Positions 1 to 64,000 of a stretch of DNA of 64,000 nucleotides are shown here, in pieces. Within the stretch, counting starts at the first letter, position 1, and the number at the start of each line of letters is the position of its first letter. The DNA is from a virus. Lineage: Duplodnaviria > Caudoviricetes. The translations under genes were made by a program, and so were the position numbers. A model generated the notes under the pieces. That model ran no database searches, had not been told where the DNA came from, and was given only the letters and a program-made list of their open reading frames with translations. The stretch lies in the IMG/VR virus record IMGVR_UViG_2600255093_000008, positions 1 through 64,000 of that record. One strand, written 5' to 3'.

Positions 1-876
1 CATGAAGTACACCCAATTCCAGCCCGAAGGCTTGAAACTCAGTTCAAACGTGATGTCCCACTCGTACCCGTTGCCGAGAGGTGAGTGCCGGCGGATGGGT
101 TTGAAGCCGGAGAACAGCACACATCCTTGCGGCATGCCGAACATTTCCGCACTGTTGATCTTCCCCAGGAACTGATCGTCTCCTTCGTCGCTGCCGAATA
201 CCCGCTGCCACAGCGCACTTCCGGGTTGCAGCGCTTCCTCTGGGAGTCGGTGCCACGTCACACTCACCACCGCGGACGGCATGATCTTACCGACGTTCAT
301 CGGGATCGACTGACCGTTCGGGGCCGCAGGAGTGCCGCGCTGCCACACGAACGCCGCCCCGGGCAGTTGGAGGTATTCGCCCGCAACCTCAAAAGCGTCA
401 CGACTCACGTAGCGGATCGTCTCGTCGTCACCCGCATCTGCAACGTCCTCATCCGTCGCCTGTGCGAACTGCATGTGCTCGTAAAGGACGCTAAATTCGC
501 AGTCCTGGAATACGTTGAGCTGTTCCGCGTTGAACTCGTACCCCTCTTCGGAATCAATCGGCACTTCGTTCCCGATCCACTTGTGGCCACGTGCGGCAAG
601 AATCTTGGTCGCTATCAATTTCCGGTACTTGGGGTGCGCCTGCGCGGGCAACCGGGACAGCTTCGTCGTGCCCGAATCGTCATATATCTGCGCGTGGCCG
701 AGGAAGAACGCGAATACGGCGGAACGGTGCTCCCACGCACACAGGAATGTCCGTTCCGCGTGGCTCGAATCGACTTCAAATGCTTCGGTCGGACTTCCAC
801 CGTCGCGTACCCCCCGCTCGCGGATCTTCCAACTCTTAATCGTCGCGACGTCCGGCGGCTCGATCGCGGGCATCAT
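1..876 (-). CDS. Phage tail-region protein (partial, runs off window start); homologue of 47537-48520
   Basis: Manual translation gives an open frame MMPAIEPPDVATIKSWKIRERG...LSRLPAQAHPKYRKL...SVTWHRLPEEAL...FLGKINSAEMFGMPQGCVLFSG...WDITFELSFKPSGWNWVYFM; upstream AGAGGT; motif order matches the prophage B protein. Confidence 0.7.
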   Translation of the reverse strand, partial: MMPAIEPPDVATIKSWKIRERGVRDGGSPTEAFEVDSSHAERTFLCAWEHRSAVFAFFLGHAQIYDDSGTTKLSRLPAQAHPKYRKLIATKILAARGHKWIGNEVPIDSEEGYEFNAEQLNVFQDCEFSVLYEHMQFAQATDEDVADAGDDETIRYVSRDAFEVAGEYLQLPGAAFVWQRGTPAAPNGQSIPMNVGKIMPSAVVSVTWHRLPEEALQPGSALWQRVFGSDEGDDQFLGKINSAEMFGMPQGCVLFSGFKPIRRHSPLGNGYEWDITFELSFKPSGWNWVYFM

Positions 877-1112
877 TCACCTCTGTTGGTTCTGAAGAAC
901 AATTTGGCGAAAGATTATATGTTCTTGACCGCGAGTTTGAAACAGTTGCCACTGGCGCGATTGCGCGTACTGCGCCGATTGCGCCATCCGGACCGGGGGT
1001 GTAGAGGGGAAATCTCGCAGGTGTGATCGGCTGAACAGTGGCGGCGCAGTTATCCTTGATGTGGGTAATTTCCTCTCTCATACCCACCAACTCGCACTCC
1101 GAGGTGAGAGGC

Positions 1113-1409
1113 ATGCGGCCACTTGTAATACAGTATGATCTGAGCAGCGCAAGCGAATTCGACTATCGGCCCCTCATCGACGAACTACACAAGTTCGGGG
1201 CGGTGCGGGCAACGAAGTCGGTCTGGTTCGTAGCGTCGTCGGCGAAACCGGTCGCGGTCCGGGATCACTTCCTCCGTTACATGCACGCGGACGATATGAT
1301 TTCCGTGAACACACTAGCCGTTGGTGGCGGTTACGCAACACAAAATTTGTCCGGCGCGGCCCTCGCGTGGCTCAAGGAATACACGCAGGCCAAAGAGAAA
1401 GTGCGCTGA
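1113..1409 (+). CDS. Stand-alone Cas2/VapD-like small protein (SinR-like family)
   Basis: VIQYDL...DYRPLIDELHKFG...SVWFV...VRDHFLRYMHADD...AWLK pattern; GAGAGG RBS before ATG 1113. Confidence 0.6.
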   Translation: MRPLVIQYDLSSASEFDYRPLIDELHKFGAVRATKSVWFVASSAKPVAVRDHFLRYMHADDMISVNTLAVGGGYATQNLSGAALAWLKEYTQAKEKVR

Positions 1410-1453
1410 CCCGACGCACAGTGTATCGGGACGCGCTCCTCGATTGACCGCTC

Positions 1454-1915
1454 CTAACGCCGGGGCGTGCGGCAGTGCCGTGCGGCGATCATCGCCTCGT
1501 AACGGTCCTGTTCGGCCCACGCCTCCTGTACCACGCGGATGCGCCGCTCGTCGCACCCGTGCAGGTCCGAGATGCAGTCCTCGGTGTACCCGCGCCCCTC
1601 CGAGCGGCACACGTCACACGGAGACTTATCGAGTCGCATACGATCCACCCGAGCCTCGCGCTTGCGCAGAACCTCGTCCCGTGCGGCCTTCACTGCGGCT
1701 GCTCGCGCGGCCTGCTCCGCGATCACTTTCTCCGCGGCCGCACGTGTGGCGGCCGCACGTGTGGCGGCCGCACGCGCGGCCTGTTCCGCCGCCTGCTCCG
1801 CGATAATCGCTGCCCGCTTTGCCGCTTCCTCCGCGGTCTTTCTCTTGGCGGCCTGAGCCACCTCGTAGCGCGCTAAACGGCGTTCGAGCCTACGAAGCCA
1901 TGCTCCAGTTCCCAT
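1454..1915 (-). CDS. Ala/Arg-rich hypothetical protein with C-terminal CxxC
   Basis: ORF with AAGGAG RBS; co-oriented with the satellite operon. Confidence 0.55.
   Translation of the reverse strand: MGTGAWLRRLERRLARYEVAQAAKRKTAEEAAKRAAIIAEQAAEQAARAAATRAAATRAAAEKVIAEQAARAAAVKAARDEVLRKREARVDRMRLDKSPCDVCRSEGRGYTEDCISDLHGCDERRIRVVQEAWAEQDRYEAMIAARHCRTPRR
1734..1778. repeat. 15-bp tandem repeat x3 (GCGGCCGCACGTGTG) encoding RAAAT repeats
   Basis: Seen directly; third copy imperfect. Confidence 0.9.
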
Positions 1916-1916
1916 C

Positions 1917-2315
1917 TCAGCTCCTTTCACGTTGACCGCGGTGGTCCGCGGCGATCTGTTCCAGTACGGTCAGCCGCACGTCCTCGTCCGTAACCTTGCA
2001 CGTTCGCAGTGCCAGGTCCGCCAGTGCGAGCGCGGCCCGCATTCGCACCATCGCGGGCTGGTTCGTGTCGTCGCGGATCTCCCGCAACACGTCCACGGAC
2101 GACCGGAACTCGCGCTTAAGCGTCGTCACGGACTCGGACCAGTGCGCCCCCCGCGCGGTCGCGAGCGCGACTCGGACGTCGGGCCGGGCCAACGCGCGGT
2201 ACACGGTCGCGTGCCCGACCCCGAGTTCGGCCGCAGCCTGGACCGGCGTTTTGCCCTCCGTCAACAGCGCGACGAGGGCTTCGTCGCGCACCGATAACGA
2301 TTCATTGAGACTCAC
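1917..2315 (-). CDS. HTH protein (satellite-type, possible small-terminase-like/packaging protein)
   Basis: LLTEGKTPVQAAAELGVGHATVYRAL helix-turn-helix followed by a helical VRMRAALALADL tail. Confidence 0.65.
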   Translation of the reverse strand: MSLNESLSVRDEALVALLTEGKTPVQAAAELGVGHATVYRALARPDVRVALATARGAHWSESVTTLKREFRSSVDVLREIRDDTNQPAMVRMRAALALADLALRTCKVTDEDVRLTVLEQIAADHRGQRERS

Positions 2316-2370
2316 GAATTACACCCTCGAATCGAATTCCCGTCGTGCCCCGAACTGCGAGCCGCGAGTG

Positions 2371-2727
2371 TTAGTAGAGCGGTAGCGCGTTGAGAGCCTC
2401 GATCGCCGCTTCCTGTCGGGCGACCTCGTCGAGCCGAGCGTTTACGAACGCCGCGATCTCAGTCCCGAGCGCGTCCAGTTTCGCCTGCGCGTCGGCGGCC
2501 AGCGCTGCAATCGCGCTCTGCCGGTCGGATAGGGTTCCGGCGTTCCGCACCGCTTCGTCGATCGCGTTGTGGCTCGCGATCTTAACGAATTGAAGTTCCT
2601 CAAGACGCGCGATCGCGTCCCTCGTCGAGAGCGGAACGTAGACGGGGATCGTGAGCGCGCTCCGGCTCGCGTTGCCCGTTGGGATCAGCTTCGGTGCCCC
2701 GACCTGGGCGGAAGTTGTCGTGCTCAT
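2371..2727 (-). CDS. Hypothetical coiled-coil protein
   Basis: AGGAG RBS before ATG 2727 (MSTTTSAQ...). Confidence 0.6.
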   Translation of the reverse strand: MSTTTSAQVGAPKLIPTGNASRSALTIPVYVPLSTRDAIARLEELQFVKIASHNAIDEAVRNAGTLSDRQSAIAALAADAQAKLDALGTEIAAFVNARLDEVARQEAAIEALNALPLY

Positions 2728-2892
2728 TACCAGACTCCTGTTAAGGGACCAAACTGCGGTCACCGTGACCGCGGAAACCAGTTCAACCAAGAGCCAACAA
2801 AAACCCACACTTCGCTTGCAAATTGAAACGCTTATTAATTGGATCTTTAATCGCGATCTTGGTTACAGTTGCCCGCACTGCGATCGAGTACA

Positions 2893-3187
2893 GGTGACGA
2901 GGTGACAGGGGCAGTTTTCAACCCTGTCACGCATTGAACCCCAAGAGCTACAAGCGGTTGGAGCGAGGGCGTGACAGGTGACAGGGGGGAAGCGTATTAC
3001 CGACTTCTCTCTGGCAAAGGCATCTGTGTCTCTCATTAAGAGAGAGATCCTTAGCTGTACTTAGTTTCTAAGTCACTTACCCTGTCACCCTGTCACTAAC
3101 CAGTTACAAACCCTGTAATTTCAAGCCTTTGAGCCGGTGACAGGGTAAGTTGTCGCCCCTGTCACCGATCCGTCACGCCTGTCACCC
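2893..3187. repeat. Cluster of about 12 GTGAC(A)/(T)GTCAC motifs in both orientations; putative replication origin (iterons)
   Basis: GGTGACAGGG and CCTGTCAC repeated around an AT-richer core at the 3' end of the primase-helicase. Confidence 0.7.
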
Positions 3188-6078
3188 GACTGCCGTCCGT
3201 GCTTGCCCGACTTCGCGGCTCTCGACTGCCCGACAAGATCACGTAGCTCGGTCGCTTTCTTTCGCGCGCGTAGCCCACTCGCGTCGGGCAGGTCACCTCC
3301 GACCCAAAAGTACACTCGCGCGGTGTTCGTTCGACCGCGCACGATTTGCGGGATCTTGCCTGCGTAGCGCCCGACTTCGGCGAGGGCCGCCGCAGGTTTG
3401 CGGCGCCCGGTCCGGTACAGAGCACCGTCCGCGATCATCGCCACCTCCTCGACCGTCAGTTCGATAACCGCCGATTCGAGTTCGTCGCGCGGAACCGCCC
3501 GTTGCGTCGCGAGGTAGGTTCGGAACGCTTCGGCCAGCGCTTCGGCGTTCACGTCGTCGCTATCGGCTGCGTCGCGCCGCTCCCCTAGCTCCCGTAACAC
3601 GGCCTCAAACTCCGCGCGATCGGCACAGCACCCGGCCAGAACCTTCGTCTCCCACAGCGACCACCGGCTCAGCCCCGGCGCGGACGCCCAATCGAGTGTC
3701 TCGGCTCGGCGGATCACGTCGATCGCGCTGGCCCACAACTCGGCGTAATAATCCGGGTTGGTGCGGTATTCGTTCACATTGTCGCCCCAACGCGGGTCGC
3801 GCGTGCTCGGACGCGCGAGGCGGATTGGAACCACGCGCTGAGCGAAGTCCTTGCTCAATGACCCGCCGTTCATAGTGAGAAAAATCGTGTGGTAGTTCCG
3901 AACCCGCCCCTCTCCCGCGTACAGTTGACGGCCCGAGTGTTCTTCCGCGGTGATCAACCCTTCAAAGTCCCCGTTGCTCAGTTGATCGGATTTGATGTTG
4001 TCCAGGATGATGACCCACTTGCCCGTTCCTTCCGGGGACAAGATGCGGGTCCGAAGGTCGCTCACCGTGCTGTCCTGCGTGAACGACAGCGCCCCGCCCG
4101 CGTGTGCGGCATTGCATTCCGCCGCGGTAGATTTACCCACACCCCGCCCGCCCTCGGCATCGTCCTCCGGCGCCGTGAATAGAAACACGGGGCGCTTGCC
4201 CGGTGGCCCGCCCCAACTCAACGTGACGAACGCGGCTTTCAGCAGCACCCGGTCGACGGCCGCTGCCGGGTTAAATTCCCCAATGAAGCGATCGAGAACG
4301 TCGTAGTGCGGGCACTGGCGCTGCGCCGCAGGCAACGGAACCGACTCGACGCAGAACATATCCGAAGGCATGGGGTATCGCGGGCGCGGGAAGTACCCGT
4401 GATACTTGGGCACAAGGGCGCGCACCGCGCCGGGCATATCGTCCCAGACGGGCAACCCCGTCCCGTCCCGCCACACAATCGGGTACTGTGCGTTCCGCAC
4501 CACCCGCGCGACGTAGGCGTGTAGAGCCTTCGCGGTGGAAATCGCAACCACGTGCCCGTCTTCGACCGCGAACAAGCCGCCGGGGAAGCTGTTGAGCGTG
4601 CTCCCGACCGCGGCCACGATGTCGGCGGCGATGTCGTTGACGTTCCGGCCGACGATCTCGAACTCATGAGGGGCCGTTCCGGTCGGGTCGGCCGGGAGAT
4701 CCGCCACCTGAAACGCGCGTTCGTCTGCCGCCCCGAGTTCGTTCCACATTTGGAGCAATTGGTGCGGTGTAACCCCGAGTGCGTCCGCGATCGCGCGGCG
4801 CCGCTTCTCGTTGGTCGGATTCGCCCGATCGCAGAAAACCACCGCACCGTTTTTGCACCCCTCGATCGTAACTGTGTTGTTCTTGGCGGGGTTGCTGAAC
4901 CTTACGACATCGGTCTTGCGGTCCGCGGGATCGCACTTCGCGGTGGCTTTCGGCCGTTCGAGGAAGTTGGCGATGGTGTTCACGGGCAGCATCGCCCGAT
5001 CCGCCTTCTTACGCGCGGCCTCGACGTCCGCGCCGGCTTCGCGGGCACACGAGAAGACGGCCGCCGAGTACGCGGGCTTCAGTATCGAATCGGGTATGGC
5101 CGGGAACCGTTTACGAAGGTGTGGCGCGGTAACCTCCCACCGCGAACCCTGCTTAACCATCTGGAAAAGCGGGCTGTCGTGGGTCAGCGCCGGCTCGCCA
5201 ACAACGTGCTCCGGGATAATCGCGGAGAACGGAACGAAGCCCGGATTACGCATACGGCCGTATCCAAGCCCCTTACCCTCGCACCGGAAACACTTGATCC
5301 CGCCTTCCTGAATCTGTATCGGGTTCACGGACGACGACGGACCGGGGGCAATCGGGCACTCCTCATGCGAGAGGCGTTGGTTGATGTGCCAGCCGCGCGT
5401 TTCGAGCCATTCGTCCCGCCTCTCGGGATCTACCTCACGGCGCGGATGGAACCCCGCTGAAAACCCGGATACGTCGGTGTTCGGAGTTTGGGTGTAGACC
5501 GCGCCACCGAGCGCGCCACCGTGCTTCGTCGAGGGTGACATGGGGTTGCGAGAGCGGGAGAGAAGCTCCGCTCCGGCGGACCGGTCGGCTTCGAGCCACG
5601 CCACGGCCGCCACTGCCGCGAGTTCTTTCGCGGTATAGCCGTCCGCCGCGGCGTAGATGAGTTTACACCCACCACCGTGACTCAGGTGGTACGCGAAAGG
5701 CCGGGGCTGAATCCCCGCGGCGCGAGTCTCCGTTAACTCGGGTTTGGGTGGGTAGGCTTGGTGGTAGTCCACGTCCAGTTCGCATGCCCGATCAGTGCCT
5801 TCCCACCCGATAACTTCATCCGGCGTGTCGCTCGTACTCAAGGCGGTCAAAATTGCTTCTTGGGGCGTCTCCCCGGTGATCGGTATCGCCTCACTTGCGG
5901 TGGTGTGCATGGACCGCTTGTAAAGCGTGAATGCCCCGCTCGCTCCAAGAGGTAACGCCTCAATGTCGGCTTGAACATTGCCCTTCCGCAACGGGGTACT
6001 CGAACCGGAATCGGCCCCATTTGAATCGATTGCTAATTCTATCGCTTTATTTTCATCTCTTGTGTGCGTAGAATCCAT
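3121..6078 (-). CDS. AEP-type primase/polymerase fused to SF3 helicase
   Basis: ELDVD, HLSHGGGCKLIY, Zn-finger CPI...CFRC, Walker A GRGVGKST, Walker B IILDN, motif C FLTMN; AGGAG RBS before ATG 6078. Confidence 0.85.
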   Translation of the reverse strand: MDSTHTRDENKAIELAIDSNGADSGSSTPLRKGNVQADIEALPLGASGAFTLYKRSMHTTASEAIPITGETPQEAILTALSTSDTPDEVIGWEGTDRACELDVDYHQAYPPKPELTETRAAGIQPRPFAYHLSHGGGCKLIYAAADGYTAKELAAVAAVAWLEADRSAGAELLSRSRNPMSPSTKHGGALGGAVYTQTPNTDVSGFSAGFHPRREVDPERRDEWLETRGWHINQRLSHEECPIAPGPSSSVNPIQIQEGGIKCFRCEGKGLGYGRMRNPGFVPFSAIIPEHVVGEPALTHDSPLFQMVKQGSRWEVTAPHLRKRFPAIPDSILKPAYSAAVFSCAREAGADVEAARKKADRAMLPVNTIANFLERPKATAKCDPADRKTDVVRFSNPAKNNTVTIEGCKNGAVVFCDRANPTNEKRRRAIADALGVTPHQLLQMWNELGAADERAFQVADLPADPTGTAPHEFEIVGRNVNDIAADIVAAVGSTLNSFPGGLFAVEDGHVVAISTAKALHAYVARVVRNAQYPIVWRDGTGLPVWDDMPGAVRALVPKYHGYFPRPRYPMPSDMFCVESVPLPAAQRQCPHYDVLDRFIGEFNPAAAVDRVLLKAAFVTLSWGGPPGKRPVFLFTAPEDDAEGGRGVGKSTAAECNAAHAGGALSFTQDSTVSDLRTRILSPEGTGKWVIILDNIKSDQLSNGDFEGLITAEEHSGRQLYAGEGRVRNYHTIFLTMNGGSLSKDFAQRVVPIRLARPSTRDPRWGDNVNEYRTNPDYYAELWASAIDVIRRAETLDWASAPGLSRWSLWETKVLAGCCADRAEFEAVLRELGERRDAADSDDVNAEALAEAFRTYLATQRAVPRDELESAVIELTVEEVAMIADGALYRTGRRKPAAALAEVGRYAGKIPQIVRGRTNTARVYFWVGGDLPDASGLRARKKATELRDLVGQSRAAKSGKHGRQSGDRRDGSVTGATTYPVTGSKA

Positions 6079-6306
6079 TGTCACTCCTGTTACTGCTCCG
6101 GGTGGCGCCGGGGCCGAAGCACACCGCACGTCGGCGCGGTGTGTTTTCGTTTTGGCTCCGTGCGATCTGATCCTTCGGTTCTCAGAAAACCGCTCAATGC
6201 TCAAGCGACCATTGAGCGGTTTGGCTTCCGCCGTCACTGCGAGTTGGGTTCACTCGGGAACATTTCCACGGTGCCGGCGGGTACCGCCGCCACGATCTGT
6301 TGAGCG

Positions 6307-6636
6307 TCAGACACCCAGGAGCGCGAGCGTCGCGTTTGCCGCGGCGACACCTCGTTCCCGTTCTGCGGGCGTGCGCAAAGCGGGGGCATTGTCCGGTGCC
6401 ACGTGCGTAGCCGTGATCCGCTCAATGAAGGCATCGAGCCAGTCCTGGCACGTCGCCCACTTCGAGCCGATGCGAACCGCACGTAGCTTCACGCGCGTTC
6501 CATCGCCCGCGCGCACGTCCGTTTGAATCCAACGTGTCAGCGTGGCCGAGTAAACACCGCGCCCGCCGCGCCCCGTGTCGCCGAGTCGTCGCGCGGCTTC
6601 AGCTAGCCCGATCAAGCGCGTCCCGTTGTCGCTCAC
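6307..6636 (-). CDS. DUF1580-like excisionase/AlpA-type DNA-binding protein
   Basis: IGLAEAARRL...SATLTRWIQ...KLRAVRIGSKWAT pattern; GTG start with GGGAG RBS; adjacent to integrase. Confidence 0.8.
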   Translation of the reverse strand: MSDNGTRLIGLAEAARRLGDTGRGGRGVYSATLTRWIQTDVRAGDGTRVKLRAVRIGSKWATCQDWLDAFIERITATHVAPDNAPALRTPAERERGVAAANATLALLGV

Positions 6637-6774
6637 GTTCGGCTCCCGTTCGTGTCGTGTGAGTTCGCAAAGGCTGTCACTAATTAGTAGGCACGCGACG
6701 AGACGGCGCACTAGGGGCAGAAACGCTGAAAATTGCAGTATTTCGCGCTGTATGTGCGAATCGCGATGGAAATT

Positions 6775-6812
6775 GCAACGGCCGCTGCAATTGGTGTTGC
6801 AGCGGCCGTTGC
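6775..6812. promoter_or_regulatory. Perfect 16-bp inverted repeat between integrase and DUF1580 gene
   Basis: GCAACGGCCGCTGCAA-ttggtg-TTGCAGCGGCCGTTGC. Confidence 0.6.
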
Positions 6813-6839
6813 GAGTGAGGGTTTTCGGGGTCGCGGGCA

Positions 6840-8069
6840 CTAACCGGCGCGCTCCGCGGCGTGCATCGCGAGCGCGCGGTCCGCAGTCCGGCTGTAGTGA
6901 TCGGACATGTTCAAGGCGGAGTGCCCGAGTACCGCGCGAACGTGGTCGGGGCCGAATTGCTCGCGCAACTCAACGGCGCGCAGGTGGCGGAGCGTGTAGG
7001 GTGTGAACGGGGCGACACCCGCTTTCAGGCACGCGCGGCGCACGGCACATGAAAGAGTGAGGTGCGAGTAGACCGCGCCCGGCGCGCGTTTCCGGGCCGC
7101 TCCTTTTCGCTTCGTGGCGTTTCGCCGCATGTGCGAAGGCCAGCGTTTCGTCTTTCGGGCCGCGGACCGCTCAGTGTTGTGTTCGGCGTGCGCGCGGGCT
7201 GGCGAGAAGACGTAATCATCGGGATCGGGCGTTTTGTCCAACCAGGGAGCTAGAACCGTTTGGGCGTCCGGCCCGATGTAGACGGCCCGCGACTTCCCGC
7301 GCCAACTGCTCTTGTGACGGGTCGGCTTCAGTTCCCAGATGGGACCGGTGCGATCGATCTCGCACGGTTTCATTTTCAGAATCTCCGACGGGCGCGCCCC
7401 CGTCAGCCAAAGGGTGCGGATGATCGCGGCCACCGGTGGCCGGAGCAGAGGTAACACCTTCGCGACCGCGGTCGGATCGGCGGGCATACGAGCCTCTCCC
7501 TCCGCGGCCCCGTCACGCCCCGGCGCAAGGGGGCGCACCGCGCTCAATTTTTCCAGCACCCCCACCGCGACGGGTAACCCGTCCTCGACGCACCAACGAA
7601 TGAACCCCCGCACCATTTTCGCGCGCCGGTTGACTTGGTTCCGGACTCGGCCGTCGCCGATCATGGCTTGACGGACCGTTTTGAAGCACCGAATGTCGAA
7701 CTCTGCCAGCGGCAGCGCGCCGAAAAACCGTTGGAGGTAGCGGAGTGTAATTTTGATGTCTTCGGCCGTTCCGGTCGGCGTACCGTCCGGATTGCGGTAG
7801 TAACCTTCGACGTGCGAAACGTACTTCACGAGCGCTTCGGCCACGGTCAGATCGGCGGGCGCGTTAACGGGCGCCGGCGCCCCGTGGACCGGCGCAACCG
7901 ATCGGCCCGCACGAAGCCGCACGAGTAACCGTTCGTATTCCAGTTGAGCTTGCTCGGAACCCCAGGGACCGAGTGTGACCGTGCGGCGGGTCGGACCGTC
8001 GTAAATATCGACGACCGCGGCGCCTTTGTGTTGACGGGGGTTCGGGAACGGATTTTTCCGACGCGACAT
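6840..8069 (-). CDS. int: Tyrosine integrase of element S
   Basis: TGARPSEI, YTLRHLRA, VLGHSALNMSDHY catalytic motifs; 110 bp from the att copy. Confidence 0.95.
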   Translation of the reverse strand: MSRRKNPFPNPRQHKGAAVVDIYDGPTRRTVTLGPWGSEQAQLEYERLLVRLRAGRSVAPVHGAPAPVNAPADLTVAEALVKYVSHVEGYYRNPDGTPTGTAEDIKITLRYLQRFFGALPLAEFDIRCFKTVRQAMIGDGRVRNQVNRRAKMVRGFIRWCVEDGLPVAVGVLEKLSAVRPLAPGRDGAAEGEARMPADPTAVAKVLPLLRPPVAAIIRTLWLTGARPSEILKMKPCEIDRTGPIWELKPTRHKSSWRGKSRAVYIGPDAQTVLAPWLDKTPDPDDYVFSPARAHAEHNTERSAARKTKRWPSHMRRNATKRKGAARKRAPGAVYSHLTLSCAVRRACLKAGVAPFTPYTLRHLRAVELREQFGPDHVRAVLGHSALNMSDHYSRTADRALAMHAAERAG

Positions 8070-8179
8070 TCTGACACCTTTCGTATTGCGGGAGTTCCCG
8101 CAGTATCAAGGCTGTCGAGACGTCGCACCGGAACACCCGGTGGTAAGCTGAAGCGCTTCGGCTAAAAGGACTTAAGGCA

Positions 8180-8224
8180 AGGGTGACTGACGGGATTTGA
8201 ACCCGCGACTTCCAGATCCACAAT
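8180..8224 (-). repeat. att site: 3' half of tRNA-His(GUG), copy 1
   Basis: ATTGTGGATCTGGAAGTCGCGGGTTCAAATCCCGTCAGTCACCCT: GTG anticodon, T-arm GGTTCAAATCC, acceptor 3' strand; 5' half absent; identical to 32952-32996. Confidence 0.92.
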
Positions 8225-8361
8225 TGACAAGTGACACTTTTCACAAACCCCACAAAACCAAGCGTTTTCACAGCAAGTGTCGTAATGCAAAGCACTTCGG
8301 AATTCTAATTTTAATTCCAATTTCCCGCTCCTACACCCCAATTTCCCGCTCTTTACCCTGT

Positions 8362-8384
8362 GTTTGGAGACAAGTTTAGAGACA
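8362..8384 (+). promoter_or_regulatory. Putative integrase arm-type sites (GTTTGGAGACA, GTTTAGAGACA)
   Basis: Tandem pair; the same 11-mer recurs at 32883 inside the other end of prophage A. Confidence 0.55.
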
Positions 8385-8736
8385 GTATTGTGAACAAATA
8401 AACACACGAAGCCAGCCTAAGTGTCTAATTGCAAGCCTTAAGAAGCGATGAAAAGGAGCACAAATGCGATCTCTCTTCAATTCCTGCAAAACAATATTTT
8501 CACTCGAAATTATTCCAACAGAATAAATACTTCGAAGATTCCAATTGGCATATTAACCACTTTCACTTGGTTTGCGATACAAAGCTTATTACCATTCCGT
8601 AGGTGAAATATATCAAGTGTCAATCAGAACAATACCAAACAATTCCTTCTGACGCCGCTTGACTTCCAACCATTTCGCGTGATCATTTTTCTGGGGCTTG
8701 TCCTTTTCGGCGAATTGCGCCTTCAGGGAAGCCCTC

Positions 8737-9102
8737 ATGTGCGACAACATCTACGGATTACTTGCGATCGTCGCGGTAGCTATTGCAGCCGTTCGGTTGG
8801 TTGAAAAGGTTCTGCCAAAGGCTTACGTAGTTATAAAGTGGTTTGGTTTGCTGATCATCTTTAGCGACACTCCTCCAAAGGAAGAGCACAAAGCTCCGGA
8901 GGAATCGCATAAAGCTCAAAACGCTGTCTGCGATTCGTCACCTCCAAAGCAAAAGCGAAAGCGGAAGCCAAAGCCCCCGAGCAGTGATGTGGAGATCCCT
9001 CCTTCTATCACTGCGCCGCTTGGCACCACCCCTACATCTGCTACGATCAAATCTCAGTTGGAACCAATCCCATTGGAACCAACGGTCAAATCAAAGGAGT
9101 AG
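8737..9102 (+). CDS. Membrane protein with Pro/Lys-rich C-terminal tail
   Basis: N-terminal hydrophobic segments followed by a low-complexity tail. Confidence 0.55.
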   Translation: MCDNIYGLLAIVAVAIAAVRLVEKVLPKAYVVIKWFGLLIIFSDTPPKEEHKAPEESHKAQNAVCDSSPPKQKRKRKPKPPSSDVEIPPSITAPLGTTPTSATIKSQLEPIPLEPTVKSKE

Positions 9103-9105
9103 CAG

Positions 9106-9369
9106 ATGCGTCTCGACGATGACGGCGACTACGAATTCGTTCGCGTCCCGAAGAAGCGGAAGGTGAAGGGCAAAAACTGGTTCGCGGTGAAGGTGTACGC
9201 GGTCGGTGTTGTGCTGGCGATCGGGTTCATTGCGTTGAACGCGATCCACGGGGCAACGAGTCAGCAGATTCGGAACGAGACGGAACGATCGCAGCAACTT
9301 GGTGAGCAACACTCGCGAATGGTGGGTGCGGAAATCGAACGGAATCGAAAAGCAGCCGGGTTCAAATAG
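9106..9369 (+). CDS. Single-TM hypothetical protein
   Basis: GGAG RBS; hydrophobic VYAVGVVLAIGFIAL. Confidence 0.6.
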   Translation: MRLDDDGDYEFVRVPKKRKVKGKNWFAVKVYAVGVVLAIGFIALNAIHGATSQQIRNETERSQQLGEQHSRMVGAEIERNRKAAGFK

Positions 9370-9744
9370 TTTCAAGAAACGCCAAAATCGTAACAACAGT
9401 TGAAATCACCTGGGAATAAACTTGAGCGACTGATTTCGGGTGGGTAGATTTACGTTCTGAACTCGGCTGCCGAACTAAGGGGGAATGGGCGCCTCTCCTA
9501 GCGACCGGCAGCCGAGTTTTTTCTGTAAACACTTCACCCCGCTTCCGAGCGGGGTTTTTCGTTTCTAAGGCGAACATTGATTGCGAAGAAGGCGCAGTGA
9601 GCAATATTGCGCCAAAGCTCTTGCGTGAGCAAAGTTCCTGCCACTTCCTTCTAACCCACTGGTGAAATAGGTTGCACGGATGCAGAATCAGGATAAACTT
9701 AGAGTTAGTGGGCACATGTCCACTCCAGCCCAACGGAGACTACC

Positions 9745-9897
9745 GTGAGCGAGAAGGACGAGAGTAAAGAAAAGGAAGAGAAAAAAGAGCCAGAGAAGAA
9801 GTCACCTCTCGACATCAAAAACCTTATCGAGCCTCGCAAAATCCAGGCGAGCGAAGACCCACTGTATAGGTGGCGCAACATTAAACCGAAGGAGTGA
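9745..9897 (+). CDS. Micro-peptide 1 (50 aa) MSEKDESKEKEEKKEPEKKSPLDIKNLIEPRKIQASEDPLYRWRNIKPKE
   Basis: Manual translation; GGAG RBS; preceded by a TTGCAC...TAAACT promoter-like sequence; shares IxPxxxQxSE motif with neighbours. Confidence 0.65.
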   Translation: MSEKDESKEKEEKKEPEKKSPLDIKNLIEPRKIQASEDPLYRWRNIKPKE

Positions 9898-9899
9898 TT

Positions 9900-10082
9900 G
9901 TGTCTGACCAGCCCAAAAACGAACCAGAGAAGCCTGCTGTCGCGAACACCCCGCCAGCGGCGCAATCACAACCGCCAAAGCCGAATCCCAAAGCGGACAT
10001 TGCTCCAAGATGTCTTCACTTCTCTGAAGACAGTCAACCAACGCGCATGGTCCGCAAGAAACCTACGGACAACAAGGGGTAA
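9900..10082 (+). CDS. Micro-peptide 2 (60 aa) MSDQPKNEPEKP...KPNPKADIAPRCLHFSEDSQPTRMVRKKPTDNKG
   Basis: AAGGAG RBS overlapping the previous stop; shared motif. Confidence 0.7.
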   Translation: MSDQPKNEPEKPAVANTPPAAQSQPPKPNPKADIAPRCLHFSEDSQPTRMVRKKPTDNKG

Positions 10083-10090
10083 TCGTACCA

Positions 10091-10225
10091 ATGGCAGATG
10101 ATAAGAAACCAGAACCAAACCAAGCACCAAAAGAAAAGGCTGTGGCTCAGCCAAAATCCCCTAATCCCAAAGAGGGTATACAGCCAACGAAAGTGCAAGA
10201 AAGCAAATACCCTAACAACAAGTGA
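10091..10225 (+). CDS. Micro-peptide 3 (44 aa) MADDKKPEPNQAPKEKAVAQPKSPNPKEGIQPTKVQESKYPNNK
   Basis: Manual translation; AAGGGG RBS; shared PNPKE-I-P motif. Confidence 0.7.
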   Translation: MADDKKPEPNQAPKEKAVAQPKSPNPKEGIQPTKVQESKYPNNK

Positions 10226-10234
10226 GTCTCTGCC

Positions 10235-10354
10235 ATGTCAAACAAGCCGCCATCGATCCCGACAAGTCCGCCACCTCGTCCAAACCCGAAGGAGGATATC
10301 AGACCTGGGCGTGAAGAGCGCCAAGACAATGCTGGCGATCGGAAGACAAAGTAG
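10235..10354 (+). CDS. Micro-peptide 4 (39 aa) MSNKPPSIPTSPPPRPNPKEDIRPGREERQDNAGDRKTK
   Basis: Manual translation; shared PNPKEDIxP motif; weak RBS. Confidence 0.6.
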   Translation: MSNKPPSIPTSPPPRPNPKEDIRPGREERQDNAGDRKTK

Positions 10355-11114
10355 TTTTCGGCGTGGCAGGTCCGTCCGATGTAGCGGATGGGGGCTTTAA
10401 AGCGAGGTATACTAGCGCCGCGCTGATTGTGATAACAGGAATTAACACAAACAATAATGATTGAGCGTAGAACTCGTGGGCGCGTCTAAGATCATCCGAT
10501 TTTTGTTTGTTGCGGTAAGCGTATGCCTCACAAATCGGATGACAAATAAGAACTAAATTTAGCTCTGCCTCCTCTGCACTTGCGTAATTTTCTGCGAGGT
10601 GAACCGCCTTTGTCAGCGGAGGGGGCGTAGCTGCCGATTGAGGGCTTCGCACACGCAATGCTGCCTGCACTGCTAAAAGAGCAAAGCACAAGGAAGGAAT
10701 AAGTGAAACTAGAGCAATCAGCCCAAGCAAACATGTCTCAGGCTTTTCGGGCTTGATGGAGACAAGCGCCCCGAAGGTCAGCAAGGCAGAACCACCTCCT
10801 AGGTACTTAATTATTGAATCAGCCTTTTCATCCAATTTGCCATCTGTCTTCTCGAACCTCTCTTGCAAATCCTTCGCGTATTTCATTATCCATCCGTATT
10901 CAACCTTGTCCTTCTTTTCAAAATTTTTGAAAAAATCAACCGCGTCGTTGTAATCTTTTGACGATGAGTAATCGGACTTAACTTGACAGTAAATGCTTTT
11001 GTAATATTGGGTTGCAGATCGATACGTCGTCACGAGGATCTCATACGCCCGGACTTCGAGGCGTTTTCCAGTTCGCGGGCTGGATTTATTAGGAGGGGGA
11101 GGCGAATTGCTCAT
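10299..11114 (-). CDS. Three-TM membrane protein, loosely DUF5706/Pycsar-effector-like topology
   Basis: LDEKADSIIKYLGGGSALLTFGAL (TM1), TM2, soluble loop, NKQKSDDLRRA then TM3. Confidence 0.6.
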   Translation of the reverse strand: MSNSPPPPNKSSPRTGKRLEVRAYEILVTTYRSATQYYKSIYCQVKSDYSSSKDYNDAVDFFKNFEKKDKVEYGWIMKYAKDLQERFEKTDGKLDEKADSIIKYLGGGSALLTFGALVSIKPEKPETCLLGLIALVSLIPSLCFALLAVQAALRVRSPQSAATPPPLTKAVHLAENYASAEEAELNLVLICHPICEAYAYRNKQKSDDLRRAHEFYAQSLLFVLIPVITISAALVYLALKPPSATSDGPATPKTTLSSDRQHCLGALHAQV

Positions 11115-11406
11115 GGCAAATTCACGAGGGGAGCAAAAAGCAAAAAAAACGGCTTAAAATCGGCAAATTAACTGTTGTTATGCTGGAGCAGTTCGTGCAA
11201 AGCTTCAAGGTCATTTACGCAAAATTCGTTCACGGGCAGGCTCATACTCAGCCAAAAACGGAATTATTACGCAAATCAGTCAGACACCGCACGATTTGCT
11301 TAAAAGCCGCTCTAATTAGAATATGTGCGACACTTCCGCCGCCTGCCGATCCGCAGGTATTCTGCCCGAAACCCTCAACAAATTCGTTCGTGCGGGCTGG
11401 TTCGAG

Positions 11407-12156
11407 ATGCCAACCAATCGCGTTGACGGTTGGCTCGTGTGGTCCGAGCACGACCAGGAGCGACTAAACGAACTCGTTGCACAAGGGCGCAACCCAAGCC
11501 CTAATCCACTTCCACAGATCGACAGCACCGCATTCAACGCACAAGTTCGGTTTTCGCTTCCAACACCAGAACCAAAGCCGAAGAAGGAACGAGCGCCCAA
11601 GCCCAAGCCAGAACCGAAACCAAAGAAGTTGCGAGAACCCAAACCGAAGAAGGAACGGACTGTCCGTACCGTCACTTACGAAGGCCACCCCTACACGATC
11701 ACCGAACTCGCTCAGCACCTCGGAATGCACCGTCAATCGCTCTCAAAGAAACTTAGAAAGTGTGGCTGGGATGTGGGAAAGGCTCTCGCACCAAAGCCCA
11801 AAGCCGAACGAACAGCGAAACCACCGCAACCCAAAGTACGGAACGCACCTAAACCCGTCATTCACGAAGGTGTCGAATACCGAAGTATGGCAGCACTCGC
11901 TAAGCACCTGGGAATCGAACGGCGCACACTGTCCTACCGTCTGAACAGCGGAATCGCACCCGAGCAAGCCACTTCTTCCACCAAATCAAAGCCCGGAACG
12001 AAACCGCGACAGTTCCAATTCCAGGGACAACAAGTCACCATCACTCAACTCTGCGAACGGTTCGGACTCGCACCCAACACCGCTGCTGCCCGACTCCAAC
12101 GGCACAATTTCAACGCCGAACAAGCATTCGCAGATAAATTACAGCAGCATCACTAG
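11407..12156 (+). CDS. DNA-binding protein with three repeated HTH-like modules and Lys/Pro linkers
   Basis: YEGHPYTITELAQHLGM, HEGVEYRSMAALAKHLGI, FQGQQVTITQLCERFGL repeats. Confidence 0.65.
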   Translation: MPTNRVDGWLVWSEHDQERLNELVAQGRNPSPNPLPQIDSTAFNAQVRFSLPTPEPKPKKERAPKPKPEPKPKKLREPKPKKERTVRTVTYEGHPYTITELAQHLGMHRQSLSKKLRKCGWDVGKALAPKPKAERTAKPPQPKVRNAPKPVIHEGVEYRSMAALAKHLGIERRTLSYRLNSGIAPEQATSSTKSKPGTKPRQFQFQGQQVTITQLCERFGLAPNTAAARLQRHNFNAEQAFADKLQQHH

Positions 12157-12164
12157 ATAGATGC

Positions 12165-12647
12165 ATGGCATTGCCTGAAACATTAGTCGCAAAATTGTCG
12201 AGTAGTCCAGTTGGTTCACTGGTTAACCAGCGAATCAACCCTGCCATTGGGACTACTGGCACTCAAGTGCCATTCCTAACCTTCACCGTCACGAACATCG
12301 AGAGCAGTTTCACTCTCGACGGGGCTGCCAGTTCGCTGGAAAAGACAACGGTTCAGTTCGATGTGTGGGGCACAAAGCACGCACAAGTTACGCAGATCCT
12401 TGCCACATTGCGGAGCACGCTGAGTGGTTGGCGCGATGGGAAACAGGTGAAGTGGTGCGTTTGGAATACGCAAGGAATCGAAGCGAGCGAGGACAGCGAG
12501 CACTACATGGGAACGTCAGAATTTGTTGTGTGGTACGACCGCAACCAACGCATTCGAGTGACCAGTGGGATTGAGAGCGGTGAGACGTTCGGCGTGCCGA
12601 CATATTCTGAGCAACCTTATAGTCAGCGGTGGTGGTGGTTATTTTAA
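12165..12647 (+). CDS. Tail completion/terminator protein (DUF3168-like), displaced upstream of terminase
   Basis: INPAIG...VPFLTFTV...TVQFDVWG...ILATLRSTLSGW pattern. Confidence 0.65.
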   Translation: MALPETLVAKLSSSPVGSLVNQRINPAIGTTGTQVPFLTFTVTNIESSFTLDGAASSLEKTTVQFDVWGTKHAQVTQILATLRSTLSGWRDGKQVKWCVWNTQGIEASEDSEHYMGTSEFVVWYDRNQRIRVTSGIESGETFGVPTYSEQPYSQRWWWLF

Positions 12648-12766
12648 TTTATCTTTGACAGTTATGACGGGGAGGGGATACCCCTCAAGTGTTGAGAATG
12701 AAAGGTGGAAAGACCCCACCGGCACGCTACATTTTTTCTCAAGGATGTTTAAGTAAGGCAGACAGG

Positions 12767-13081
12767 ATGAAAAGACCAAAATTAACAGCAGAAGCAGCGA
12801 GATTCTACGATCGGCACGCGAAGCGGTGCATCGAGGAAGGTTACCTGACGGACGCGACTTTCGATTCGTTCGTTTTGCTTTGCCGCACCTACGCACTGCT
12901 CCAGTTCGACCCGTCGGAAGATCCGAGAGCGGGAATCATCAAGTTCGTGGCACTCACCAAAAGCTTTGAAAGACAGGGGATTGCGTTCGGAATCACTGCG
13001 AAGAAGAAGAGCGAGAAGCCAAAGGATTTGGCAGCGATCATCAGGGAGGGACTGAATGCCGGACAAGATGCCAAGGGCTAA
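12767..13081 (+). CDS. terS: Terminase small subunit (P27-like)
   Basis: KLTAEAARFYDR...LTDATFDSFVLLCRTY...FGIT; position before HNH and terL. Confidence 0.7.
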   Translation: MKRPKLTAEAARFYDRHAKRCIEEGYLTDATFDSFVLLCRTYALLQFDPSEDPRAGIIKFVALTKSFERQGIAFGITAKKKSEKPKDLAAIIREGLNAGQDAKG

Positions 13082-13337
13082 GCCCCTCACGGAACGGAAA
13101 CGAGAACGCCCTACCGCTTGGAATCGTGGGTACGATCGGCGGCACACCGCACTTCGCCGCGAACTTTTGGCTGATCGTCCCGTGTGTGAATGTCAGGGTT
13201 GCGGTAACGGCTGCTGCAACAACACCGCATTCTCTGCTCACGCCCACCACCTACGTTACCCAGCGCTCAGCCTGTCTGATTACTTCGCGTTGTGCGAATC
13301 CTGTCACGGACGGTTGCACGCAAAAGGAGATCGGTGA
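13056..13337 (+). CDS. HNH endonuclease (HK97 gp74-like)
   Basis: RGYDRRH...CECQGC...HAHH...ALCESCHGRLH. Confidence 0.85.
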   Translation: MPDKMPRAKPLTERKRERPTAWNRGYDRRHTALRRELLADRPVCECQGCGNGCCNNTAFSAHAHHLRYPALSLSDYFALCESCHGRLHAKGDR

Positions 13338-14923
13338 GTGTTCCGGATTGGGCTGTAGTCACGGCAGCCGATCGGCTGGCACTCGAAGAAGGGTGCACGT
13401 GGTCGCAGACGCATGCCAACCAAATTATAAATTTCACGCGAGCATTCTTCCGGTCGCAGTTCATTTCGGGAAAAGTTGCCCTCGCACCCGAGCAAGCACA
13501 GTTCCTGCAGCAGTTGTACGGCTGGCGACTACCGAACGGGAACAGGCGGTTTCGGTTCGCTAACCTTCACGTTCCAAAGAAATCCTTTGGAAAGACCTTA
13601 CTTGTAAGCATCATCGCGTTTTTCGAGACGTTCGGCAGTGGCGAACCGTCCGCTTTCGTGGTGAGTTGCGCGGCATCCCGTGAGAACGCAAGTCAGGTGT
13701 TCGATGAGTTGAAGTTTGCGACGGAACGGGGGAAGTTCGCTCCGTTCGCAGCGGTAAAGAACCACACGAAAACGATTGAAGTGCCGTCACTGAATGCGCG
13801 GTTTCATTCCGTTTCCAGTGACGGAAACAGGCTTCACGGCTTCAACTGCTCGACCGTGATTTGTGACGAAGCCGGTTGGACGAAGAACAGTTCTGCTTTC
13901 GATGCGTTGCGGTACGCTCCGGCAGCACGTCCGAACGGGCTGATTGTCGTAATCAGCACCGCGAGCGATCAGCAAGAGCACTGGTATCACAAGCGAGTTT
14001 ACAGCAAATCCAAGCGAATTCTGAGCGGCGAAGACCTCGATATCACGCATCTCGCCGTTGTTCACGAGATGGACGCGGACGGTGATCCAGAAGACCCAGC
14101 GCAGTGGAAAAAAGCAAACCCGCTGCTTGGCTCACCTTGGTGTCCGATCGACCAGTTTCGCCGCGAGATCGAAGGGGCGAAGGCGGCAGGAATTGGGGAA
14201 CGGCTTAATTTCTTGCGCTTACGGTTGGGGCTATGGCTGAAAGCAGATGAGATGTGCTACTTCGAGGTGAATAAATTTGACGAACTGAAAGCAGAACCGA
14301 GCGAAGCCGAACTGAAGGACGCACCGTGTGCTCTGGGCATCGACCTCAGTGAAACGACTGACCCGACTTCGGTAACTGCCACCTGGGAACTGTCACCCGG
14401 TCGGTACTACTCCCGTTCGTGGTGCTGGACCGCAGAAAAGGGCGTTACCGAGCGCGAGAAATCGAACTTGCGGCACTACCGCGAATTCACCGAAATGACC
14501 GTCACGAAGGGCGACATGATCGACGAAAGGCTGGTGCTGAACCACTTGGTTGCGCTTACCGAAAAGTATTGCGTGGTGGTCGCGAACTTCGACCCGCGAA
14601 GCGCCTATGTGATGGGGAATCGACTGGCGGAACACGGGGTGAAGTGCGAGCGAGTTACTGCGTCAGCCCGCTACATGAACCCGCCAATGGTCGAACTTCG
14701 CAAAGCGATCGAAGAGAAACGGTACTCGCACGACGGAAGCAGTTGGCTCAAGTTCTGCCTGCAGAATGTGCGGTTTGAATTGAATCGATACGGCGAAGTC
14801 TTTCCGGTGCGAAAGAAGTCGGTGGACAAGATCGACGGTGCGATTTCGGCTCTGCTCTCCCTTTACGGGCTGCTTGCAAAACCCGCTGACGAAACCGTTA
14901 CTCAAGGATTAATTTTAATCTGA
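13334..14923 (+). CDS. terL: Terminase large subunit
   Basis: VPKKSFGKT Walker A, ICDEAG Walker B, WKKANP, LGIDLS, KIDGAISAL. Confidence 0.95.
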   Translation: MSVPDWAVVTAADRLALEEGCTWSQTHANQIINFTRAFFRSQFISGKVALAPEQAQFLQQLYGWRLPNGNRRFRFANLHVPKKSFGKTLLVSIIAFFETFGSGEPSAFVVSCAASRENASQVFDELKFATERGKFAPFAAVKNHTKTIEVPSLNARFHSVSSDGNRLHGFNCSTVICDEAGWTKNSSAFDALRYAPAARPNGLIVVISTASDQQEHWYHKRVYSKSKRILSGEDLDITHLAVVHEMDADGDPEDPAQWKKANPLLGSPWCPIDQFRREIEGAKAAGIGERLNFLRLRLGLWLKADEMCYFEVNKFDELKAEPSEAELKDAPCALGIDLSETTDPTSVTATWELSPGRYYSRSWCWTAEKGVTEREKSNLRHYREFTEMTVTKGDMIDERLVLNHLVALTEKYCVVVANFDPRSAYVMGNRLAEHGVKCERVTASARYMNPPMVELRKAIEEKRYSHDGSSWLKFCLQNVRFELNRYGEVFPVRKKSVDKIDGAISALLSLYGLLAKPADETVTQGLILI

Positions 14924-14940
14924 ACAACTCTAAATAGAGT

Positions 14941-16185
14941 ATGTTCCAATTCGTCCGTTCCTTTTTCAACCGCTCCACGAAGTGGTATCCGCTCTCAAGC
15001 CTGCCCGAAGCGTTTTTCTTCGGTCGGCAATCGCGATCGGCAGTCGCCACACCAGAAGAAGCCCTAACCCTCAGTCCGGTTTACGCGGCGCTCAGGTGGT
15101 ATCAGACCACTCTGAGCAGCCTTCCACTCGTTGTTTACCGGGACGATTGGCAGGGCGGACGCGAAAAAGCATTAACGCACCCTGCGTACAAACTGCTGCA
15201 GTACCGCCCGAATCCAGCACAGACCCGAAACACGTTCCTTCAGGTTCTCGCCCGTGATTTGTTCGTCCACGGTGAAGCGTTCTGTTCGCTGAGATGGACG
15301 GGCACGGGTGCGCTTTTTGGGGTGTATCCGGTCAAGCATTCGTGTGTCACCGAAGTGATAGTTGACGATGAGTGGGAAAAGGCGTTCGTGGTGCGTGACT
15401 CGAACGGCGAACCCGAAGTGTACAGCGATGCGGACATGCTCCACATCGTTGCGCTGCCCAACTGTGACGGGATTCGTGGGGAATCATTCCTCCGTTACGC
15501 GGGGGAAGCACTCGGACTGCACAAACAGGTGCAGGAGAGCGCAACTGCTTTTTATAAAAACGCTGTAAAAGCCAGCGGCTACTTACGGTACGCGGGCAAA
15601 CTGAACCAAGAAACGATCAACGTTATCAGAGAGAACTTTAAGAAGCAGTTCGCGGGAACGGGTAATGCGGGCGAAATCCCGCTGCTGAGCGAAGGCGGTG
15701 AGTTCACACCAGTTTCCAACACGACTGCTGACGATGCCCAAATCATCGAAGCGCTTGGGGCTTCCGTCGCCGATGTGTCGAGATGGAGTGGAATTTCGAG
15801 CATCATTCTCGGTGATTACGCAGCCGCAAAGTACGCAAGTTTAGCAGCAGAAAATCAGGCAGTTTATCAGAAGAGTTTGCGTTGGATGCTCGAAGCGATC
15901 GAAACCGAAGTGAACAACAAGATTTTCGGCGTCGGTTCAGACTTCTTCGCCGAGTTCGACACGCGGGAATTGTTGCGTGGCGATCCTGTCACACAGTCCC
16001 AAATCGACAATGCTTACCTCACGAGCGGTGTTGTCACACGGAACGAAGTTCGCGAAGGGCTGAAACTGAACCCACTCGAAGAACTGAACCAACCGCTTGC
16101 CCCACTCAACCAAGGGGTTGCGACACTTCCGCCCACTACACCCAACCAACTACCACCAGCACCAGGAGCAGCACCGAATGAGTGA
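14941..16185 (+). CDS. HK97-family portal protein
   Basis: ALTLSPVYAALRW, LLQYRPNP, DMLHI, DGIRGES, VTRNEVRE. Confidence 0.95.
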   Translation: MFQFVRSFFNRSTKWYPLSSLPEAFFFGRQSRSAVATPEEALTLSPVYAALRWYQTTLSSLPLVVYRDDWQGGREKALTHPAYKLLQYRPNPAQTRNTFLQVLARDLFVHGEAFCSLRWTGTGALFGVYPVKHSCVTEVIVDDEWEKAFVVRDSNGEPEVYSDADMLHIVALPNCDGIRGESFLRYAGEALGLHKQVQESATAFYKNAVKASGYLRYAGKLNQETINVIRENFKKQFAGTGNAGEIPLLSEGGEFTPVSNTTADDAQIIEALGASVADVSRWSGISSIILGDYAAAKYASLAAENQAVYQKSLRWMLEAIETEVNNKIFGVGSDFFAEFDTRELLRGDPVTQSQIDNAYLTSGVVTRNEVREGLKLNPLEELNQPLAPLNQGVATLPPTTPNQLPPAPGAAPNE

Positions 16186-16744
16186 GTTCACACGGGTAAG
16201 CCGCATCGCACCGAAGATCAGTGAGAACCGGAGATTATCCTTTTACGCAAGTGTTTTTGGCGAAGTTGCTCCGATCACCGAACGGGACACAACGGGAAAT
16301 CTCGTGAGTTACCGAGAGCGAATTGTGCCCGGGGCATTCACCGATGCGTTGTGTTCGACAGCGGAAGTGATCGCGAACATCGACCACGACCCAGCCCAGA
16401 CCTTCGCAAAGAGAAGCACGGGTGAACTGCTCCTGCAGGAAGACCCTCACGGACTCTTCGCCAGTTGCTACTTACCGCCCGGTGAATTCGGTGACAGCAT
16501 TATTCGGCGTGTTGAAAGTGGCGAGTTGGACGGCTGCAGTTTCCGCTTTGGAGCAGTGAAGGACCGGGTGAATGGGGATGTTGTGGAGCGGCTTGCCGTA
16601 ACCCTCGCGGATGTCTGCATTTGCTCATCCAAAGTCGCCGCTTACAAGGAAACCGAAGTGCATCTCCGCACCAATCCAGAACTCAAGAAATTATTCTCGC
16701 GAATGAGATTTATAAAAATCAAGCAACGGGCACTAAATAAGTAA
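16178..16744 (+). CDS. HK97-family prohead protease
   Basis: YASVFG, ERIVPGAF, NIDHD, LDGCSFRF, AYKET. Confidence 0.92.
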   Translation: MSEFTRVSRIAPKISENRRLSFYASVFGEVAPITERDTTGNLVSYRERIVPGAFTDALCSTAEVIANIDHDPAQTFAKRSTGELLLQEDPHGLFASCYLPPGEFGDSIIRRVESGELDGCSFRFGAVKDRVNGDVVERLAVTLADVCICSSKVAAYKETEVHLRTNPELKKLFSRMRFIKIKQRALNK

Positions 16745-16760
16745 TAACCACGGAGGAACA

Positions 16761-18083
16761 TTGAGCCAAAAGAACAGAGCCAGTGCAGAAGAGATCCAAG
16801 GACAAATCGATTCACTGATGCAGGAAGCCGACGCCCTTCAAGCCAAAGACAGCCTTTCCGCAGAAGAACAGCAGCACCTCGATGAGTTGCTTTCCCAAAT
16901 CGAGCAATTACAGAACGACCTCGCAGCAGCCCAATCTTCGCAGCGTTTGCTTGCTGCCAAAGAACGGATGCAGCAGCCAACCCGTCCCGCACCCAAGGTA
17001 GCCGCAACACCGAAGCGTGAAAAGCGCGACGACTTCGGTGAAGGTCTGCGGTTGTGGATGCTCAGCAAAACGGCGAATCCGGACCTGAGCAGCGAAGCGC
17101 ACTTCCGCACACAAAATGCCGGTCTGCAGATCGGCAGCAATTCGGGACGGGTGAAGTGCGACTACCGCAATTTAAACTTCAAGAACCGGACCATCCTGAC
17201 CAAAGGCGGCAGCGGTAGCGGTGCTGAGTGGATTTATAAAACTTATTCAGACCATGTGGTTGAGTACCTTTCATACTTTTCCCCCGTCTTGGGCGTTTTG
17301 GGCAGCGAAACCACATCAGACGGCAACGCCCGCGATTACTTTCGTGTAGACGACACAGCGATGGTCTCGAACTACCTGACCAGTTCAGGTGGTTCGGAAA
17401 GTTCGCCGACAATTAACGAATCGAACATTGCATCTTCTGCAGTTACGATTAATTGCTTTGACATCAGTTCTGGCTTCCAGAAAATCTCGTTCCAAGAGTT
17501 GAGGGACTCAGCGGCTGCTGTCGGCATCACCGAGAAGATTGCCAAGGCGAACAGCAACAGCCACGCCCGTAAACTCGAATCGGAAATCATTAACGCTAGC
17601 GGCAACGGGAGCACCGGCGTTCAAGGCTTGATGCAAGTGGACAACGCCCTAACACCCGTGTCGTCTTCGACTTTCAACAGCAACGCACAGAATTATCTTG
17701 AGAATCTTTACTTCTCAATACCCATTCAGTACCGTCAGAACGCCATTTGGCTTTACAACGACGTGACCGCCAAGCGGTTGCGCCAGAACCTCAAGGACGA
17801 TGTTAAACGTTCGCTCTTCGACAAAAACATTGTGGACGGGGTTGAGTGGGATACACTTTTAGGAAAACGATCTTATATTAGCCAATACATGAGCGACGAT
17901 ACGATTATTTTCTTCGCGCCCGAGTTCTACATGCTGCGAATGGTGGAAGGGCAGACCTTTGCCACCCTAACGGAACGCTTTTTCCCTCATACTTGTTACG
18001 CTGGAATCATGTCATTCGGCGGCGCGTGGCTCGGACCGACCGGCGCTAACGGTGCGATCCAGTCTCTCACGATCACTTCGTAA
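16761..18083 (+). CDS. HK97-fold major capsid protein with N-terminal scaffold domain
   Basis: Coiled-coil N-terminus, IINASGNGSTGVQGL, TLLGKRSYISQYM; position after protease. Confidence 0.88.
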   Translation: MSQKNRASAEEIQGQIDSLMQEADALQAKDSLSAEEQQHLDELLSQIEQLQNDLAAAQSSQRLLAAKERMQQPTRPAPKVAATPKREKRDDFGEGLRLWMLSKTANPDLSSEAHFRTQNAGLQIGSNSGRVKCDYRNLNFKNRTILTKGGSGSGAEWIYKTYSDHVVEYLSYFSPVLGVLGSETTSDGNARDYFRVDDTAMVSNYLTSSGGSESSPTINESNIASSAVTINCFDISSGFQKISFQELRDSAAAVGITEKIAKANSNSHARKLESEIINASGNGSTGVQGLMQVDNALTPVSSSTFNSNAQNYLENLYFSIPIQYRQNAIWLYNDVTAKRLRQNLKDDVKRSLFDKNIVDGVEWDTLLGKRSYISQYMSDDTIIFFAPEFYMLRMVEGQTFATLTERFFPHTCYAGIMSFGGAWLGPTGANGAIQSLTITS

Positions 18084-18190
18084 ATAGTTTTCAGGAACAC
18101 GACCGCTGTTCAGTGCCAGCGGGAGTTAGCGAGTGGGGTACTGGTAATCCCCCACTCGCGTTTTCGTTTCGTGCGACCCTAAATACGGGT

Positions 18191-18769
18191 ATGCACAATT
18201 ATTCGATTGAATCCATATCAACGCCGAATTCACTGGGTTTAGTGGAAGAACTGAAAGCCCACATAAATTCAAATAACGGCAACTCCGAAGACGCACAACT
18301 GAGCCAATTTCTCGACACAGCCAGCAGCATTTTCACGCACGAAACAGATGGGCGCGTAGTGCTGAGCACCACTTTCAAGCAATACTTTCCGTGCTGGGAA
18401 AAGTGCTTGGAACTCGCACGGGGGAAGGTGTCAGAAGTGCTGAGTGTGAGTTACTTCGATGAGAACGACGCGGAACAGGAGTTGGACGGATTCGTTACCG
18501 ACCTGACGACCATTCCCGCACTGCTCTACTTGCCCGATGGGGATTGCCCAGCGCTGAGTACCACACGACCGCGACCGATCACCGTTACTTTCGCAGCCGG
18601 CTGGCAGAGCGTTGCGTACCTTCCGGCTGATGTCCGCGTAGCGATTCTGCAGTTAGCAGCACACCTCTACGCAAACCGTGAAAGCCACACCGACGAAGAT
18701 CTGAAAGAACTCCCGATGGGATTCAAACGCATCTGCGACAAATACAAGACAGGTCTGGGAGGAATTTAA
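18191..18769 (+). CDS. Head-tail connector (gp6-like)
   Basis: EELKAHI...EDAQLSQFL...ITVTFAAG...PADVRVAILQLAAHLYANRE. Confidence 0.88.
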   Translation: MHNYSIESISTPNSLGLVEELKAHINSNNGNSEDAQLSQFLDTASSIFTHETDGRVVLSTTFKQYFPCWEKCLELARGKVSEVLSVSYFDENDAEQELDGFVTDLTTIPALLYLPDGDCPALSTTRPRPITVTFAAGWQSVAYLPADVRVAILQLAAHLYANRESHTDEDLKELPMGFKRICDKYKTGLGGI

Positions 18770-18770
18770 A

Positions 18771-19163
18771 ATGCAGAAAGGCGGCACTTACAACACGAGG
18801 CTTACTTGGCTGAAAGGCACTCGCACCAAAGACGAGCAAGGGCAAGACGTGCGAACTCACACCGAGTACGGCAAACTCTGGTGCTCCGTGACGGAATCGA
18901 ACGGTCGCGATACTCAGGACTACGGAGCGAAGCAAACCGGTGCAGACTGCGACATCCGTGTTAAGAACTTTCCCGCACTCAGTACGGACGATCTTCTGCA
19001 GGACGAGAGCGGGACAGTCTACCACATCGAGAGCATGTACGCAGGGGATCGCGAATGGGTGCTTGCTGCGTACCGGAACGATGTGCTCAGCACCGATTAC
19101 ACGATCGTTCCGCCGGCTGGGATGCGTGGCGGATTCCGGGGACTACTTCTTTTAACTTCGTGA
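18771..19163 (+). CDS. Head closure/adaptor protein
   Basis: DEQGQDV...KLWCSV; position after connector. Confidence 0.75.
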   Translation: MQKGGTYNTRLTWLKGTRTKDEQGQDVRTHTEYGKLWCSVTESNGRDTQDYGAKQTGADCDIRVKNFPALSTDDLLQDESGTVYHIESMYAGDREWVLAAYRNDVLSTDYTIVPPAGMRGGFRGLLLLTS

Positions 19164-19172
19164 GGAGGGGCG

Positions 19173-19637
19173 TTGAAACTGAGACTTGGTGCGGTGTTTA
19201 CGTGGACTACCGACCCGAAAACGATTCTCGAAAAGCTCAGCAAAGGCTTGAAAACCAAGGCAATGCGGATCTCTTTGAATAAGGCTTCCGCGCCTGTGAA
19301 AGAGAAGATCGTCGCTGCCGCACCCAAGCGCTACGGGTTCTTAAAGAAAAGCATAAGAATCAGGCTGCAGAACTATCAGAACAAACAAGTCTGGGTTAGT
19401 GTGATCGGCGCTGCACGAAGTTTCACAAGAAGAAAAGGGAAGTTCAAACGCGGTAAGCGCAAAGGCGAACCACGCTTAAACAAGCCAAGTCAGTACATGC
19501 GGCTAGTCGATCAGGGCACGAAGCACATCAGAGGAAGGCACTTCATTCAGCGCTCATTCGGTCGCGCCTTCCGCCGCACTTTCATTCGGGAACTGTACCG
19601 GCAGGTGGATTTGTTGCTTCCGAAGAGGAGAAAGTGA
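19173..19637 (+). CDS. HK97 gp10-like neck protein
   Basis: APKRYGFLKKSI, YMRLVDQGTKHIRGRHFIQRSF. Confidence 0.8.
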   Translation: MKLRLGAVFTWTTDPKTILEKLSKGLKTKAMRISLNKASAPVKEKIVAAAPKRYGFLKKSIRIRLQNYQNKQVWVSVIGAARSFTRRKGKFKRGKRKGEPRLNKPSQYMRLVDQGTKHIRGRHFIQRSFGRAFRRTFIRELYRQVDLLLPKRRK

Positions 19638-19676
19638 ACGGTAGCCCCCTACATACAGGTAAACATAGGGGGATCA

Positions 19677-20072
19677 TTGCCAGTACTCGGAGTCACATCG
19701 AAACTAGAATATCAGGTGGGTAGTTCGTGGGTAGCCGTTCCGGGGTTGAAAACCGTGAACTTACCAGACATCGCGGTTACCAGCATCGATACGACACATT
19801 TGGGACTTTCAAATTTCTGCAAGACTTATGTTGCGGGCATGATCGACCACGGTTCGATCAATTTCACCTGCGAATTCAGTGAAAATACTTGGACTGTTTT
19901 CCACGGCATGCTACGCGATACCGGTTCATGGCGTGTGACAACCCCCGATGATGAAGAGGTGGTTTGCACCTTCGATGCGTTTTTCACATCCCTGCAAGCA
20001 CCGTTCGAGCCAGATGCAGAGGCATTGATTACAGCCAATCTGAAAATCAGTGGCAATGTGAGCATCGCCTAA
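19677..20072 (+). CDS. Major tail (tube) protein
   Basis: IDTTHLG...KTYVAGMIDHGSINFT...FDAFFTS...ANLKISG. Confidence 0.85.
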   Translation: MPVLGVTSKLEYQVGSSWVAVPGLKTVNLPDIAVTSIDTTHLGLSNFCKTYVAGMIDHGSINFTCEFSENTWTVFHGMLRDTGSWRVTTPDDEEVVCTFDAFFTSLQAPFEPDAEALITANLKISGNVSIA

Positions 20073-20437
20073 TGAACACGAAACAGAAACTTGCCGCGCT
20101 GAACGATGTTCGTGTGATTCCGTTCCCTGTTCCCGAATGGGGTGACGTTGGGAAGGGCTTGCACCTCCGCACGCTCAGCGGTCCGGAATGGACCACAGTT
20201 CTTTCTAAAATTAGCGAATGTCAGAAGCAGTCACGCGGACCGGATGTGTCGATTTGGTTGTGCCTGTTGTGCCTGTCTGAACCGGACGGCGCACGGATCT
20301 TCAGCGACGAAGACTACCCCATCCTCGCAGCGAAGAACGGTGCAACGCTCAGTTTCATCGCGAATGCGGCAGGCGTTCACGCGGGAATCTGGGGGGACTC
20401 CGAAGCAAAAAAGCCTTCACCGAAAGCCCGTGGGTGA
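20072..20437 (+). CDS. Tail assembly chaperone (G-like)
   Basis: VPEWG...LHLRTLSG...LSEPDGARIFSDED; TAATG overlap with the tail gene. Confidence 0.8.
   Translation: MNTKQKLAALNDVRVIPFPVPEWGDVGKGLHLRTLSGPEWTTVLSKISECQKQSRGPDVSIWLCLLCLSEPDGARIFSDEDYPILAAKNGATLSFIANAAGVHAGIWGDSEAKKPSPKARG
20407..20413 (+). promoter_or_regulatory. -1 programmed frameshift heptamer A AAA AAG joining the chaperone ORFs
   Basis: The -1 frame from this site reads KKAFTESPWVMLEMRL into the 20434-20745 ORF. Confidence 0.8.
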
Positions 20438-20745
20438 TGCTCGAAATGCGGTTGTGTCTAGCGCTGGGTTACAAGTCGCTGAGCCACTTCCGTTGTGAGT
20501 TCCCCTACCACGAAATGCCGTTGTGGTCGGAGTACATTCGCCGGGAAGGACTGCCCGAAACACGAATTGAAGCAGCGATTGCGATCGCGGGAAGTGCGAA
20601 TTGTCAGGTTCACGGCGCAAAGGTGCAGCCCAAAGACCTGATTCCCAAGTTCGGCGAAGCAAAAACGTTGAACGGAAAGGACGCCAGCGCCGCACTCAAG
20701 GCATGGGCGACAGCGAACCAAAGGAAGGAGCATGGCAGGCAGTAG
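20434..20745 (+). CDS. Tail assembly chaperone extension (T-like)
   Basis: -1 frame relative to the upstream chaperone; precedes tape measure. Confidence 0.75.
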   Translation: MMLEMRLCLALGYKSLSHFRCEFPYHEMPLWSEYIRREGLPETRIEAAIAIAGSANCQVHGAKVQPKDLIPKFGEAKTLNGKDASAALKAWATANQRKEHGRQ

Positions 20746-22078
20746 CATCGGAGAAGGTTCACTTGTTCTCACCGCGAACAGCACCGGACTCATTACCGGT
20801 CTGAAACAGGCTAATGCCAAACTCACTGAATTCTCGAAGACCGCAAAAGAAGCGACTGCCGCAATCGGTGGCGGTTCGTTCGGTGCGTTACTCGAAGGCG
20901 CTGGTAAATTCGGTGCGATCGGACTCGCTATTGCAGCGGCAATCGAGTTGGGGAAGAACCTCTCCGGCATCGTGACCCGAACGCAGATGTTCCACAATGA
21001 GTTAGAACGGGGCAAAGTGCTCGGTGACGCATGGTCGGAAACGGTCGGTCGCGGCATCGAGAAGATGCGGAAGGAACTCGAAGCGATTTCCGACATAAAG
21101 GGCACTCAGACCGGTATCGACCTGCAAAACAAGCAGTTGAAAACGCTGGAAGAGCAGTTAGTCAGTCTCGCTCCTCAATTGCAGAAAGCACGGGAAGAAG
21201 CGCTGAAGTGGCAGAGTGTTTGGAACAAAGACTCCAGCGTGATGCAGGCGTTCCTTATCGGTGAAAAGGAATCGGGGTTGAAGAAAGCCGAAGCGAACTT
21301 GGCTGAACTGGAGAAGGTTTACAAGCAGCGGTTCGAGGCGGCGCAGGAACTTCGCAAAGGTCTGCTTGAAATCGGTAACCCTTCCGAATCGATCGAAGCA
21401 ACTAAGGCGATCAGACTCTTCATTCAAGAGATGGAAGACGGGGTTAAATCCCTGACTGAAAATCCCGACATTATGAAATTGGAGAAAATCCAGCAGGCTT
21501 TTGGGTTTTCAAACGCGGACATCGGCGAGGCACGACTTGCTGCCATCAACAAAGAAATTGCGATAGCGAATGACGAGTTAGAGAAATTCGTCAAATCGCA
21601 GTACAACTCAGACCGCAACTCAGATGTGACGGCGTTGGAAGACTTGGCTGAGCAGTACAAGTTCACAGCGGAGCAGATCCAAACTGCGACTGACGCTATC
21701 AACGCTAAGAACAGTCGCGAGGCTCAGCGCTGGATACACGACCTGAGCCAAGAACTTGGATTACTTGCTGGACAGTACAAACAAACGGCAGAAGAGATCA
21801 AGCTTCAGGAACTGGTGGAAAAAGGCGTGGAGCAAAAGCACATCGATCGGCTTCGCAAATTAATTGATTTCAAAAAGGCGGTCGAAGCGCCGTACAACCC
21901 TTTGAAGTCGATTCAGGCGGGCAATGGAGCGGACTTCGAGCTTCGCAACCGCATCAAATTCGACGAAGACAAGCGTTCCGGAATGAATCAGGAACGATTA
22001 CTGAAGGACATGCTGCAACAATTAATCAAACTAAACATCGGTCTTTCGGCGCTCGATCGCGATGCGCCTGAGATCTAA
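20732..22078 (+). CDS. Tape measure protein (448 aa)
   Basis: SIGEGSLVLTANSTGL N-terminus, helical Ala/Glu/Lys-rich; position. Confidence 0.85.
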   Translation: MAGSSIGEGSLVLTANSTGLITGLKQANAKLTEFSKTAKEATAAIGGGSFGALLEGAGKFGAIGLAIAAAIELGKNLSGIVTRTQMFHNELERGKVLGDAWSETVGRGIEKMRKELEAISDIKGTQTGIDLQNKQLKTLEEQLVSLAPQLQKAREEALKWQSVWNKDSSVMQAFLIGEKESGLKKAEANLAELEKVYKQRFEAAQELRKGLLEIGNPSESIEATKAIRLFIQEMEDGVKSLTENPDIMKLEKIQQAFGFSNADIGEARLAAINKEIAIANDELEKFVKSQYNSDRNSDVTALEDLAEQYKFTAEQIQTATDAINAKNSREAQRWIHDLSQELGLLAGQYKQTAEEIKLQELVEKGVEQKHIDRLRKLIDFKKAVEAPYNPLKSIQAGNGADFELRNRIKFDEDKRSGMNQERLLKDMLQQLIKLNIGLSALDRDAPEI

Positions 22079-22086
22079 GGGGAGCG

Positions 22087-23025
22087 TTGGCGACTTATGT
22101 AGAGATTCCCGGTGGAGACGCATCGACCGACAAAGACGGCATTCGCACCTATCAGCGAACCTTTCGCGTTTACGGGCTTGACCCGAATCTGCGCCCGTCC
22201 TTTGGCATTTTAACAGTTCCGATCAATCGGTTTGATCCACATCCAGACGACAGCGGCGCTTTGGCAGTCGGCGTGTCTTCTGCTTTCGTGAACGGCGAAT
22301 TGGGCGTTCAGGATGTCACCTACTCGTACACCTCGCGCCCGTTCGATGCCGGAATCGGCGAAGATGTCGAGACTGGCGGACCAGGAGGGGGCGAGTTAAG
22401 CCCTGGTGCGACTGATCCGACCGCGAACAACAACCCGCTGAACCGTCCACCCACAATTAAATTCAGTCAAAACACCGTTCAAGTTCCGTTTGTCAAAGAT
22501 TACAACCCCGCTGGCGCCAAGCCAGTTCGTAATTCAGCGGGCGTTCCCTTCGAGGGGGAAACCGTCGATGAAATCACCAGCATAATCACGATTAGTTTTA
22601 ACAAAGGTGTACTTGACGTATCGGACCGTCAGCAAACCTACTGTGGCTGCTGTAACGATGCCTCGTTCTCGATTTGCAATGCGTTCCCCACTTCGTTCCC
22701 CGCGTACACCCTTCGCTGCAATGCGTGGACGGGAACAATCCAGTTCGAGGAGGGGATTTGGTACACAGCGTGCGAAATCGAACTGGAGTACAACCGGCAC
22801 ACCTGGACACGCCGATTACTCGATGTGGGTTACACCTACTTGGACGGTACGGTAGACATTTTGGGCAGACCGATTTTAAAGCGTTTCCTGGATCAGAGCA
22901 CCGGCGCGCCAGTCGATCACCCCATGTACTTGAACGGTGCTGGTGCTCCGAATCCCCCGCTCTCTGCACCAGTTCCGCTGACCTTCTACCCGCACCCCCA
23001 AGTATCGTTTGCGAGTATTTTCTAA
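22087..23025 (+). CDS. Tail protein downstream of TMP (distal tail-like)
   Basis: RTYQRTF, NSAGVPF, WTRRLLDVGY; position. Confidence 0.7.
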   Translation: MATYVEIPGGDASTDKDGIRTYQRTFRVYGLDPNLRPSFGILTVPINRFDPHPDDSGALAVGVSSAFVNGELGVQDVTYSYTSRPFDAGIGEDVETGGPGGGELSPGATDPTANNNPLNRPPTIKFSQNTVQVPFVKDYNPAGAKPVRNSAGVPFEGETVDEITSIITISFNKGVLDVSDRQQTYCGCCNDASFSICNAFPTSFPAYTLRCNAWTGTIQFEEGIWYTACEIELEYNRHTWTRRLLDVGYTYLDGTVDILGRPILKRFLDQSTGAPVDHPMYLNGAGAPNPPLSAPVPLTFYPHPQVSFASIF

Positions 23026-23040
23026 AAACAAAGAGGACCA

Positions 23041-24354
23041 TTGGGCTTTGAACTTTCAAAACGAACCGCGAACAAAGTGAAAGCGCTGCTGGGAAGGAGC
23101 GAACCGCTACCGGTCAACCCGACCACGAACAGCACACGCAACTGGGACTGCTTCCTCGAAGTGACCGGCGACGAGATTCACTCAGGCTTCTACCCGTGCA
23201 TCTGCGTGCAATACAAATCGAACACCGACACTTGGGAAGAGTACAGCGGCAGTTGCGTTGCCTTTGATTGCAACGGATTAGCCCTCGAAGTGGGGAAGCG
23301 TTACCGTGCGCTACATGTCGGGATCAACTATGTGTCGGAAGGCGGAAGCGGAAGCGGTTCGGGCAGTGGTGGCGGTAGCGGTGTGGTGAATCAGGTGTTC
23401 GTGGTTCAGGAGGCAACGGCAGGCGGCACAACTGCAACCACGCTAAAAGACTCAGTTCGGCTCGTCGCAATCGCAGCACTCCCAGCAAACACCTACAGCA
23501 ACGGTTCAAGCGGTGTCGGTGCGACACTATCCGCAACCGCGAATGGTGCGTTCCCCGTCGTTGACGGTTACAGCACCTTCCTCAATGACGAGATTTTGGT
23601 GACTGCCGAGAGTACTGCTTCCCGAAACGGGATTTACAAAATCACCGACGCCGGAAGTGTGAGCACACCTTGGGTACTCACTCGCCGATCAGATATGGAC
23701 GAGACGGGGGAATTCGTGGGTGCGCTCGTCCCCGTTCGCCTGGGCACGCTCGGCACGAACACGGTTTGGTTTTGCACTAACTACACCCCGCCAACCGTCG
23801 GGAGCACGAGCATAAGTTTCAGAAGGATTTCGGGCGACATCTACGGTCCGTCAACCGCAACGACAGACACGGCAATTGCTGTCTGGGATGGAACAAGCGG
23901 ACGGCTGCTGAAGAACACCAATTACACGGTCGGGGCGAATATAAATTCGATATTCAACGCTCAGGACGGCAATCCTTCGTTCTCAGCCGGTCAGGGCTTC
24001 CTTGCGGTCCGTTTGAACGATGTTCTGACGGGAACGCTGCTCACAGATACTTGCTCGATTGGTGCGGGCGGAACGGGCGGAAGCGGACCGGGCTTGTCCT
24101 TCTCGCATGTCGGCGGCACAACCCTCAGCATCAAAAACTACCTCTCCGAAATTCACGCCAGCACGATCTACAACGGTGGGTTCGTGCTGAACGCGACCGG
24201 CAACCATACTTCCACTCAAAAATACTCGATAATTCGTTACAACACAGGAATTTCAACACGGTCAGACGGAATAGACGGGAGTTGCACCGTAAAAGTAGGC
24301 GGGGTGGACAAGACTCTTACTTTCGTAGGTGGGATCGTTACGGGACTTTCTTAA
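23041..24354 (+). CDS. Tail tip/fibre protein
   Basis: GSGSGSGSGGGSG linker, NGIYKIT...WVLTRRSDMD fibre-type domain. Confidence 0.75.
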   Translation: MGFELSKRTANKVKALLGRSEPLPVNPTTNSTRNWDCFLEVTGDEIHSGFYPCICVQYKSNTDTWEEYSGSCVAFDCNGLALEVGKRYRALHVGINYVSEGGSGSGSGSGGGSGVVNQVFVVQEATAGGTTATTLKDSVRLVAIAALPANTYSNGSSGVGATLSATANGAFPVVDGYSTFLNDEILVTAESTASRNGIYKITDAGSVSTPWVLTRRSDMDETGEFVGALVPVRLGTLGTNTVWFCTNYTPPTVGSTSISFRRISGDIYGPSTATTDTAIAVWDGTSGRLLKNTNYTVGANINSIFNAQDGNPSFSAGQGFLAVRLNDVLTGTLLTDTCSIGAGGTGGSGPGLSFSHVGGTTLSIKNYLSEIHASTIYNGGFVLNATGNHTSTQKYSIIRYNTGISTRSDGIDGSCTVKVGGVDKTLTFVGGIVTGLS

Positions 24355-24365
24355 AAGAAGGAAAT

Positions 24366-24986
24366 TTGCACTACCTAATTAATTTAAAGAAGAGACCTGA
24401 TCGACTGGCAGAATCACTCGAAGAGTGCCGCAAGGTCGGTATTACTCCGACCGTGTTCGAGGCGGTAGATGGTAGCACCCAAGTGATACCGCCCGAATGG
24501 AAGGAAGGGGCTGGCGCTTGGGGATGTCGTCTCAGTCACATGTCCGTTTTGGCTGACGCAATCGAGAAGGGTTACAATTGCGTTACAATTCTCGAAGACG
24601 ACGTGACTTTCGTTCCTGACTTTCAGAAGAAACTGGCTGCCTTCATCGATTCAGTTCCCGACTACTGGCAAGCCGCCTTCCTTGGTGGACAGCACTGCGG
24701 TGCTCCCGAATATGTTTCAGAAAGCGTTTCTCGCTGCCTTTGCTGCCACCGAACACACGCAATCATGGTGCGAGGTGAGTTCATTCACCAGTTGCATTCG
24801 ATCTACGCTGCGAGCACCGGACACATTGACTGGGCTTTCGCCCACGCCCAAAAGGATTACCGCGTTTACGCTCCGACGAGTTGGCTTGTGGGGCAGCGAT
24901 CTTCGACCAGCGACATTACTGGAATGAGCACCGTATCCGATCGGTGGTGGATGCCCCGTAGGGCACTCGCAAAGAAGGTGCGGTGA
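24366..24986 (+). CDS. Glycosyltransferase family 25-like
   Basis: YLINLKKRPDR, FEAVDG, GCRLSH, ILEDD; TTG start with GAAGGA RBS (the ORF-track start is too far upstream). Confidence 0.88.
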   Translation: MHYLINLKKRPDRLAESLEECRKVGITPTVFEAVDGSTQVIPPEWKEGAGAWGCRLSHMSVLADAIEKGYNCVTILEDDVTFVPDFQKKLAAFIDSVPDYWQAAFLGGQHCGAPEYVSESVSRCLCCHRTHAIMVRGEFIHQLHSIYAASTGHIDWAFAHAQKDYRVYAPTSWLVGQRSSTSDITGMSTVSDRWWMPRRALAKKVR

Positions 24987-25684
24987 GTAATAAAGACCTC
25001 AGCGTGGTATTCCCTTCGAGGGAGCGCCTGCCCCTCTTGTTTGATTGCCTTTCGAGCATCGCAGAGAACACCACCGACCTCACGCGAATCGAAGTGCTGG
25101 TAGCGATCGACAGCGACGACAAAAAGACGGTGCAGGCAGCCCCTTCGCTGGAGCAGCAGTTTCCGTTCGTAAAGTTCTTCGTTGGGGAACGGAAGAACAA
25201 TTTAAGCGAGGGCTACTACTCTCCTCTAGCGATCCATTCCACGGGGGGCTGGGTTCAGCTTTTTAACGACGACGCGCAGATGGTTACGAAGGGCTGGAAC
25301 GTCGCAGCCCTCGAGGTACTGAATAGTTTTCAGGAAGAGCATCCGGACGGCATCCTGTTGGGTTGTCCCCACGACGATACCGGCTGTGCGTATTCGTGTT
25401 TTCCCGTGCTTTCGCGTCAAGCAATTTTGGCGTTGGGGCACGCGATCAACCCGGCATTCGGTTCGTGGGGCGGGGATGTCCAGCTAGACATGGTGTTCAC
25501 GACTTTAGGGCGCAAAGTGCCATTGCAGTACTCGATTTCTCACAAGTGCCCACACAACCGGACCAGGGGCAGAGATCGAGTGCAAGCGAGGATGCCAAGG
25601 CTGACCCGTGGTTATCCCTACCAAGAAACCGTGAAAAAAGATGTGGAGCGCCTACGCAAAATTATCGGCGAGAGCACTAGATAG
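24983..25684 (+). CDS. Glycosyltransferase family 2-like
   Basis: SVVFPSRER...IEVLVAIDSDD...QLFNDD. Confidence 0.8.
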   Translation: MSNKDLSVVFPSRERLPLLFDCLSSIAENTTDLTRIEVLVAIDSDDKKTVQAAPSLEQQFPFVKFFVGERKNNLSEGYYSPLAIHSTGGWVQLFNDDAQMVTKGWNVAALEVLNSFQEEHPDGILLGCPHDDTGCAYSCFPVLSRQAILALGHAINPAFGSWGGDVQLDMVFTTLGRKVPLQYSISHKCPHNRTRGRDRVQARMPRLTRGYPYQETVKKDVERLRKIIGESTR

Positions 25685-25715
25685 TTTGGTCATTTTCATT
25701 TCTGTTATTCTCTCT

Positions 25716-25748
25716 GCCCGGGGACTCGTTGTTCCCGGGCTATTTTTT
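25716..25748 (+). terminator. Intrinsic terminator ending the prophage A late operon
   Basis: GCCCGGG...CCCGGGC stem followed by TATTTTTT. Confidence 0.75.
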
Positions 25749-25839
25749 GCAGTAGTTGCAGCACCGCCCCATCCGACCTTTTCAAGATTCAGAGAATTCG
25801 CTCGAATAACAGAGTGAACTCCAACTGGAGGACTTCTCA

Positions 25840-26463
25840 GTGTCGAATCGCCTTTTGTACGGCGTTATTGCAGTCGGTTCGTTGCTTCTTATCGCGGTTG
25901 TCACAGTTGCCGTTCTTGTGCCTGGAGATTCGGTTACGCGGTCGCTTATCGTTGTCGGCTACTTAATTGGATTTGCGAAGACGGCGTATGACATCTGGGA
26001 TAAGGAGCGTGAACGAGGGAAAAAAGCAGAAGACAGCAAAGAAAAGGTGCAAGCAACTGCCATTTGCAGAGACCATCCCAATGACAGTGATGAGATAAAC
26101 ATTGGCACAGAAATATACAACCAGGGGGCATTTGTAAATATACGAAGTGTAACGCTTACCGCTAGGAGCAGCACAGGCGTTGTGAACGAATTCAGTCTCG
26201 TCACAAACGAACGAGAAGTGAAAACTGACGACTTTGTTTATGAGAGCCAGTTTGATAAAGGTGCAAAAATAGATCCAAAGCACAATGTTCGCTTTTTCCT
26301 GAATGGCAAAACTCCTTCCTGGGGTTATTTTACCAGCTTACCTCCTGAAAATCTGTGGATATCAGTGCTCTCGTTTAATGGCGAAGTGGCAAGGATTACT
26401 GGTGATCAAATTCATAAGGCAATTAACCACTTTCTAGAGAAGAAAAACATGAGATATGCCTAA
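25840..26463 (+). CDS. AT-rich moron membrane protein
   Basis: Two N-terminal TM segments; GGAGGA RBS. Confidence 0.65.
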   Translation: MSNRLLYGVIAVGSLLLIAVVTVAVLVPGDSVTRSLIVVGYLIGFAKTAYDIWDKERERGKKAEDSKEKVQATAICRDHPNDSDEINIGTEIYNQGAFVNIRSVTLTARSSTGVVNEFSLVTNEREVKTDDFVYESQFDKGAKIDPKHNVRFFLNGKTPSWGYFTSLPPENLWISVLSFNGEVARITGDQIHKAINHFLEKKNMRYA

Positions 26464-26554
26464 ATATCGTGCCGCTTCATCAGCGGTTATTCTCTCGAAA
26501 GCACAGCAGCCGGCAAAGAGTCGGCTGCTTGCAATTCAGGGATTATTATAATGA

Positions 26555-26845
26555 CTACCGCCTTTTCAGATCACGCAAGCCAAGGCTAAAATAGAAATCA
26601 GGCGGAAGATCAACAACTATCCAATACATCTCGCTTATGCAAACAGTGCATCTTACATATGGCAGGCTTTCGCCATCAAACAGTTGAGACATCGCAACCA
26701 TATACCACTCTTTGTCATCGAGTTTGCCCGTGTCCATTTTCAACTGGTATTCGAGTTTCCATTTTTCCGCCTCTTTCACGCAAGTTTCCAGTTGCGCTCG
26801 GGTTAAATAGCGAACCTTAGTCCCTGCCACTTTCGGATCGTCCAT
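26555..26845 (-). CDS. Hypothetical moron protein
   Basis: AGGGGAG RBS before ATG 26845. Confidence 0.55.
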   Translation of the reverse strand: MDDPKVAGTKVRYLTRAQLETCVKEAEKWKLEYQLKMDTGKLDDKEWYMVAMSQLFDGESLPYVRCTVCISEMYWIVVDLPPDFYFSLGLRDLKRR

Positions 26846-27046
26846 CGAATCACTCCCCTGGTAGAGCCAAAATACAACTATTCGACACATTAATATAATA
26901 CCATGCAATTCCTACTATTGTCAAGTTTACAATTGCATTTCTCATTTTATGAAAGCTAATTCTTTCATAAGGACAAAGCTGTCCAGTTTGCTGCCCGAAG
27001 CCGGGTATATAGCGCTGCCTCGAATTACAAATAAAAAGGAATTCCC

Positions 27047-27346
27047 TTGGAAAACATCGATTTCAGTGACGCCACTCGGTGGCATTTGAGCCAGAGTGCC
27101 ACCAGTTACGTGACAAAAGGAAGTGGACTGGTCGCGTGCATCTTCAGTTCAAAAAGACCAGAAAAGAGCAAATTCGGCGCGTGGGTCAAAGTGGACGGGA
27201 TCGGCAATCGAGACGCGGCCCCGCTCTACCTCGCGTGGTGTCAGTCGCTCCGCGAAGCGATGCTTGAGATGGAAGTGGCGCGGCACAAGTTTTTGGCAGG
27301 AAAATTCGGGACAGCGGGCGAGCGAGAGGGGGAGAGCGAAGGGTGA
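27047..27346 (+). CDS. Hypothetical protein
   Basis: AAGGA RBS, TTG start. Confidence 0.5.
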   Translation: MENIDFSDATRWHLSQSATSYVTKGSGLVACIFSSKRPEKSKFGAWVKVDGIGNRDAAPLYLAWCQSLREAMLEMEVARHKFLAGKFGTAGEREGESEG

Positions 27347-27874
27347 GGGGGGCGAGCACACGACCACGCACAAGTTAACTCGAATTTTTCGCACTTCGTG
27401 CACTAAAGCCGTAAGCACTGGTGGAATTTCTGCAAACTATAAAAATTGGTCGAGCTGGCGGAAATCGCACAGAATTGCGTGCGCAGCACGAACAGGGTGG
27501 AACGGCACAAACTACCGTTTAACCTGCCGTTCGTGGCGTAGCGATTAATTAAATAAATAACAGGCGGTACGGAGCAAGTAACTGGCAGTTCGACCCGTTC
27601 CACAAGCACGAAAATAACTGGCAGCAAACTTTAGTGCGGAAAGTACAGACTGCCCCTCTGCCTTTGGTTTGGCAGGAAGCGTAGCGTTAGTTTGGAATCC
27701 GATCCGCCGCAGGCGGTGAGGATTTTGCCGAACGCAGTGAGGCATCACCACCGCAAGTTAACAAATATTATACTGGTCAATTTGGTCTAGAGGTAGAATT
27801 GCACTTCTGTTAGAATCGCAAAAACAATTAACTTAAGTTAACTCTTGTTAATTTAGGATCATGCAAGAACTTTT

Positions 27875-27939
27875 TTATCACAGTCGTCGGCACGACGACT
27901 GTGATAACCACCTTGTGCCCAAAGCGGCACAAGGTGGTT
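27875..27939. repeat. Two abutting perfect inverted repeats (14-bp and 13-bp stems)
   Basis: TTATCACAGTCGTC-ggcac-GACGACTGTGATAA then ACCACCTTGTGCC-caaagc-GGCACAAGGTGGT. Confidence 0.85.
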
Positions 27940-28083
27940 GCTCTCAACTTAATGAACTCAAATGAACTAAAATACTAGTGTTCGATTTGGATCATTTTTC
28001 GAGGGGTGTATGGATCGTTCTGCGTACCAACTCGTGTACCAAACGGGGATCGCTTTTGGATCATTTTTCGAGGAAATTTATAG

Positions 28084-28656
28084 ATGCGAAATGACAATTT
28101 TCACCAAATTAAATGCCCATCACTGAACTACATTTGCCCTCTGGATTGGCGTGCAAGTTTGGTTTACGGCGTGTGTCTCTGGCACTCACCTAAAACAATG
28201 TTGGAACTATCGGAACTTACCGGATTCCACCGCAGCCGTGACTTGCCCACATCGATCTCGATTTTGGCAAAGCACCAACTCGTTGACTCCGACACCTTGC
28301 GTGCAAACCTACCCAATGCCGAACTGGGCTGGTTCAAGTTTTGGGAGAAAACTCAGGATCGCATCCCCCTAGCGTTCCGTTTTATCGGGGTGCGGTCGGA
28401 TGCCTGCCCGCTGACTCCTTACCAAAATATGATCTACTGGACGATGGTATCTTTAGGAAAGCAACTGGCAAAGTATGGCGTTTCCGGGTTGGCGACGATC
28501 GCTCATGTTCCGCGCCCGAGTCTGAGCGTGGCGCTTGATGAACTTAAGGAAAAGGGCTGCCTGGGCGAGAAGAAATTCACTATGAATCGCCCCGAAAATT
28601 TGGCGGACTGGTGGAAACCCGCCCCGACCACTGATTTGGCAGCGTACTGGGACTGA
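28084..28656 (+). CDS. Putative double winged-helix DNA-binding/replication protein
   Basis: TMLELSELTGFHRSR and GVSGLATIAHVPRPSLSVALDELKEKG HTH-like segments. Confidence 0.5.
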   Translation: MRNDNFHQIKCPSLNYICPLDWRASLVYGVCLWHSPKTMLELSELTGFHRSRDLPTSISILAKHQLVDSDTLRANLPNAELGWFKFWEKTQDRIPLAFRFIGVRSDACPLTPYQNMIYWTMVSLGKQLAKYGVSGLATIAHVPRPSLSVALDELKEKGCLGEKKFTMNRPENLADWWKPAPTTDLAAYWD

Positions 28657-28732
28657 CCTTCGAGTTGCCAAAGAAGGAGCACACGGGAATTCGTTCCGTG
28701 TGCTCTGGGCTGTTGCCCAATGCGGTGGTGTT

Positions 28733-29359
28733 TCAGTTTCGTTTGCGGGGTTTCCACTTCGCGTAGCGCCGAAATGTGCCCGCCATCTCGTCTTTACCTT
28801 TGTCCTGAATGTAATCGGCGAATATTGCAAAATCTGCCTGACAGTCGATTTGAAATTCCGGGTGCTCGTCCTTCGCCCACACTTTCAGTTTGTCTACCTT
28901 CGTGGGTTTGGGAGTGGGGTTGATGGCTACCTGACCAGAACTCAGGTGCAGTACCCCACCCCGTTTGAGCAGTGAACAGAATTCACACCACTCTCTATTC
29001 GCCAATTGGGTCAGTGTCAAAGCAACCACGACCAGCGCAAAAGAATGCCCGTCCGTGTTCGGTGGCGGTTGCCCGTTGCCGTGCGCTGTGATTTTAAAAT
29101 CGACATTCTGTGACCAAGTCGATTTTTTGGTTAGCGGACTTGCCTCAATGACACCGCCCGACGCCAAGAGATCCCCGCCGAGCGAATTGCCCATGTCATC
29201 GTAGAGTTTCCATGCCCAGTACGATAAATCCTGAAGATCGCGCTCTTCGCGGGCGGTTAACTCCTGCTCTGATCCGAACACTCGGTGCGTCAGATCGCTA
29301 ATCATCATCGCTGCGTACTGCGCGGTGTCCACATCGTCGCCACGAGGCTCGTCAGCCAT
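28733..29359 (-). CDS. Hypothetical protein; C-terminus resembles the TIGR02996 ADWL motif (FADYIQDKG)
   Basis: ORF with GAGAG RBS; weak motif resemblance only. Confidence 0.5.
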   Translation of the reverse strand: MADEPRGDDVDTAQYAAMMISDLTHRVFGSEQELTAREERDLQDLSYWAWKLYDDMGNSLGGDLLASGGVIEASPLTKKSTWSQNVDFKITAHGNGQPPPNTDGHSFALVVVALTLTQLANREWCEFCSLLKRGGVLHLSSGQVAINPTPKPTKVDKLKVWAKDEHPEFQIDCQADFAIFADYIQDKGKDEMAGTFRRYAKWKPRKRN

Positions 29360-29690
29360 CGGTCTGCTCTCTCAGAGTGATTGGGGACTGTCGGATCCTT
29401 ACCCCTCAAACACCCGCCCCTTTCACTCTTCTTAATTTTCATAAGCGCGTCTCGGAACAGCACATTTTCTTACTCAGCGCGTGCAATTCTGCACTTTCCA
29501 CCGCAAAGTTAGCCCCCACCCCTTTCTGAAAAGCATTTTGCTCTAACCAAAACTACTGTTTTCTCTCATTTTTGCCCAAAAAACTTCAATTTTCTGCAAA
29601 AAAGCAAGTTTTTGCCACCAATTTTCACCCAAAAAATAGCTCCAAACAAGCGGTTTTTCCAGTAATTATGAATTATCATACGTTTTTCAG

Positions 29691-29719
29691 TTGACAGTGC
29701 GAGTAATCTGTGATATAAT
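29691..29719 (+). promoter_or_regulatory. Consensus sigma70 promoter TTGACA-17-TATAAT with extended TG
   Basis: TTGACAgtgcgagtaatctgtgaTATAAT, 45 bp upstream of the DUF5131 gene. Confidence 0.85.
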
Positions 29720-29764
29720 TGCTTTAGTAAATAATAATAAATTGCAGAAAGGCAGGATTTTGAA

Positions 29765-30547
29765 ATGTCCGCAAAAAGTACGATCGAATGGTGCGACGCA
29801 ACATGGAATCCGGTAAGGGGGTGTACCAAGATTTCCCCCGGATGTGCCCATTGCTACGCGGAGACTTTTAGCGAAAGATTCCGGGGTGTTCCCGGGCACG
29901 CTTTTGAGCAAGGATTTGATTTGAAACTTGTGCCCAAAATGCTCAAAGCGCCTTTGACATGGGCAACCCCAACGATAATTTTTGTGAACTCGATGAGTGA
30001 CTTGTTCCACAAAGGCGTGCCTGAAAAATATATCGAGGAAGTTTGCTGGGTAATGCAGAAAGCCAACTGGCACACTTACCAAGTGCTAACTAAGCGATCG
30101 GAGCGAATGCGGGACTTCCTTCTAGCCCACCCCGAATTCGGCAAACTGAAGCATGTCTGGTGGGGTGTCTCGGTCGAGAATAAAAAGCACGGACTGCCAA
30201 GAATCGATCATCTCCGCGAAGCACCCGCAGTCACCAGATTCCTTTCAGTCGAACCACTTCTCGAAGACCTCGGAAAACTAAATCTAAAAGGGATTCACTG
30301 GGTAATCGCAGGTGGCGAGAGCGGACACGGTGCGCGACCGATGGAAGCGGATTGGGTGCGATCGATCCGTGAGCAGTGCGCAGCCAAAGGAGTGGATTTC
30401 TTTTTTAAGCAGTGGGGCGGGCGGCAAAAGAAAAAGACCGGTCGGACTCTCGACGGGCAGACCTACGACGCGATGCCTGAGCGAATCAGCCTGCCCGTGC
30501 TGTCGCGAAGCGAGCGAATGGAACTTATCGAAGAATTGAAAGTGTAG
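29765..30547 (+). CDS. DUF5131 / phage Gp37Gp68 family protein (radical SAM-like)
   Basis: IEWCDATWNPVRGCTKISPGCAHCYAE, IFVNSMSDLFH, FLSVEPLL, WVIAGGESG, FFFKQWGG. Confidence 0.93.
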   Translation: MSAKSTIEWCDATWNPVRGCTKISPGCAHCYAETFSERFRGVPGHAFEQGFDLKLVPKMLKAPLTWATPTIIFVNSMSDLFHKGVPEKYIEEVCWVMQKANWHTYQVLTKRSERMRDFLLAHPEFGKLKHVWWGVSVENKKHGLPRIDHLREAPAVTRFLSVEPLLEDLGKLNLKGIHWVIAGGESGHGARPMEADWVRSIREQCAAKGVDFFFKQWGGRQKKKTGRTLDGQTYDAMPERISLPVLSRSERMELIEELKV

Positions 30548-30558
30548 TGGAGTGAACA

Positions 30559-30582
30559 AAGGCCGCCCCAAAGGGCGGCCTT
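30559..30582. terminator. Hairpin terminator between convergent genes
   Basis: AAGGCCGCCC-caaa-GGGCGGCCTT. Confidence 0.7.
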
Positions 30583-30587
30583 CACTC

Positions 30588-30788
30588 TTAATTCGGCAAG
30601 TCGCTCGAACTGATGTGCAGCCAGCGCCCGCACCTGGGGCACGAGTAAAAGCGTATCAGCCCTCTCAAATCTAAGCGGATTTGGGTTAGTCGCGAAGGCT
30701 CATCGCAAGTCGGACACTCGTCCGACTCACGCAACTCAACCGTGTCATAGTAGCGCAAATAGTCCGGCAGGACTTTGGGCGTGGGCAT
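30588..30788 (-). CDS. Small Zn-ribbon protein
   Basis: CPTC...CPRC. Confidence 0.45.
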   Translation of the reverse strand: MPTPKVLPDYLRYYDTVELRESDECPTCDEPSRLTQIRLDLRGLIRFYSCPRCGRWLHISSSDLPN

Positions 30789-30898
30789 GGGGCGAATCGG
30801 GGCTGGAGCAGGGTGCGAGTCAGAAAATCCTACACTCTGTACTCCTGGAGTGCCCCCATTTATTTCAGGATCTGAATTTATTCTTTTCAGGAGCGTTG

Positions 30899-31312
30899 AT
30901 GTTCCCCGAAGCACGTACCGCCACGCTTGTGGTTAAGACTCGCCCTCTCGTGATTCCCCTGCCCGACACGGGAGCGGATAAGCGGCTTTGGTCGGCACTG
31001 CTTGACCTCGCAGACATTGCTCGAACTGCGATCAACCGTGACCAATCCGACCGGGCCACGGAAGCCATTCAGCAAGCCACGCGCGAGATCCGCCAATCAC
31101 TCGGTAGCCGCAATCCCGTCAGCGAAATTATCGACTTGCAGGAAGCAGCAGCGATTTGCCGTCTGTCGGTTCGCACGCTGCATAACCGGATGTGCGAAGA
31201 CCCTACCTGTCCGCGACTCCCGGGTAAGCACCCGACCTTCAACCGGGCTGCACTGGTGAAGTGGCGTGCGAATTTGCCCCTTCGCAAAAAGAAGAAAAAG
31301 AAGAAAGTCTGA
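30899..31312 (+). CDS. Excisionase-like HTH protein
   Basis: IIDLQEAAAICRLSVRTLHN...FNRAALVKW; directly upstream of integrase. Confidence 0.75.
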   Translation: MFPEARTATLVVKTRPLVIPLPDTGADKRLWSALLDLADIARTAINRDQSDRATEAIQQATREIRQSLGSRNPVSEIIDLQEAAAICRLSVRTLHNRMCEDPTCPRLPGKHPTFNRAALVKWRANLPLRKKKKKKKV

Positions 31313-31389
31313 CACCTCTTGGAACCGCAGAACGGTTCCATTCACTGGTTCCGGGGCAAAATCTTGAACTCTAAACGAAAGGAAATGAC

Positions 31390-32589
31390 ATGGCTCGTCC
31401 GGCTAAGAATGCGCTCCCCATCGGGGACACGGGAATTGAAGTGAGCGTTTCGCTCAAGCAACGCGGTGACATCTATTCCTGCAAGTTCCCGCACCCAACG
31501 ATTAAGGGCAAATACTGCGAAGTGACCACGGGACGGCGCAGTCAACACGAAGCGTGGGCGGCAGCGGCAAAGATCGTCCTGGAGATGTACCAACCGACCG
31601 TCAAACCCACCGCAAGGAATGTGACCTGGGAACAAGTGCTGGAGGAACTGTCATTTGCCAAAGGCATTCGAGCACGAACAATCGAACTTTACTCGAATAC
31701 AGTAAAAATTCTAAGAGTATTCGTTGAGACAGCGCGACCGATCGACATTTCCGAAGCCAAAGCGAACCGGTTCGCGGAACTCTATGCAAGCACCCCGTAC
31801 ACTCGCACGAAGGCAGAAGGTGCGAAGCAGTACACGCGCAGTGCGAAGACGGTAGACAACGCGATTCACTTCCTGTCTTGTCTGTGGACACGATTAAAAA
31901 AGATGGGGTATGTCAACTCTAACCCCTGGCAGAGTGTGCCCCGCCCGGATATTCCGAAAAAGCAACCGACTGCTCCGACAGAGCAAGAGTTCGCGGAGTT
32001 CTTCGCGTGGCTCGATGCCAAAGAATGGGAACTGATGAGCGTACTGCTTCGCTTGAAGTCACTTTCTGGCTGCCGTACCCTCGATGTCTGTTCGCTCGGA
32101 ACGAAGCACTTCGATCCGAAAGCCGGTGCAGTAATCATTCCTCCCGAGTTAGACAAGACGCACCGCGAACGGCTAATCCCGCTACCGCCCGACCTCGCCA
32201 AAAGAATAAATTTAATCAAAGGCAGAGTCTACCTCTGGGATCGGTACACCCCAGAAACGCAGCAGAGGGACGCGCGAGCAACGGACAAGTTTTACCCCAA
32301 ACTCCTCGCGATGGCGGTTCGCAGGCTGTTCCGGCGCTACTACATCGAGTGCCCTGAGCGTCCCCGCATTAAGCCACACGATTTCCGACGACGGGCAATC
32401 ACGCTTACCGTGAAGGCAACCGGTTCAGTGGACGCAGCAGCATCGGCACTCGGCGTCAGACCCGAAACTGCGATGCGGCATTACATCGACGCGGAGAAGG
32501 CATTCAAAGGTCAGGAACTGATGCGGAAGATGGCGGACATCCTATTGCCCCAAAACCCTGCCCCGATTGTCCCAGAACCCGAGAAGTGA
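31390..32589 (+). CDS. int: Tyrosine integrase of prophage A
   Basis: SGCRTLDV, KPHDFRR, AMRHY; about 360 bp from att. Confidence 0.92.
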   Translation: MARPAKNALPIGDTGIEVSVSLKQRGDIYSCKFPHPTIKGKYCEVTTGRRSQHEAWAAAAKIVLEMYQPTVKPTARNVTWEQVLEELSFAKGIRARTIELYSNTVKILRVFVETARPIDISEAKANRFAELYASTPYTRTKAEGAKQYTRSAKTVDNAIHFLSCLWTRLKKMGYVNSNPWQSVPRPDIPKKQPTAPTEQEFAEFFAWLDAKEWELMSVLLRLKSLSGCRTLDVCSLGTKHFDPKAGAVIIPPELDKTHRERLIPLPPDLAKRINLIKGRVYLWDRYTPETQQRDARATDKFYPKLLAMAVRRLFRRYYIECPERPRIKPHDFRRRAITLTVKATGSVDAAASALGVRPETAMRHYIDAEKAFKGQELMRKMADILLPQNPAPIVPEPEK

Positions 32590-32620
32590 AAAGGGACGGG
32601 AAAAGCTCTGAACAGAAACG

Positions 32621-32650
32621 AAACAGCCCCGGAGAATTCCGGGGCTGTTT
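32621..32650. terminator. Bidirectional hairpin terminator
   Basis: AAACAGCCCCGGA-gaat-TCCGGGGCTGTTT. Confidence 0.8.
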
Positions 32651-32655
32651 CTAAT

Positions 32656-32907
32656 TTAAACCGTGCCTATCGAATTCTTGAATCGCTCCAGTGCCGCGAC
32701 TTTTTCTTCCAAAGCCTGTACTTTTTGAGCAATTGCCGTGTGGAATCGAAGCTGTACAGCCTTCTCTTGCTCAAAAGCAGCGAGTATCGCATCCAGTGCT
32801 TGGTTAAGTTTTTCAGATGTGCCAGCGTCAGCAAGCAGCGAAGCGAGTTGTGCACGGTCCAAGGCGATTCCCCAAAGAGAGAGTTTGGAGACAGCATTCT
32901 GGGACAA
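32656..32907 (-). CDS. Hypothetical coiled-coil protein next to att
   Basis: ORF only; overlaps the putative arm sites. Confidence 0.35.
   Translation of the reverse strand: MSQNAVSKLSLWGIALDRAQLASLLADAGTSEKLNQALDAILAAFEQEKAVQLRFHTAIAQKVQALEEKVAALERFKNSIGTV
32883..32906 (+). promoter_or_regulatory. Putative integrase arm-type sites (GTTTGGAGACA, ATTCTGGGACA)
   Basis: Matches the 8362 pair at the other end of prophage A. Confidence 0.55.
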
Positions 32908-32951
32908 TTGGCTGCCCCAGAATCCGAAGCGTTGCGAAAGTGCTCTTTCCT

Positions 32952-32996
32952 AGGGTGACTGACGGGATTTGAACCCGCGACTTCCAGATCCACAAT
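32952..32996 (-). repeat. att site: 3' half of tRNA-His(GUG), copy 2
   Basis: Identical 45 bp to 8180-8224; 5' half absent. Confidence 0.92.
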
Positions 32997-33139
32997 GTAG
33001 CACGTTGTTGGCGCAAGTCGTTTCAGCATCAAGCCTTTCGACACGTCCTGTATACGCTTGCGTACTACTTGCGTAAAGACCTGTTCCGGACGTGGTAGAA
33101 TGTATCCATCGGTACACCCCTGCCACCGGAACCCCACGC

Positions 33140-33712
33140 ATGCCCGCAACCAGGAAGCGGCAGCCCAAATCCGCGCACACACCCGATCCCGACGCACCAA
33201 CGCCCCGTGAATTGAGACTCGACGCGGCCGATCACGTCGCGTGGGCCAAATCCCGCGCTCGTGGGGTGCGTGCCGACTTCGGTTTCCTGGAGGGGTCCGC
33301 GGAGGAAGAGGAGCTGGAGTCCGTCGCCCTGGCCGCGCTGGTGCGACTGATTGACCGGTTCGACGAGTCCCGTTTGCCGCCCGGTGGTGATCTGGCCAAG
33401 GCGTTCCGGGGCGCGTCCAGCACTGCGATCCGCTCGGAGTGCCGGCGCGCGGGTGAGCAGCTCCGCAACGGCGGGACGTACCGCACGAAGCAGGGCGGGT
33501 ATCTGGTCGTCGGCGGTCTGCCGGTGAATGCCGACGGCGAAGAGGAAGTGACCGATCCCGTCTCGCTCGAAGAGGACGACCACGACGGGTCATTGATCGC
33601 TGAGCCGGCAGTGTTCGCCAAGGCGCGCACCGGGACCGGGCCGAACGCCGTGGCGCAGCCCGGGGACACTCGCGCGCGGTTTGCGGCCCTGCTCGCGCAA
33701 CTGAGGGGCTAG
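33140..33712 (+). CDS. Truncated sigma70-family factor (region 2 present, no region 4)
   Basis: DHVAWAKSRARGV...EEEELESVALAALVRLIDRFDESR...FRGASSTAIRSECRRA resembles region 2; acidic VSLEE segment, no C-terminal HTH. Confidence 0.6.
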   Translation: MPATRKRQPKSAHTPDPDAPTPRELRLDAADHVAWAKSRARGVRADFGFLEGSAEEEELESVALAALVRLIDRFDESRLPPGGDLAKAFRGASSTAIRSECRRAGEQLRNGGTYRTKQGGYLVVGGLPVNADGEEEVTDPVSLEEDDHDGSLIAEPAVFAKARTGTGPNAVAQPGDTRARFAALLAQLRG

Positions 33713-33999
33713 GACTTCTTCCGGCGCGCAGGCTTCTCCGGATCGGGCGGCGCATCGGGTAACGGCGGATCAGCCGGCGGCATTGGCGGGGGGTTGTCCA
33801 TGTGCCGCCGCAACGCCCGCTCAATCACGTAGGTAAGCGTCTGACCCCGCGACTCTGTGAACGCACGCACCTCGCTCAACAACTTCGGGTCGAGAATCAC
33901 GTTGATCTGGCCGGATCGGTCTTTTACTGGCACTTCCACACTCCCTGTGTACTCCCGCGACCGACGCGGGCTAAGGCCATCATACCCGACTTTTTCCAC
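33709..33999 (-). CDS. Ribbon-helix-helix (CopG/Arc-like) regulator
   Basis: QINVILDPKLLSEVRAFTESRGQTLTYVIERALRRHM. Confidence 0.8.
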   Translation of the reverse strand: MEKVGYDGLSPRRSREYTGSVEVPVKDRSGQINVILDPKLLSEVRAFTESRGQTLTYVIERALRRHMDNPPPMPPADPPLPDAPPDPEKPARRKKS

Positions 34000-34002
34000 G
34001 GG

Positions 34003-34054
34003 TCTAGATTTTTTCTAGATTCCGGTTGACATGGATCTAGATCGGGTATAGATT
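34003..34054 (+). promoter_or_regulatory. Sigma70 promoter (TTGACA-17-TAGATT) overlapped by three TCTAGA palindromes
   Basis: TCTAGA at 34003, 34014 and 34036; TTGACA at 34026; divergent from the RHH gene. Confidence 0.75.
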
Positions 34055-34096
34055 ACAAGTGTGACGCGAACGAGACACCTGACCTGGAGAGACGAG

Positions 34097-34282
34097 ATGA
34101 CTGCGACAACGACCTTCTTCGCCTACCGCATCCAAAACGGGCAACGGCACTTCTTCGAGTTCGAGCGGTGCGACACCTGGAATAGCCGCGAAGAGTTAAT
34201 GGCCGCGATCGAGAAGTGGAAGAAGACCGTGCCTGAAAACTACGCGGCCCGGGTCACCTTCGAGATTCACCAGGACAACTGA
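34097..34282 (+). CDS. Small hypothetical protein
   Basis: GGAGA RBS; first gene after the promoter. Confidence 0.6.
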   Translation: MTATTTFFAYRIQNGQRHFFEFERCDTWNSREELMAAIEKWKKTVPENYAARVTFEIHQDN

Positions 34283-34341
34283 GCGACACACCGGGGCGGG
34301 TCGCAGTGACCCGCCCTCCCTCACCCGAACCGGATTAGCCC

Positions 34342-34650
34342 ATGCCGATGGCCACTATCGCAATGACCCGCGACGCAGCCTACATCGTCGTCGCATTCCG
34401 CCCGAAGTCCGAGCCGTTGCCCGAAGGATTCGCCGAATTCACTGAGTCGAAAAACACCGTGCAGTACGCGGAGGGGCACCGGTTCGCGGGCCAACTGGAG
34501 ATGGTCGCGGTGAAGCTGATGAAGGACGGGCGAGGCGATCCGGACCTGATGCCGATGCTCACTGCCGCCGACTGGCTCCGGGATCGCGGATGGACCATCG
34601 AGCCAGAAGGGTGGTGCAAGTTGGTGATGCAGGAGATCGGAGCGGCCTGA
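34342..34650 (+). CDS. Small hypothetical protein
   Basis: ORF in the accessory operon. Confidence 0.6.
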   Translation: MPMATIAMTRDAAYIVVAFRPKSEPLPEGFAEFTESKNTVQYAEGHRFAGQLEMVAVKLMKDGRGDPDLMPMLTAADWLRDRGWTIEPEGWCKLVMQEIGAA

Positions 34651-34728
34651 TTCAAACGACGCGGGGCGGGGAGTGCTGCTAACACCTCCCGCCCCACTTC
34701 TCAAACCCTGTTCAGGAGGGATCGAGCC

Positions 34729-35076
34729 ATGACAGTGTACACGGAACTACTGCCCCCCACCAAGTCGGAGAAGCACGGCGCCCTGAAGTGGGAGCCGGCC
34801 ACCGACAACGCGACCAGCCCCTTTGCCGGCGTGCTCACGCTGACCGGCCGACGCGACCACTGCCGGTATCGCGTCGAAGAGCATCCCGCCGACGAACCAG
34901 GCCGGGCGTTCGTGCTGTGGAAGCTCGACGCTGGCACCGACCGCACCGAAGAACGGTACGGGTGCTTCGTCGCGAAGAACAACGCTCACCTGTGCGAGTG
35001 CCGGGGGTTCACCGCAACCCGACACTGCAAACACCTCGCGGGCCTCACCGAACTCGTGGGAGCGAAGAAACTGTGA
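34729..35076 (+). CDS. SWIM zinc-finger protein
   Basis: CECRGF...HCKHL; AGGAGG RBS. Confidence 0.8.
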   Translation: MTVYTELLPPTKSEKHGALKWEPATDNATSPFAGVLTLTGRRDHCRYRVEEHPADEPGRAFVLWKLDAGTDRTEERYGCFVAKNNAHLCECRGFTATRHCKHLAGLTELVGAKKL

Positions 35077-35219
35077 TCCAGTACCTACACGCCCTGGTGG
35101 GTTTCGTTGGGTCCGTCGGATGGTTCGTATGGTTCGCGATCGCCTCTGTCTGGCACGTGCTCTGGCCGATGGTCGGCGGGGCCTTTCTCTGGGAGGCCGT
35201 TCGGAACCGGAAGTGGTAG
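35073..35219 (+). CDS. Small hydrophobic membrane peptide
   Basis: GTGA overlap with the upstream gene; MIQYLHALVGFVGSVGWFVWFAIA... Confidence 0.45.
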   Translation: MIQYLHALVGFVGSVGWFVWFAIASVWHVLWPMVGGAFLWEAVRNRKW

Positions 35220-35285
35220 ATCGCTGTCGAACTAATTGCGGGGCGGATCAACGCCCCTTTACCTCACACTAAACGAGTCACTCAC

Positions 35286-35582
35286 ATGATTTTCTCAATC
35301 ACGCACGCCACCTGGCAACAACTCCGCGTTCTGGTCCGCGCAAAGGGCAAGCCCGTCCTCGGGCGCGATATCCGGATCGTGCCAACGCGCCTCACCAAAA
35401 CGGGCGAGTTTCTCGACGAACTGGTCGAGGCGGGGTTGATCGTCCGGGCTGAAGGGAAGCTCGCCACAGGTCGCGAGCCGGAACAGTTCCGCGCGAGTTA
35501 CACGCTGACCGAGAAGGGGAAACATGCCGCAGAGTACGGCGAATATGAGCGGGTACGAGAGCCGCAGCAGACTGCCGGCTGA
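35286..35582 (+). CDS. Winged-helix-like hypothetical protein
   Basis: FLDELVEAGLIVR...YTLTEKGK. Confidence 0.6.
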   Translation: MIFSITHATWQQLRVLVRAKGKPVLGRDIRIVPTRLTKTGEFLDELVEAGLIVRAEGKLATGREPEQFRASYTLTEKGKHAAEYGEYERVREPQQTAG

Positions 35583-35777
35583 CGCAAGATGCGTCCCCGA
35601 TTGCCCCTTCTCTCACGGGGAGGGGAGTAACCCCGCCTCACGCACGGACGCGATGGGCGGGGTGATTTATTTGGTTTTTCTTGGTTGATTTTAGTTGATA
35701 CGGCGGTATTATACCTGTGTCGGAGCAAACGCCCGACAGGTGCCCGGGCCTTCCGGGACTCCCAACAAGGGAAGACG

Positions 35778-36089
35778 ATGGTCGAAGTAGATGTGCTCAT
35801 CCCGACGGCCGACAACGCGGGCCTGATGTTCCTGCCCGCTCACCACGCGATCTTCGAGCAATTCGTGCTCGCCCTGTTCCCCGGCTTCTCGCTTCAGCCC
35901 GGTACGGTGTCCGGTGCCTGGACCGACGCGGGAACCGTGTACCGCGACGAACTGCGAGTGTACACGCTCCGCGTGTCCGGCCTCATCGCCAACGGCCCCG
36001 CTCTCCGCGAGGTGATCGACTTCGCGAAATCCCACTACGCACAACTGGCCCTCTACGCCCGCTACCTGAACGTGTCCGAAATCCTCTGA
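35778..36089 (+). CDS. Small ferredoxin-fold-like hypothetical protein (possible toxin)
   Basis: VDVLIPTADNAG...SGAWTDAGTVYRDELRVY; AAGGGAAG RBS; own promoter-like TTGATA...TATTAT upstream. Confidence 0.55.
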   Translation: MVEVDVLIPTADNAGLMFLPAHHAIFEQFVLALFPGFSLQPGTVSGAWTDAGTVYRDELRVYTLRVSGLIANGPALREVIDFAKSHYAQLALYARYLNVSEIL

Positions 36090-36135
36090 TCCGACTCGCT
36101 CCCCCGGTGAAGACCGGGGGAGCTTCAACCCTGGG

Positions 36136-36936
36136 GTGAGTACCATGAATCGCTACGAACTGCTCTCCGGAGAAGTGGTGGAGTACGACACTCTACCAGC
36201 CCCGCTCGCCGCGTTCTTGACCCGTGTTCAGTCGGCCGCGAGTGACCTCGCCGTATCACCGGCCGCACTCCTGGCCCTGGTGTACGGCGTCGAAAACCCG
36301 CTGCTCGACACCACCACCGCTCCGGGCCGAGCGATCGTGAACGCGACCGCCTTCGCTCACCCCGTCTACAAGGTGCTCGGCGACCTGGTGGGGCGTAAGC
36401 AACTCGCAGCACTCAACCAGTCTCCCGAGCAGGTTGTTGCCGCGTACACGCTCACGGTGAAGGCCGCGGCCGAGCGGATCGGGCTGAGCGAAACCGCGAC
36501 CAGGACCGCGATCCAGGGCGGGAAACTGGACGCGATGAAGCGGAACGGGGAATGGTACGTGCGGCCCGAATCGGTCGATTCCTACAAGGTCAGCAACCGC
36601 GGGCGGAAGAAGGCGGTCCCCGCGGCGGTGCGGGTGAGGTGCGGCGGCGCGGACGGGGTAAGCCTGTCCGTGCGGCTCGCGGGCGGGGAACTGGTCGCCG
36701 AGGGCAAGGACGGAGGAGCTGTCGTCGGTCGATTCCCGGACGGGTGGACCGCCGCGGCCGTGAAGACGACCACCAAGACCGGCGCCCGCGTGTTCGAGAT
36801 CGAGCCGGAGGCGGGTACCGAGGAAGTGGTCGAGTTCGGCGAGTTCGAGGTACGCGGGCCGTTCAAGGTCGTGAAGAAGCACAACGCAACGAAGGTCGCG
36901 GCCGAGGTGTGGAAGAAATACGCGGCCGAAGCGTAG
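36136..36936 (+). CDS. Multi-domain protein with central excisionase/MerR-like HTH
   Basis: LTVKAAAERIGLSETATRTAIQGGKLDAMKRNGEWYVRPESV. Confidence 0.7.
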   Translation: MSTMNRYELLSGEVVEYDTLPAPLAAFLTRVQSAASDLAVSPAALLALVYGVENPLLDTTTAPGRAIVNATAFAHPVYKVLGDLVGRKQLAALNQSPEQVVAAYTLTVKAAAERIGLSETATRTAIQGGKLDAMKRNGEWYVRPESVDSYKVSNRGRKKAVPAAVRVRCGGADGVSLSVRLAGGELVAEGKDGGAVVGRFPDGWTAAAVKTTTKTGARVFEIEPEAGTEEVVEFGEFEVRGPFKVVKKHNATKVAAEVWKKYAAEA

Positions 36937-37244
36937 CAGCGGGCCAACGGATCGGCTCTAATGTCTGCGGCTGAAAGGCTCGCCCGGTGACGGGGGCGTT
37001 AGGCGACACATTCACGAGTCGCAAGCTCGAACGTATCAGTAGCCGCTGTCATGGGGTAAGGCGTGAGTACCCTGCGGCCGGGCGGTCGCGACCACGTCTG
37101 CCGGAGCGCCCCACCCTGGAGCGGCTCCGGCCTCTGCCCGGCGGCCGGGCACAAGGGGAAACCCAGCCGCATTGTTACGATCAAAATACAGACGGCCCGC
37201 GGGAGCACTCCCGCGGGCCGGCCTCATTACTGCTCGTCTTTCAC

Positions 37245-37439
37245 TCACGCCGGAAGCAGCGTCTTAAACAGTTCGAGCGCGAGGTCATCTAACGGTGTGG
37301 GCGTGGCCTTCACCACGAACGCCAGCGCCGGCCCGTGAATCAGTCTGCGGATGAACGCCTGGCCGTCCGCGCTCGCCACCTGACCGGCCTGCACTCGCGC
37401 GGCCACTTTCTCGACCAGATCCAGCAATGCACTATTCAT
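37245..37439 (-). CDS. Small hypothetical protein at end of late operon
   Basis: MNSALLDLVEK...TPTPLDDLALELFK; start uncertain. Confidence 0.45.
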   Translation of the reverse strand: MNSALLDLVEKVAARVQAGQVASADGQAFIRRLIHGPALAFVVKATPTPLDDLALELFKTLLPA

Positions 37440-37555
37440 CGTCTCGATCCTTAACAGGGGTGGAAGTAACCCGGCCGGGACGGACGCACAGCTAACCCAG
37501 TCGCATCCCCCAAACGACCACTGGACCGCCCACGTGTCCCGGCCGGGTGTACGGG

Positions 37556-38371
37556 TTAGCGCGAGGTCGGGCATCGCCCGTTCGCGCAGGATGAACCGGA
37601 GCTGTACGTCACTCCGGGGAACGAGTACGACGTCGCCGGCGAGCACGTGCCGCCGGAGCAACTCACCGCGGGCGAACCGATCGGTTCGAGCTGGGACCAG
37701 GTGCGGCCGCGGTTGTCGCGGTAGGTCACCAGTTGGTAGCTGATTACCGGCGCCGGGGCCTCCACGGGCTTCGGCGCCACGGGCTGTGTTTCGACTTTCG
37801 CGGTCGGGGCTTCAGCGCACGGGCACTTGTCACCACACGCGCACGCAGCTCGGCCGCGGCGAAAGGAGATGGGCTGTTCGTCGCTCCCCTCCTCCGCGCG
37901 GATCTGCCAGTCGGCCGGGGCTGGGGCCGGCATGGGACGAGCGGGAACGTCGCCGATCTTACGGGCCGCTTTCTCAACGGCCTTCTTCACCTCGGTCTCG
38001 GTTCCCTGTCCCGGAATCGTGGTGTCGATCATCAGCTTTTCACCGACCGGGTAACCCACCACGACAGACGGCGCCTTCGCCTCACCGAACGATGGTGCGT
38101 CGCACTTGCACGCGACCGAACCAACGACCGGAACGACGTCGCATCCCACGAACACGACAAGCGGCACCTGGTCGGCGGTCGCGGCCTTGTAGCCAGCCGG
38201 GTAATCCTTCGGGGCCGGCGCCGTCGCTGTTCGCCCACCCTTGGCTTTCGACAGAGCAATCAGGGCTTTGGCCTTATCCGCCTCAGCCAGTTCGCCGGCG
38301 AAGCTCGTGGTGATCGGTCCCAGTGCCAGACACGCGACCAGTGCCACGCGGATTTTCAGAAGACAGGTCAT
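37556..38371 (-). CDS. Signal-peptide protein, Cys/Pro-rich (lysis-module candidate)
   Basis: Signal peptide MTCLLKIRVALVACLALG; PLVVFVGC; Cys-rich C-terminus. Confidence 0.6.
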   Translation of the reverse strand: MTCLLKIRVALVACLALGPITTSFAGELAEADKAKALIALSKAKGGRTATAPAPKDYPAGYKAATADQVPLVVFVGCDVVPVVGSVACKCDAPSFGEAKAPSVVVGYPVGEKLMIDTTIPGQGTETEVKKAVEKAARKIGDVPARPMPAPAPADWQIRAEEGSDEQPISFRRGRAACACGDKCPCAEAPTAKVETQPVAPKPVEAPAPVISYQLVTYRDNRGRTWSQLEPIGSPAVSCSGGTCSPATSYSFPGVTYSSGSSCANGRCPTSR

Positions 38372-38442
38372 CGCGATCTCTTTCAGTGAAAAGAGCGGGC
38401 GAACGAAGGAGCCGGGAACACCCCGGCTCACGGATGAAGGGC

Positions 38443-39678
38443 TTACGGCGCGAGCGGGAATTCCAGGTACCACACGGTGGACGACCGGTTCCCGAACGAA
38501 TCTTGGCTGTGGACCTTCTCGAACAGCGGCAATCGAAGTCGGGGTTCCGCTTTCACGATCTTGCCCCAACCAGACAGCTCCTTTTCCTGCTCAGTGCGGA
38601 TGAACCAGTCCGGGGTGCGGGCCGGGAACCCGGCGACGTCAGCCAGGGCGAAGGAATCCCCCTGAGACACCATGCGTTCGACCACGGAGGCATCGACCCA
38701 GAACGCGGCGCGAGGCGCGTCCTCCGGCCACACGGGGCCACCGTGGGCCTGATCGCCCCACGAATTCAGACACAGCGCCCCGGGCCTGCTCCCGTTGCGC
38801 CAGCCGATGAAACACATGCAGTGCGGCCACGTACCGCGAGGCGAGATGAACCCCTGCGAGTCACGGGTACCCACGCTGCCGTCGCGGTTGTTGAAGCCGA
38901 CATTCGAGCAGACCGGAACCGGATAGCCTTGCATCAGCGCCCGCTTCACGTCGTCAGCGGTGGTAACCAGAGCGGCCCCACGCACCGCGTGTTTCTTCGC
39001 ATCGGCTTCCAGCTCGTCGGGGACACCGGACACGCCCCACTGACGAGCACGCGCGGGAGAGAACGTGGTTAGGTCGTACTTGCCGAGCTTCTCCATCGGG
39101 ATCAGCCCGCCGCGCGATTTCAGCCATTCCGAGGCCCACGCGCCCATCGAGCCGTCGCCACGGATCTGGCCTCGGCCAACCTCGACCCGAGAGCCGGCGT
39201 AGATCGCCTCGACCGCCGCGGCCTTCCACTCGAAGCTCGCTCCGGCCGCGATCGCGGTGGCCTGCACGACGTCCGCGCCGTGTTTAAACCCGCACCCGAC
39301 GCAACAACCTACGCTCTGCTGGTTGACGTTCGGGTACCAGTCCGACCCGCGGCCGTTGACGCCGCGCACCGTGCGATACAGGAACACGTCCTCGTCACCG
39401 AGTGCCGCTTTACCGGCCGGGGTAGTGACGAAGTGGAGCGTTTTTGCCTGGTCCAAATTGGTGCGGATCGTCTCATCGTCCCGCAGCCAGCCCATGCGCG
39501 ACGGCTCGAACTCGTCGAGCTGCGGCACGGGCACGGGCACTTCGATTTTGCGTTCGACCTCGACCGTCTTTGGTGTGGTGAACTGCGTGCCGCCGATCGC
39601 GCCGAGGATGATCGGGATCAGCGTCATCAGGGCTCGCAGGCCCCATTTCTTCAGGCTGCTCTTGGTCTCGTCGGTCAT
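38443..39678 (-). CDS. Papain-like (C1) cysteine peptidase with N-terminal TM; putative lysin
   Basis: NQQSVGCCVG (Gln/Cys), WPHCMCFIG (His), LNSWG (Asn); TM LMTLIPIILGAIGG. Confidence 0.8.
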   Translation of the reverse strand: MTDETKSSLKKWGLRALMTLIPIILGAIGGTQFTTPKTVEVERKIEVPVPVPQLDEFEPSRMGWLRDDETIRTNLDQAKTLHFVTTPAGKAALGDEDVFLYRTVRGVNGRGSDWYPNVNQQSVGCCVGCGFKHGADVVQATAIAAGASFEWKAAAVEAIYAGSRVEVGRGQIRGDGSMGAWASEWLKSRGGLIPMEKLGKYDLTTFSPARARQWGVSGVPDELEADAKKHAVRGAALVTTADDVKRALMQGYPVPVCSNVGFNNRDGSVGTRDSQGFISPRGTWPHCMCFIGWRNGSRPGALCLNSWGDQAHGGPVWPEDAPRAAFWVDASVVERMVSQGDSFALADVAGFPARTPDWFIRTEQEKELSGWGKIVKAEPRLRLPLFEKVHSQDSFGNRSSTVWYLEFPLAP

Positions 39679-39726
39679 GGTGTCCTTTCGATGTCACGGG
39701 CGAATATGTGATCTGAGGGCGGAACC

Positions 39727-39855
39727 TCAGCGGAAGTACCAGAACCCGCCCCGGTCGAACCAACGGTCAAGAACCAGGAACAGCGCAAAGGCCGGGATCA
39801 CGACCCACAGAAAGAACGAGAGCGCCGCGAGCGCGATTCTGTCAGTGGTCTTCAC
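39727..39855 (-). CDS. Small membrane peptide (holin-like position)
   Basis: MKTTDRIALAALSFFLWVVIPAFALFLVLDRWF. Confidence 0.45.
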   Translation of the reverse strand: MKTTDRIALAALSFFLWVVIPAFALFLVLDRWFDRGGFWYFR

Positions 39856-39856
39856 G

Positions 39857-40561
39857 TCACAGCCCTTCGAGGATGGTGGCCAATCGGGTGAACAGCGCGG
39901 CCACAGCGTCACGCTGCGCGCCTGCGAACGCGGCATCGGTGGGGAGCAGCAGAGCCAGTTCCGCGCTCACGGTTTGGCGCACGCCAATAAGGGCATCGCC
40001 GATCATGCTCTTTGCGGTCTCGCGCGCCACGCGCCGGAACTCGTCCGCGGACGGGGACTCGGCCGCTTCTTTGCTCAGCTCCCGGTAGAGCGTGGCGAGA
40101 CTTTTCGCGAGCGCGGCTTTCTTCGCCGGGTCGGTCTCAGGATCTGCGCCGAAGGCTTTCTTGATGCGCTCGGTGAGCGCATCGGGCTTCGGGGGAGTCG
40201 GCCCCGGACCGGGGCCAGGTGGCGCGGGCGGGTCACCGATCACGACGACGACGCGCGCGGGTTTCGAGGGGATGTCACCAACGGCTGTGTACGCGAGCAG
40301 TTCGTAGCGACCGGTGGGGCCGGAGAACAGCAACAACCGCCCGCCATCGACCGGCCGAAGCGACAGGCCCGGGGTGAGAGTGACCCACTCGACGACCTTT
40401 CCCGGCGTCTCTGCTTTGAGATCGGTGATGGTCGCCGGCGGTGCTTTTACCTCGGACGGGAGTTTCAGAGACGGCGTCGCAGGCGCAGGCGGATCTTGCG
40501 CGAGAGCTGAAGACGAGAAAGCAAGCAAAAGCGCGGCAGCAATCAAAATTCGCACGGTCAT
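39857..40561 (-). CDS. Signal-peptide protein with Pro-rich linker
   Basis: MTVRILIAAALLLAFSSSALAQ; PPAPPGPGPGPTPP; GAGGG RBS. Confidence 0.7.
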   Translation of the reverse strand: MTVRILIAAALLLAFSSSALAQDPPAPATPSLKLPSEVKAPPATITDLKAETPGKVVEWVTLTPGLSLRPVDGGRLLLFSGPTGRYELLAYTAVGDIPSKPARVVVVIGDPPAPPGPGPGPTPPKPDALTERIKKAFGADPETDPAKKAALAKSLATLYRELSKEAAESPSADEFRRVARETAKSMIGDALIGVRQTVSAELALLLPTDAAFAGAQRDAVAALFTRLATILEGL

Positions 40562-40575
40562 CCCTCTGGGGTGAT

Positions 40576-40591
40576 GACCGGCTAATGGCAC
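40576..40591 (-). promoter_or_regulatory. Prophage B late motif copy 1 (GTGCCATTAGCCGGTC)
   Basis: 14 nt upstream of ATG 40561, with a separate RBS in between. Confidence 0.75.
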
Positions 40592-40597
40592 GGCGTG

Positions 40598-40999
40598 TCA
40601 GTCCGGCAGCGTAGGTGTGACAGTCAACCAGGTTGCGGGCACGAGCTGAACTCGCCCCGCGATCCCGCCCGCGGCGACAACATCGACCGCGTAGCGACGG
40701 AACCCGGCGCCGGCCGGGACGGTGACACTGAAGGCCAGTGTGGTCGCGTCTGCTACCGCGCCGACGGCCGTGGCGCTCACGGGCCAGCCGTCGGCGCGCG
40801 GATCGGTCGCCTTGTACTGGTCAGATCCCGACCGGCCGTTGCGATCGGAGTCCCACAGTGGATCAGCGCGCACCGTCAGAGTGATGGTGCCGTAGTCCGT
40901 GAGCGACAGGCCCGAACGGAGCGTACATTCCACTCGCACGGTCTGTGTCTGGAGGGCCGGCCAGGAGAGCACCGGTGCTTCGCGGATCTGCGATGGCAT
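40598..40999 (-). CDS. BppU N-terminal-like virion protein
   Basis: GTITLTV...FSVTVP...YAVDV...QLV pattern. Confidence 0.5.
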   Translation of the reverse strand: MPSQIREAPVLSWPALQTQTVRVECTLRSGLSLTDYGTITLTVRADPLWDSDRNGRSGSDQYKATDPRADGWPVSATAVGAVADATTLAFSVTVPAGAGFRRYAVDVVAAGGIAGRVQLVPATWLTVTPTLPD

Positions 41000-41002
41000 G
41001 GC

Positions 41003-41608
41003 TCAGCACTCCAGGTCCGCCGTGAATGTCGTGACGCTGCGGTCGGCGCCGGTCAGGGTGACCACGGATCGATCGGCGCCCGTCATACAGACGGCGACGC
41101 CGTCCGTCGGCACAACGGGAACCACATACCGGGTCGGCCGCAGTAGAACGCTTGCCCGGGAGACGAACGGGCGCACGAACGCGCCCCGGGCCACGAGCAC
41201 GGGGAACTGCCGACGAGTTGCCGGAGCTGCACTGCGAGCTGGCACACGCAGCACCTGGCCGCGGACATGAACCGGTGCCGTGCGGAGCGCGCGAGCGACT
41301 AGGACGGCCGGGGGCCGTTTCGTCGGCGGAGCCACGATCGCTCGCGTGGGACGACCCACGATCGCTCGGCCGAGAACAGGCGCGATGCGCCGGGGCGCGG
41401 CCACGAGCACTGCGGGTGGACGCTTTGCAACGACCTGCGCCGCGGGCTTCGAGGGCCGGCCGACTGTCCCGCGGCCGACGAGCTGCCGGCGAACCTGTGC
41501 CACGACGATCGGGCGCACCGGGGGCCGCGCCGAAACGACGTTAGCCGCTCGCTGGGGCGAACCAACGAACGGCTTGCGGCGCCGGACTCCGGTGATGATC
41601 GTCGGCAC
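41003..41608 (-). CDS. Arg/Pro/Val-rich repetitive virion-region protein
   Basis: Repeated RPP-VLVA units; in-operon spacing. Confidence 0.55.
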   Translation of the reverse strand: MPTIITGVRRRKPFVGSPQRAANVVSARPPVRPIVVAQVRRQLVGRGTVGRPSKPAAQVVAKRPPAVLVAAPRRIAPVLGRAIVGRPTRAIVAPPTKRPPAVLVARALRTAPVHVRGQVLRVPARSAAPATRRQFPVLVARGAFVRPFVSRASVLLRPTRYVVPVVPTDGVAVCMTGADRSVVTLTGADRSVTTFTADLEC

Positions 41609-41610
41609 GA

Positions 41611-42069
41611 TTACTCTTCGTAGGTGACCTGCGCGGCCACGGTCGGCGTCCCCGTCGAGGTCGCTTCAATGTTCAGTGCCGCGCCGCCCGGGATACGGAT
41701 CTCCATACCGGGGGGGAGGAACTCGATAATCCCCGATTGGTCGGGAACCTCATACAAGAGGCCCGTGTCGGTCGGCGTGGTCGGCTCCACGGTCGCGTTG
41801 CTGCCCGCGGTCGCCTGCAACGTCTCAGAATCGGACGTGTCATTCTTGCCCGGCGTCGCCGCGGAGAACGTCCCGAAGTTCGCGGTCGATCGCGTCAGCC
41901 GGACCTTGACCGGCACGCCCGTCCCGCCGGCCGCCGCCTTGCCGAACAATCGGATACTCTTCACGAGAACCCGCTGATTCGCCGGCGCCTTGATTTGAAG
42001 GATCGTCTTCGCGGTGTTCGCCACGAGCGCGACCTCACCGCTGTTCACGTGCGCTACGATGCCGGCCAT
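41611..42069 (-). CDS. Virion-region hypothetical protein
   Basis: In-operon ORF. Confidence 0.6.
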   Translation of the reverse strand: MAGIVAHVNSGEVALVANTAKTILQIKAPANQRVLVKSIRLFGKAAAGGTGVPVKVRLTRSTANFGTFSAATPGKNDTSDSETLQATAGSNATVEPTTPTDTGLLYEVPDQSGIIEFLPPGMEIRIPGGAALNIEATSTGTPTVAAQVTYEE

Positions 42070-42071
42070 CG

Positions 42072-43268
42072 TTACCCCACAAGTTGCCAGGTGTTGGGCG
42101 TGAGTACCCGCGGCGGACCGCCCACCGTCCCGCCGCCGCTGTCCGCGTGTTGGAGCGCGCCCACGTCGCGATTGTTCGTGATCCCGGACGGGAACACGGC
42201 CGGGAAGCCCTTGCCCCGGAGCAGCGCCCCGCCTCCGGCCACGTTGTTCAAACTGAAGTCACGCGCGGCCCGGTTCACGAACGGGTCCGCGGTCAGGGTG
42301 AAATCCCCGAACCCGGCGCCCATGCCCGTGTATGCCCCCGACGTGTACGAGCCGTAAGCGTTGTTCCGCAGCACGCGCACTTGCGACATCACGTAAGTTT
42401 GGGTCAGCGCCGTGTTCTCGATCCCGTACCCGATCGCGTAGAAAATGCTGTTCTCGATTTCGAGCGCGATCGTGCTCGTGGTCGTCCCGGTCTTGATCGC
42501 GCTCCCGGTGATGTCCACCCATATCGAGTCCCGCGAGATGATCGTGACCGGGGTGGCGGCGCTGGTGTTCGCGTTGATCCCCGCCGCGAGTCCGTCAATG
42601 ATCGACTTCACCACCTCGAACGTGTACCCGATCCCGAACGACCCGCCGCGGGACAATTCCGAAGACGGGCAATCGTGGATGTCGCACCCGAACAGCTTAA
42701 TGAAGCCCCCGTTCGATCCCGGGAACAGGCTCGCCGTCGTGGTGCAGTTGAGCACCTCGCAGTTCTCCCAGACCCAGAACACGGACGCGATGTTCGCGTT
42801 AATGGGGGCGAGGCACCCGTCTACCACGACATCCCGGCACACCAACGGGGAACTGGCCGAGGTCGCCAGGCTGAACGCGCCGCCCTTCGTCGTGGGGTGC
42901 GTCTGCGTGAACCGCAAGTGCGTGAACTCGAAGAAGTCGTTGTCGTTGAGGGCGAACACGTTCCCGCCCGATTGCGAGCACGAGAACGTGGGGCGCCCGT
43001 CTCTTGCTCCGGGCGTCGTCGTGTACCCCTCGATCACGTTCACGCCGTTGGTCGTGTCCCCCTTGAGCGCGGCCGGGAACGTGACCGCGGACGCCTTGGC
43101 GTAGTCGGTCCCGGTGGCGCGCACCCAGATCCGGTTCCCGCCCCCGGTGATCGCGGCGAGCGCGGTGTCGAGGTCCGCGTAAGCCCCGGTCGAACCCGAT
43201 CCCGGGTTGTCCCCAGTGTTCGTGTTCAGCCCGAGCACGTTGTCCACGTATTTGTTCGCGTTCGCCAC
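42072..43268 (-). CDS. Beta-helix (pectin-lyase-like) tail spike/receptor-binding candidate
   Basis: Asn/Ser/Thr/Gly-rich beta-repeat character; DPFVN...DFSL...GGALLRG...DVGA C-terminus. Confidence 0.6.
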   Translation of the reverse strand: MANANKYVDNVLGLNTNTGDNPGSGSTGAYADLDTALAAITGGGNRIWVRATGTDYAKASAVTFPAALKGDTTNGVNVIEGYTTTPGARDGRPTFSCSQSGGNVFALNDNDFFEFTHLRFTQTHPTTKGGAFSLATSASSPLVCRDVVVDGCLAPINANIASVFWVWENCEVLNCTTTASLFPGSNGGFIKLFGCDIHDCPSSELSRGGSFGIGYTFEVVKSIIDGLAAGINANTSAATPVTIISRDSIWVDITGSAIKTGTTTSTIALEIENSIFYAIGYGIENTALTQTYVMSQVRVLRNNAYGSYTSGAYTGMGAGFGDFTLTADPFVNRAARDFSLNNVAGGGALLRGKGFPAVFPSGITNNRDVGALQHADSGGGTVGGPPRVLTPNTWQLVG

Positions 43269-43271
43269 GGT

Positions 43272-43649
43272 TCAGCCCACCGGGTTGGGACGGGGGTTGA
43301 CCGCGATCTTCCGGACCAGTGGCCCCAACTGGTCGTTCGCCGCGATCATCTGCCGGACCACCACGAGCACGCGCAGGAACGCGATCACGTCGTGGTTCGT
43401 GAGGAGACTTCGGGCGCCGGCGTCGCTCCCGGTGATGCCCTGCGCGGCCCCGAGCGCGGTGTAATCGCTCGCGTCCCACGGCTCGTCGCGGAGGAGTTCC
43501 GCGTCCGTGGTCCCGAGGGCCGCGGCAAGGCCCTGGCCAACGACCGCGTCAAGTGCCGCCGTCGGCACCGTGAGTACCCCGGCGAGCAGGTCCGCGGTCG
43601 CCCGCACCGTCTCATTGGTGAGCTTCAGAAGTACCGGGTTGTCGATCAT
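43272..43649 (-). CDS. Hypothetical virion-region protein
   Basis: ATG 43649 MIDNPVLLK. Confidence 0.55.
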   Translation of the reverse strand: MIDNPVLLKLTNETVRATADLLAGVLTVPTAALDAVVGQGLAAALGTTDAELLRDEPWDASDYTALGAAQGITGSDAGARSLLTNHDVIAFLRVLVVVRQMIAANDQLGPLVRKIAVNPRPNPVG

Positions 43650-43878
43650 TGCCCGTGCCCTCCACCTTCGCGACCTTCTGCCACCCGATCTTTTTTGCGA
43701 CGCGGAGGCACTCGACGTAGCTCGGGAACCGCACCCCGGCTTCGCGCTTGTATCTCTCGATCGCCGCGAGGAACTCTTCCTCGTCCGCGTCATACTCGCT
43801 TCCGGGGAACGTCCCCTCGTGGCTCACGAGCTGGGGGATCGCGCCCCCTTTCCGCTTCTTGGGGAGGAGCTTCCTCAT
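43612..43878 (-). CDS. Small conserved-looking protein (EFLAAIERYKREAGVRFPSYVECL)
   Basis: ATG directly after the late motif. Confidence 0.65.
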   Translation of the reverse strand: MRKLLPKKRKGGAIPQLVSHEGTFPGSEYDADEEEFLAAIERYKREAGVRFPSYVECLRVAKKIGWQKVAKVEGTGNDRQPGTSEAHQ

Positions 43879-43894
43879 GACCGGCCAATGGCAC
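43879..43894 (-). promoter_or_regulatory. Late motif copy 2 (GTGCCATTGGCCGGTC-ATG)
   Basis: Abuts ATG 43878. Confidence 0.8.
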
Positions 43895-43899
43895 GCGAC

Positions 43900-44496
43900 T
43901 CAGGCCGCCCACGGGCGAACCCGACAGATCACGTCCTCGCACCACACCGGCCCATCGGGGTACTGCGCGCACGTGGTCGCCGCGAAGTCGCAATCCCCGA
44001 CGTACCGCATCCCGTAGCGCCCGAGCTTCTCCGGGTCGTTGGGAAAGACCAGGCACGGGGTGCCGAGGTTTCCGACTCGCAACACGGGTTCACCCGGTCG
44101 CCAGATGAGCGGGGCCGTCGGGTGCCCGCTCATGCGGAAGATGTGAGGCCGGTCGGGTGCGAGTCGCAGGGCCGCGCGAGCCGTGGCGATCGCGTCCGGG
44201 GTGTACTCGTCGTCGTCGTCCAGGGCCATAACGTGCGTGCCGGTGGCCTGTCGGCTGTCGAGCACCCAGTTGCGCGCGTGGTGCCCCCACGTGCCCGTTG
44301 TGCCCGTGTGCTCGATGTATCGCCCGGGAAGGCCCATCTGTCCGAACAGTTCGGCCGCGATCGGCTGCGGTCCGTCGCCCACCAGGAGCACTTCGTCGCC
44401 CGGCTCCCACGCTTGAACGCGGAGCGAGCGCAGGGTGCGGGCCAGCGTGGGGCGGGAGATCGTTGCGATCACGAGCGAAAGCCGAACCTCAGCCAT
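43900..44496 (-). CDS. Glycosyltransferase family 2
   Basis: SLVIATISRPTLARTLRS, EVLLVGDG, HVMALDDDD, YVGDCDF. Confidence 0.88.
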   Translation of the reverse strand: MAEVRLSLVIATISRPTLARTLRSLRVQAWEPGDEVLLVGDGPQPIAAELFGQMGLPGRYIEHTGTTGTWGHHARNWVLDSRQATGTHVMALDDDDEYTPDAIATARAALRLAPDRPHIFRMSGHPTAPLIWRPGEPVLRVGNLGTPCLVFPNDPEKLGRYGMRYVGDCDFAATTCAQYPDGPVWCEDVICRVRPWAA

Positions 44497-45574
44497 GCTT
44501 GTACAGCCCCTTCGCGAAGTCGTCTTCCCAGCCCGCGCACGTGAAGTCGTCTGGTAGCGTCACCCCGAAGCGATTCGCGAACGTGCGGTAGTCGTCCACC
44601 GTGCTGGAGTGGTGCCACAGAAACGCGCCGGACTGCTCGCGCGCCACCGGTATCAGCTCCCACGGCCAATAAGCCCCGCCGAGGTGGTCGCGGATCAGTT
44701 CCGCAATCAGCATCTCGGCGTCGTACCCCTTCTCGCGCTCGAAGTAAAATGGGCGCGGCCGGTAGAACTCCAGAGCGCTCGGTTCGGTCCAGTCCGTGAC
44801 CCGCATGAGCACGATCTCGGTGCGGATCGGCCAGCGCGGGTTGTCACACGTCCGAGCCGCGGTCGCCAGGTCCGCCAGGGCTAGCGCCTTGGCCCCATCT
44901 TGGAGCCAATACCCGCCGGTTGGGATGAACCGCTGGGACAGCTTGCAGACGAATTCCAGCCCGCGTTCCTGCCCCCACTTGGCGCCCTTCCAGAATGCCG
45001 CGATGTCGCCTCCGCCGTGCCCAATGCGCTCCGGGTTCGTGCTCAGTTCCACGTTTGGATACCGGGCGCAGATGCGTTCCAGATCCGCGTGTATCCGCAG
45101 GTCGTCGTTGGAGATCAGCACCGGGACCGGGCCGCACGACTCGCGCACGGCCCGGATCTGCACCTCGGCGAGCGCGGCCCACTTGTACACGCCCACGACG
45201 ACCCCACACGCGGGGTCTCCGGCGCGGGGAATATTCGATGGAATAATTGCGGCCGCTTTTGCCCGGGGCGCGTCCGGGTGATGCTCGCACGTGGCGCACG
45301 TCCACAGCCCGGACAGCGGGTTCCCGCGCGTGCAGCGCCCGTCGGTGTTGTCCGGGTGATCGCAGTAGTACGTGCGCCGTGCCTCGTTCGGACCCGCGCA
45401 CGTGCTGCACTCGGCCACCAACTCGCCTTGCAAGGGGCACGGCGAGCGGAGCACGGGCAACGACACCCCCACCGCGCCGGCCCGGACCCGCCCCGCGTGC
45501 TCCGGGTACCGCTTGCTCACGCCCCGGGCCTTGCGGTCCGCGGTCCGCGCCTGGACCTCGTCGAACTTGGTCAC
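44489..45574 (-). CDS. Cys-rich N-terminal domain fused to a GT-A-like glycosyltransferase domain
   Basis: CSTC...YCDH...CATC; VVVGVY...VLISNDD. Confidence 0.6.
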   Translation of the reverse strand: MTKFDEVQARTADRKARGVSKRYPEHAGRVRAGAVGVSLPVLRSPCPLQGELVAECSTCAGPNEARRTYYCDHPDNTDGRCTRGNPLSGLWTCATCEHHPDAPRAKAAAIIPSNIPRAGDPACGVVVGVYKWAALAEVQIRAVRESCGPVPVLISNDDLRIHADLERICARYPNVELSTNPERIGHGGGDIAAFWKGAKWGQERGLEFVCKLSQRFIPTGGYWLQDGAKALALADLATAARTCDNPRWPIRTEIVLMRVTDWTEPSALEFYRPRPFYFEREKGYDAEMLIAELIRDHLGGAYWPWELIPVAREQSGAFLWHHSSTVDDYRTFANRFGVTLPDDFTCAGWEDDFAKGLYKHG

Positions 45575-46821
45575 GGGATGTCCTCCGGGCACAATTGCTC
45601 CTCGTTGAAGCAGTTGCAGATCCCCGTGAACCACGACGGCTCACCCGTGAGCGGCCCGTCCACCGTCGCCGTGAACTCGATGTAAATGATCCGGTTCACC
45701 AGGAAGTCAAAAGGCGGTATCGAGATACACGTGCGGGGGCTGTTGAACACGAACTGTGTCATTCCCGTGCAGCCCTTCGACGGGCCGTACCAGACGTTCA
45801 CGATCCCGGTCCCGTTGATCGTCAGGCAGTTCGTCACGCTCGGCGGGGAACTGCTGGCGATCCGATCGTACACGTGCCAGGCCACGTCCCCGGCCTTCAT
45901 GTCCGAGGGGAGTGCCCAGCTCGTGCAGCACGGGAGCCCCATGTTCGGGGGGCACGCGCTACAGTGCTCCTCGGCCTCCTCCTCGCTCTCCCACGGCCCG
46001 CCCGATTGCACGTCTAGCTCGCCCGAGCACGCTTCACCCACTTCCAGTTCCAGGGGGGTGTACGGCGTCCCCGGGTCCGAGTTCTTCGGGCGCGTGCAGT
46101 ACCATCCGGCCGGGCAGCTCGCGCACACCTTCACGTACAGCACCCGCGAGCACACGTCGTCCGGGTCGTCCACGAAGTCCGGGTAAAAGACCTTGCGGCG
46201 GAACGCGAACGTGACGCACGGGCACACCGAGCAGTCCTTGCGGCCAACGATATCGACCGCTGACGGCAGCCCCGAATTGAGTTTGAGCGACGGGACGGCC
46301 GGATCGAACGTGATCGTATACGCGACACCGTTGATCGTGATTCCCTGATGGATCTCGACCGCCGGTGCGGTGCCCCCGACTTCTTGAATCGTCCAGTAAT
46401 CGTCCGGCAGAGCGGCCACAAGCCAGCCGTCGCCGTTGCAATCGAGGCCGCTACCACCAGAACCGTCACGGTACTCGAACGCCAGCCCCGGAGCTGAACG
46501 GAGCGGCCTGAGCCACACTTTTGCGGTGCCATCGGTCGGTACGTCGGTGCGGCCGGTTACCTCGTAGGCCGCGAGCAGCGTCCCGTCGCCCACTTCAGGT
46601 GCGCCGTCCAGCTCGGGGAACGTGGTCGGATCGCCGTCGTCCAGGCGGGCGAACCCGTAAGCGTTTCCGGTTGCGTGCGAGGTGATGACGGCCCAAAAAC
46701 CGCGCGGGCTCCAATCTTCGATGGTCAGCGCGGTCAGGCCGTTATCGGGCGGCCGCCCGGAGACCGCAAGATTTCCGGAACCAGTCACAGATTCGGCGGG
46801 TGAGCTTCGCACCGGGTACAT
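45571..46821 (-). CDS. Cys-rich tail tip/host-specificity protein
   Basis: AYEVTGRTDVPTDGTAKVWL; about 19 Cys; ATG directly after the late motif. Confidence 0.6.
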   Translation of the reverse strand: MYPVRSSPAESVTGSGNLAVSGRPPDNGLTALTIEDWSPRGFWAVITSHATGNAYGFARLDDGDPTTFPELDGAPEVGDGTLLAAYEVTGRTDVPTDGTAKVWLRPLRSAPGLAFEYRDGSGGSGLDCNGDGWLVAALPDDYWTIQEVGGTAPAVEIHQGITINGVAYTITFDPAVPSLKLNSGLPSAVDIVGRKDCSVCPCVTFAFRRKVFYPDFVDDPDDVCSRVLYVKVCASCPAGWYCTRPKNSDPGTPYTPLELEVGEACSGELDVQSGGPWESEEEAEEHCSACPPNMGLPCCTSWALPSDMKAGDVAWHVYDRIASSSPPSVTNCLTINGTGIVNVWYGPSKGCTGMTQFVFNSPRTCISIPPFDFLVNRIIYIEFTATVDGPLTGEPSWFTGICNCFNEEQLCPEDIP

Positions 46822-46837
46822 GACCGGCAAATGGCAC
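46822..46837 (-). promoter_or_regulatory. Late motif copy 3 (GTGCCATTTGCCGGTC-ATG)
   Basis: Abuts ATG 46821. Confidence 0.8.
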
Positions 46838-46927
46838 CGGCTTTAGCCGCTGTGAACTCGCGCCCACTTTTCCAGCGCCCGTACACGCGGGTACCTTTAG
46901 TACCCTGGCTTAAAAGTGTAACGGCGC

Positions 46928-47536
46928 GTGAGTAATCGAGTTATGGACGTCGAACGGTTGCCCTTCAGGTGCCCGACGTGTCGTGAAACGCTCCTCGCTC
47001 CTGTGACTTTGGCGGGCGTCACACAGTCCTGCCCAAAGTGTCACCAGGTGGTCACATGGGAGGCTCCACCAGCACAGACGGGCCGAATCGCACGCCAACA
47101 ATCGCGTAACGTGGCCTTTGCTGCACTGGTAATTGTCACTATCGGCGTCCTCATGTTCCTGAAGGGCGGTCAGGAGCTAGATCGATTGCAGCAGCCGTCT
47201 GTAAATGCGATCGATGCCGATTGGAGGGCGTACAGAAACGAGGAGGCCGGGCTGCTTCGCAAGGTTACCTGGGGTGTGATTCTTGTCGCTGTCGGATGTG
47301 GTCTTTACTACTTTGTGGTTCCCGCCACGAGACTCAGAGAATCGCTTGAGTCGCTTCAGCCTGTGACCGGTCGCTCCAAAGAGGAGATCGCTGGCGTACT
47401 CGGTGCCCCTGGTGAGGTGGAGAGATCGACCGATGGGAGCGTCACCCGCGAAACCTGGCGAACACTCAGGTTCCGATTCACACTCGAATTCCACCAGGGC
47501 GTGTGCGCCGGACTTGTCCACACGCGAGAGGACTAG
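46928..47536 (+). CDS. Opposite-strand moron: Zn-ribbon + 2 TM + SmpA/BamE-like C-terminal domain
   Basis: FRCPTC...SCPKC, two TM segments, GRSKEEIAGVLGAP. Confidence 0.65.
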   Translation: MSNRVMDVERLPFRCPTCRETLLAPVTLAGVTQSCPKCHQVVTWEAPPAQTGRIARQQSRNVAFAALVIVTIGVLMFLKGGQELDRLQQPSVNAIDADWRAYRNEEAGLLRKVTWGVILVAVGCGLYYFVVPATRLRESLESLQPVTGRSKEEIAGVLGAPGEVERSTDGSVTRETWRTLRFRFTLEFHQGVCAGLVHTRED

Positions 47537-48520
47537 CTACGAGTTCCCGGGCTTGAACAGATCATCGAAAGGCGTGAGGGCGTAGGGCGTGGTGTCTGTT
47601 GTCACGTTGCGACGGTAGACGCGCCCGTACTTGCGGCCGGCATTAGGAGCGCCCACGGCTGGGTCGCGGTCGCGCTTTTCGTAACCGTTCCATCCGAACT
47701 TTCCAGGGCGATAGTCGAATACGAGCGTCGTATCAAAATAAAAATTCCCGTCGGCCCCCTGATACCAGGCAATCGGCTCCGCCGGTCCCTTGAACAACAG
47801 GGACTCTTTCTCAAAACTAAAGCCGCCCTTCTGCAACTGGAACATTCCGTGGTTCACGGTGAGGAGTTGTGAAGCCCATCGCTGCTCGGGTATTGCATCT
47901 ACGGGCCACTGGTGGAGTTTCAACAGGAACTCGACGGTGTAGTCTGGGGAGAATGCGGTTTCGTCAGGCACTATCGCGCGATCGGCCGCGGGCTGCCCTT
48001 CGCCCAGGGCCGAGGTGTCGTAAGTGAACCCATAACTGCTAATCCTCTTCTCGCGCGGACGGTACCTTCTTTGGAGAGAGGTGTACCGGTTCTTCTCGAT
48101 CCCATCGTAACTATTGGTCAAAGTGTCATCGCCGCGCACCCAGTACGGAGGGCGCGTGAATACCAATTCATAGATACACCAATCGCACTCAAACACGTTT
48201 TCATTAAACGGATCATGCGTAACCTCTCGTTTATCGTAACAACCGAAATCCACGATCCGGTAGCTCTCGCAGTACAAGGTCTCGTTAAACGGGCATTGAT
48301 GAGGAACCACCCGGTTAAGGATCGGCGATGTTCCATCCCATTCCGTGTACCCGACGATATCGCGGAGGAAGTCGTTGGAGTCGCTCCACGACACAAGGGC
48401 CTGCATCACCTCTTGGTTCGCGTCACGTGCGCCGCGGCCACTGTAACCGTCCATGAGCCACTGGAACGGGACGCCGGACGAGGTCTGCGCGGTGATGGTT
48501 GCTCGATCGGGACGGGCCAC
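47537..48520 (-). CDS. Tail protein downstream of TMP
   Basis: Position; homologous in motif order to the <1-876 ORF. Confidence 0.7.
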   Translation of the reverse strand: MARPDRATITAQTSSGVPFQWLMDGYSGRGARDANQEVMQALVSWSDSNDFLRDIVGYTEWDGTSPILNRVVPHQCPFNETLYCESYRIVDFGCYDKREVTHDPFNENVFECDWCIYELVFTRPPYWVRGDDTLTNSYDGIEKNRYTSLQRRYRPREKRISSYGFTYDTSALGEGQPAADRAIVPDETAFSPDYTVEFLLKLHQWPVDAIPEQRWASQLLTVNHGMFQLQKGGFSFEKESLLFKGPAEPIAWYQGADGNFYFDTTLVFDYRPGKFGWNGYEKRDRDPAVGAPNAGRKYGRVYRRNVTTDTTPYALTPFDDLFKPGNS

Positions 48521-48523
48521 GTG

Positions 48524-48964
48524 TTACGGCTCCTCGGGCTCTTCAGGTTCTTCCGGGGGGAAGGGGGATTCCACGTCGCGGACGTATCGCCCGTGTTCGC
48601 ACACGATCTCGACCCATCGCGCTTTTTGCTGGTCGTTGACGACCCGAACTGTGCTCACGATCGCGGACTCGATCTGGTCGAACTGGTCCAAGGCTCCGCG
48701 TTTGAGCCAGAACGAGACCTCGGCGCCCTCGGTGAACCCGAGCGCCTGGGGATAGTTGATGTCGTCCTCGGCAACGCGAATTGACGCCGAGCGAACCCGC
48801 TTGAACCGCGGCAACCCTTCGGTCCAACCCGCGCACCCGGCCGATCGGTGTTCACGCACGTCTTCTTCGATGTCCACCTCGTAAGTGGCGTTGTGCACCT
48901 TTGTGGGCACTTCTTCGTCACCGATCAACGTGGCCCAATACGCGCCGTGGCCGGAAATTTTCAC
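48524..48964 (-). CDS. Tail-tube paralogue downstream of TMP
   Basis: KISGHG...VHNA...AGWTEGLP...WLKRGA shared with 50983-51399. Confidence 0.7.
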   Translation of the reverse strand: MKISGHGAYWATLIGDEEVPTKVHNATYEVDIEEDVREHRSAGCAGWTEGLPRFKRVRSASIRVAEDDINYPQALGFTEGAEVSFWLKRGALDQFDQIESAIVSTVRVVNDQQKARWVEIVCEHGRYVRDVESPFPPEEPEEPEEP

Positions 48965-50268
48965 TGTTCACCGGGCCGTTTCAACTGTGGTGCGCTACGC
49001 TTCGTGTTTTCGGCCGCCGCTGCTTCGGACGCTGCAGCGATCCGCTCTAACAGGGGTACGATGTTCTCCGGCGCGCCAGTCAGCCGCTCTGCGTCCACCT
49101 TGGCAATTGCGCTCGCGATCCGATCGTAACCGCTACCGCCTTCGTCGTAACCGCCACCGGATAACGTGACCATGCGGTGCCCGTTTGGTGACGATCCAGG
49201 GGGGTGCTTCCGGTCCCAGTTTTTGCGCCCCTCTTGGATCGGGTTACCATCCTCCCACGGGGCTAGCTGGTAGTACGTGTCGGCCAAGCCCGCACCAAAC
49301 GCGACCATTGCGGAGCCGAGCTTGCTTTTCCCGGCAGCACGCGCCCTGCCGTAGTCCCCGCTGGTGGCAGCGTCACCAGCGCTGAGCGCCAGGCCGACAC
49401 CAGGAGCTGCCCGAGCTGCACGCCCAGCAGTCGCGCTCGCCCCGCTCCGAGCTGCTGACCCGGCTGCAGCTCCACCAACCGCAGTTCCGGCCGCAGTGCC
49501 CAATGCGCTACCGCCCGCGCTGGCGGCCGCACTACCGGCAAGCGACATGCCGCCAGTAAGAGCAGCCCGCCCCACGGCCCCGACGATTCCACCGCCCGCG
49601 ACAGCCTTCAGTGCGAGTCCCGCGGCGAGTGCGGTGCCACCGAGCATGACCACGTCTTGCCCCGTCGGGCCGAGCGTCTCCATGAACTGGCGCAACCCAC
49701 GAACCGCCTTGGTGGTCACGTCGATGAGCGGTTTGAACGCGCCGGCCATTTCGCGCGCGAGCATGTTCCATTCGGCCGACAGCCGGGCGCTCTCAACGGT
49801 CCCACTGAAGCCCTGGCGCACGAGTCCGGTGCCGGTAGCGACCGCGGCCGTGGCCCCATAGGTCGCGGCCCGACTCGCGGCCGCAATGCCGCCCTCGTTC
49901 CGGGCCAGGAACCCACCTACTCGGTTCCCGTACCGAGCGATTAGCTCCGTTTCGCGCCGCACTTTTTCGTACTGGCGCGCGAGCGTGGCCATCTCGCGGG
50001 CCTGACGCGCGTAGGTGCCGTTGGTGACGGCGTCGGTGAGTTGCTTGTTGCGCTGTGCGGCCTTCTCGACCGCGCCGGCGAAATCGCCGTAGAGTTGCTT
50101 CAGGCGTGCAACTTCATCGGCGCGCCGTTGGGCGGCTTTGGCCGCGGCTTCGTCGGCTTCTGCAGCCTTTATCTTGGCTTCGGCGAACTGTTCGATCGCC
50201 GCGGCGAACTGTGCGGTCCCGTCCGCCTGGGCGTCGAGGTCAAGGCTAATGGGAGCGGGATCGGCCAC
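48961..50268 (-). CDS. Tape measure protein (435 aa)
   Basis: Ala/Gly-rich helical protein after the chaperones. Confidence 0.8.
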   Translation of the reverse strand: MADPAPISLDLDAQADGTAQFAAAIEQFAEAKIKAAEADEAAAKAAQRRADEVARLKQLYGDFAGAVEKAAQRNKQLTDAVTNGTYARQAREMATLARQYEKVRRETELIARYGNRVGGFLARNEGGIAAASRAATYGATAAVATGTGLVRQGFSGTVESARLSAEWNMLAREMAGAFKPLIDVTTKAVRGLRQFMETLGPTGQDVVMLGGTALAAGLALKAVAGGGIVGAVGRAALTGGMSLAGSAAASAGGSALGTAAGTAVGGAAAGSAARSGASATAGRAARAAPGVGLALSAGDAATSGDYGRARAAGKSKLGSAMVAFGAGLADTYYQLAPWEDGNPIQEGRKNWDRKHPPGSSPNGHRMVTLSGGGYDEGGSGYDRIASAIAKVDAERLTGAPENIVPLLERIAAASEAAAAENTKRSAPQLKRPGEQ

Positions 50269-50581
50269 GTGGCACTTCCTTCATTAGCCAACCAGGTGCA
50301 ACTGGCGCAGCACCCACGGGTGCCAGTTTCTCGTGATTCAGCCGGTGCAGCTCCGCGACCGGATTAATTACCTGGTTCTGTTCCTCTTCTTCACGCGGTG
50401 AGAACAGGAACAGGATCTCGTGTGGGGTGCGATCGTCGAGCCACGACGGTGGGAGTTTGCGCTTCTCCCACAGCACCCGGAGCAGGTCGTCATACCCCTG
50501 AGCTTCGAGCTGGTGCGCGAGACTCAGGGGGTCAACGGGTTTGGGTTGGCGCCCTCCTGCACCTGTTGCATCTGGACCCAC
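50246..50581 (-). CDS. Tail assembly chaperone extension (-1 frame)
   Basis: Entered by frameshift at C CCA AAC, giving KPVDPLSLAHQL... Confidence 0.7.
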   Translation of the reverse strand: MGPDATGAGGRQPKPVDPLSLAHQLEAQGYDDLLRVLWEKRKLPPSWLDDRTPHEILFLFSPREEEEQNQVINPVAELHRLNHEKLAPVGAAPVAPGWLMKEVPRGRSRSH

Positions 50582-50970
50582 ACGTCATCCACGTTCACGT
50601 CGGTGATGATCGCGCGCAACCCATCGAACGTGAGGCCCGGGGTCGCCTTCCGCCCGCGGTGGAATAGCTCGATCGCGACCCCGGTTGGCGATTCCCGGAA
50701 CTCGAACAACTGGTCCTCACTCACGGTCGGGCCGATCGCGGCCAATTCGGTGATGCGCTCGACCGCTTTGAAGTAAGCGGCGGGCGTGGCCTTCATCGCG
50801 TTCAGTAGCTTCGCGCAGCGGGTGAAGTAGTCCCCGGCTGCGTCCGCTGCGGCCTTGATGAGCACACGCCGGAGGGCGCGTTCCTCGACCATTTTGAGGG
50901 GCGTTACGGTGACGAGCAGGTCACCGACCCGCACTGCACCCACTGCACCTACCGCGTTATCCGCACTCAT
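50524..50970 (-). CDS. Tail assembly chaperone
   Basis: Between the tail tube gene and TMP. Confidence 0.75.
   Translation of the reverse strand: MSADNAVGAVGAVRVGDLLVTVTPLKMVEERALRRVLIKAAADAAGDYFTRCAKLLNAMKATPAAYFKAVERITELAAIGPTVSEDQLFEFRESPTGVAIELFHRGRKATPGLTFDGLRAIITDVNVDDVWVQMQQVQEGANPNPLTP
50539..50545 (-). promoter_or_regulatory. -1 programmed frameshift heptamer C CCA AAC
   Basis: X XXY YYZ pattern 5 codons before the stop; the -1 frame continues into the 50246 ORF. Confidence 0.75.
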
Positions 50971-50982
50971 TCGCGCTCTCTG

Positions 50983-51399
50983 TTAGGGGATGTCGGGCGC
51001 AACCGTGTTTCGGCTCAGGACACCGTACTCGGTCGTGATGGTGATCCGACGCGCTCCGGTCTGGGGGTTGGACGTGCGGACGTTTCGCACGATCGTGTTT
51101 GTGACCACGTCGCCCGTGGCCGCGGCCCCGCGCTTGCACCACAGGGTGACAACGGCGTTCTCTGTGATGCCCACCGCCAACGCGAAGCTCGCCGCGTCGC
51201 TGTCCACGACCTCGATTGTGACGCCGTTGACCTTGTTGAGAATGGGCAGCCCTTCGGCCCATCCCGCGGAACTCGAATCGGTCACATCGTCACTGATCCC
51301 GTCCACGTCGATGTCGAACCGGGCGTTGTGGACGATTTGGTTGGGGCCGCTCTCGTTGATCTTGACGAGGAACCCACCGTGACCGGAGATTTTGCCCAT
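50983..51399 (-). CDS. Major tail tube protein (probable)
   Basis: DVTDSSSAGWAEGLP; position before the chaperones. Confidence 0.7.
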   Translation of the reverse strand: MGKISGHGGFLVKINESGPNQIVHNARFDIDVDGISDDVTDSSSAGWAEGLPILNKVNGVTIEVVDSDAASFALAVGITENAVVTLWCKRGAAATGDVVTNTIVRNVRTSNPQTGARRITITTEYGVLSRNTVAPDIP

Positions 51400-51403
51400 T
51401 TGG

Positions 51404-51919
51404 TTACCTCACGCCGATCACGCGAACCCAGCCCGACACGTCGGCAGCGCCGGGGTTCTTGATTCCGAGTACCTTGTGCGTGGCGTCCAACGCCCAACCG
51501 GTCGCGCGGTCGAACATCGCGAACCGGTCGCGCACCTGAACCCAGAAGTTCGCCGTGGCTGCCTGGAACCACAGTTGGGCCGCGTTGGTCAGCCCCTGCG
51601 GGCCGATCTGGAGTGACACGCCCGCGGCCGGTGCCGTCGTGATGATGATCTCGACGCCCTTCACGGCGGTAAACGCGAGGAGCTGATTCAGCACGTTGGT
51701 TTCGCCGCTGCCGCCCTTCAGGTCGATCGCGAGCGTGGCCCCGGCCGCGACGGTGAACGTCTTTTCGTACACGTCGTTCGCCTGGCCACTCCCGGTGCCG
51801 TCGCCGAGCTGGAACAGCCCGGCCGGTGTCGGCGCCGAGCCGAACCGGGACCGGTAGCGCAGTCCCCCGGACTCGAAGAGCACGCCGTCGGTCCACTGGA
51901 TGCGCGTCGCGAGTCCCAT
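51404..51919 (-). CDS. Virion structural protein
   Basis: TGATG-coupled in the neck/tail operon. Confidence 0.6.
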   Translation of the reverse strand: MGLATRIQWTDGVLFESGGLRYRSRFGSAPTPAGLFQLGDGTGSGQANDVYEKTFTVAAGATLAIDLKGGSGETNVLNQLLAFTAVKGVEIIITTAPAAGVSLQIGPQGLTNAAQLWFQAATANFWVQVRDRFAMFDRATGWALDATHKVLGIKNPGAADVSGWVRVIGVR

Positions 51920-52356
51920 CAGGGCACCAAGTTCCCTTCGATCAGCAACGACCACTGTGCCCCGGAAACGAACACGTCGCGAGCATTTCGCAACCGCGGG
52001 TCAAACCGGCCGTCGTACCCGCGGGGCAAACAGTGCATCACGCGCCCGTCTCGCAGCGCCGTCCAGGTGGTCGGGTTCTTGTTCAGCGCATCGGCCATTG
52101 CCAGTTGCGCCGCGTTCGGGTCCGTGGCTCCCTGGTCCGAGTACACCACCATGCGGATGGTGAACGCCTGCGTGTACGATCCGTCCGAGCTAAAATCCGG
52201 CGAGCCGTCTCGCTCGATGCCGAACACCGCGTAGGGAACCGCGTCCACTTCGCCGGGCCGATCGAGCCACGCCTTTCCCGGTACCGCCGTGGTGAATGCA
52301 CTCGACGCGACACAGCGAGCCACGATCGCGACGGCGATATCGTCGAAGGTCACCAT
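51919..52356 (-). CDS. Tail completion protein
   Basis: VPYAVF...FTIRMVVY; position. Confidence 0.6.
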   Translation of the reverse strand: MVTFDDIAVAIVARCVASSAFTTAVPGKAWLDRPGEVDAVPYAVFGIERDGSPDFSSDGSYTQAFTIRMVVYSDQGATDPNAAQLAMADALNKNPTTWTALRDGRVMHCLPRGYDGRFDPRLRNARDVFVSGAQWSLLIEGNLVP

Positions 52357-53012
52357 CAGGGCGTGATCCGTTCGAGAACGAGGCTCATTAACTCGTCGAT
52401 CCGCTCCGGCGAGCGCACTTCGAGCACGGTGTACGTCTGGCCGTCGGAGACGAACCGATCCTTTGCCCGCACGTCAACCTGTGTGCCGAGGTAGGTCGTG
52501 TAGCGTTTCGGCATCTGCCGACGGCCCTGAGCGTCGGTCGCACTGCTACTCTCTGGCTGCACCCGGCACGCGATCCCGCTCGCGACGTCTGAGTAGCTTC
52601 CAAGCGTTGGGCGCCCCGCCGCGTCCTGAGCGTTGGACGGGCGGGACAATGTGCCAGTGGATCGCAGATCGGCCGCGAGGATCAGGTTGCGGCACGTCAG
52701 ATTCCAGCACCGCGTAATTGTGCCAGCAACCGCGGTGAGTACGGTGTACGTCTGGCCGTCGGTCTCGCGCGTGACCGTGTCCCGTGGCTTCGCGCCGCCG
52801 AGATCCGCGAGCAACTCCGTGCGGATCGAGAAATTCACGTCGCCAGCCTGGTACACGCCACGACTCGCAGCAGCTTCTTTCAGCGTCACATACTCGAACG
52901 TGACGTCGGCCGCGTCCACGGACCGGTTGCCGGCGTTGCGGACCGACGTGAACGTGACGGCTTCGAGGTTGTCGAAGATGGCTTGGTCGCTGCTGAAGTC
53001 GAGGCTGTTCAC
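52356..53012 (-). CDS. Head-tail adaptor/closure protein (two domains)
   Basis: AKPRDTVT...YTVL and DAAGRP...IACRVQP...VRAKDRF...YTVLEV. Confidence 0.7.
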   Translation of the reverse strand: MNSLDFSSDQAIFDNLEAVTFTSVRNAGNRSVDAADVTFEYVTLKEAAASRGVYQAGDVNFSIRTELLADLGGAKPRDTVTRETDGQTYTVLTAVAGTITRCWNLTCRNLILAADLRSTGTLSRPSNAQDAAGRPTLGSYSDVASGIACRVQPESSSATDAQGRRQMPKRYTTYLGTQVDVRAKDRFVSDGQTYTVLEVRSPERIDELMSLVLERITP

Positions 53013-53015
53013 GGA

Positions 53016-53240
53016 TCAGCGCCCCACACTCACGACGTCGAAGATCGGTTTCGTTACCGGGGCAACGCCGGGAACCTTTTCCAGCTCCGCTCGCGCGTCC
53101 ATCAGGTTGCGGAACAGCTCGCCCCAGCTAACTGTGCGCCCCTTCTCGGAGTACGTGGGCTTCGGGTTCCTAGTGATCTCGGCAATCTGCGCGCAGATGT
53201 TCGAGTAGGACGCCTTCAGGTTGTCGAGATCGCTGGCCAT
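53016..53240 (-). CDS. Head-tail joining protein (gpW-like)
   Basis: PTYSEKGRTVSW. Confidence 0.6.
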   Translation of the reverse strand: MASDLDNLKASYSNICAQIAEITRNPKPTYSEKGRTVSWGELFRNLMDARAELEKVPGVAPVTKPIFDVVSVGR

Positions 53241-53288
53241 ACTCACCTTTCGCGGCCTGGAGCCTGATCGGAACACCACTTCGCGAGT

Positions 53289-53612
53289 CTATTCGTGCTG
53301 TTGGACTTCGGGCTGCTCCGGTAGCGACCAGATGCCCTGGGATTCCTTGAACGCATTCACCGCGGCTGTGAACGGGTCTTTGGCGTCGGCCGGGTACTCG
53401 ACCTCGACGGGCGCCCGCCCGCGCATCGTCACAGTAGCCGTTCGCACTGCGGCATTCGCAGCGCCCTCATCGCTATCCGTGTTGTCGTTGGCACCTTCGG
53501 TCGGCGTCGTGACAGCACCCGCCGATCCGTTGGCACCCTCACCGCCGGAGTTCGGCTGCCCTTCTTCGCCCGGCTTGGTCAGTTTGATTTTCGCCACCGC
53601 GAAGGCCCTCAA
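53289..53612 (-). CDS. Hypothetical head-region protein
   Basis: ORF downstream of the capsid gene. Confidence 0.5.
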   Translation of the reverse strand: MRAFAVAKIKLTKPGEEGQPNSGGEGANGSAGAVTTPTEGANDNTDSDEGAANAAVRTATVTMRGRAPVEVEYPADAKDPFTAAVNAFKESQGIWSLPEQPEVQQHE

Positions 53613-53685
53613 TTCGATGTTCGGGATAGCCCCGTGACTTGTGACCGGTCACGGGGCGATTTATATATCAAATATTCAAACAATT

Positions 53686-55083
53686 CTACGACACTTTCCA
53701 CCGCTGAATCGCCCACGGGCTGAGTACCTGGACCTGCACCGCGATGTTCGCGACCGATCCGAAGATCAGGTTCTGATCGGCCATCACGAAACCGTTCGGG
53801 TTGATCTCGGTAACGTTCACGTCCCAGCCCATGCGCCGGCACGCGAACCGTTCCGGGTCCAGACGATACGCGCGGTTACCGGTCCCCCCGACGCCCGCCG
53901 TCAGGCCCAGGCCGGGACTCAGTTCCGGATCGGTCTGAGTCGTGCTCGCGATGTGGCGGTTGTAGAGCCACTGCGAGACGCGGACGTTCTTAAAGATCCC
54001 GGCGAACGGGTTCGGTGCATTAGCCCATCCGGTCGGGAACGTGCTGCCCGCGATCTGCGAGGCCGGGGCCGCGGGCTGGCTCCCGAGTGCGATGTTCTGG
54101 ATCGTGTTGAGGTAAGTCGCGAACCACTGGATGGAGCTGGGCAGGAGCATCGTGGTGAGCCGGTCCGCCATCGGCATCGGCAGGCCGGTGACGGGGTGCC
54201 TGTAACCCAACAGTGCAACCTGACTGGTGTTGAACACCGTCATCGGGTCGCTGGAGATCGGGTTAACTATGTCGTTGCCGAGTGTGGCGGTTTGCCCCGG
54301 ACCCGCGGGAACCGTAGCGCCGTAGGTGTTGTACCCCGTCGCCGAAGCGTCCGCGGTCAGCCCCAACTTGAAGTTGTTGGTCTGGCCCACGATGGCATCG
54401 AGAGCGAGTTCGTTCTCTCGGTACTTCAGCCCCATGCCCAAATCCCGGGCCGAAGCCAGTACCTGCCCCCCGGTGATGTCCGTGACCGCGGTCTCCTTCG
54501 CCACAGTGATCTTGTGGCCGTACTTCGACATTGCTCCCGGCTCGACCCACATGGCGTCGAGCCGCACATCGGGGTGCGACTGACCGGGGCCGACCCTTGG
54601 GGCGGGGCGGCTCGGCCCGATGATGGCCGTGTACCGCTCGCCGCCCTGCCAGTAGACCATCGGCCGAATCGGGAACAGGTCGACCAGGTCGAAGTCCGCC
54701 GACTCGTACCCTTCGAGGATCGACCCCTTCACGAGTCCGCCAACGCTGGCGGTCCACGCGGACACGTTCATCAAGTGCGACGGCCCGATGGGAGCCGCGT
54801 TCTCTTCGGAAAACCACCGGCCCTCTGCGATGAGTCGGCGCCAGTTGTGGCCGATCAGCCCCTCGGTAATTGCTTCGAGCGGGAAATCGGCGACGGTACG
54901 CTTCCGCTCTTTGGCGAGCATCGGCGCCCCGTCCGGGCGCCGGTAGTGGTCGCCGGTCTTGGGATCGATCAGCCCGATCGCCTCGGTAATCACGCGCGCG
55001 ATGTACTTGTCCGGCCGCGGGTTCGAGGACTCGCAAACCTGCTTGTACTTGTCGCGGATCTTCTCGTACACGGCCTGGGACAT
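53686..55083 (-). CDS. Major capsid protein (Mu gpT-like)
   Basis: KYGHKITVAKET...D...LG...YRENELALDAI; position after protease and decoration genes. Confidence 0.8.
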   Translation of the reverse strand: MSQAVYEKIRDKYKQVCESSNPRPDKYIARVITEAIGLIDPKTGDHYRRPDGAPMLAKERKRTVADFPLEAITEGLIGHNWRRLIAEGRWFSEENAAPIGPSHLMNVSAWTASVGGLVKGSILEGYESADFDLVDLFPIRPMVYWQGGERYTAIIGPSRPAPRVGPGQSHPDVRLDAMWVEPGAMSKYGHKITVAKETAVTDITGGQVLASARDLGMGLKYRENELALDAIVGQTNNFKLGLTADASATGYNTYGATVPAGPGQTATLGNDIVNPISSDPMTVFNTSQVALLGYRHPVTGLPMPMADRLTTMLLPSSIQWFATYLNTIQNIALGSQPAAPASQIAGSTFPTGWANAPNPFAGIFKNVRVSQWLYNRHIASTTQTDPELSPGLGLTAGVGGTGNRAYRLDPERFACRRMGWDVNVTEINPNGFVMADQNLIFGSVANIAVQVQVLSPWAIQRWKVS

Positions 55084-55154
55084 TACGGACCTCGTGTGTG
55101 CGGTGATCTCTCGAAGGAACCCGGGGCCAACTCTGGCCCCGGGCGGAATGCGGG

Positions 55155-55664
55155 TTACGCCGGAGCCGTCGGCCCGCCGTACAGGAGCGGCAACAGCAGC
55201 TCGAAGAACAGGAAAGTTTGGCCCACGGGCGCGTCGCGAGTTACGCGCCCGAAGGCTTGGCCGATGGTCGCGGTGACGGCGACGGCCTGGTTGTCCACCA
55301 GGTTGGCAGAGGCTTGTTTTGCGAAGGTGACGAGCGCGCCCGGAGCCGCGGCCGAACCGAGTGCGGCACACGGGAAGCAGAACTCACCGGTCTTGAGAAT
55401 GTTGCCGTCGGCTTTCCCGCCGTCGGTCGCTTGCGCTGCGAGCCGGCGGGCCATCGACACGCCGCGGAGCAGGATGTTGAGCGCCCCAGCGGTGGTTGCG
55501 ATGTCCGTGTTCCACGTGTAGCTCGACACGGGCTTGTCATACCCGTCGGTGTCACGGAACACGAAATCGCCGGGGCTGACGGCAATCGAGGCCTTCCAGA
55601 TCGCGTCCCACTGCTCGGGTGCGCGACCCTGGCCCGTTTCGTTGTAAATGCCGCATGCTGGCAT
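55155..55664 (-). CDS. Capsid decoration/cement protein
   Basis: SIAVSPGDFVF, LRGVSM, VDNQAVAVT. Confidence 0.65.
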   Translation of the reverse strand: MPACGIYNETGQGRAPEQWDAIWKASIAVSPGDFVFRDTDGYDKPVSSYTWNTDIATTAGALNILLRGVSMARRLAAQATDGGKADGNILKTGEFCFPCAALGSAAAPGALVTFAKQASANLVDNQAVAVTATIGQAFGRVTRDAPVGQTFLFFELLLPLLYGGPTAPA

Positions 55665-55712
55665 CGCATTGTCCTCGGTACGGTGGTTGTCGGTGGCCGA
55701 TCCCGCGCGGGG

Positions 55713-56813
55713 TTACGAGTCCCAGGTGATGCGCCCGGGCGCGGCCCCGGTTGTCGTTTTGGACTCTTTGGTCTGCTGCCCTTTGTCTCGCGGTGTGCTG
55801 ATCGGCGTTTCGGCCCCACCGCCCGCAGACAGTCGCTTGTACGATTCGGCGATGACCTTGCGGCGATCGGGTTTAGCCGCGGCGATCGCTTCGAGATCGT
55901 CGGTGGAGTAGCCGGTGAACCCGACCGCCTTGCAAACGGCAATTGCTTCGAGGATCGCGGCGCCGTCCCGGGCCTTCTGCTTGCCTTCGGGTGTGGCTGG
56001 ATCTCCGTCGTCGTCCACCTTGTCGGGTTTGGTTGCGTCGGCAACCGCGTCGCCGTGGCTGTTGAGCAGGTTCTTGATCTTGGCGAGCGCGTCTTTGGGT
56101 TCCATGTCGCCGCTGAGGGCGTTGTCAATAACGGCCATGAGCGCAGTCTTGAACCCGGCGCTGATCGCCGCGTTGACGTCGTCGCTCTCGCCCGGCCCTG
56201 CGTCCATGTCCGTGGCGACGTCGGCCATGCCGTCCATCTCGGACAGGGCCTTGATCTTGAGCACCTGCTTCGTGGTGCTCTTGGGGTGTTTCGCGATCGA
56301 CTCGGCCAGTTGCTTGATTGTCAGCGGCACTTTTCGGCCCTCAAAGAGTCCCTTGGTAGTGGCCGGTTGTGCCACCAGATCGATTGATTCCACTTCGCGG
56401 ATCGCCTCAACTACCTCACGCCCGCCCGGTCCGCGGCGCGTATCGCACATTGCGACGTGCGAGAATCCGAACAGGGCGGGATTCTTCTCCGCGGCCTCCA
56501 TCACCCGCTCGTACATGGGGTGTTTGGTGAGGCAGTGGAGCGTGCCGCGGGGCTTGCCGTCGGCGTCGATCTTTACCCCTTTGAACCAGCCGAACACGCG
56601 GTCGACCGTGGCGTCACGGCCGTGATCGCAGTTGACGGGTTTCCCCTCGTACTTGCCAAAGTCGCGCTTGAACACGCTCACCGGGTAATCGCGCCCGTTG
56701 GCGCTGACCGTCCCGCAGATGAGCACGCCGCTGATAGTGCCCGCTTCCCGGTCGACTTTGGCGCCGGTGAAAGGTGCCGCAACGCGCTCGGTGATGCGTA
56801 CTGCGATCGTCAT
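55713..56813 (-). CDS. Prohead protease/scaffold
   Basis: SANGRDYP, VNCDH, FGFSH, ESIDLVAQPATTKGLFE. Confidence 0.85.
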   Translation of the reverse strand: MTIAVRITERVAAPFTGAKVDREAGTISGVLICGTVSANGRDYPVSVFKRDFGKYEGKPVNCDHGRDATVDRVFGWFKGVKIDADGKPRGTLHCLTKHPMYERVMEAAEKNPALFGFSHVAMCDTRRGPGGREVVEAIREVESIDLVAQPATTKGLFEGRKVPLTIKQLAESIAKHPKSTTKQVLKIKALSEMDGMADVATDMDAGPGESDDVNAAISAGFKTALMAVIDNALSGDMEPKDALAKIKNLLNSHGDAVADATKPDKVDDDGDPATPEGKQKARDGAAILEAIAVCKAVGFTGYSTDDLEAIAAAKPDRRKVIAESYKRLSAGGGAETPISTPRDKGQQTKESKTTTGAAPGRITWDS

Positions 56814-56829
56814 GACCGGCCAATGGCAC
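56814..56829 (-). promoter_or_regulatory. Late motif copy 4 (GTGCCATTGGCCGGTC-ATG)
   Basis: Abuts ATG 56813. Confidence 0.8.
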
Positions 56830-56833
56830 GGGG

Positions 56834-57199
56834 CTATTTCCGAGCAGGCTCCACAGCAAAGGCGAACCGTCCGAAGATGTGTGGGAACATCTCACGAGCG
56901 ATCACCAGCCCGGCATCCGTTGTGTGCTCGCCTTCGAGTACGAACGCGCTGTTACTATTCCCCCGGCTGTCTCCGCTGCGATCCCAGAACGCGAGCACGG
57001 TCCATCCGTTGATGACCGATCGGTGAACGGCGCCCTGCACCTGGTCGCCGTCTTGAGGCAGTAGATGGCTGTCCAGGATGTGCAGAGCGAACGGCAGAGA
57101 ACGCTCTGCGTCGCGACCAGCGAAACGACCACTGCGCGTGTGCAGATGGTGCCCCGCTTGACCCGCGTTCCACACACCGAAGTAGTACACCTGCATCAC
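56834..57199 (-). CDS. Hypothetical protein between portal and protease
   Basis: YYFGVW...GHHL...WTVLAFWDRSGDSRGNSNSAF; AAGGGGA RBS. Confidence 0.65.
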   Translation of the reverse strand: MMQVYYFGVWNAGQAGHHLHTRSGRFAGRDAERSLPFALHILDSHLLPQDGDQVQGAVHRSVINGWTVLAFWDRSGDSRGNSNSAFVLEGEHTTDAGLVIAREMFPHIFGRFAFAVEPARK

Positions 57200-60057
57200 G
57201 ACATCCCCTTGACCAGTTCCCGGAGCCGCTGTTCAACCGTCGCCGCGTCGGGTGCGGCACGCTCGACGCTAAGCTGCTCGTTAAGGTGGGTGAACAGTTC
57301 GGCGATCATCGCGGCCCACACACCGAACCCGTCGTCGGTGTCCACCGCTTCACCGCGGACCTTGTGAGCGGCCCAATACGCGGCCTTGACGATCACCTTT
57401 GAGGCAATCGACGCGACGAGGTGCCCAGAGATGCCGAACCCGAGCGCATCGTTGAGATTCGAGGACACCGCGTCGGCAGTCTTCGGGTTGGCCGTTCCGG
57501 AGCTGAGGTTCGGGTTGTAGCCGAGCAGCTTCATGTCGCCCGGGGTATCCAGAATCGCACCGAGTATCCCACCGATGCGTTCGGCCGCGGGACTCAGGCG
57601 AATCGACCACTCGTAGGCTTTCACGGCCGCGGTCAGGGCCAGATCCTTGACGCGCGCGACGGTGCCAGCGGGCGGGCGCTTGTCGGCTGGCAGTGCCGCA
57701 ATGTCCTTGTCGATGCCTGCGGTGATGGACGCGCGGTCGTCGTCGTGCAACTCGTGGGCGCGGTCGGGTGCGGCGGCGTCGGACGGACCGTTACCTTTAA
57801 CGCGGCGCTGGTACGTGGTCCCGTTCGACAAATGGACGTCGATTATCCGATCTTCCCAGACAATCGCCTTGATCGGTGCCGATTCCTTTTTCGCCGGCGC
57901 GACCTGACCCTTCACGAGCACCTTGCCGTCGGGCAACACGACCGGCGGGCGAACGACAACGCCCGTATCGCCGGGGAACATCCCCGCGGGTGCGTAGTAC
58001 AGTGCGCCGGAATGTTTGACCGGCTCGCCCTTCTTCGGCCCGGTCGTCGCGGCGCCGGTGATCGGCAACACACGCTCGATGGCCGCTTGAGCCTCGACGT
58101 GGCCGAGGTCGTGAGCGTGCATCCATACCGACGCGAGTTCTTGCGCCAAGTCCCGAGCGTCGCCGTCGGTCGCGTTGAAGAGCGCGGATTCGAGGTAGTC
58201 TTTCGCCACCGGGTCCGTGGCCTGAGAAATGGCCGCTTTGGTCGCGCTGAAGGGGTCCGATTCGGTCGACTGGTCGGGCGCCTTAGCGACCTGTTTGCCG
58301 TCAACGTAATGCCGCTCGCGCCCCTTCGCGTCCTTGATGGTGCCCGTGAAACCTTCTTTCAGAATGGCTTCACCGAAGATTCCCCCGTCATCCGGAGACG
58401 TGCCGTCACCGCCCGCACTGCCCGGGGGTGTGGGCGTGGGATCTTTCGGACCGGCCGTCGGCGCTGGTACCGGTGCGGGAAGTCCGCCCATCTCTGTCAG
58501 CTTCTTCTTGTGGCTGGCAAGGTTCGCGAGCAGCACTTTTGGATCGTCGCCGGCAGCGCTCATCCACTTGTAGGGATCGGCCACACCCTTATCGAGTAGC
58601 GCGAGGAAGGTACGAGCCTTCTTTTCTTCGTCGGCGATCACAACCGGCTTCGAGGTCAGCACGGGCTTCACCCGCCGCCACGTGCCCTGTGGCAGCCGGC
58701 CCGATTCCTCGCACAGCAGAATCACGCGCTCGATAACGGACCGCGTGAACCCTTGCTGCTTCTTCTGGCGACCTTCGATGATGCGGACGAAGGGGGAGCC
58801 GGACACGAGGCTCGACGCGAACGAGTCGGCCTCTCCGGAGAAGGAAGACGGCAGGCCGAAGCGGAAGCTGATGCTCCGCATGATGGCCTGCTCGACCTGG
58901 ACGAACCCGTTGGGTTGCGACGTCGGCCCCACCTGGACGTTGCGCCCGGCTTCGGTGCGGATGATCGAGCCGGCGTCGTAATTCTTCACATCCACGCGCG
59001 CAGCATTTGAGCCTTGCCCCGGTCCACCGAGCCGCAGGCCCTGATAGTCGCGGTTCGTTTCGATATGCCGGCGGAGATTGTCTTCGGTCGTGTTGGCGTA
59101 CTCTTCCCACCACGCAATTGCCGCTTGCAGTCGAGCCACGTGGCCCATGTTTTCGAGCAGGCCCGCTACCTTGCGCACCAGCTCAGCGACCGGCCGGAAG
59201 TCGCTCATGCCGCGTTTCACGACGCGGTCAACGTTATGCTTCGTGCGCACGAACCGGTTCGCCGGGATCACGCGCCCGCCGTCGCGGTCCGGGTGGGCCA
59301 CGTAGATCGCCGGCACTGTCTCGGCGTCGTGGGGCTTGGTGAGCGCGCCCCACTTCCAGTCTTCGAGGCTGGCCCAATCAAAGTCGCGCGGCACCTCATC
59401 CGGTGTGCGGATTAGCTCAGGCTCAACGTGACGGCACACGGGCACTTCGCCCCGACCGCCGCGGAAAAACTCGAGAGTCGCTTCCCCTTCAAGGATGCTG
59501 CGCCCGATGCACTCCTCTTCCCGGTCCGTCTCGCCCTGGCCCCAGTCGTTGACCTCGCACCACTCGTCCCATGCCTCTTGTACAGTGCGGACGAGCGGGT
59601 CAACGTCCGTCTGACCGTCGCCGTCGGCATCGACCGGGCCGGACGCGGTGGAGCCGGGCGCCTGGCCGCGCAACACGAACTGTACGGACACGGGACCGAT
59701 GAACGCCTTGACGTGATCCCTGAACCCGATCAGCAGGTGATTTCGCTGCGCCATCTCGCGCACGAGCGACAGGTGCAGGCGCCATTCCTCTTCGGTCAGG
59801 TACGGCAGCGCCGCGTGCGTGCGGTCGTCGGCCCGGTCCGCGGGATAGCCCCCACCGAACCCACCGAGGTAACCGAACGTGCCGTCATAGAATCGGTCGA
59901 ATCGCCAGGAGACGGCGTCGAGTGCAGCAATCTGCTCGCGGACCCGGCCTTCCGCGAGCGCGAGTTGCCGACGAAGTGTGGTCAGACCCTCTGGTTCCGA
60001 TGAACCAGAGGTTGCGGGGAGTGCTTCGGATGTGGTCAGCGTGATGGCCGGATACAT
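57196..60057 (-). CDS. Portal protein with long C-terminal extension (953 aa)
   Basis: RHVEPELI, KHNVDRVVKRGMSDF, RFGLP..FSGEADSFAS; position after terL. Confidence 0.8.
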   Translation of the reverse strand: MYPAITLTTSEALPATSGSSEPEGLTTLRRQLALAEGRVREQIAALDAVSWRFDRFYDGTFGYLGGFGGGYPADRADDRTHAALPYLTEEEWRLHLSLVREMAQRNHLLIGFRDHVKAFIGPVSVQFVLRGQAPGSTASGPVDADGDGQTDVDPLVRTVQEAWDEWCEVNDWGQGETDREEECIGRSILEGEATLEFFRGGRGEVPVCRHVEPELIRTPDEVPRDFDWASLEDWKWGALTKPHDAETVPAIYVAHPDRDGGRVIPANRFVRTKHNVDRVVKRGMSDFRPVAELVRKVAGLLENMGHVARLQAAIAWWEEYANTTEDNLRRHIETNRDYQGLRLGGPGQGSNAARVDVKNYDAGSIIRTEAGRNVQVGPTSQPNGFVQVEQAIMRSISFRFGLPSSFSGEADSFASSLVSGSPFVRIIEGRQKKQQGFTRSVIERVILLCEESGRLPQGTWRRVKPVLTSKPVVIADEEKKARTFLALLDKGVADPYKWMSAAGDDPKVLLANLASHKKKLTEMGGLPAPVPAPTAGPKDPTPTPPGSAGGDGTSPDDGGIFGEAILKEGFTGTIKDAKGRERHYVDGKQVAKAPDQSTESDPFSATKAAISQATDPVAKDYLESALFNATDGDARDLAQELASVWMHAHDLGHVEAQAAIERVLPITGAATTGPKKGEPVKHSGALYYAPAGMFPGDTGVVVRPPVVLPDGKVLVKGQVAPAKKESAPIKAIVWEDRIIDVHLSNGTTYQRRVKGNGPSDAAAPDRAHELHDDDRASITAGIDKDIAALPADKRPPAGTVARVKDLALTAAVKAYEWSIRLSPAAERIGGILGAILDTPGDMKLLGYNPNLSSGTANPKTADAVSSNLNDALGFGISGHLVASIASKVIVKAAYWAAHKVRGEAVDTDDGFGVWAAMIAELFTHLNEQLSVERAAPDAATVEQRLRELVKGMS

Positions 60058-60073
60058 GACCGGCCAATGGCAC
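60058..60073 (-). promoter_or_regulatory. Late motif copy 5 (GTGCCATTGGCCGGTC-ATG)
   Basis: Abuts ATG 60057. Confidence 0.8.
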
Positions 60074-60076
60074 CGG

Positions 60077-60481
60077 CTACACCTGGTGCGTGCCTTCGAC
60101 GCCACGTGCGAGTCGATCCTTCGTGCGTTGCTGCAAAGACGCACGCGCGGACCGCAGTGAGCTGAGCGCGTCTGCGTTGTACGGATGCGCGAACGGGCCG
60201 TTCTGGAAACCCTCCAGTCGGTCGATCAGGATCGTGAGCAACACTTCGTGCGTCAGCCCGTTAGTTCCGACTTCGGGGATCGGGCCGTTTTGGAACAGGA
60301 TCGTCGAATGTTGAGCGGGCTGACCATGACGCGCCGTCCACGGATCGGACGGATTAGTTCCGCTATTGAATCCTTCGACCTGGTAGAGGTGCGGCGCGCC
60401 GCCCTTGCCCGGCTCGTCGAGCACAGTGATAGTGAGATGGTCGTTGCAACCGTTTACCTTGTGGCCGTTCAACTCGCGCAT
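60077..60481 (-). CDS. tad1: Tad1-family anti-defence sponge protein
   Basis: DEPGKGGAPHLY, ILFQNGP, NGLTHEVLLTILIDRLEGFQNGPF, NADAL, QRTKDRLARGVEGT match the Tad1 motif order as I recall it. Confidence 0.8.
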   Translation of the reverse strand: MRELNGHKVNGCNDHLTITVLDEPGKGGAPHLYQVEGFNSGTNPSDPWTARHGQPAQHSTILFQNGPIPEVGTNGLTHEVLLTILIDRLEGFQNGPFAHPYNADALSSLRSARASLQQRTKDRLARGVEGTHQV

Positions 60482-60511
60482 TGGGCACTCCGTTAGGAAA
60501 TCGAAAGAGAC

Positions 60512-60527
60512 GAACGGCCAATGGCAC
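60512..60527 (-). promoter_or_regulatory. Late motif copy 6 (GTGCCATTGGCCGTTC)
   Basis: 30 nt upstream of the tad1 ATG, with a GGAG RBS between. Confidence 0.75.
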
Positions 60528-60531
60528 TGAC

Positions 60532-61221
60532 TTAGCGCGAGGCTTTAGCTCGTCGGGCTTTGACAACCGGAGTAGTGTCTACGGTCTGACTGCAAACCCA
60601 TTCGCCGGCCGCGTAGGTCTGGCACGACTTACACTTTCTGCACGCCTGGAATCGTCCGCGTACTGACTTCAGGGACCATTCCTCACACCACCAACAGAGA
60701 TCGTGAAGGGCCTGTTCTTTGGTCTGCCGGATCACGTCGGCCTTACTGTCCCATTCGAGCGGGTGCAGCATCCTGCCCGTGTGCCCGGCCGCGACCTGGA
60801 GTGCGTCAAATGCGGCTTGGTATCGACCTGCGTTGTGCCAGAAGTCATCGGTGCGGATGTAGCCGGAGTAGAGATCCTCGTCGCGTTCCAGGTAATTGAT
60901 GGCTGTCGTGAGCCACAGCAAGGCTTGCGGGTTGTCGGATGAGCCGATGCCGTTCTCCGGTCGCCAAGTGCGGAAGTTCTGTTTGGCCGACACTTCGAGG
61001 TAATTGATCGTGAAGCCGAGCGCGCGGAACTTCTCCTTAAGCGCGGTACGGGCGTTCGCCGCGGCCTTCTCGTGCATGGAGACTTGCGGGTGAACGATAG
61101 TGAGCGCGCGAATGCCGTGCGGGTGGTGAGTGGTCCCGTCGCGATGCTCGGTCGCGATGCGATGCAGAACCAACGTCGAATCGAGACCGCCGGACCAGCA
61201 GAGCAAAGACATAAAACGCAA
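60532..61221 (-). CDS. queC: QueC-like PP-loop ATPase (7-cyano-7-deazaguanine synthase family)
   Basis: WSGGLDST, KADVI, C-terminal CWWC...CRKCKSC. Confidence 0.8.
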   Translation of the reverse strand: MRFMSLLCWSGGLDSTLVLHRIATEHRDGTTHHPHGIRALTIVHPQVSMHEKAAANARTALKEKFRALGFTINYLEVSAKQNFRTWRPENGIGSSDNPQALLWLTTAINYLERDEDLYSGYIRTDDFWHNAGRYQAAFDALQVAAGHTGRMLHPLEWDSKADVIRQTKEQALHDLCWWCEEWSLKSVRGRFQACRKCKSCQTYAAGEWVCSQTVDTTPVVKARRAKASR

Positions 61222-61277
61222 TCTCCAAAGGGATCGTGCCAGGATGCGCAGTCGGAACAGAATGTCATCGCCGGCCT

Positions 61278-61466
61278 CTATCGATCAACGCCGTGCTTCG
61301 TTTCGCGCGTGTCTTCCTTTTCATCAGCCGACCGATGCCGCTGAGTCGGCACGTAAGCCAAGTACCCGGACGACCGCAGTTCGTTCAGGACCACTTTGCG
61401 GCAATGCTTGCAGAATCGCTCGTGAGCCTCCGCAGGGAATGCCTTGCAACGTTCGCAGGTCTTCAT
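61278..61466 (-). CDS. Small Zn-finger protein
   Basis: CERC...CKHC. Confidence 0.55.
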   Translation of the reverse strand: MKTCERCKAFPAEAHERFCKHCRKVVLNELRSSGYLAYVPTQRHRSADEKEDTRETKHGVDR

Positions 61467-62995
61467 GTCAACAGTTCCTCCAACCGAATGACGGCCGTCG
61501 CCAGCGCATCAGGGCCGTCGTCGTGATCGCCGTGGGGGAAGTCGCGGAGTTGATTCGCGAGTAGCTGCCCGCCCGCAGTGTTGCGGACACGGATCTGGCC
61601 GAGGCGGATGTAGTCGTTGAGCGCGCGAATGCGCACGATCTTCGGGTCCGAGACGCTCTTCTCGTAGTAGATCAACGACACAGGCCGGCCCTGCTTGAGC
61701 CGGTCTTGCTTCACACGCTCGGCAGCCGGCCCGAAGAGGCCCATCGTGTTGTTGACTTCCGCGACCAACTCCTTCGGCTGCCAGCTCGCCGCGATGTCGA
61801 TGGCCCGTTCGACCCACTCAGGCTCGCGCCTCAACTCGCAGTCAACGAACAGCGTGCCGTACCGGGACAGGCCGAGCATGATGTGGGCCTGGTAGTCGGA
61901 CTTCTCGCTCGTGCCCTTCGAGGGGTCCAGGGACTGGATCTTGAACACGATGTCGTCGGGCCACTGATTGAAGAAGAAGTCAGCGCGGTCGAAGCACTCC
62001 GACGGCCATTCCACGCCTTCGATCGACCCGGGCACGCCCTGGAATTCGGACTCGAACGCGGACGCGCCCACTTCGGCCCGCTTCAGCATGATGTCGAGCA
62101 AGCTGAATCGCTGGGGCCAGTAGAGCACCGCGCCCTCGTCCATCGCAGCTTTGTTCCGCTCGTAGAACGCACGCGCCGTTGTGTCGCGGTTGTCGTCGGC
62201 GAGGTTCGTCGCAAGCCTCTCGAACTCGTCCCACAGGTCCATTCGCTTCGGCCAGGAGTGGACGGCCTTGTACGTGTGCCCGGACCAGCCGGCGAGTTTG
62301 CCGAGACGGACCGCAACGGCCTCACGGTGGATGGCGGAGCCGACGGCGAGGAAGTTCGTGTGCTCATCGCCGGCGTTCATCACCTCGCGCGTGGCCCATC
62401 GCCAAGCGTGGTCGCGTTCGATCGGCGAGATAACGTCTTTGTTCGATTGAATGTCGTCGAAAATGATGAGTGACGGTCGGGCTGATCGGTTGCGGCGCCC
62501 GCGCACCTTTTTGCCGCGGCCGAGGGCCTCGATAATCGACCCGTTGCGGAGTTGGATTCGCGACGTCTTCCATTCCGGCCCGACGCCCGCTGCGTCCGAG
62601 TACACCGTGCGAATCAGGTCGTTGTCTTCGAGCTCCTTCCTGATGTGCCCTAAGTGCTGGTCGGCCTGGTCGCTGCTGTCCGACAGAATGAGCGTGTACT
62701 TCTCCCAACCCTCCAGGGCGGCACGGAGCGGGTAGGCGAGCGTCTTCCAGGTGCTTTTCGCTCCACCCCGCGGCGCGATGTCGGAGATCTTCACCGATCT
62801 CCGCTTGTGGAGTTGGTGCAGCTCGGTGTCGAACTGGCGGTGAAAGTCCGCCTGGCTGCCGCGGAAGTAGTGCGGCAGGTACGTGCGGTTCCAATCCGTC
62901 GGCGATAACTCACGCGCCATCAGCCGTTCCCCGGCCGCCCAAATGCGGCGGAGCGAAGAGGGGGCGAAGGGCAGTGAGGAGAGCTGCGAGTTCAT
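61463..62995 (-). CDS. terL: Terminase large subunit
   Basis: APRGGAKST, IIFDDIQ, QSLDPS, HDDGPDA. Confidence 0.93.
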   Translation of the reverse strand: MNSQLSSLPFAPSSLRRIWAAGERLMARELSPTDWNRTYLPHYFRGSQADFHRQFDTELHQLHKRRSVKISDIAPRGGAKSTWKTLAYPLRAALEGWEKYTLILSDSSDQADQHLGHIRKELEDNDLIRTVYSDAAGVGPEWKTSRIQLRNGSIIEALGRGKKVRGRRNRSARPSLIIFDDIQSNKDVISPIERDHAWRWATREVMNAGDEHTNFLAVGSAIHREAVAVRLGKLAGWSGHTYKAVHSWPKRMDLWDEFERLATNLADDNRDTTARAFYERNKAAMDEGAVLYWPQRFSLLDIMLKRAEVGASAFESEFQGVPGSIEGVEWPSECFDRADFFFNQWPDDIVFKIQSLDPSKGTSEKSDYQAHIMLGLSRYGTLFVDCELRREPEWVERAIDIAASWQPKELVAEVNNTMGLFGPAAERVKQDRLKQGRPVSLIYYEKSVSDPKIVRIRALNDYIRLGQIRVRNTAGGQLLANQLRDFPHGDHDDGPDALATAVIRLEELLT

Positions 62996-63686
62996 CGGGG
63001 GCCATCTTGGTCAGGTCCGGCAGGTCGCCGTCTTTGATCTTCACCACGTCCTCGAACATGCCGAGGTGCCGCGCGACGTTGACCAGTGCGGCGTGTTGGT
63101 CGTTGAGTTTGGCTTCGATTCCCTCTTTGGTTTGCTTCACGCCGGCGTAGAGGCACTTCGCCGCGGCAGACAGCAACCGAGTGTCTTTGATGTGGGTTCG
63201 GCCTTCGCCCTCACCGAAGCACTCGGAGCAGTCCGGGTGAGGCGGCTTCCTCGCGTCGTAACCGTCGCCCCCCATTGTGGCGAACGTGCCGGGGTGCGGT
63301 TCCTTCGAGTTGGCCTGGTGCGCACGGACCAGCACATCGTGCGCGGCCCGATCCCGCTCCAACTCCCCCTGCGTGCGCTGGTACCGGTTCCCGCGACCGT
63401 GGCAGTACCGGCAGCACGTCCGCCGGTACTCCACGATCTCGTTCGCATCGGCCGTCGCGATCGACCAGAACCGCTGTAGGACCGCGTCCGCACTGATCTC
63501 CGTGCTTTTACTGCGTTTCGCAATCGCCGCATCGATCGCCGCTTTTACGTCAACAAAAGTCAACAACCGCTGACCGATCTGCTTCGCCGTCTTTGCCGAA
63601 TACCCTGCCCGAATAGCGGCTTGCGTTGCGTTCAGATCGATCAGGTATTCAGCGACGAAACGCTGTTGCTTGGGTGTAAGAGCCAT
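62910..63686 (-). CDS. terS: Terminase small subunit with Zn-binding insertion
   Basis: LTPKQQRFVAEYLIDLNATQAAIRAGYS; CCRYC...CSEC. Confidence 0.93.
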   Translation of the reverse strand: MALTPKQQRFVAEYLIDLNATQAAIRAGYSAKTAKQIGQRLLTFVDVKAAIDAAIAKRSKSTEISADAVLQRFWSIATADANEIVEYRRTCCRYCHGRGNRYQRTQGELERDRAAHDVLVRAHQANSKEPHPGTFATMGGDGYDARKPPHPDCSECFGEGEGRTHIKDTRLLSAAAKCLYAGVKQTKEGIEAKLNDQHAALVNVARHLGMFEDVVKIKDGDLPDLTKMAPDELAALLTALRPLFAPPHLGGRGTADGA

Positions 63687-63702
63687 GCCCGGCAAATGGC
63701 AC
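63687..63702 (-). promoter_or_regulatory. Late motif copy 7 (GTGCCATTTGCCGGGC-ATG)
   Basis: Abuts terS ATG 63686. Confidence 0.8.
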
Positions 63703-63935
63703 TATTCCGCACCTGCCGATTCTTCCGTCAGATCGCGAATCACCACTGTGAGCGTCTCATACGCCGGCCAGCGATCACCCTCGAACGGCACCCCGTGACG
63801 CTCGGCAACCTGCCGAAACCGATCGGCCAGTGGACCGGCCAACAGCTCGGGAATCGCACCAAACACGCGATCCCGGTCGGCGCGGTACAAAGTCGATAAC
63901 GCCCGCCGGAACCGTTCCAGGGGCCGAAACGCCAA
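63702..63935 (-). CDS. Hypothetical protein upstream of terS
   Basis: ORF; start uncertain near the window edge. Confidence 0.4.
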   Translation of the reverse strand: MAFRPLERFRRALSTLYRADRDRVFGAIPELLAGPLADRFRQVAERHGVPFEGDRWPAYETLTVVIRDLTEESAGAE

Positions 63936-64000
63936 GTTTGAACCGGGGGGTTCAAGCTCAAGACCGGCCGCACTTGCGATATCCCTGACAATTTGCGTCT

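Follow-up and report, generated by a model that had tools for sequence, protein, structure and literature searches.

In the Pycsar system a cyclase (PycC) and its cyclic nucleotide stand over a PycTM membrane effector, and the SLATT and 2TM effectors of CBASS and kindred nucleotide-signalling systems, small all-helical membrane proteins with a cytosolic sensing part, are partnered by SMODS, SLOG or CD-NTase proteins. Type II toxin-antitoxin modules place a small hydrophilic, disordered product beside a toxic protein, and their antitoxins typically have a DNA-binding domain; in type I pairs such as txpA/RatA and bsrG/SR4, the two transcripts are convergent and overlap at their 3' ends. Class II bacteriocin/immunity loci carry tandem small paralogous peptide genes beside a small multi-TM protein.

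Here we describe a locus in which an array of four micro-genes (9745-10354) converges on the gene for a 271-aa membrane protein (10299-11114, minus strand). It was found in a 64,000-nt stretch of Caudoviricetes DNA (positions 1 to 64,000 of IMG/VR record IMGVR_UViG_2600255093_000008; “the window” throughout), and this copy is a moron-like insertion into the left end of a prophage with 50% GC, itself within a Gemmataceae genome with 64% GC. The reading that we favour, at a probability of about one half, is that of a mobile conflict module made of two parts, a PycTM-like effector and disordered peptides acting on it in trans.

Four micro-genes and their shared core

The original prediction of four back-to-back ORFs of 50, 60, 44 and 39 aa agrees with the ORF list, in which all four are present on the plus strand with spacings of 2, 8 and 9 nt. 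Micro-peptide 1 (type-1; 9745-9897, 50 aa) has a GTG start with GGAG 6 nt upstream, and micro-peptide 2 (type-2; 9900-10082, 60 aa) a GTG start with AAGGAG 5 nt upstream, another possible GTG at 9894 giving a product of 62 aa; micro-peptide 3 (type-3; 10091-10225, 44 aa) and micro-peptide 4 (type-4; 10235-10354, 39 aa) both start with ATG. Ribosome-binding sites had been noted for most of the four, and SD-like purine runs are found at ORFs 1-3, ORF4 being without one. Over its final 56 nt, the micro-peptide 4 gene shares DNA with the 3' end of the membrane-protein gene that converges on it. An alternative frame of 100 aa (10098-10400) is likewise open.

Upstream of the array, two plus-strand hairpins in tandem resemble intrinsic terminators and close the preceding operon (8698-9369). 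In the first (9459-9523) a U run comes after a stem of 14 bp, and the second (9536-9565), seen by terminator scan and by folding, has a stem of 8 bp, six of them GC, with a loop of 4 nt and a T run; the RNA of 9455-9570 folds at -50 kcal/mol (z = -4.0), and none of 200 shuffles was equally stable. An Rfam search over 9300-11400 returned nothing relevant, its single match, sub-threshold, lying over these terminators. The promoter proposed for the array fared less well: the plus-strand hexamers TTGCAC and TAAACT, separated by a 16-nt spacer at 9673-9700, are a weak match with 7 of 12 sigma-70 consensus positions, and were not reported by the scan, whose coverage does not extend to planctomycete promoters.

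A PNPK-x-x-I-x-P core is common to peptides 2-4. The motif similarity exceeds shuffled controls, in that the back-translated core pattern occurs exactly three times in the window, each time within the array, and not once in 100 dinucleotide shuffles; across the genome (9.27 Mb) the same pattern also has three occurrences, and the reversed control none. Shuffle tests on the peptides themselves gave p ~0.001 for P2-P4, p ~0.007 for P2-P3 and p ~0.025 for P3-P4, and the similarity of P1 to the other peptides in the window was not significant (P1-P2 p = 0.15). The aligned core that had been described for all four peptides is thus present in peptides 2-4 but cannot be claimed for peptide 1 from the window, and the latter is placed in the family because orthologues exist at other loci.

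The suggestion that amino acids had been kept while the DNA diverged is borne out both by a third-position bias in the core and by comparison with orthologues at two other loci (L034 and L035, below). The core block of 27 nt varies at 12 sites, 8 of which are third codon positions (hypergeometric p ~0.002). Against the L034 and L035 orthologues pS is 0.5-0.94, near saturation, and pN 0.19-0.42; for the window versus L035, differences at codon positions 1, 2 and 3 number 70, 57 and 109 (chi-square p ~1e-4). Micro-peptide 1 compared with L035 has a pN of 0.32 and a pS of 0.62, and micro-peptide 4 has 67-69% identity to its L034 and L035 orthologues at a pS of 0.5-0.75. The array ORFs are paralogous, and purifying selection acts on their protein products. 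All four are confirmed as ORFs, and are predicted to be translated as genuine micro-genes.

Recurrence of the array beside one membrane-protein family

Recurrent linkage of the peptides to a 3-TM protein had been proposed as a test of the original prediction, and it was seen at 17 loci counted as independent, all from one bacterial family, mainly on metagenomic contigs and some possibly related by descent. At 13 loci (the window, L034, L035, L038-L043, L050, L055, L059 and L061) the array is convergent with a homologue of the membrane-protein gene, and at four (L037, L047, L048 and L049) it lies immediately upstream of that gene and is co-directional with it. At L044 and L045, which represent a distant branch, single polyproline mini-ORFs are found upstream. 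In an all-against-all comparison of the flanking ORFs, the membrane protein was the sole gene common to all loci. There is no cyclase or nucleotide-signalling gene among the 17 loci, and no cyclase domain in the called neighbours of L034-L041; neither an ABC transporter nor a processing protease is conserved near the arrays. No RiPP-modifying enzyme had been noticed near the array in the window, and none is conserved among the neighbours across the 17 loci.

The family comprises about 55 peptides with a common start, linker and core, encoded by up to five micro-ORFs per locus. Members begin with M-A/S-D/E, continue through a Pro/Gln-rich linker to the core [DN]-P-[KR]-x-x-[AVI]-x-[PL]-R, and end in a charged tail that is short; in 45 anchored cores, P is found in all 45, K in 44, A/V/I in 42, P/L/I in 40 and R in 30. 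SD-like motifs precede 37 of 46 family starts, and intergenic gaps are tight. At least four subtypes can be told apart, in an order that is constant from locus to locus; this recurrence implies non-redundant roles. The type-1 core has drifted in micro-peptide 1 (D-P-K to D-I-K), of which L034 and L035 (5497-5643) have orthologues; peptides of the canonical type-1 form are present in L037, L040, L048 and L049. After the core, type-2 peptides have an aromatic-S-E-D block with a basic tail (alignment of 11 loci), type-3 peptides hydrophobic-x-E-S and a Lys-rich end (orthologues of micro-peptide 3 in L034, L035, L037, L038, L039, L040, L042, L047 and L049), and type-4 peptides an R-E-E-R-x-D block (alignment of nine loci).

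The peptides are net basic and hydrophilic: the median share of hydrophobic residues is 12.5%, such residues form runs of at most 4, and Trp is absent. Many of the peptides have runs of 7-11 consecutive prolines. As originally predicted, signal peptides were not found in them, nor was any hydrophobic segment. An AF2 model of micro-peptide 2 (pTM 0.22) has no fold except for a 2-residue beta bridge, and the peptides are predicted to be intrinsically disordered; hydrophilic peptides with no predicted globular fold would fit a role as cytosolic linear-motif ligands.

Since the plus strand is T-poor, long open frames on their own mean little, and the ORFs might be chance frames or the remains of one broken repeat-containing gene. 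The strand is A/C-rich with overlapping frames open (10098-10400, for example), and ORFs 3 and 4 lie in one frame with a single stop codon between them. We give this explanation almost no credence: the substitution pattern has a period of three, pN is well under pS across loci, each unit has its own conserved start, usually with an SD-like motif, and the same unit structure is repeated at 17 loci of differing GC content.

The 56-nt overlap between the array and the 3' end of the membrane-protein gene is also present in L034 and L035, and could point to a cis-regulatory function, in which the mini-ORFs would be polyproline stalling leaders or part of a convergent antisense transcript over the effector's 3' end. 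The proline runs and the four loci with the array immediately upstream of the effector would suit such a function, as would the finding that no terminator-like fold follows the array. A leader, however, cannot work at the 13 convergent loci, and an antisense overlap is impossible at the four co-directional ones; most convergent loci have no overlap, with gaps of 2-77 nt between the genes in L038-L041, and conservation peaks 3' of the Pro runs, in the core and tail, subtype tails included, a pattern that pure stalling does not predict. Regulation in cis therefore appears improbable.

At L043, L059 and L061 the third core position is swapped between Lys and Arg across entire arrays. Such a replacement of an invariant Lys speaks against a RiPP precursor array with its core modified by an enzyme encoded elsewhere, a very improbable explanation despite the several tandem precursor-like genes, the conserved core and the variable flanks; the 17 loci have no modifying enzyme in common and no transporter or leader-recognition element, and Cys is found in only 7 of 47 peptides. 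The swap fits charge or protease recognition, not Lys-specific chemistry, and the peptides could be bait substrates and not simple inhibitors, such that a phage factor (a prohead protease, for example) cleaves or sequesters them and thereby makes or removes the signal that opens the effector. We consider this unlikely, and equally so the corollary that diversified subtypes broaden the range of triggers sensed. The core layout A/V/I - x - P/L - R is conserved, its hydrophobic-x-Pro-Arg arrangement being one that we take to resemble a trypsin/thrombin-type P4-P1 site, several diverged subtypes are retained in each array, and prophage and defence-island contexts suit phage sensing; against it, no protease is conserved across the loci.

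The contexts in question include a T4SS coupling protein and an integrase beside the array in L040, an integrase in L042, HsdR and HNH in L038, HEPN AbiU2 in L041 and NACHT-LRR in L035, and the module is best read as mobile cargo. Its distribution is sporadic: a homologue is present in 5 of 120 other genomes of the host family, the peptides are in none of 24 same-genus genomes, and the module is also found in the cultured Zavarzinella formosa DSM 19928 (NZ_JH636454, bases 328-6897). With the window-only peptide profile, nothing beyond low-complexity background was found in 40 relatives, the 24 same-genus genomes included, and the core DNA pattern had only scattered single background matches in 400 genomes of the phylum. 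Nothing was found by blastn against phage records, and there were no matches in viral-contig scans with the membrane protein, the peptides or TerL, nor in a genome scan with the neighbouring HTH protein.

ORF1 is the only one of the four array ORFs to be represented among called proteins in a 5.8-billion-protein collection; it was also the only match of the window-only peptide profile in that collection, word-indexed, and of the corresponding HMM in an exhaustive search of 1.84 billion representatives. A profile built from 47 peptides recovered six called peptides, five of them from L035, L039 and L041 and the sixth on a 1265-bp contig with four small genes in succession. Because small ORFs go uncalled, blank protein searches say little here. 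Gene callers miss almost all such micro-genes, having called one of four at this locus and a handful elsewhere in collections of billions of proteins; the missed genes nonetheless show conservation, a constant order and linkage to an effector of the defence type, and small-ORF arrays would prove to be a blind spot of defence-system discovery.

The membrane protein and its possible control

The 271-aa protein combines a helical N-terminal region in the cytosol with three predicted TM helices and a cytosolic loop, and its AF2 model is all-helical (pLDDT 81). It has 22 homologues, the family being restricted to Gemmataceae, and the family alignment contains an invariant block running from the end of the cytosolic helix into the start of TM1. 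PADLOC PycTM models match 13 of the 23 members over nearly the full model length, the best match in the family reaching E = 2.6e-8 across profile positions 10-152 of 154. The member in the window is below threshold for every PycTM model tested, and its assignment as PycTM-like is one of transitive homology only, because the matches come via its homologues. Pfam PF18967 (PycTM) is matched by five of the 23 members, all sub-threshold, and Pfam SLATT_5 weakly by one (E = 0.026). Look-alikes in the Atlas, which serve as a lead only, include a cluster named as SLATT-containing (0.93) and another with Pfam PycTM in 11% of its members (0.89); a Foldseek search of the model against the PDB gave no match at E <= 0.001 and returned generic helical bundles only. 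The best reading of these matches is that the protein is a distant relative of PycTM/SLATT-type effectors.

The core HMM scored <=0.1 bits on all 23 membrane proteins, tails and N-termini included; on this ground we rejected a derivation of the peptides as detached copies of that protein's tail, and the N-terminal resemblance to peptide 4 noted in the original prediction was not upheld.

The roles might be reversed, the peptides being exported signals or toxins, or intracellular inhibitors of a target in phage or host, and the membrane protein an exporter, receptor or immunity factor. We hold this to be decidedly improbable. The layout resembles that of class II bacteriocin/immunity loci, and the basic charge of the peptides would suit it, but besides lacking signal peptides and hydrophobic segments they have no double-glycine leader or amphipathic segment; the neighbourhood has no conserved ABC transporter or processing protease, and the relatives of the membrane protein are PycTM-type effectors.

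In the two-part module that we favour, we infer binding, a direction of regulation, toxicity of the effector and a role in defence. The membrane protein would resemble PycTM in being an effector of the pore or depolarisation type, its toxicity being assumed from the family name, and the cytosolic peptides would act on it in trans via their conserved core, taking the place held in Pycsar by the cyclase and cyclic nucleotide. Most likely they would bind the cytosolic N-terminal or loop region of the effector as labile inhibitors or gates, so that the effector may be freed when peptides are lost, titrated or cleaved in the course of a phage infection or upon loss of the element, and the freed effector may bring about abortive infection or addiction. 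A more specific form of this proposal, which we put forward tentatively, is that a panel of diverged disordered micro-peptides gates a PycTM-like pore in place of a cyclic-nucleotide messenger, each subtype being a separate bait or latch; membrane collapse would then follow if a phage caused any one peptide to be lost, cleaved or sequestered. If this is true, peptide-controlled membrane effectors would be a new and largely unannotated class. Being self-contained, small (about 1.4 kb) and available in a cultured strain, the module lends itself to direct testing.

Comparison with described systems

A limited full-text literature search found no published description of peptide arrays with PycTM-like proteins, and the locus can be compared with described systems only part by part. 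As in type II toxin-antitoxin modules, a small hydrophilic, disordered product is encoded beside a putatively toxic protein, both as cargo of mobile elements; at four loci the small genes lead an operon that they share with the membrane-protein gene, and at 13 they are convergent with it. Here, however, up to five diverged peptide genes are found and not one antitoxin gene, and the peptides are without the DNA-binding domain; furthermore, an antitoxin reading predicts co-transcription, and that most loci are convergent with separate promoters counts against it, as does the retention of several diverged subtypes for the inhibition of a single protein. The convergent array overlapping the 3' end of a small membrane-protein gene by 56 nt in the window, L034 and L035 recalls type I toxin-antitoxin pairs, but the partner on the antisense side encodes conserved peptides, and the overlap is missing in L038-L041 and impossible in L037 and L047-L049. 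The arrays differ from class II bacteriocin loci in having neither a double-glycine or Sec leader on the peptides nor a conserved exporter, and from RiPP clusters in that no relevant Pfam family is found among the neighbours, of which the membrane protein is the sole conserved one.

The closer likenesses are to membrane effectors. With the SLATT and 2TM effectors the protein shares a small all-helical membrane architecture with a cytosolic sensing part; it is unlike them in having no SMODS, SLOG or CD-NTase partner, and this likeness is a lead only. The likeness to Pycsar lies in the almost full-length matches of 13 of the 23 members of the partner family to PycTM models, in the combination of a small helical cytosolic region with TM helices, and in the location on mobile elements and near defence genes. 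The family differs from PycTM in an extra N-terminal extension of ~60 residues, and the locus from Pycsar in having, at each of the 17 loci, an array of micro-peptide genes instead of PycC. If control of the effector by the peptides holds true, modules of abortive infection or addiction would here follow a new logic, with membrane effectors of the Pycsar/CBASS type wired to a protein-encoded signal and not to a nucleotide.

A micro-ORF array at the edge of a prophage

The plus strand at 9745-10354 carries four small ORFs in tandem, as originally described: ORF1 (9745-9897, 50 aa), ORF2 (9900-10082, 60 aa), ORF3 (10091-10225, 44 aa) and ORF4 (10235-10354, 39 aa), separated by gaps of 2, 8 and 9 nt and spread over three reading frames. 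ORF4 runs for its final 56 nt into the 3′ end of a 271-aa ORF that converges on it (10299-11114, minus strand). Upstream, two stable hairpins with U runs (9459-9523 and 9536-9565; z = -4.0) terminate the operon preceding the array; no terminator-like fold was found 3′ of the array. The proposed promoter fared poorly, matching the sigma-70 consensus at 7/12 positions and going unreported by a scan which omits planctomycete promoters.

The window has a GC content of 61-68%, except for an island at 8-32 kb (46-55%), where genes for TerL, portal, capsid and tail completion lie together with an integrase gene (31390-32589). This island is a prophage whose left end is occupied by the array, with the packaging genes downstream of it. 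Another integrase (6840-8069) is found in the high-GC flank, as is a large DUF5906-like protein; the whole genome comprises 9.27 Mb in 22 contigs, and those of its relatives for which named records exist belong to the Gemmataceae. Just 5′ of the array (8698-9369, plus strand), and closed off by the tandem terminators, are two small ORFs without a Pfam or PHROG match, the longer (134 aa) having a TM helix at its N-terminus and a tail rich in Lys, Pro and Glu, the shorter (87 aa) a single TM helix; they may represent a lysis- or spanin-like pair, or more accessory cargo. A 277-aa protein (11323-12156), in which three HTH-like segments accompany a repeat tract rich in Lys and Pro, matches many HTH families as well as terminase-small-subunit and HNH-associated PHROGs, and may be the prophage small terminase or a DNA-binding regulator.

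Evidence for selection on the peptides

The strand is T-poor with several frames open, so open frames alone are no proof of coding. A 100-aa Arg/Lys-rich ORF in an alternative frame (10098-10400), overlapping peptides 3 and 4, is probably a by-product of this composition, since the codon-position pattern favours the peptide frames. Back-translated into DNA, the core (PNPK, any two codons, Ile, any codon, Pro) is present three times in the window, always in ORFs 2-4, and in none of 100 shuffles; the entire genome likewise has three occurrences, and a reversed control none. Of the four paralogs originally proposed to share a motif, ORFs 2-4 exceeded composition-preserving peptide shuffles (P2-P4, p ~0.001; P2-P3, p ~0.007; P3-P4, p ~0.025), while the similarity of ORF1 was non-significant within the window.

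Within the 27-nt core block, third codon positions account for 8/12 variable sites by our count (p ~0.002), a bias that marks selection as acting on the peptide and not on a DNA site. Comparison with the closest orthologous loci, L034 and L035, agrees with the earlier suggestion of such selection: pN (0.19-0.42) is below pS (0.5-0.94; Nei-Gojobori), with synonymous sites largely saturated, and the differences from L035 sum to 70, 57 and 109 by codon position (our chi-square, p ~1e-4). ORF4 keeps 67-69% protein identity to its orthologs, whereas the membrane-protein tail encoded opposite it is poorly conserved in the family alignment, which marks the peptide frame as the constrained one in the overlap.

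Linkage to a membrane protein and features of the peptide family

Searching protein collections with the peptides returned ORF1 itself as the sole match, because ORFs of this kind are seldom called. The convergent 271-aa protein, by contrast, gave 22 homologs, whose contigs carry the same kind of micro-ORF array alongside. With further loci drawn from species genomes, metagenomes and family genomes, and duplicate records counted once (L035 = L036; L042 = L056; L043 = L058), arrays of up to five micro-ORFs with the family core are present in 17 distinct loci, bearing out the suspected recurring linkage to a three-TM protein. The array is convergent with the membrane-protein gene in 13 (the window, L034, L035, L038, L039, L040, L041, L042 from Zavarzinella formosa DSM 19928, L043, L050, L055, L059 and L061), and co-directional and directly upstream in four (L037 from Planctomycetaceae SCGC AG-212-D15, L047, L048 and L049). 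Linkage in two gene orders argues for trans-acting products: a leader peptide acting in cis would be unworkable from the convergent position, and regulation by antisense overlap with the membrane-protein gene, conceivable from the overlap in the window, cannot exist in co-directional loci.

L060 has no array beside its membrane-protein gene, and in L046, L051 and L052 the contig ends too near that gene to judge. In the most distant branch of the membrane protein, L044 (2671-2937) and L045 (2044-2313; also recorded as L053) have a single conserved polyproline mini-ORF directly upstream and no array, and L054 has a Pro/Gln-rich mini-ORF convergent downstream; the D/N-P-K/R core is absent from all three.

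The distribution is patchy, with homologs in 5/120 other genomes of the family and no array found in 24 same-genus genomes. When all frames of 90 aa or longer from 21 loci were compared all-against-all, the membrane protein was the sole common element; no cyclase, protease, transporter or modifying enzyme was common to these loci, in keeping with the absence of RiPP-modifying enzymes initially noted. Neighbors vary by locus and are typical of mobile or defense regions: the prophage in the window, a T4SS coupling protein and integrase (L040), an integrase related to the latter (L042), HsdR and HNH (L038), HEPN AbiU2 (L041), NACHT-LRR (L035) and a transposase (L034). The related tyrosine integrases and a common 90-aa ORF beside the module in metagenomic contig L040 (6730-7848) and Z. 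formosa (4346-5776) suggest related integrative elements as carriers. In the high-GC element to the left of the prophage, a DUF1580/HTH protein (6307-6840) has a homolog just 5′ of the array in L037 (3326-4000), and is probably a common mobile-element regulator and not a module component.

The peptides have a median length of 51 aa and contain 17.6% Pro and 11.3% Lys; Trp is absent, hydrophobic residues make up a median 12.5%, and they never run to more than four in a row. Most (31/47) start M-A-D, M-S-D, M-S-E or M-A-E, and a Shine-Dalgarno-like motif precedes 37/46 starts. A Pro/Gln-rich linker of variable length follows, with 7-11 consecutive prolines in some loci, and then the core: D/N (43/45), P (45/45), K (44/45), x, x, A/V/I (42/45), x, P/L/I (40/45), R (30/45). 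Arg replaces the core Lys across whole arrays in L043, L059 and L061, which counts against Lys-specific chemistry. An HMM of the core scores 0.1 bits or less against all 23 membrane proteins, so a reading of the peptides as detached copies of the membrane-protein tail was rejected here.

The post-core tails define at least four recurring subtypes whose order along arrays is kept: type 1, Pro-Arg then an Ile/Val-rich stretch (including ORF1, its core drifted to D-I-K); type 2, an aromatic-Ser-Glu-Asp-Gly block then a basic strand (11 loci aligned); type 3, hydrophobic-x-Glu-Ser with a Lys-rich end; and type 4, an Arg-Glu-Glu-Arg-x-Asp block (nine loci aligned). A fifth type occurs in L038, L042, L047, L048 and L049. 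Since each subtype is separately conserved, the sequences suggest that array copies are non-redundant. Internal duplication gives one peptide in L040 (5744-5974) and one in L041 (6309-6473) two cores each, indicating expansion within genes as well as between them.

A candidate two-part module and its relation to known systems

The membrane-protein alignment has an invariant block where a long cytosolic helix meets TM1, the first of three predicted TM helices (AF2 model, pLDDT 81). PADLOC PycTM models match 13/23 family members over nearly the full model (best E = 2.6e-8), with sub-threshold Pfam PycTM matches in the family and no direct PycTM match for the window's own protein. Atlas look-alikes, taken as leads only, were a SLATT-named cluster (0.93) and a cluster with Pfam PycTM in 11% of members (0.89); Foldseek against the PDB was uninformative. 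The near-full-length matches and these leads point to a membrane-protein family distantly related to the PycTM/SLATT type and extended at the N-terminus. Reading the model together with the positive-inside rule, we predict that its conserved soluble regions face the cytosol. The peptides, too, are predicted to reside in the cytosol, to be disordered and to have the build of linear-motif ligands; the model of peptide 2 (11-member alignment) has no fold beyond a two-residue beta bridge (pTM 0.22).

The simplest model is a self-contained conflict module with two parts, for which we infer binding, effector toxicity, the direction of control and any anti-phage effect. The peptide array would control the PycTM-like effector, most likely as labile inhibitors; the main alternative is that the same peptides serve as bait or sensor.

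Full-text searches of the literature turned up no report of arrays like these. Canonical type I toxin-antitoxin systems and RiPP or bacteriocin loci were considered and rejected, as the module fails at least one defining feature of each; a canonical type II system is unlikely, with the small genes upstream of the effector gene in four loci and convergent with it in 13. Nor is it Pycsar, since the cyclase is missing; the peptide array would stand in the position held there by the cyclase and its nucleotide signal. What is known here is the membrane-effector type, and what appears new is its unannotated peptide partner.

Follow-up and report, generated by a model that had tools for sequence, protein, structure and literature searches.

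A 16-base motif abutting gene starts in a family of Gemmata prophages as a candidate single-box promoter for leaderless mRNAs

The stretch of DNA analysed here (64,000 nucleotides, hereafter the window) lies in the 9.27-Mb genome of a Gemmata strain and carries prophage genes read from the minus strand, among which the labels terS, terL and portal were confirmed by Pfam and PHROGs. The motif GTGCCATTNGCCGKKC is present in the window in seven exact copies, all on the minus strand, which is the gene strand, and at the positions originally reported (40576, 43879, 46822, 56814, 60058, 60512 and 63687). Its expected count is zero, as no match was obtained in 100 dinucleotide-preserving shuffles, and a scan of the whole Gemmata genome recovered exact copies at these seven places only. 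At each copy, the stop codon of the upstream gene ends 0-6 bases ahead of the motif. The copy furthest upstream in the direction of the genes (GTGCCATTTGCCGGGC, 63687-63702) adjoins the ATG of terS (63686), and its first base is overlapped by the TAG stop of the preceding ParB-like/HTH ORF (63702-64589). The next (GTGCCATTGGCCGTTC, 60512-60527) is followed by a 30-nt leader with GGAG and then by ATG 60481, which opens a gene for a 134-aa protein (phrog_2428). Three further copies adjoin the ATG of, respectively, portal (60057-57196; copy GTGCCATTGGCCGGTC, 60058-60073), a 366-aa head-module gene (56813-55713; copy at 56814-56829) and a 416-aa gene (46821-45571; copy GTGCCATTTGCCGGTC, 46822-46837, with a gap of about 700 bases before it). 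The copy at 43879-43894 adjoins the ATG of an 88-aa gene (43878-43612), and the last (GTGCCATTAGCCGGTC, 40576-40591) precedes the leader ATCACCCCAGAGGGATGACC, which contains GAGGGA, and then GTG 40555, the start of a signal-peptide-like protein encoded first in the module at the lysis position. Five of the seven copies therefore run directly into an ATG and two precede a leader with a ribosome binding site, in agreement with the original prediction. That prediction had also assigned gene names: terS and portal stood, whereas protease, tail tip and tad1 found no hits or only phrog_2428, a family of unknown function. The motif-bearing operon ends at a strong intrinsic-terminator-like hairpin (37193-37220, minus strand; 12 pairs, 11 of them G-C, with a T-rich tail). 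Terminator-like sites were neither enriched near the motif copies nor found to precede them, and an Rfam search of the window gave no match.

An eighth copy, GTGCCATTGGCCGATT, with two mismatches, lies outside the window at the equivalent of positions 69100-69115 (minus strand), 5.4 kb upstream of terS, where it heads the primase/replication block. The motif had first been read as a late promoter; the in-silico tests described below favour a promoter, but since the eighth copy stands at the head of replication genes, the regulon is better described as middle plus late.

The same element was found at gene starts in related Gemmata prophages, with the consensus (G)TG[C/A]CAT[C/T]NGCCGG[G/T]C and slight phage-specific variants. 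Nine related prophage regions contain 43 good copies on the gene strand, against a single weak match, not associated with a start, on the opposite strand, and all prophage copies fall within a span reaching from a few kb (about 5 kb) ahead of terS to the lysis end. An ATG adjoins 24 of the 43 copies and is one base off in 3; at these copies the start codon is always ATG and a Shine-Dalgarno sequence is never present. The other 16 precede a leader and lie 16-45 bases from the start codon, and 11 of the 16 leaders contain a Shine-Dalgarno core (GGAG, GAGG or AGGA). The base that follows the motif is a purine in 38 of the 43 copies. The position at the start of portal is also occupied by the motif in the prophages G149, G130a, G130b, G213 and G221; orthologues of the 366-aa gene carry a copy in G000_C2, G203, G183, G130a and G221b, and the G183 orthologue of the 88-aa gene does so too. 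In the distant relatives G218 and G206, only the 5' half, GTGACATC, is kept while the 3' half drifts, and despite this drift the distance of 9 bases from CAT to ATG is preserved, as would be expected of a positional promoter element. A terL-based search of GTDB genomes and IMG/VR returned only distant relatives (at most 45% identity), from which the motif was absent. The motif is confined to one family of Gemmata (planctomycete) prophages. A loose pattern scan of 201 family genomes gave many matches, but these came from the sulfatase coding motif GKWH, read in reverse complement, and not from the element.

The prophages that share the motif are highly mosaic: wide sharing is limited to terL, portal and the 366-aa gene, and no protein beyond these three is common to all motif-bearing prophages. 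Together with the placement of copies at the heads of modules, this mosaicism would suit a motif that does nothing for expression directly and serves instead as a conserved linker between modules, where it would favour recombination among the mosaic prophages. We hold such a linker to be highly improbable, since 16 bases are short for homologous exchange, and since it would explain neither the strand bias, the exact abutment of ATG and the division into copies with and without a Shine-Dalgarno sequence, nor the preservation of spacing where the 3' half drifts.

When the 43 copies were aligned, with positions counted back from a start set by the abutment of ATG, the information content was near zero between -65 and -20 and high between -16 and -1, which bears out the earlier remark that no conserved -35 box is present. 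The TG at -15/-14 and the A at -11 stand where an extended -10 element would have them, with C at -12 and G at -7 in 42 of the 43 copies. Reading of the -10 element by sigma70-family proteins normally needs T at -7, and the G found there is a point against a promoter. The motif does not follow the housekeeping sigma70 extended -10 pattern (TGnTAnnnT), having C at -12 and G at -7 instead, and a consensus scan for sigma70-type promoters placed none on any motif copy. The sigma54 -24/-12 element (TGGCAC-N5-TTGC) was rejected on orientation and spacing: TGGCAC is present only as the reverse complement of GTGCCA, directed away from the genes, no TTGC follows the N5, and the GTGACA variants of the motif destroy TGGCAC altogether.

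We compared this register with that of the host. Host genes use Shine-Dalgarno sequences, which peak 5-9 bases upstream and are found in about 40% of long ORFs. Beside these, TANNNT shows a sharp peak exactly 6 bases before start codons (61 cases versus about 20 at neighbouring offsets), and 50 of the 61 starts are ATG. This peak points to leaderless genes in the host, which appears to have a small class of them with a -10 element at -12 to -7. The register of the host TANNNT is that of the phage CAT at -12 to -10, and it coincides with the one first proposed for the phage motif, in which +1 is the A of ATG. Host-type leaderless promoters thus resemble the phage box in register, in the A at -11 and in a +1 at the first base of the start codon; they have T at -7, whereas the phage box has G there plus nine more conserved bases. 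The phage motif itself was not found upstream of host genes.

Taken together, these patterns suggest, with a probability that we put at about 0.65, that the motif is a single-box phage promoter like that of T4 gp55, read by a phage sigma-like protein and giving leaderless mRNAs; the earlier interpretation as a leaderless, -10-only promoter is supported at the level of sequence. It is from these patterns, and from the fold and distribution of the sigma-like protein described below, that we infer promoter action on DNA, the start site and the identity of the reader protein. The conserved 5' half, (G)TG[C/A]CAT[C/T], would lie at about -16 to -9, its TG and its CAT placed as in an extended -10 element; the 3' half, rich in G+C, would act as the discriminator, and transcription would begin at the base directly after the motif. 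If this first base is the A of ATG, the mRNA would be leaderless and could do without a Shine-Dalgarno sequence; where a leader follows the motif, the leader would usually supply one. Genes for replication, packaging, head, tail and lysis would be divided by the copies into jointly activated units. A G+C-rich discriminator, on the other hand, should melt poorly, which speaks against a promoter.

A cleavage site in RNA would yield the same sequence pattern as a promoter. If a host or phage endoribonuclease cut the late transcript just 3' of the motif, it would create leaderless or short-leader ends, and one would expect both the fixed distance to ATG and the presence of a Shine-Dalgarno sequence at some copies only. 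The upstream genes end immediately before the motif and no terminator intervenes, so that read-through RNA must contain it. We nevertheless consider RNA processing unlikely. RNA structure around the copies is neither conserved nor stable (z -1.6 to +1.1), and recognition of 16 single-stranded bases would be unusual for a nuclease. Furthermore, a sigma-like gene travels with the motif whereas no nuclease candidate does, the register of the motif coincides with that of host leaderless promoters, and the purine preference at the following base suits initiation.

The copies at start codons (27 of 43), with their invariable ATG and no Shine-Dalgarno sequence, would also suit an mRNA element that brings the ribosome, or a factor made by the phage, to the neighbouring AUG in a polycistronic RNA; phage-specific repeats at gene starts are known already from the start-associated sequences (SAS) of Cluster K mycobacteriophages (PMC3203893). 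However, most of the 16 more distant copies are followed by an ordinary Shine-Dalgarno sequence, so the motif cannot be what places the ribosome there. In addition, the motif paired no better than shuffled motifs with the 16S rRNA, whose gene is only partly assembled, and the host is without any such element; we therefore regard a translational role as quite improbable. The SAS belong to non-structural genes, contain the Shine-Dalgarno core AGGAG and are found 3-7 bp ahead of the start codon (PMC3203893). The Gemmata motif resembles them in being short, asymmetric, specific to a group of phages, in one orientation and beside start codons with a strong ATG preference, as well as in its absence from the host genome and its conservation across mosaic relatives. 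It was not assigned to them: it has no GGAG or AGGA, adjoins ATG (24 copies) or is one base off (3 copies), and marks replication, structural and lysis genes.

Asymmetry, a single orientation, short intergenic gaps, phage specificity and slight variation from phage to phage would all be compatible with a DNA site for a phage repressor or another DNA-binding protein, be it an L5-like stoperator or the site of the ParB-like/HTH protein encoded just upstream of terS. L5/Cluster A stoperators are numerous asymmetric 13-bp sites that lie in short gaps between genes, keep one orientation with respect to transcription and block elongation through prophage genes; both arms of the genome contain them, and the operator of the early lytic promoter has the same consensus. 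The likeness of the Gemmata copies extends to their asymmetry, gaps and orientation, but L5-type stoperators were rejected because no copies lie in the early/regulatory part (70-82 kb), the motif being restricted to middle and late genes. A repressor should have its main operator in the regulator/early region, whereas the regulator/integrase end (79-82 kb) and its vicinity have no copy, nor does most of the early region. Moreover, a protein-binding site leaves unexplained why the ATG at adjoining copies always goes without a Shine-Dalgarno sequence and why G218 and G206 have lost all but the 5' half and the spacing, and the other motif-bearing prophages lack any homologue of the ParB-like ORF. 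We give this alternative little credence.

The putative reader of the promoter is a 190-aa protein encoded at 33140-33712 (plus strand), convergent with the late operon. Its homologues occupy the same place in G000_C2, G203, G183, G221b and G218, and a Gemmata obscuriglobus strain carries the homologue GobsT_09790. An AF2 model of the product shows a confident three-helix core, similar to sigma region 2 (residues 29-111) and without region 4, whereas the C-terminal 75 residues have low model confidence and contain no HTH. The best Foldseek match was S. aureus SigB (E 0.22). Sigma region-2 domains accounted for 17 of the 50 best VIA matches (Z 5.7-7.6), including sigma70 (1sig_A, Z 7.6) and T4 gp55 (7d7d_F, Z 6.7), although moderate fold scores of this kind (Z 6-8) are often reached by small helical bundles too. 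Alignment of the family with host sigma region-2 segments by hhalign gave a weak profile match (P = 0.005) in the correct register. Nothing was found for the product in Pfam or PHROGs, and a PDB sequence-profile search with its family was likewise empty; a search of about 45 prophage ORFs revealed no phage RNA polymerase and no Pfam-detectable sigma. Within the genus, the strict motif followed by ATG was present in 7 of 10 genomes with the sigma-like protein and in 0 of 19 without it, a co-occurrence expected anyway of two features of one prophage lineage in related genomes. Of the other three genomes with the protein (G206, G212 and G218), the two inspected for variants, G206 and G218, carry variant forms of the motif.

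In T4 late promoters, the only conserved box is one of 8 bp placed roughly a helical turn before the start, the -35 region being unconserved, and the reader is gp55, a small and highly diverged phage sigma with region-2 function only (PMC2988020; structure 7d7d). The Gemmata motif resembles them in its single box, its lack of a -35 element and its many copies across late genes, and gp55 is one of the fold matches of the 33140-33712 product, with no detectable sequence homology. Bound to the host core RNA polymerase, this prophage protein would be the most likely reader; like gp55, it seems to keep only the domain that reads the -10 element and opens the promoter, which would account for the missing -35 element. 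The two systems differ in base composition: in T4 both the TATA box and the segment that melts are A+T-rich, whereas the Gemmata box is GTGMCATY followed by a G+C-rich segment. T4 is also virulent and its late mRNAs have leaders, whereas the Gemmata phages are temperate phages of a planctomycete, in which most units would be leaderless. Late transcription in T4 needs gp33 and the sliding clamp gp45 (PMC2988020); no sliding-clamp gene was noticed among the annotated prophage ORFs.

Literature searches returned nothing on gene control in planctomycete phages, on planctomycete promoters, transcription start sites or leaderless mRNAs, or on Gemmata prophage regulation. If our reading is correct, the motif and the sigma-like protein would, as far as these searches show, be the first predicted phage promoter and sigma pair of the phylum. 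They would amount to a G+C-rich equivalent, among temperate phages, of the T4 gp55 system, and late transcription units would here be mostly leaderless. For annotation, the motif provides a rule by which start codons and the heads of operons can be located in these Gemmata prophages, and for Gemmata genetics it points to a compact pair of orthogonal promoter and sigma.

The gene at 33140 had been put forward as sigma-like from the outset. The region-2-like fold without region 4 agrees with this, but the motif-bearing prophages G130a and G130b have no gene of the 33140 type, which counts against the assignment of the reader. G130c, by comparison, has the sigma and GTGCCATCAG boxes and none of the shared structural genes. 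A tentative and rather doubtful extension of our proposal is that motif and region-4-less sigma form a self-contained orthogonal switch that makes late mRNAs leaderless by design, and that G130a and G130b have lost the sigma, which may now be supplied in trans by G130c. If true, this would amount to promoter-level piracy or cross-activation between co-resident phages. G130b carries a different, ECF-like sigma.

The original prediction placed seven minus-strand copies of a 16-bp motif in the window and read it as a single-box promoter giving leaderless late mRNAs. A pattern scan with GTGCCATTNGCCGKKC recovered all seven where predicted (40576, 43879, 46822, 56814, 60058, 60512 and 63687), each on the minus strand, and found no match in 100 dinucleotide-preserving shuffles. 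The window corresponds to C6:3-64002 of a 9.27-Mb assembly (64% G+C) placed in Gemmata, a planctomycete, by its 16S gene and closest protein relatives. The only exact copies in this whole genome are the seven of the window. A further copy with two mismatches, GTGCCATTGGCCGATT, lies just outside it on the same contig (window-equivalent 69100-69115, minus strand), and in a genome-wide scan a relaxed core followed by ATG was almost confined to the two prophages of this genome. As had been described, ATG follows the motif directly in five of the seven copies, the other two having a leader with GGAG or GAGGGA ahead of the start codon. At every window copy, the preceding gene's stop codon ends 0-6 bases ahead of the motif; thus, the intergenic gap just fits the motif. 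A loose form, GTGCCATTNGCCGNNC, is enriched family-wide, with matches in 122 of 201 genomes (loci L012-L041). Their contexts identified these matches as the sulfatase coding motif G-K-W-H in reverse complement, which explains the enrichment and has no bearing on this element; the loose pattern is a trap for planctomycete motif scans.

Relatives of the prophage were found in the same genus by a terL search (46-70% identity), including a second prophage on contig C2 of the same genome, and 60-120 kb was taken around each of nine of them. The motif takes the form (G)TG[C/A]CAT[C/T]NG[C/T]CGG[G/T]C across these prophages and stands at gene starts, with 43 good gene-strand copies against one weak match on the opposite strand. 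ATG adjoins the motif in 24 of the 43 and is one base off in three; a leader follows in the other 16, with a Shine-Dalgarno core within 40 bases in 11 of them. Immediately 3' of the motif, 31 copies have A, 7 have G, 4 have C and one has T. Orthologous positions (portal, a 366-aa head gene and, in some, terS) are occupied in several prophages though the flanks differ. In the G218 (terL 52% identical) and G206 prophages, GTGACATC alone is conserved and the 3' half of the motif drifts, the 9-base spacing of CAT to ATG being retained; non-abutting copies again have Shine-Dalgarno leaders. The aligned copies hold no information upstream of -20 and hence no -35 box, in agreement with the absence reported for the window. 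The stretch that holds all prophage copies begins a few kb upstream of terS and runs to the lysis end. A repressor site, such as the stoperators of mycobacteriophage L5, is an improbable identity for the motif: no copies occur at the regulatory end of the prophage, and it would be left unexplained why some copies have a Shine-Dalgarno site and others do not. We likewise give little credence to a translation element like the start-associated sequences of Cluster K mycobacteriophages (PMC3203893), which is contradicted by the 16 leadered copies and by a motif-16S pairing no better than that of shuffled motifs.

The putative starts of 4,248 long, high-GC3 ORFs of the genome served as a host baseline. 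Shine-Dalgarno cores peak 5-9 bases upstream of the start in about 40% of these ORFs, so that the missing site at the abutting motif copies is meaningful. The 16S rRNA has the standard anti-Shine-Dalgarno sequence, CCUCC, at its 3' end. The sole 16S gene of the assembly (G000:C2:240985-241967, L011) spans 983 bases against a 1533-position model and is thus collapsed or internally deleted. Host TANNNT peaks sharply exactly 6 bases ahead of the start codon (61 occurrences vs about 20 at neighbouring offsets), ATG being the codon at 50 of the 61 starts, which suggests that some host genes are leaderless, their -10 hexamer lying at -12 to -7. With the A of ATG as +1, the phage motif places CAT at -12 to -10 and TG at -15/-14, the same register as host TANNNT; TG[AC]CAT shows no comparable peak ahead of host genes.

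We favor, with a probability of about 0.65, a single-box promoter at which a phage sigma would recognise a -10-like element alone and transcription would start at the base directly 3' of the motif; start site, action at the DNA level and identity of the reader are what we infer from computation. Such a promoter would lack a -35 box because its sigma would read only the -10-like element. It would also account for the tight packing against upstream genes, for the exclusive use of ATG without a Shine-Dalgarno site at abutting copies, for the Shine-Dalgarno site in most leaders of non-abutting copies, and for the preference for a purine just after the motif and the keeping of spacing over 3'-half sequence. 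An RNA cleavage site predicts the same sequence pattern, but there is neither RNA structure around the copies nor an associated nuclease, and we consider it unlikely. Sigma54 and sigma70 promoters both fail on sequence. T4 late promoters have no -35 and depend on an 8-bp box, located about one helical turn ahead of the start, that is read by gp55, the smallest member of the sigma family (PMC2988020). The proposed Gemmata promoter would work in the same way, although its motif differs in sequence and base composition and the system belongs to a temperate phage with, as proposed, leaderless mRNAs. Our literature search found nothing on transcription start sites or leaderless mRNAs of planctomycetes, nor on how Gemmata prophages are regulated.

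The candidate reader is the product of the ORF at 33140-33712 (+). Its description as sigma-like in the original prediction gets nothing from sequence libraries, where the protein has no matches, but agrees with fold matches to sigma region 2 and with an in-register profile alignment. The protein family has six members, all from Gemmata. An AlphaFold model made from the family alignment has a confident three-helix core (residues 29-111) and is otherwise disordered except for a terminal helix. The top-ranked Foldseek match was S. aureus SigB, a weak one (E 0.22). In an independent all-against-representatives fold search, sigma region-2 domains made up 17 of the top 50 chains (sigma70, sigma32, SigE, WhiG, sigma28, RpoS, T4 gp55, SigB and ECF sigmas including SigC, SigH, SigJ and SigL). 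Their Z scores of 5.7-7.6 fall in a range common for helical bundles, with an rmsd mostly of about 3 Å (2.7-6.3 Å) over about 64-90 residues; the case for a predicted sigma fold is the enrichment of one family, not any single score. When the profile of the protein was compared with those of 30 host sigma region-2 segments, regions 2.1-2.2 aligned in register (P = 0.005). Region 4 is absent from the protein.

Homologues of this gene occupy the same place, a few kb past the lysis module on the opposite strand, in the C2 prophage and in G203, G183, G221b and G218. The protein is present in 10 of the 29 genomes of the genus. Strict motif followed by ATG occurs in seven genomes, all within these ten, and in none of the 19 without the protein; among the other three protein-bearing genomes (G206, G212 and G218), the two that were examined, G206 and G218, carry motif variants. 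This co-occurrence is supporting evidence, not proof, since both features come from a single prophage lineage and the genomes have common ancestry. The exceptions are G130a and G130b, which have the motif and lack the gene. G130b has a different, ECF-like sigma upstream of terS (L115:15761-17062, minus strand; Pfam Sigma70_r2, E 1e-5; a C-terminal HTH-like stretch). The sole G130 homologue of the sigma-like gene lies in another element (G130:C1:1130001-1250000, loci L134-L139), which lacks all of the shared structural genes and has five GTGCCATCAG boxes. Long leaders follow these boxes, the hairpin CTGTAACGGGGGTTACA being present in several.

The genes of the motif-bearing prophage lie on the minus strand, in the order early block (SNF2 helicase, DNA methylase, MazG, primase-polymerase), terS, terL, a QueC-like gene, a phrog_2428 gene, portal, head, tail and a lysis-position module. 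At its end, the block has a strong terminator-like hairpin (37220-37193, minus strand). One integrase lies at window-equivalent 81157-82296 and a second at 31390-32589. The ORF that directly precedes terS (window 63702-64000 and beyond; L007:1516-2403, minus strand), whose stop codon overlaps the first base of the motif copy at 63687-63702, looks, by eye only, like a ParB-type N-terminal domain; it has a weak HTH match, no Pfam match to any ParB family and no homologue in the related prophages. A G+C-rich hairpin of 11 pairs (53629-53657), possibly an attenuator or RNA-stability element, lies just 3' of the stop of a large ORF (55083-53686) that has a Shine-Dalgarno site and occupies the capsid position. 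On the plus strand, a near-consensus sigma70-type promoter (TTGACA, 17 bases, TAGATT; 34026-34061) ends 6 bases before the GTG of ORF 34061-34282 and would be a host-type leaderless arrangement in the block that also holds the sigma-like gene.

The second prophage of the genome (C2, about 490000-540000) is mosaic, with a terL 69% identical, its own motif variants TGACATCCGCCGGGC and TGCCATCGGTCGGGC, and a sigma-like gene copy of its own (56% identical); the two residents may cross-activate each other. Two identical motif-plus-gene starts, GTGCCATCGGCCGGTC ATGAGCGCTCCC..., stand 2.9 kb apart in the G221 prophage (C1:6792505 and 6795441; locus L141/L142), which indicates a recent segmental duplication. 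In G218 (C3:3058001-3118000; loci L130, L123 and L124), a 60-kb stretch contains about 21 copies of the palindrome TCGCCCGCGCGGGCGA, which looks like a REP-like or terminator-like repeat.
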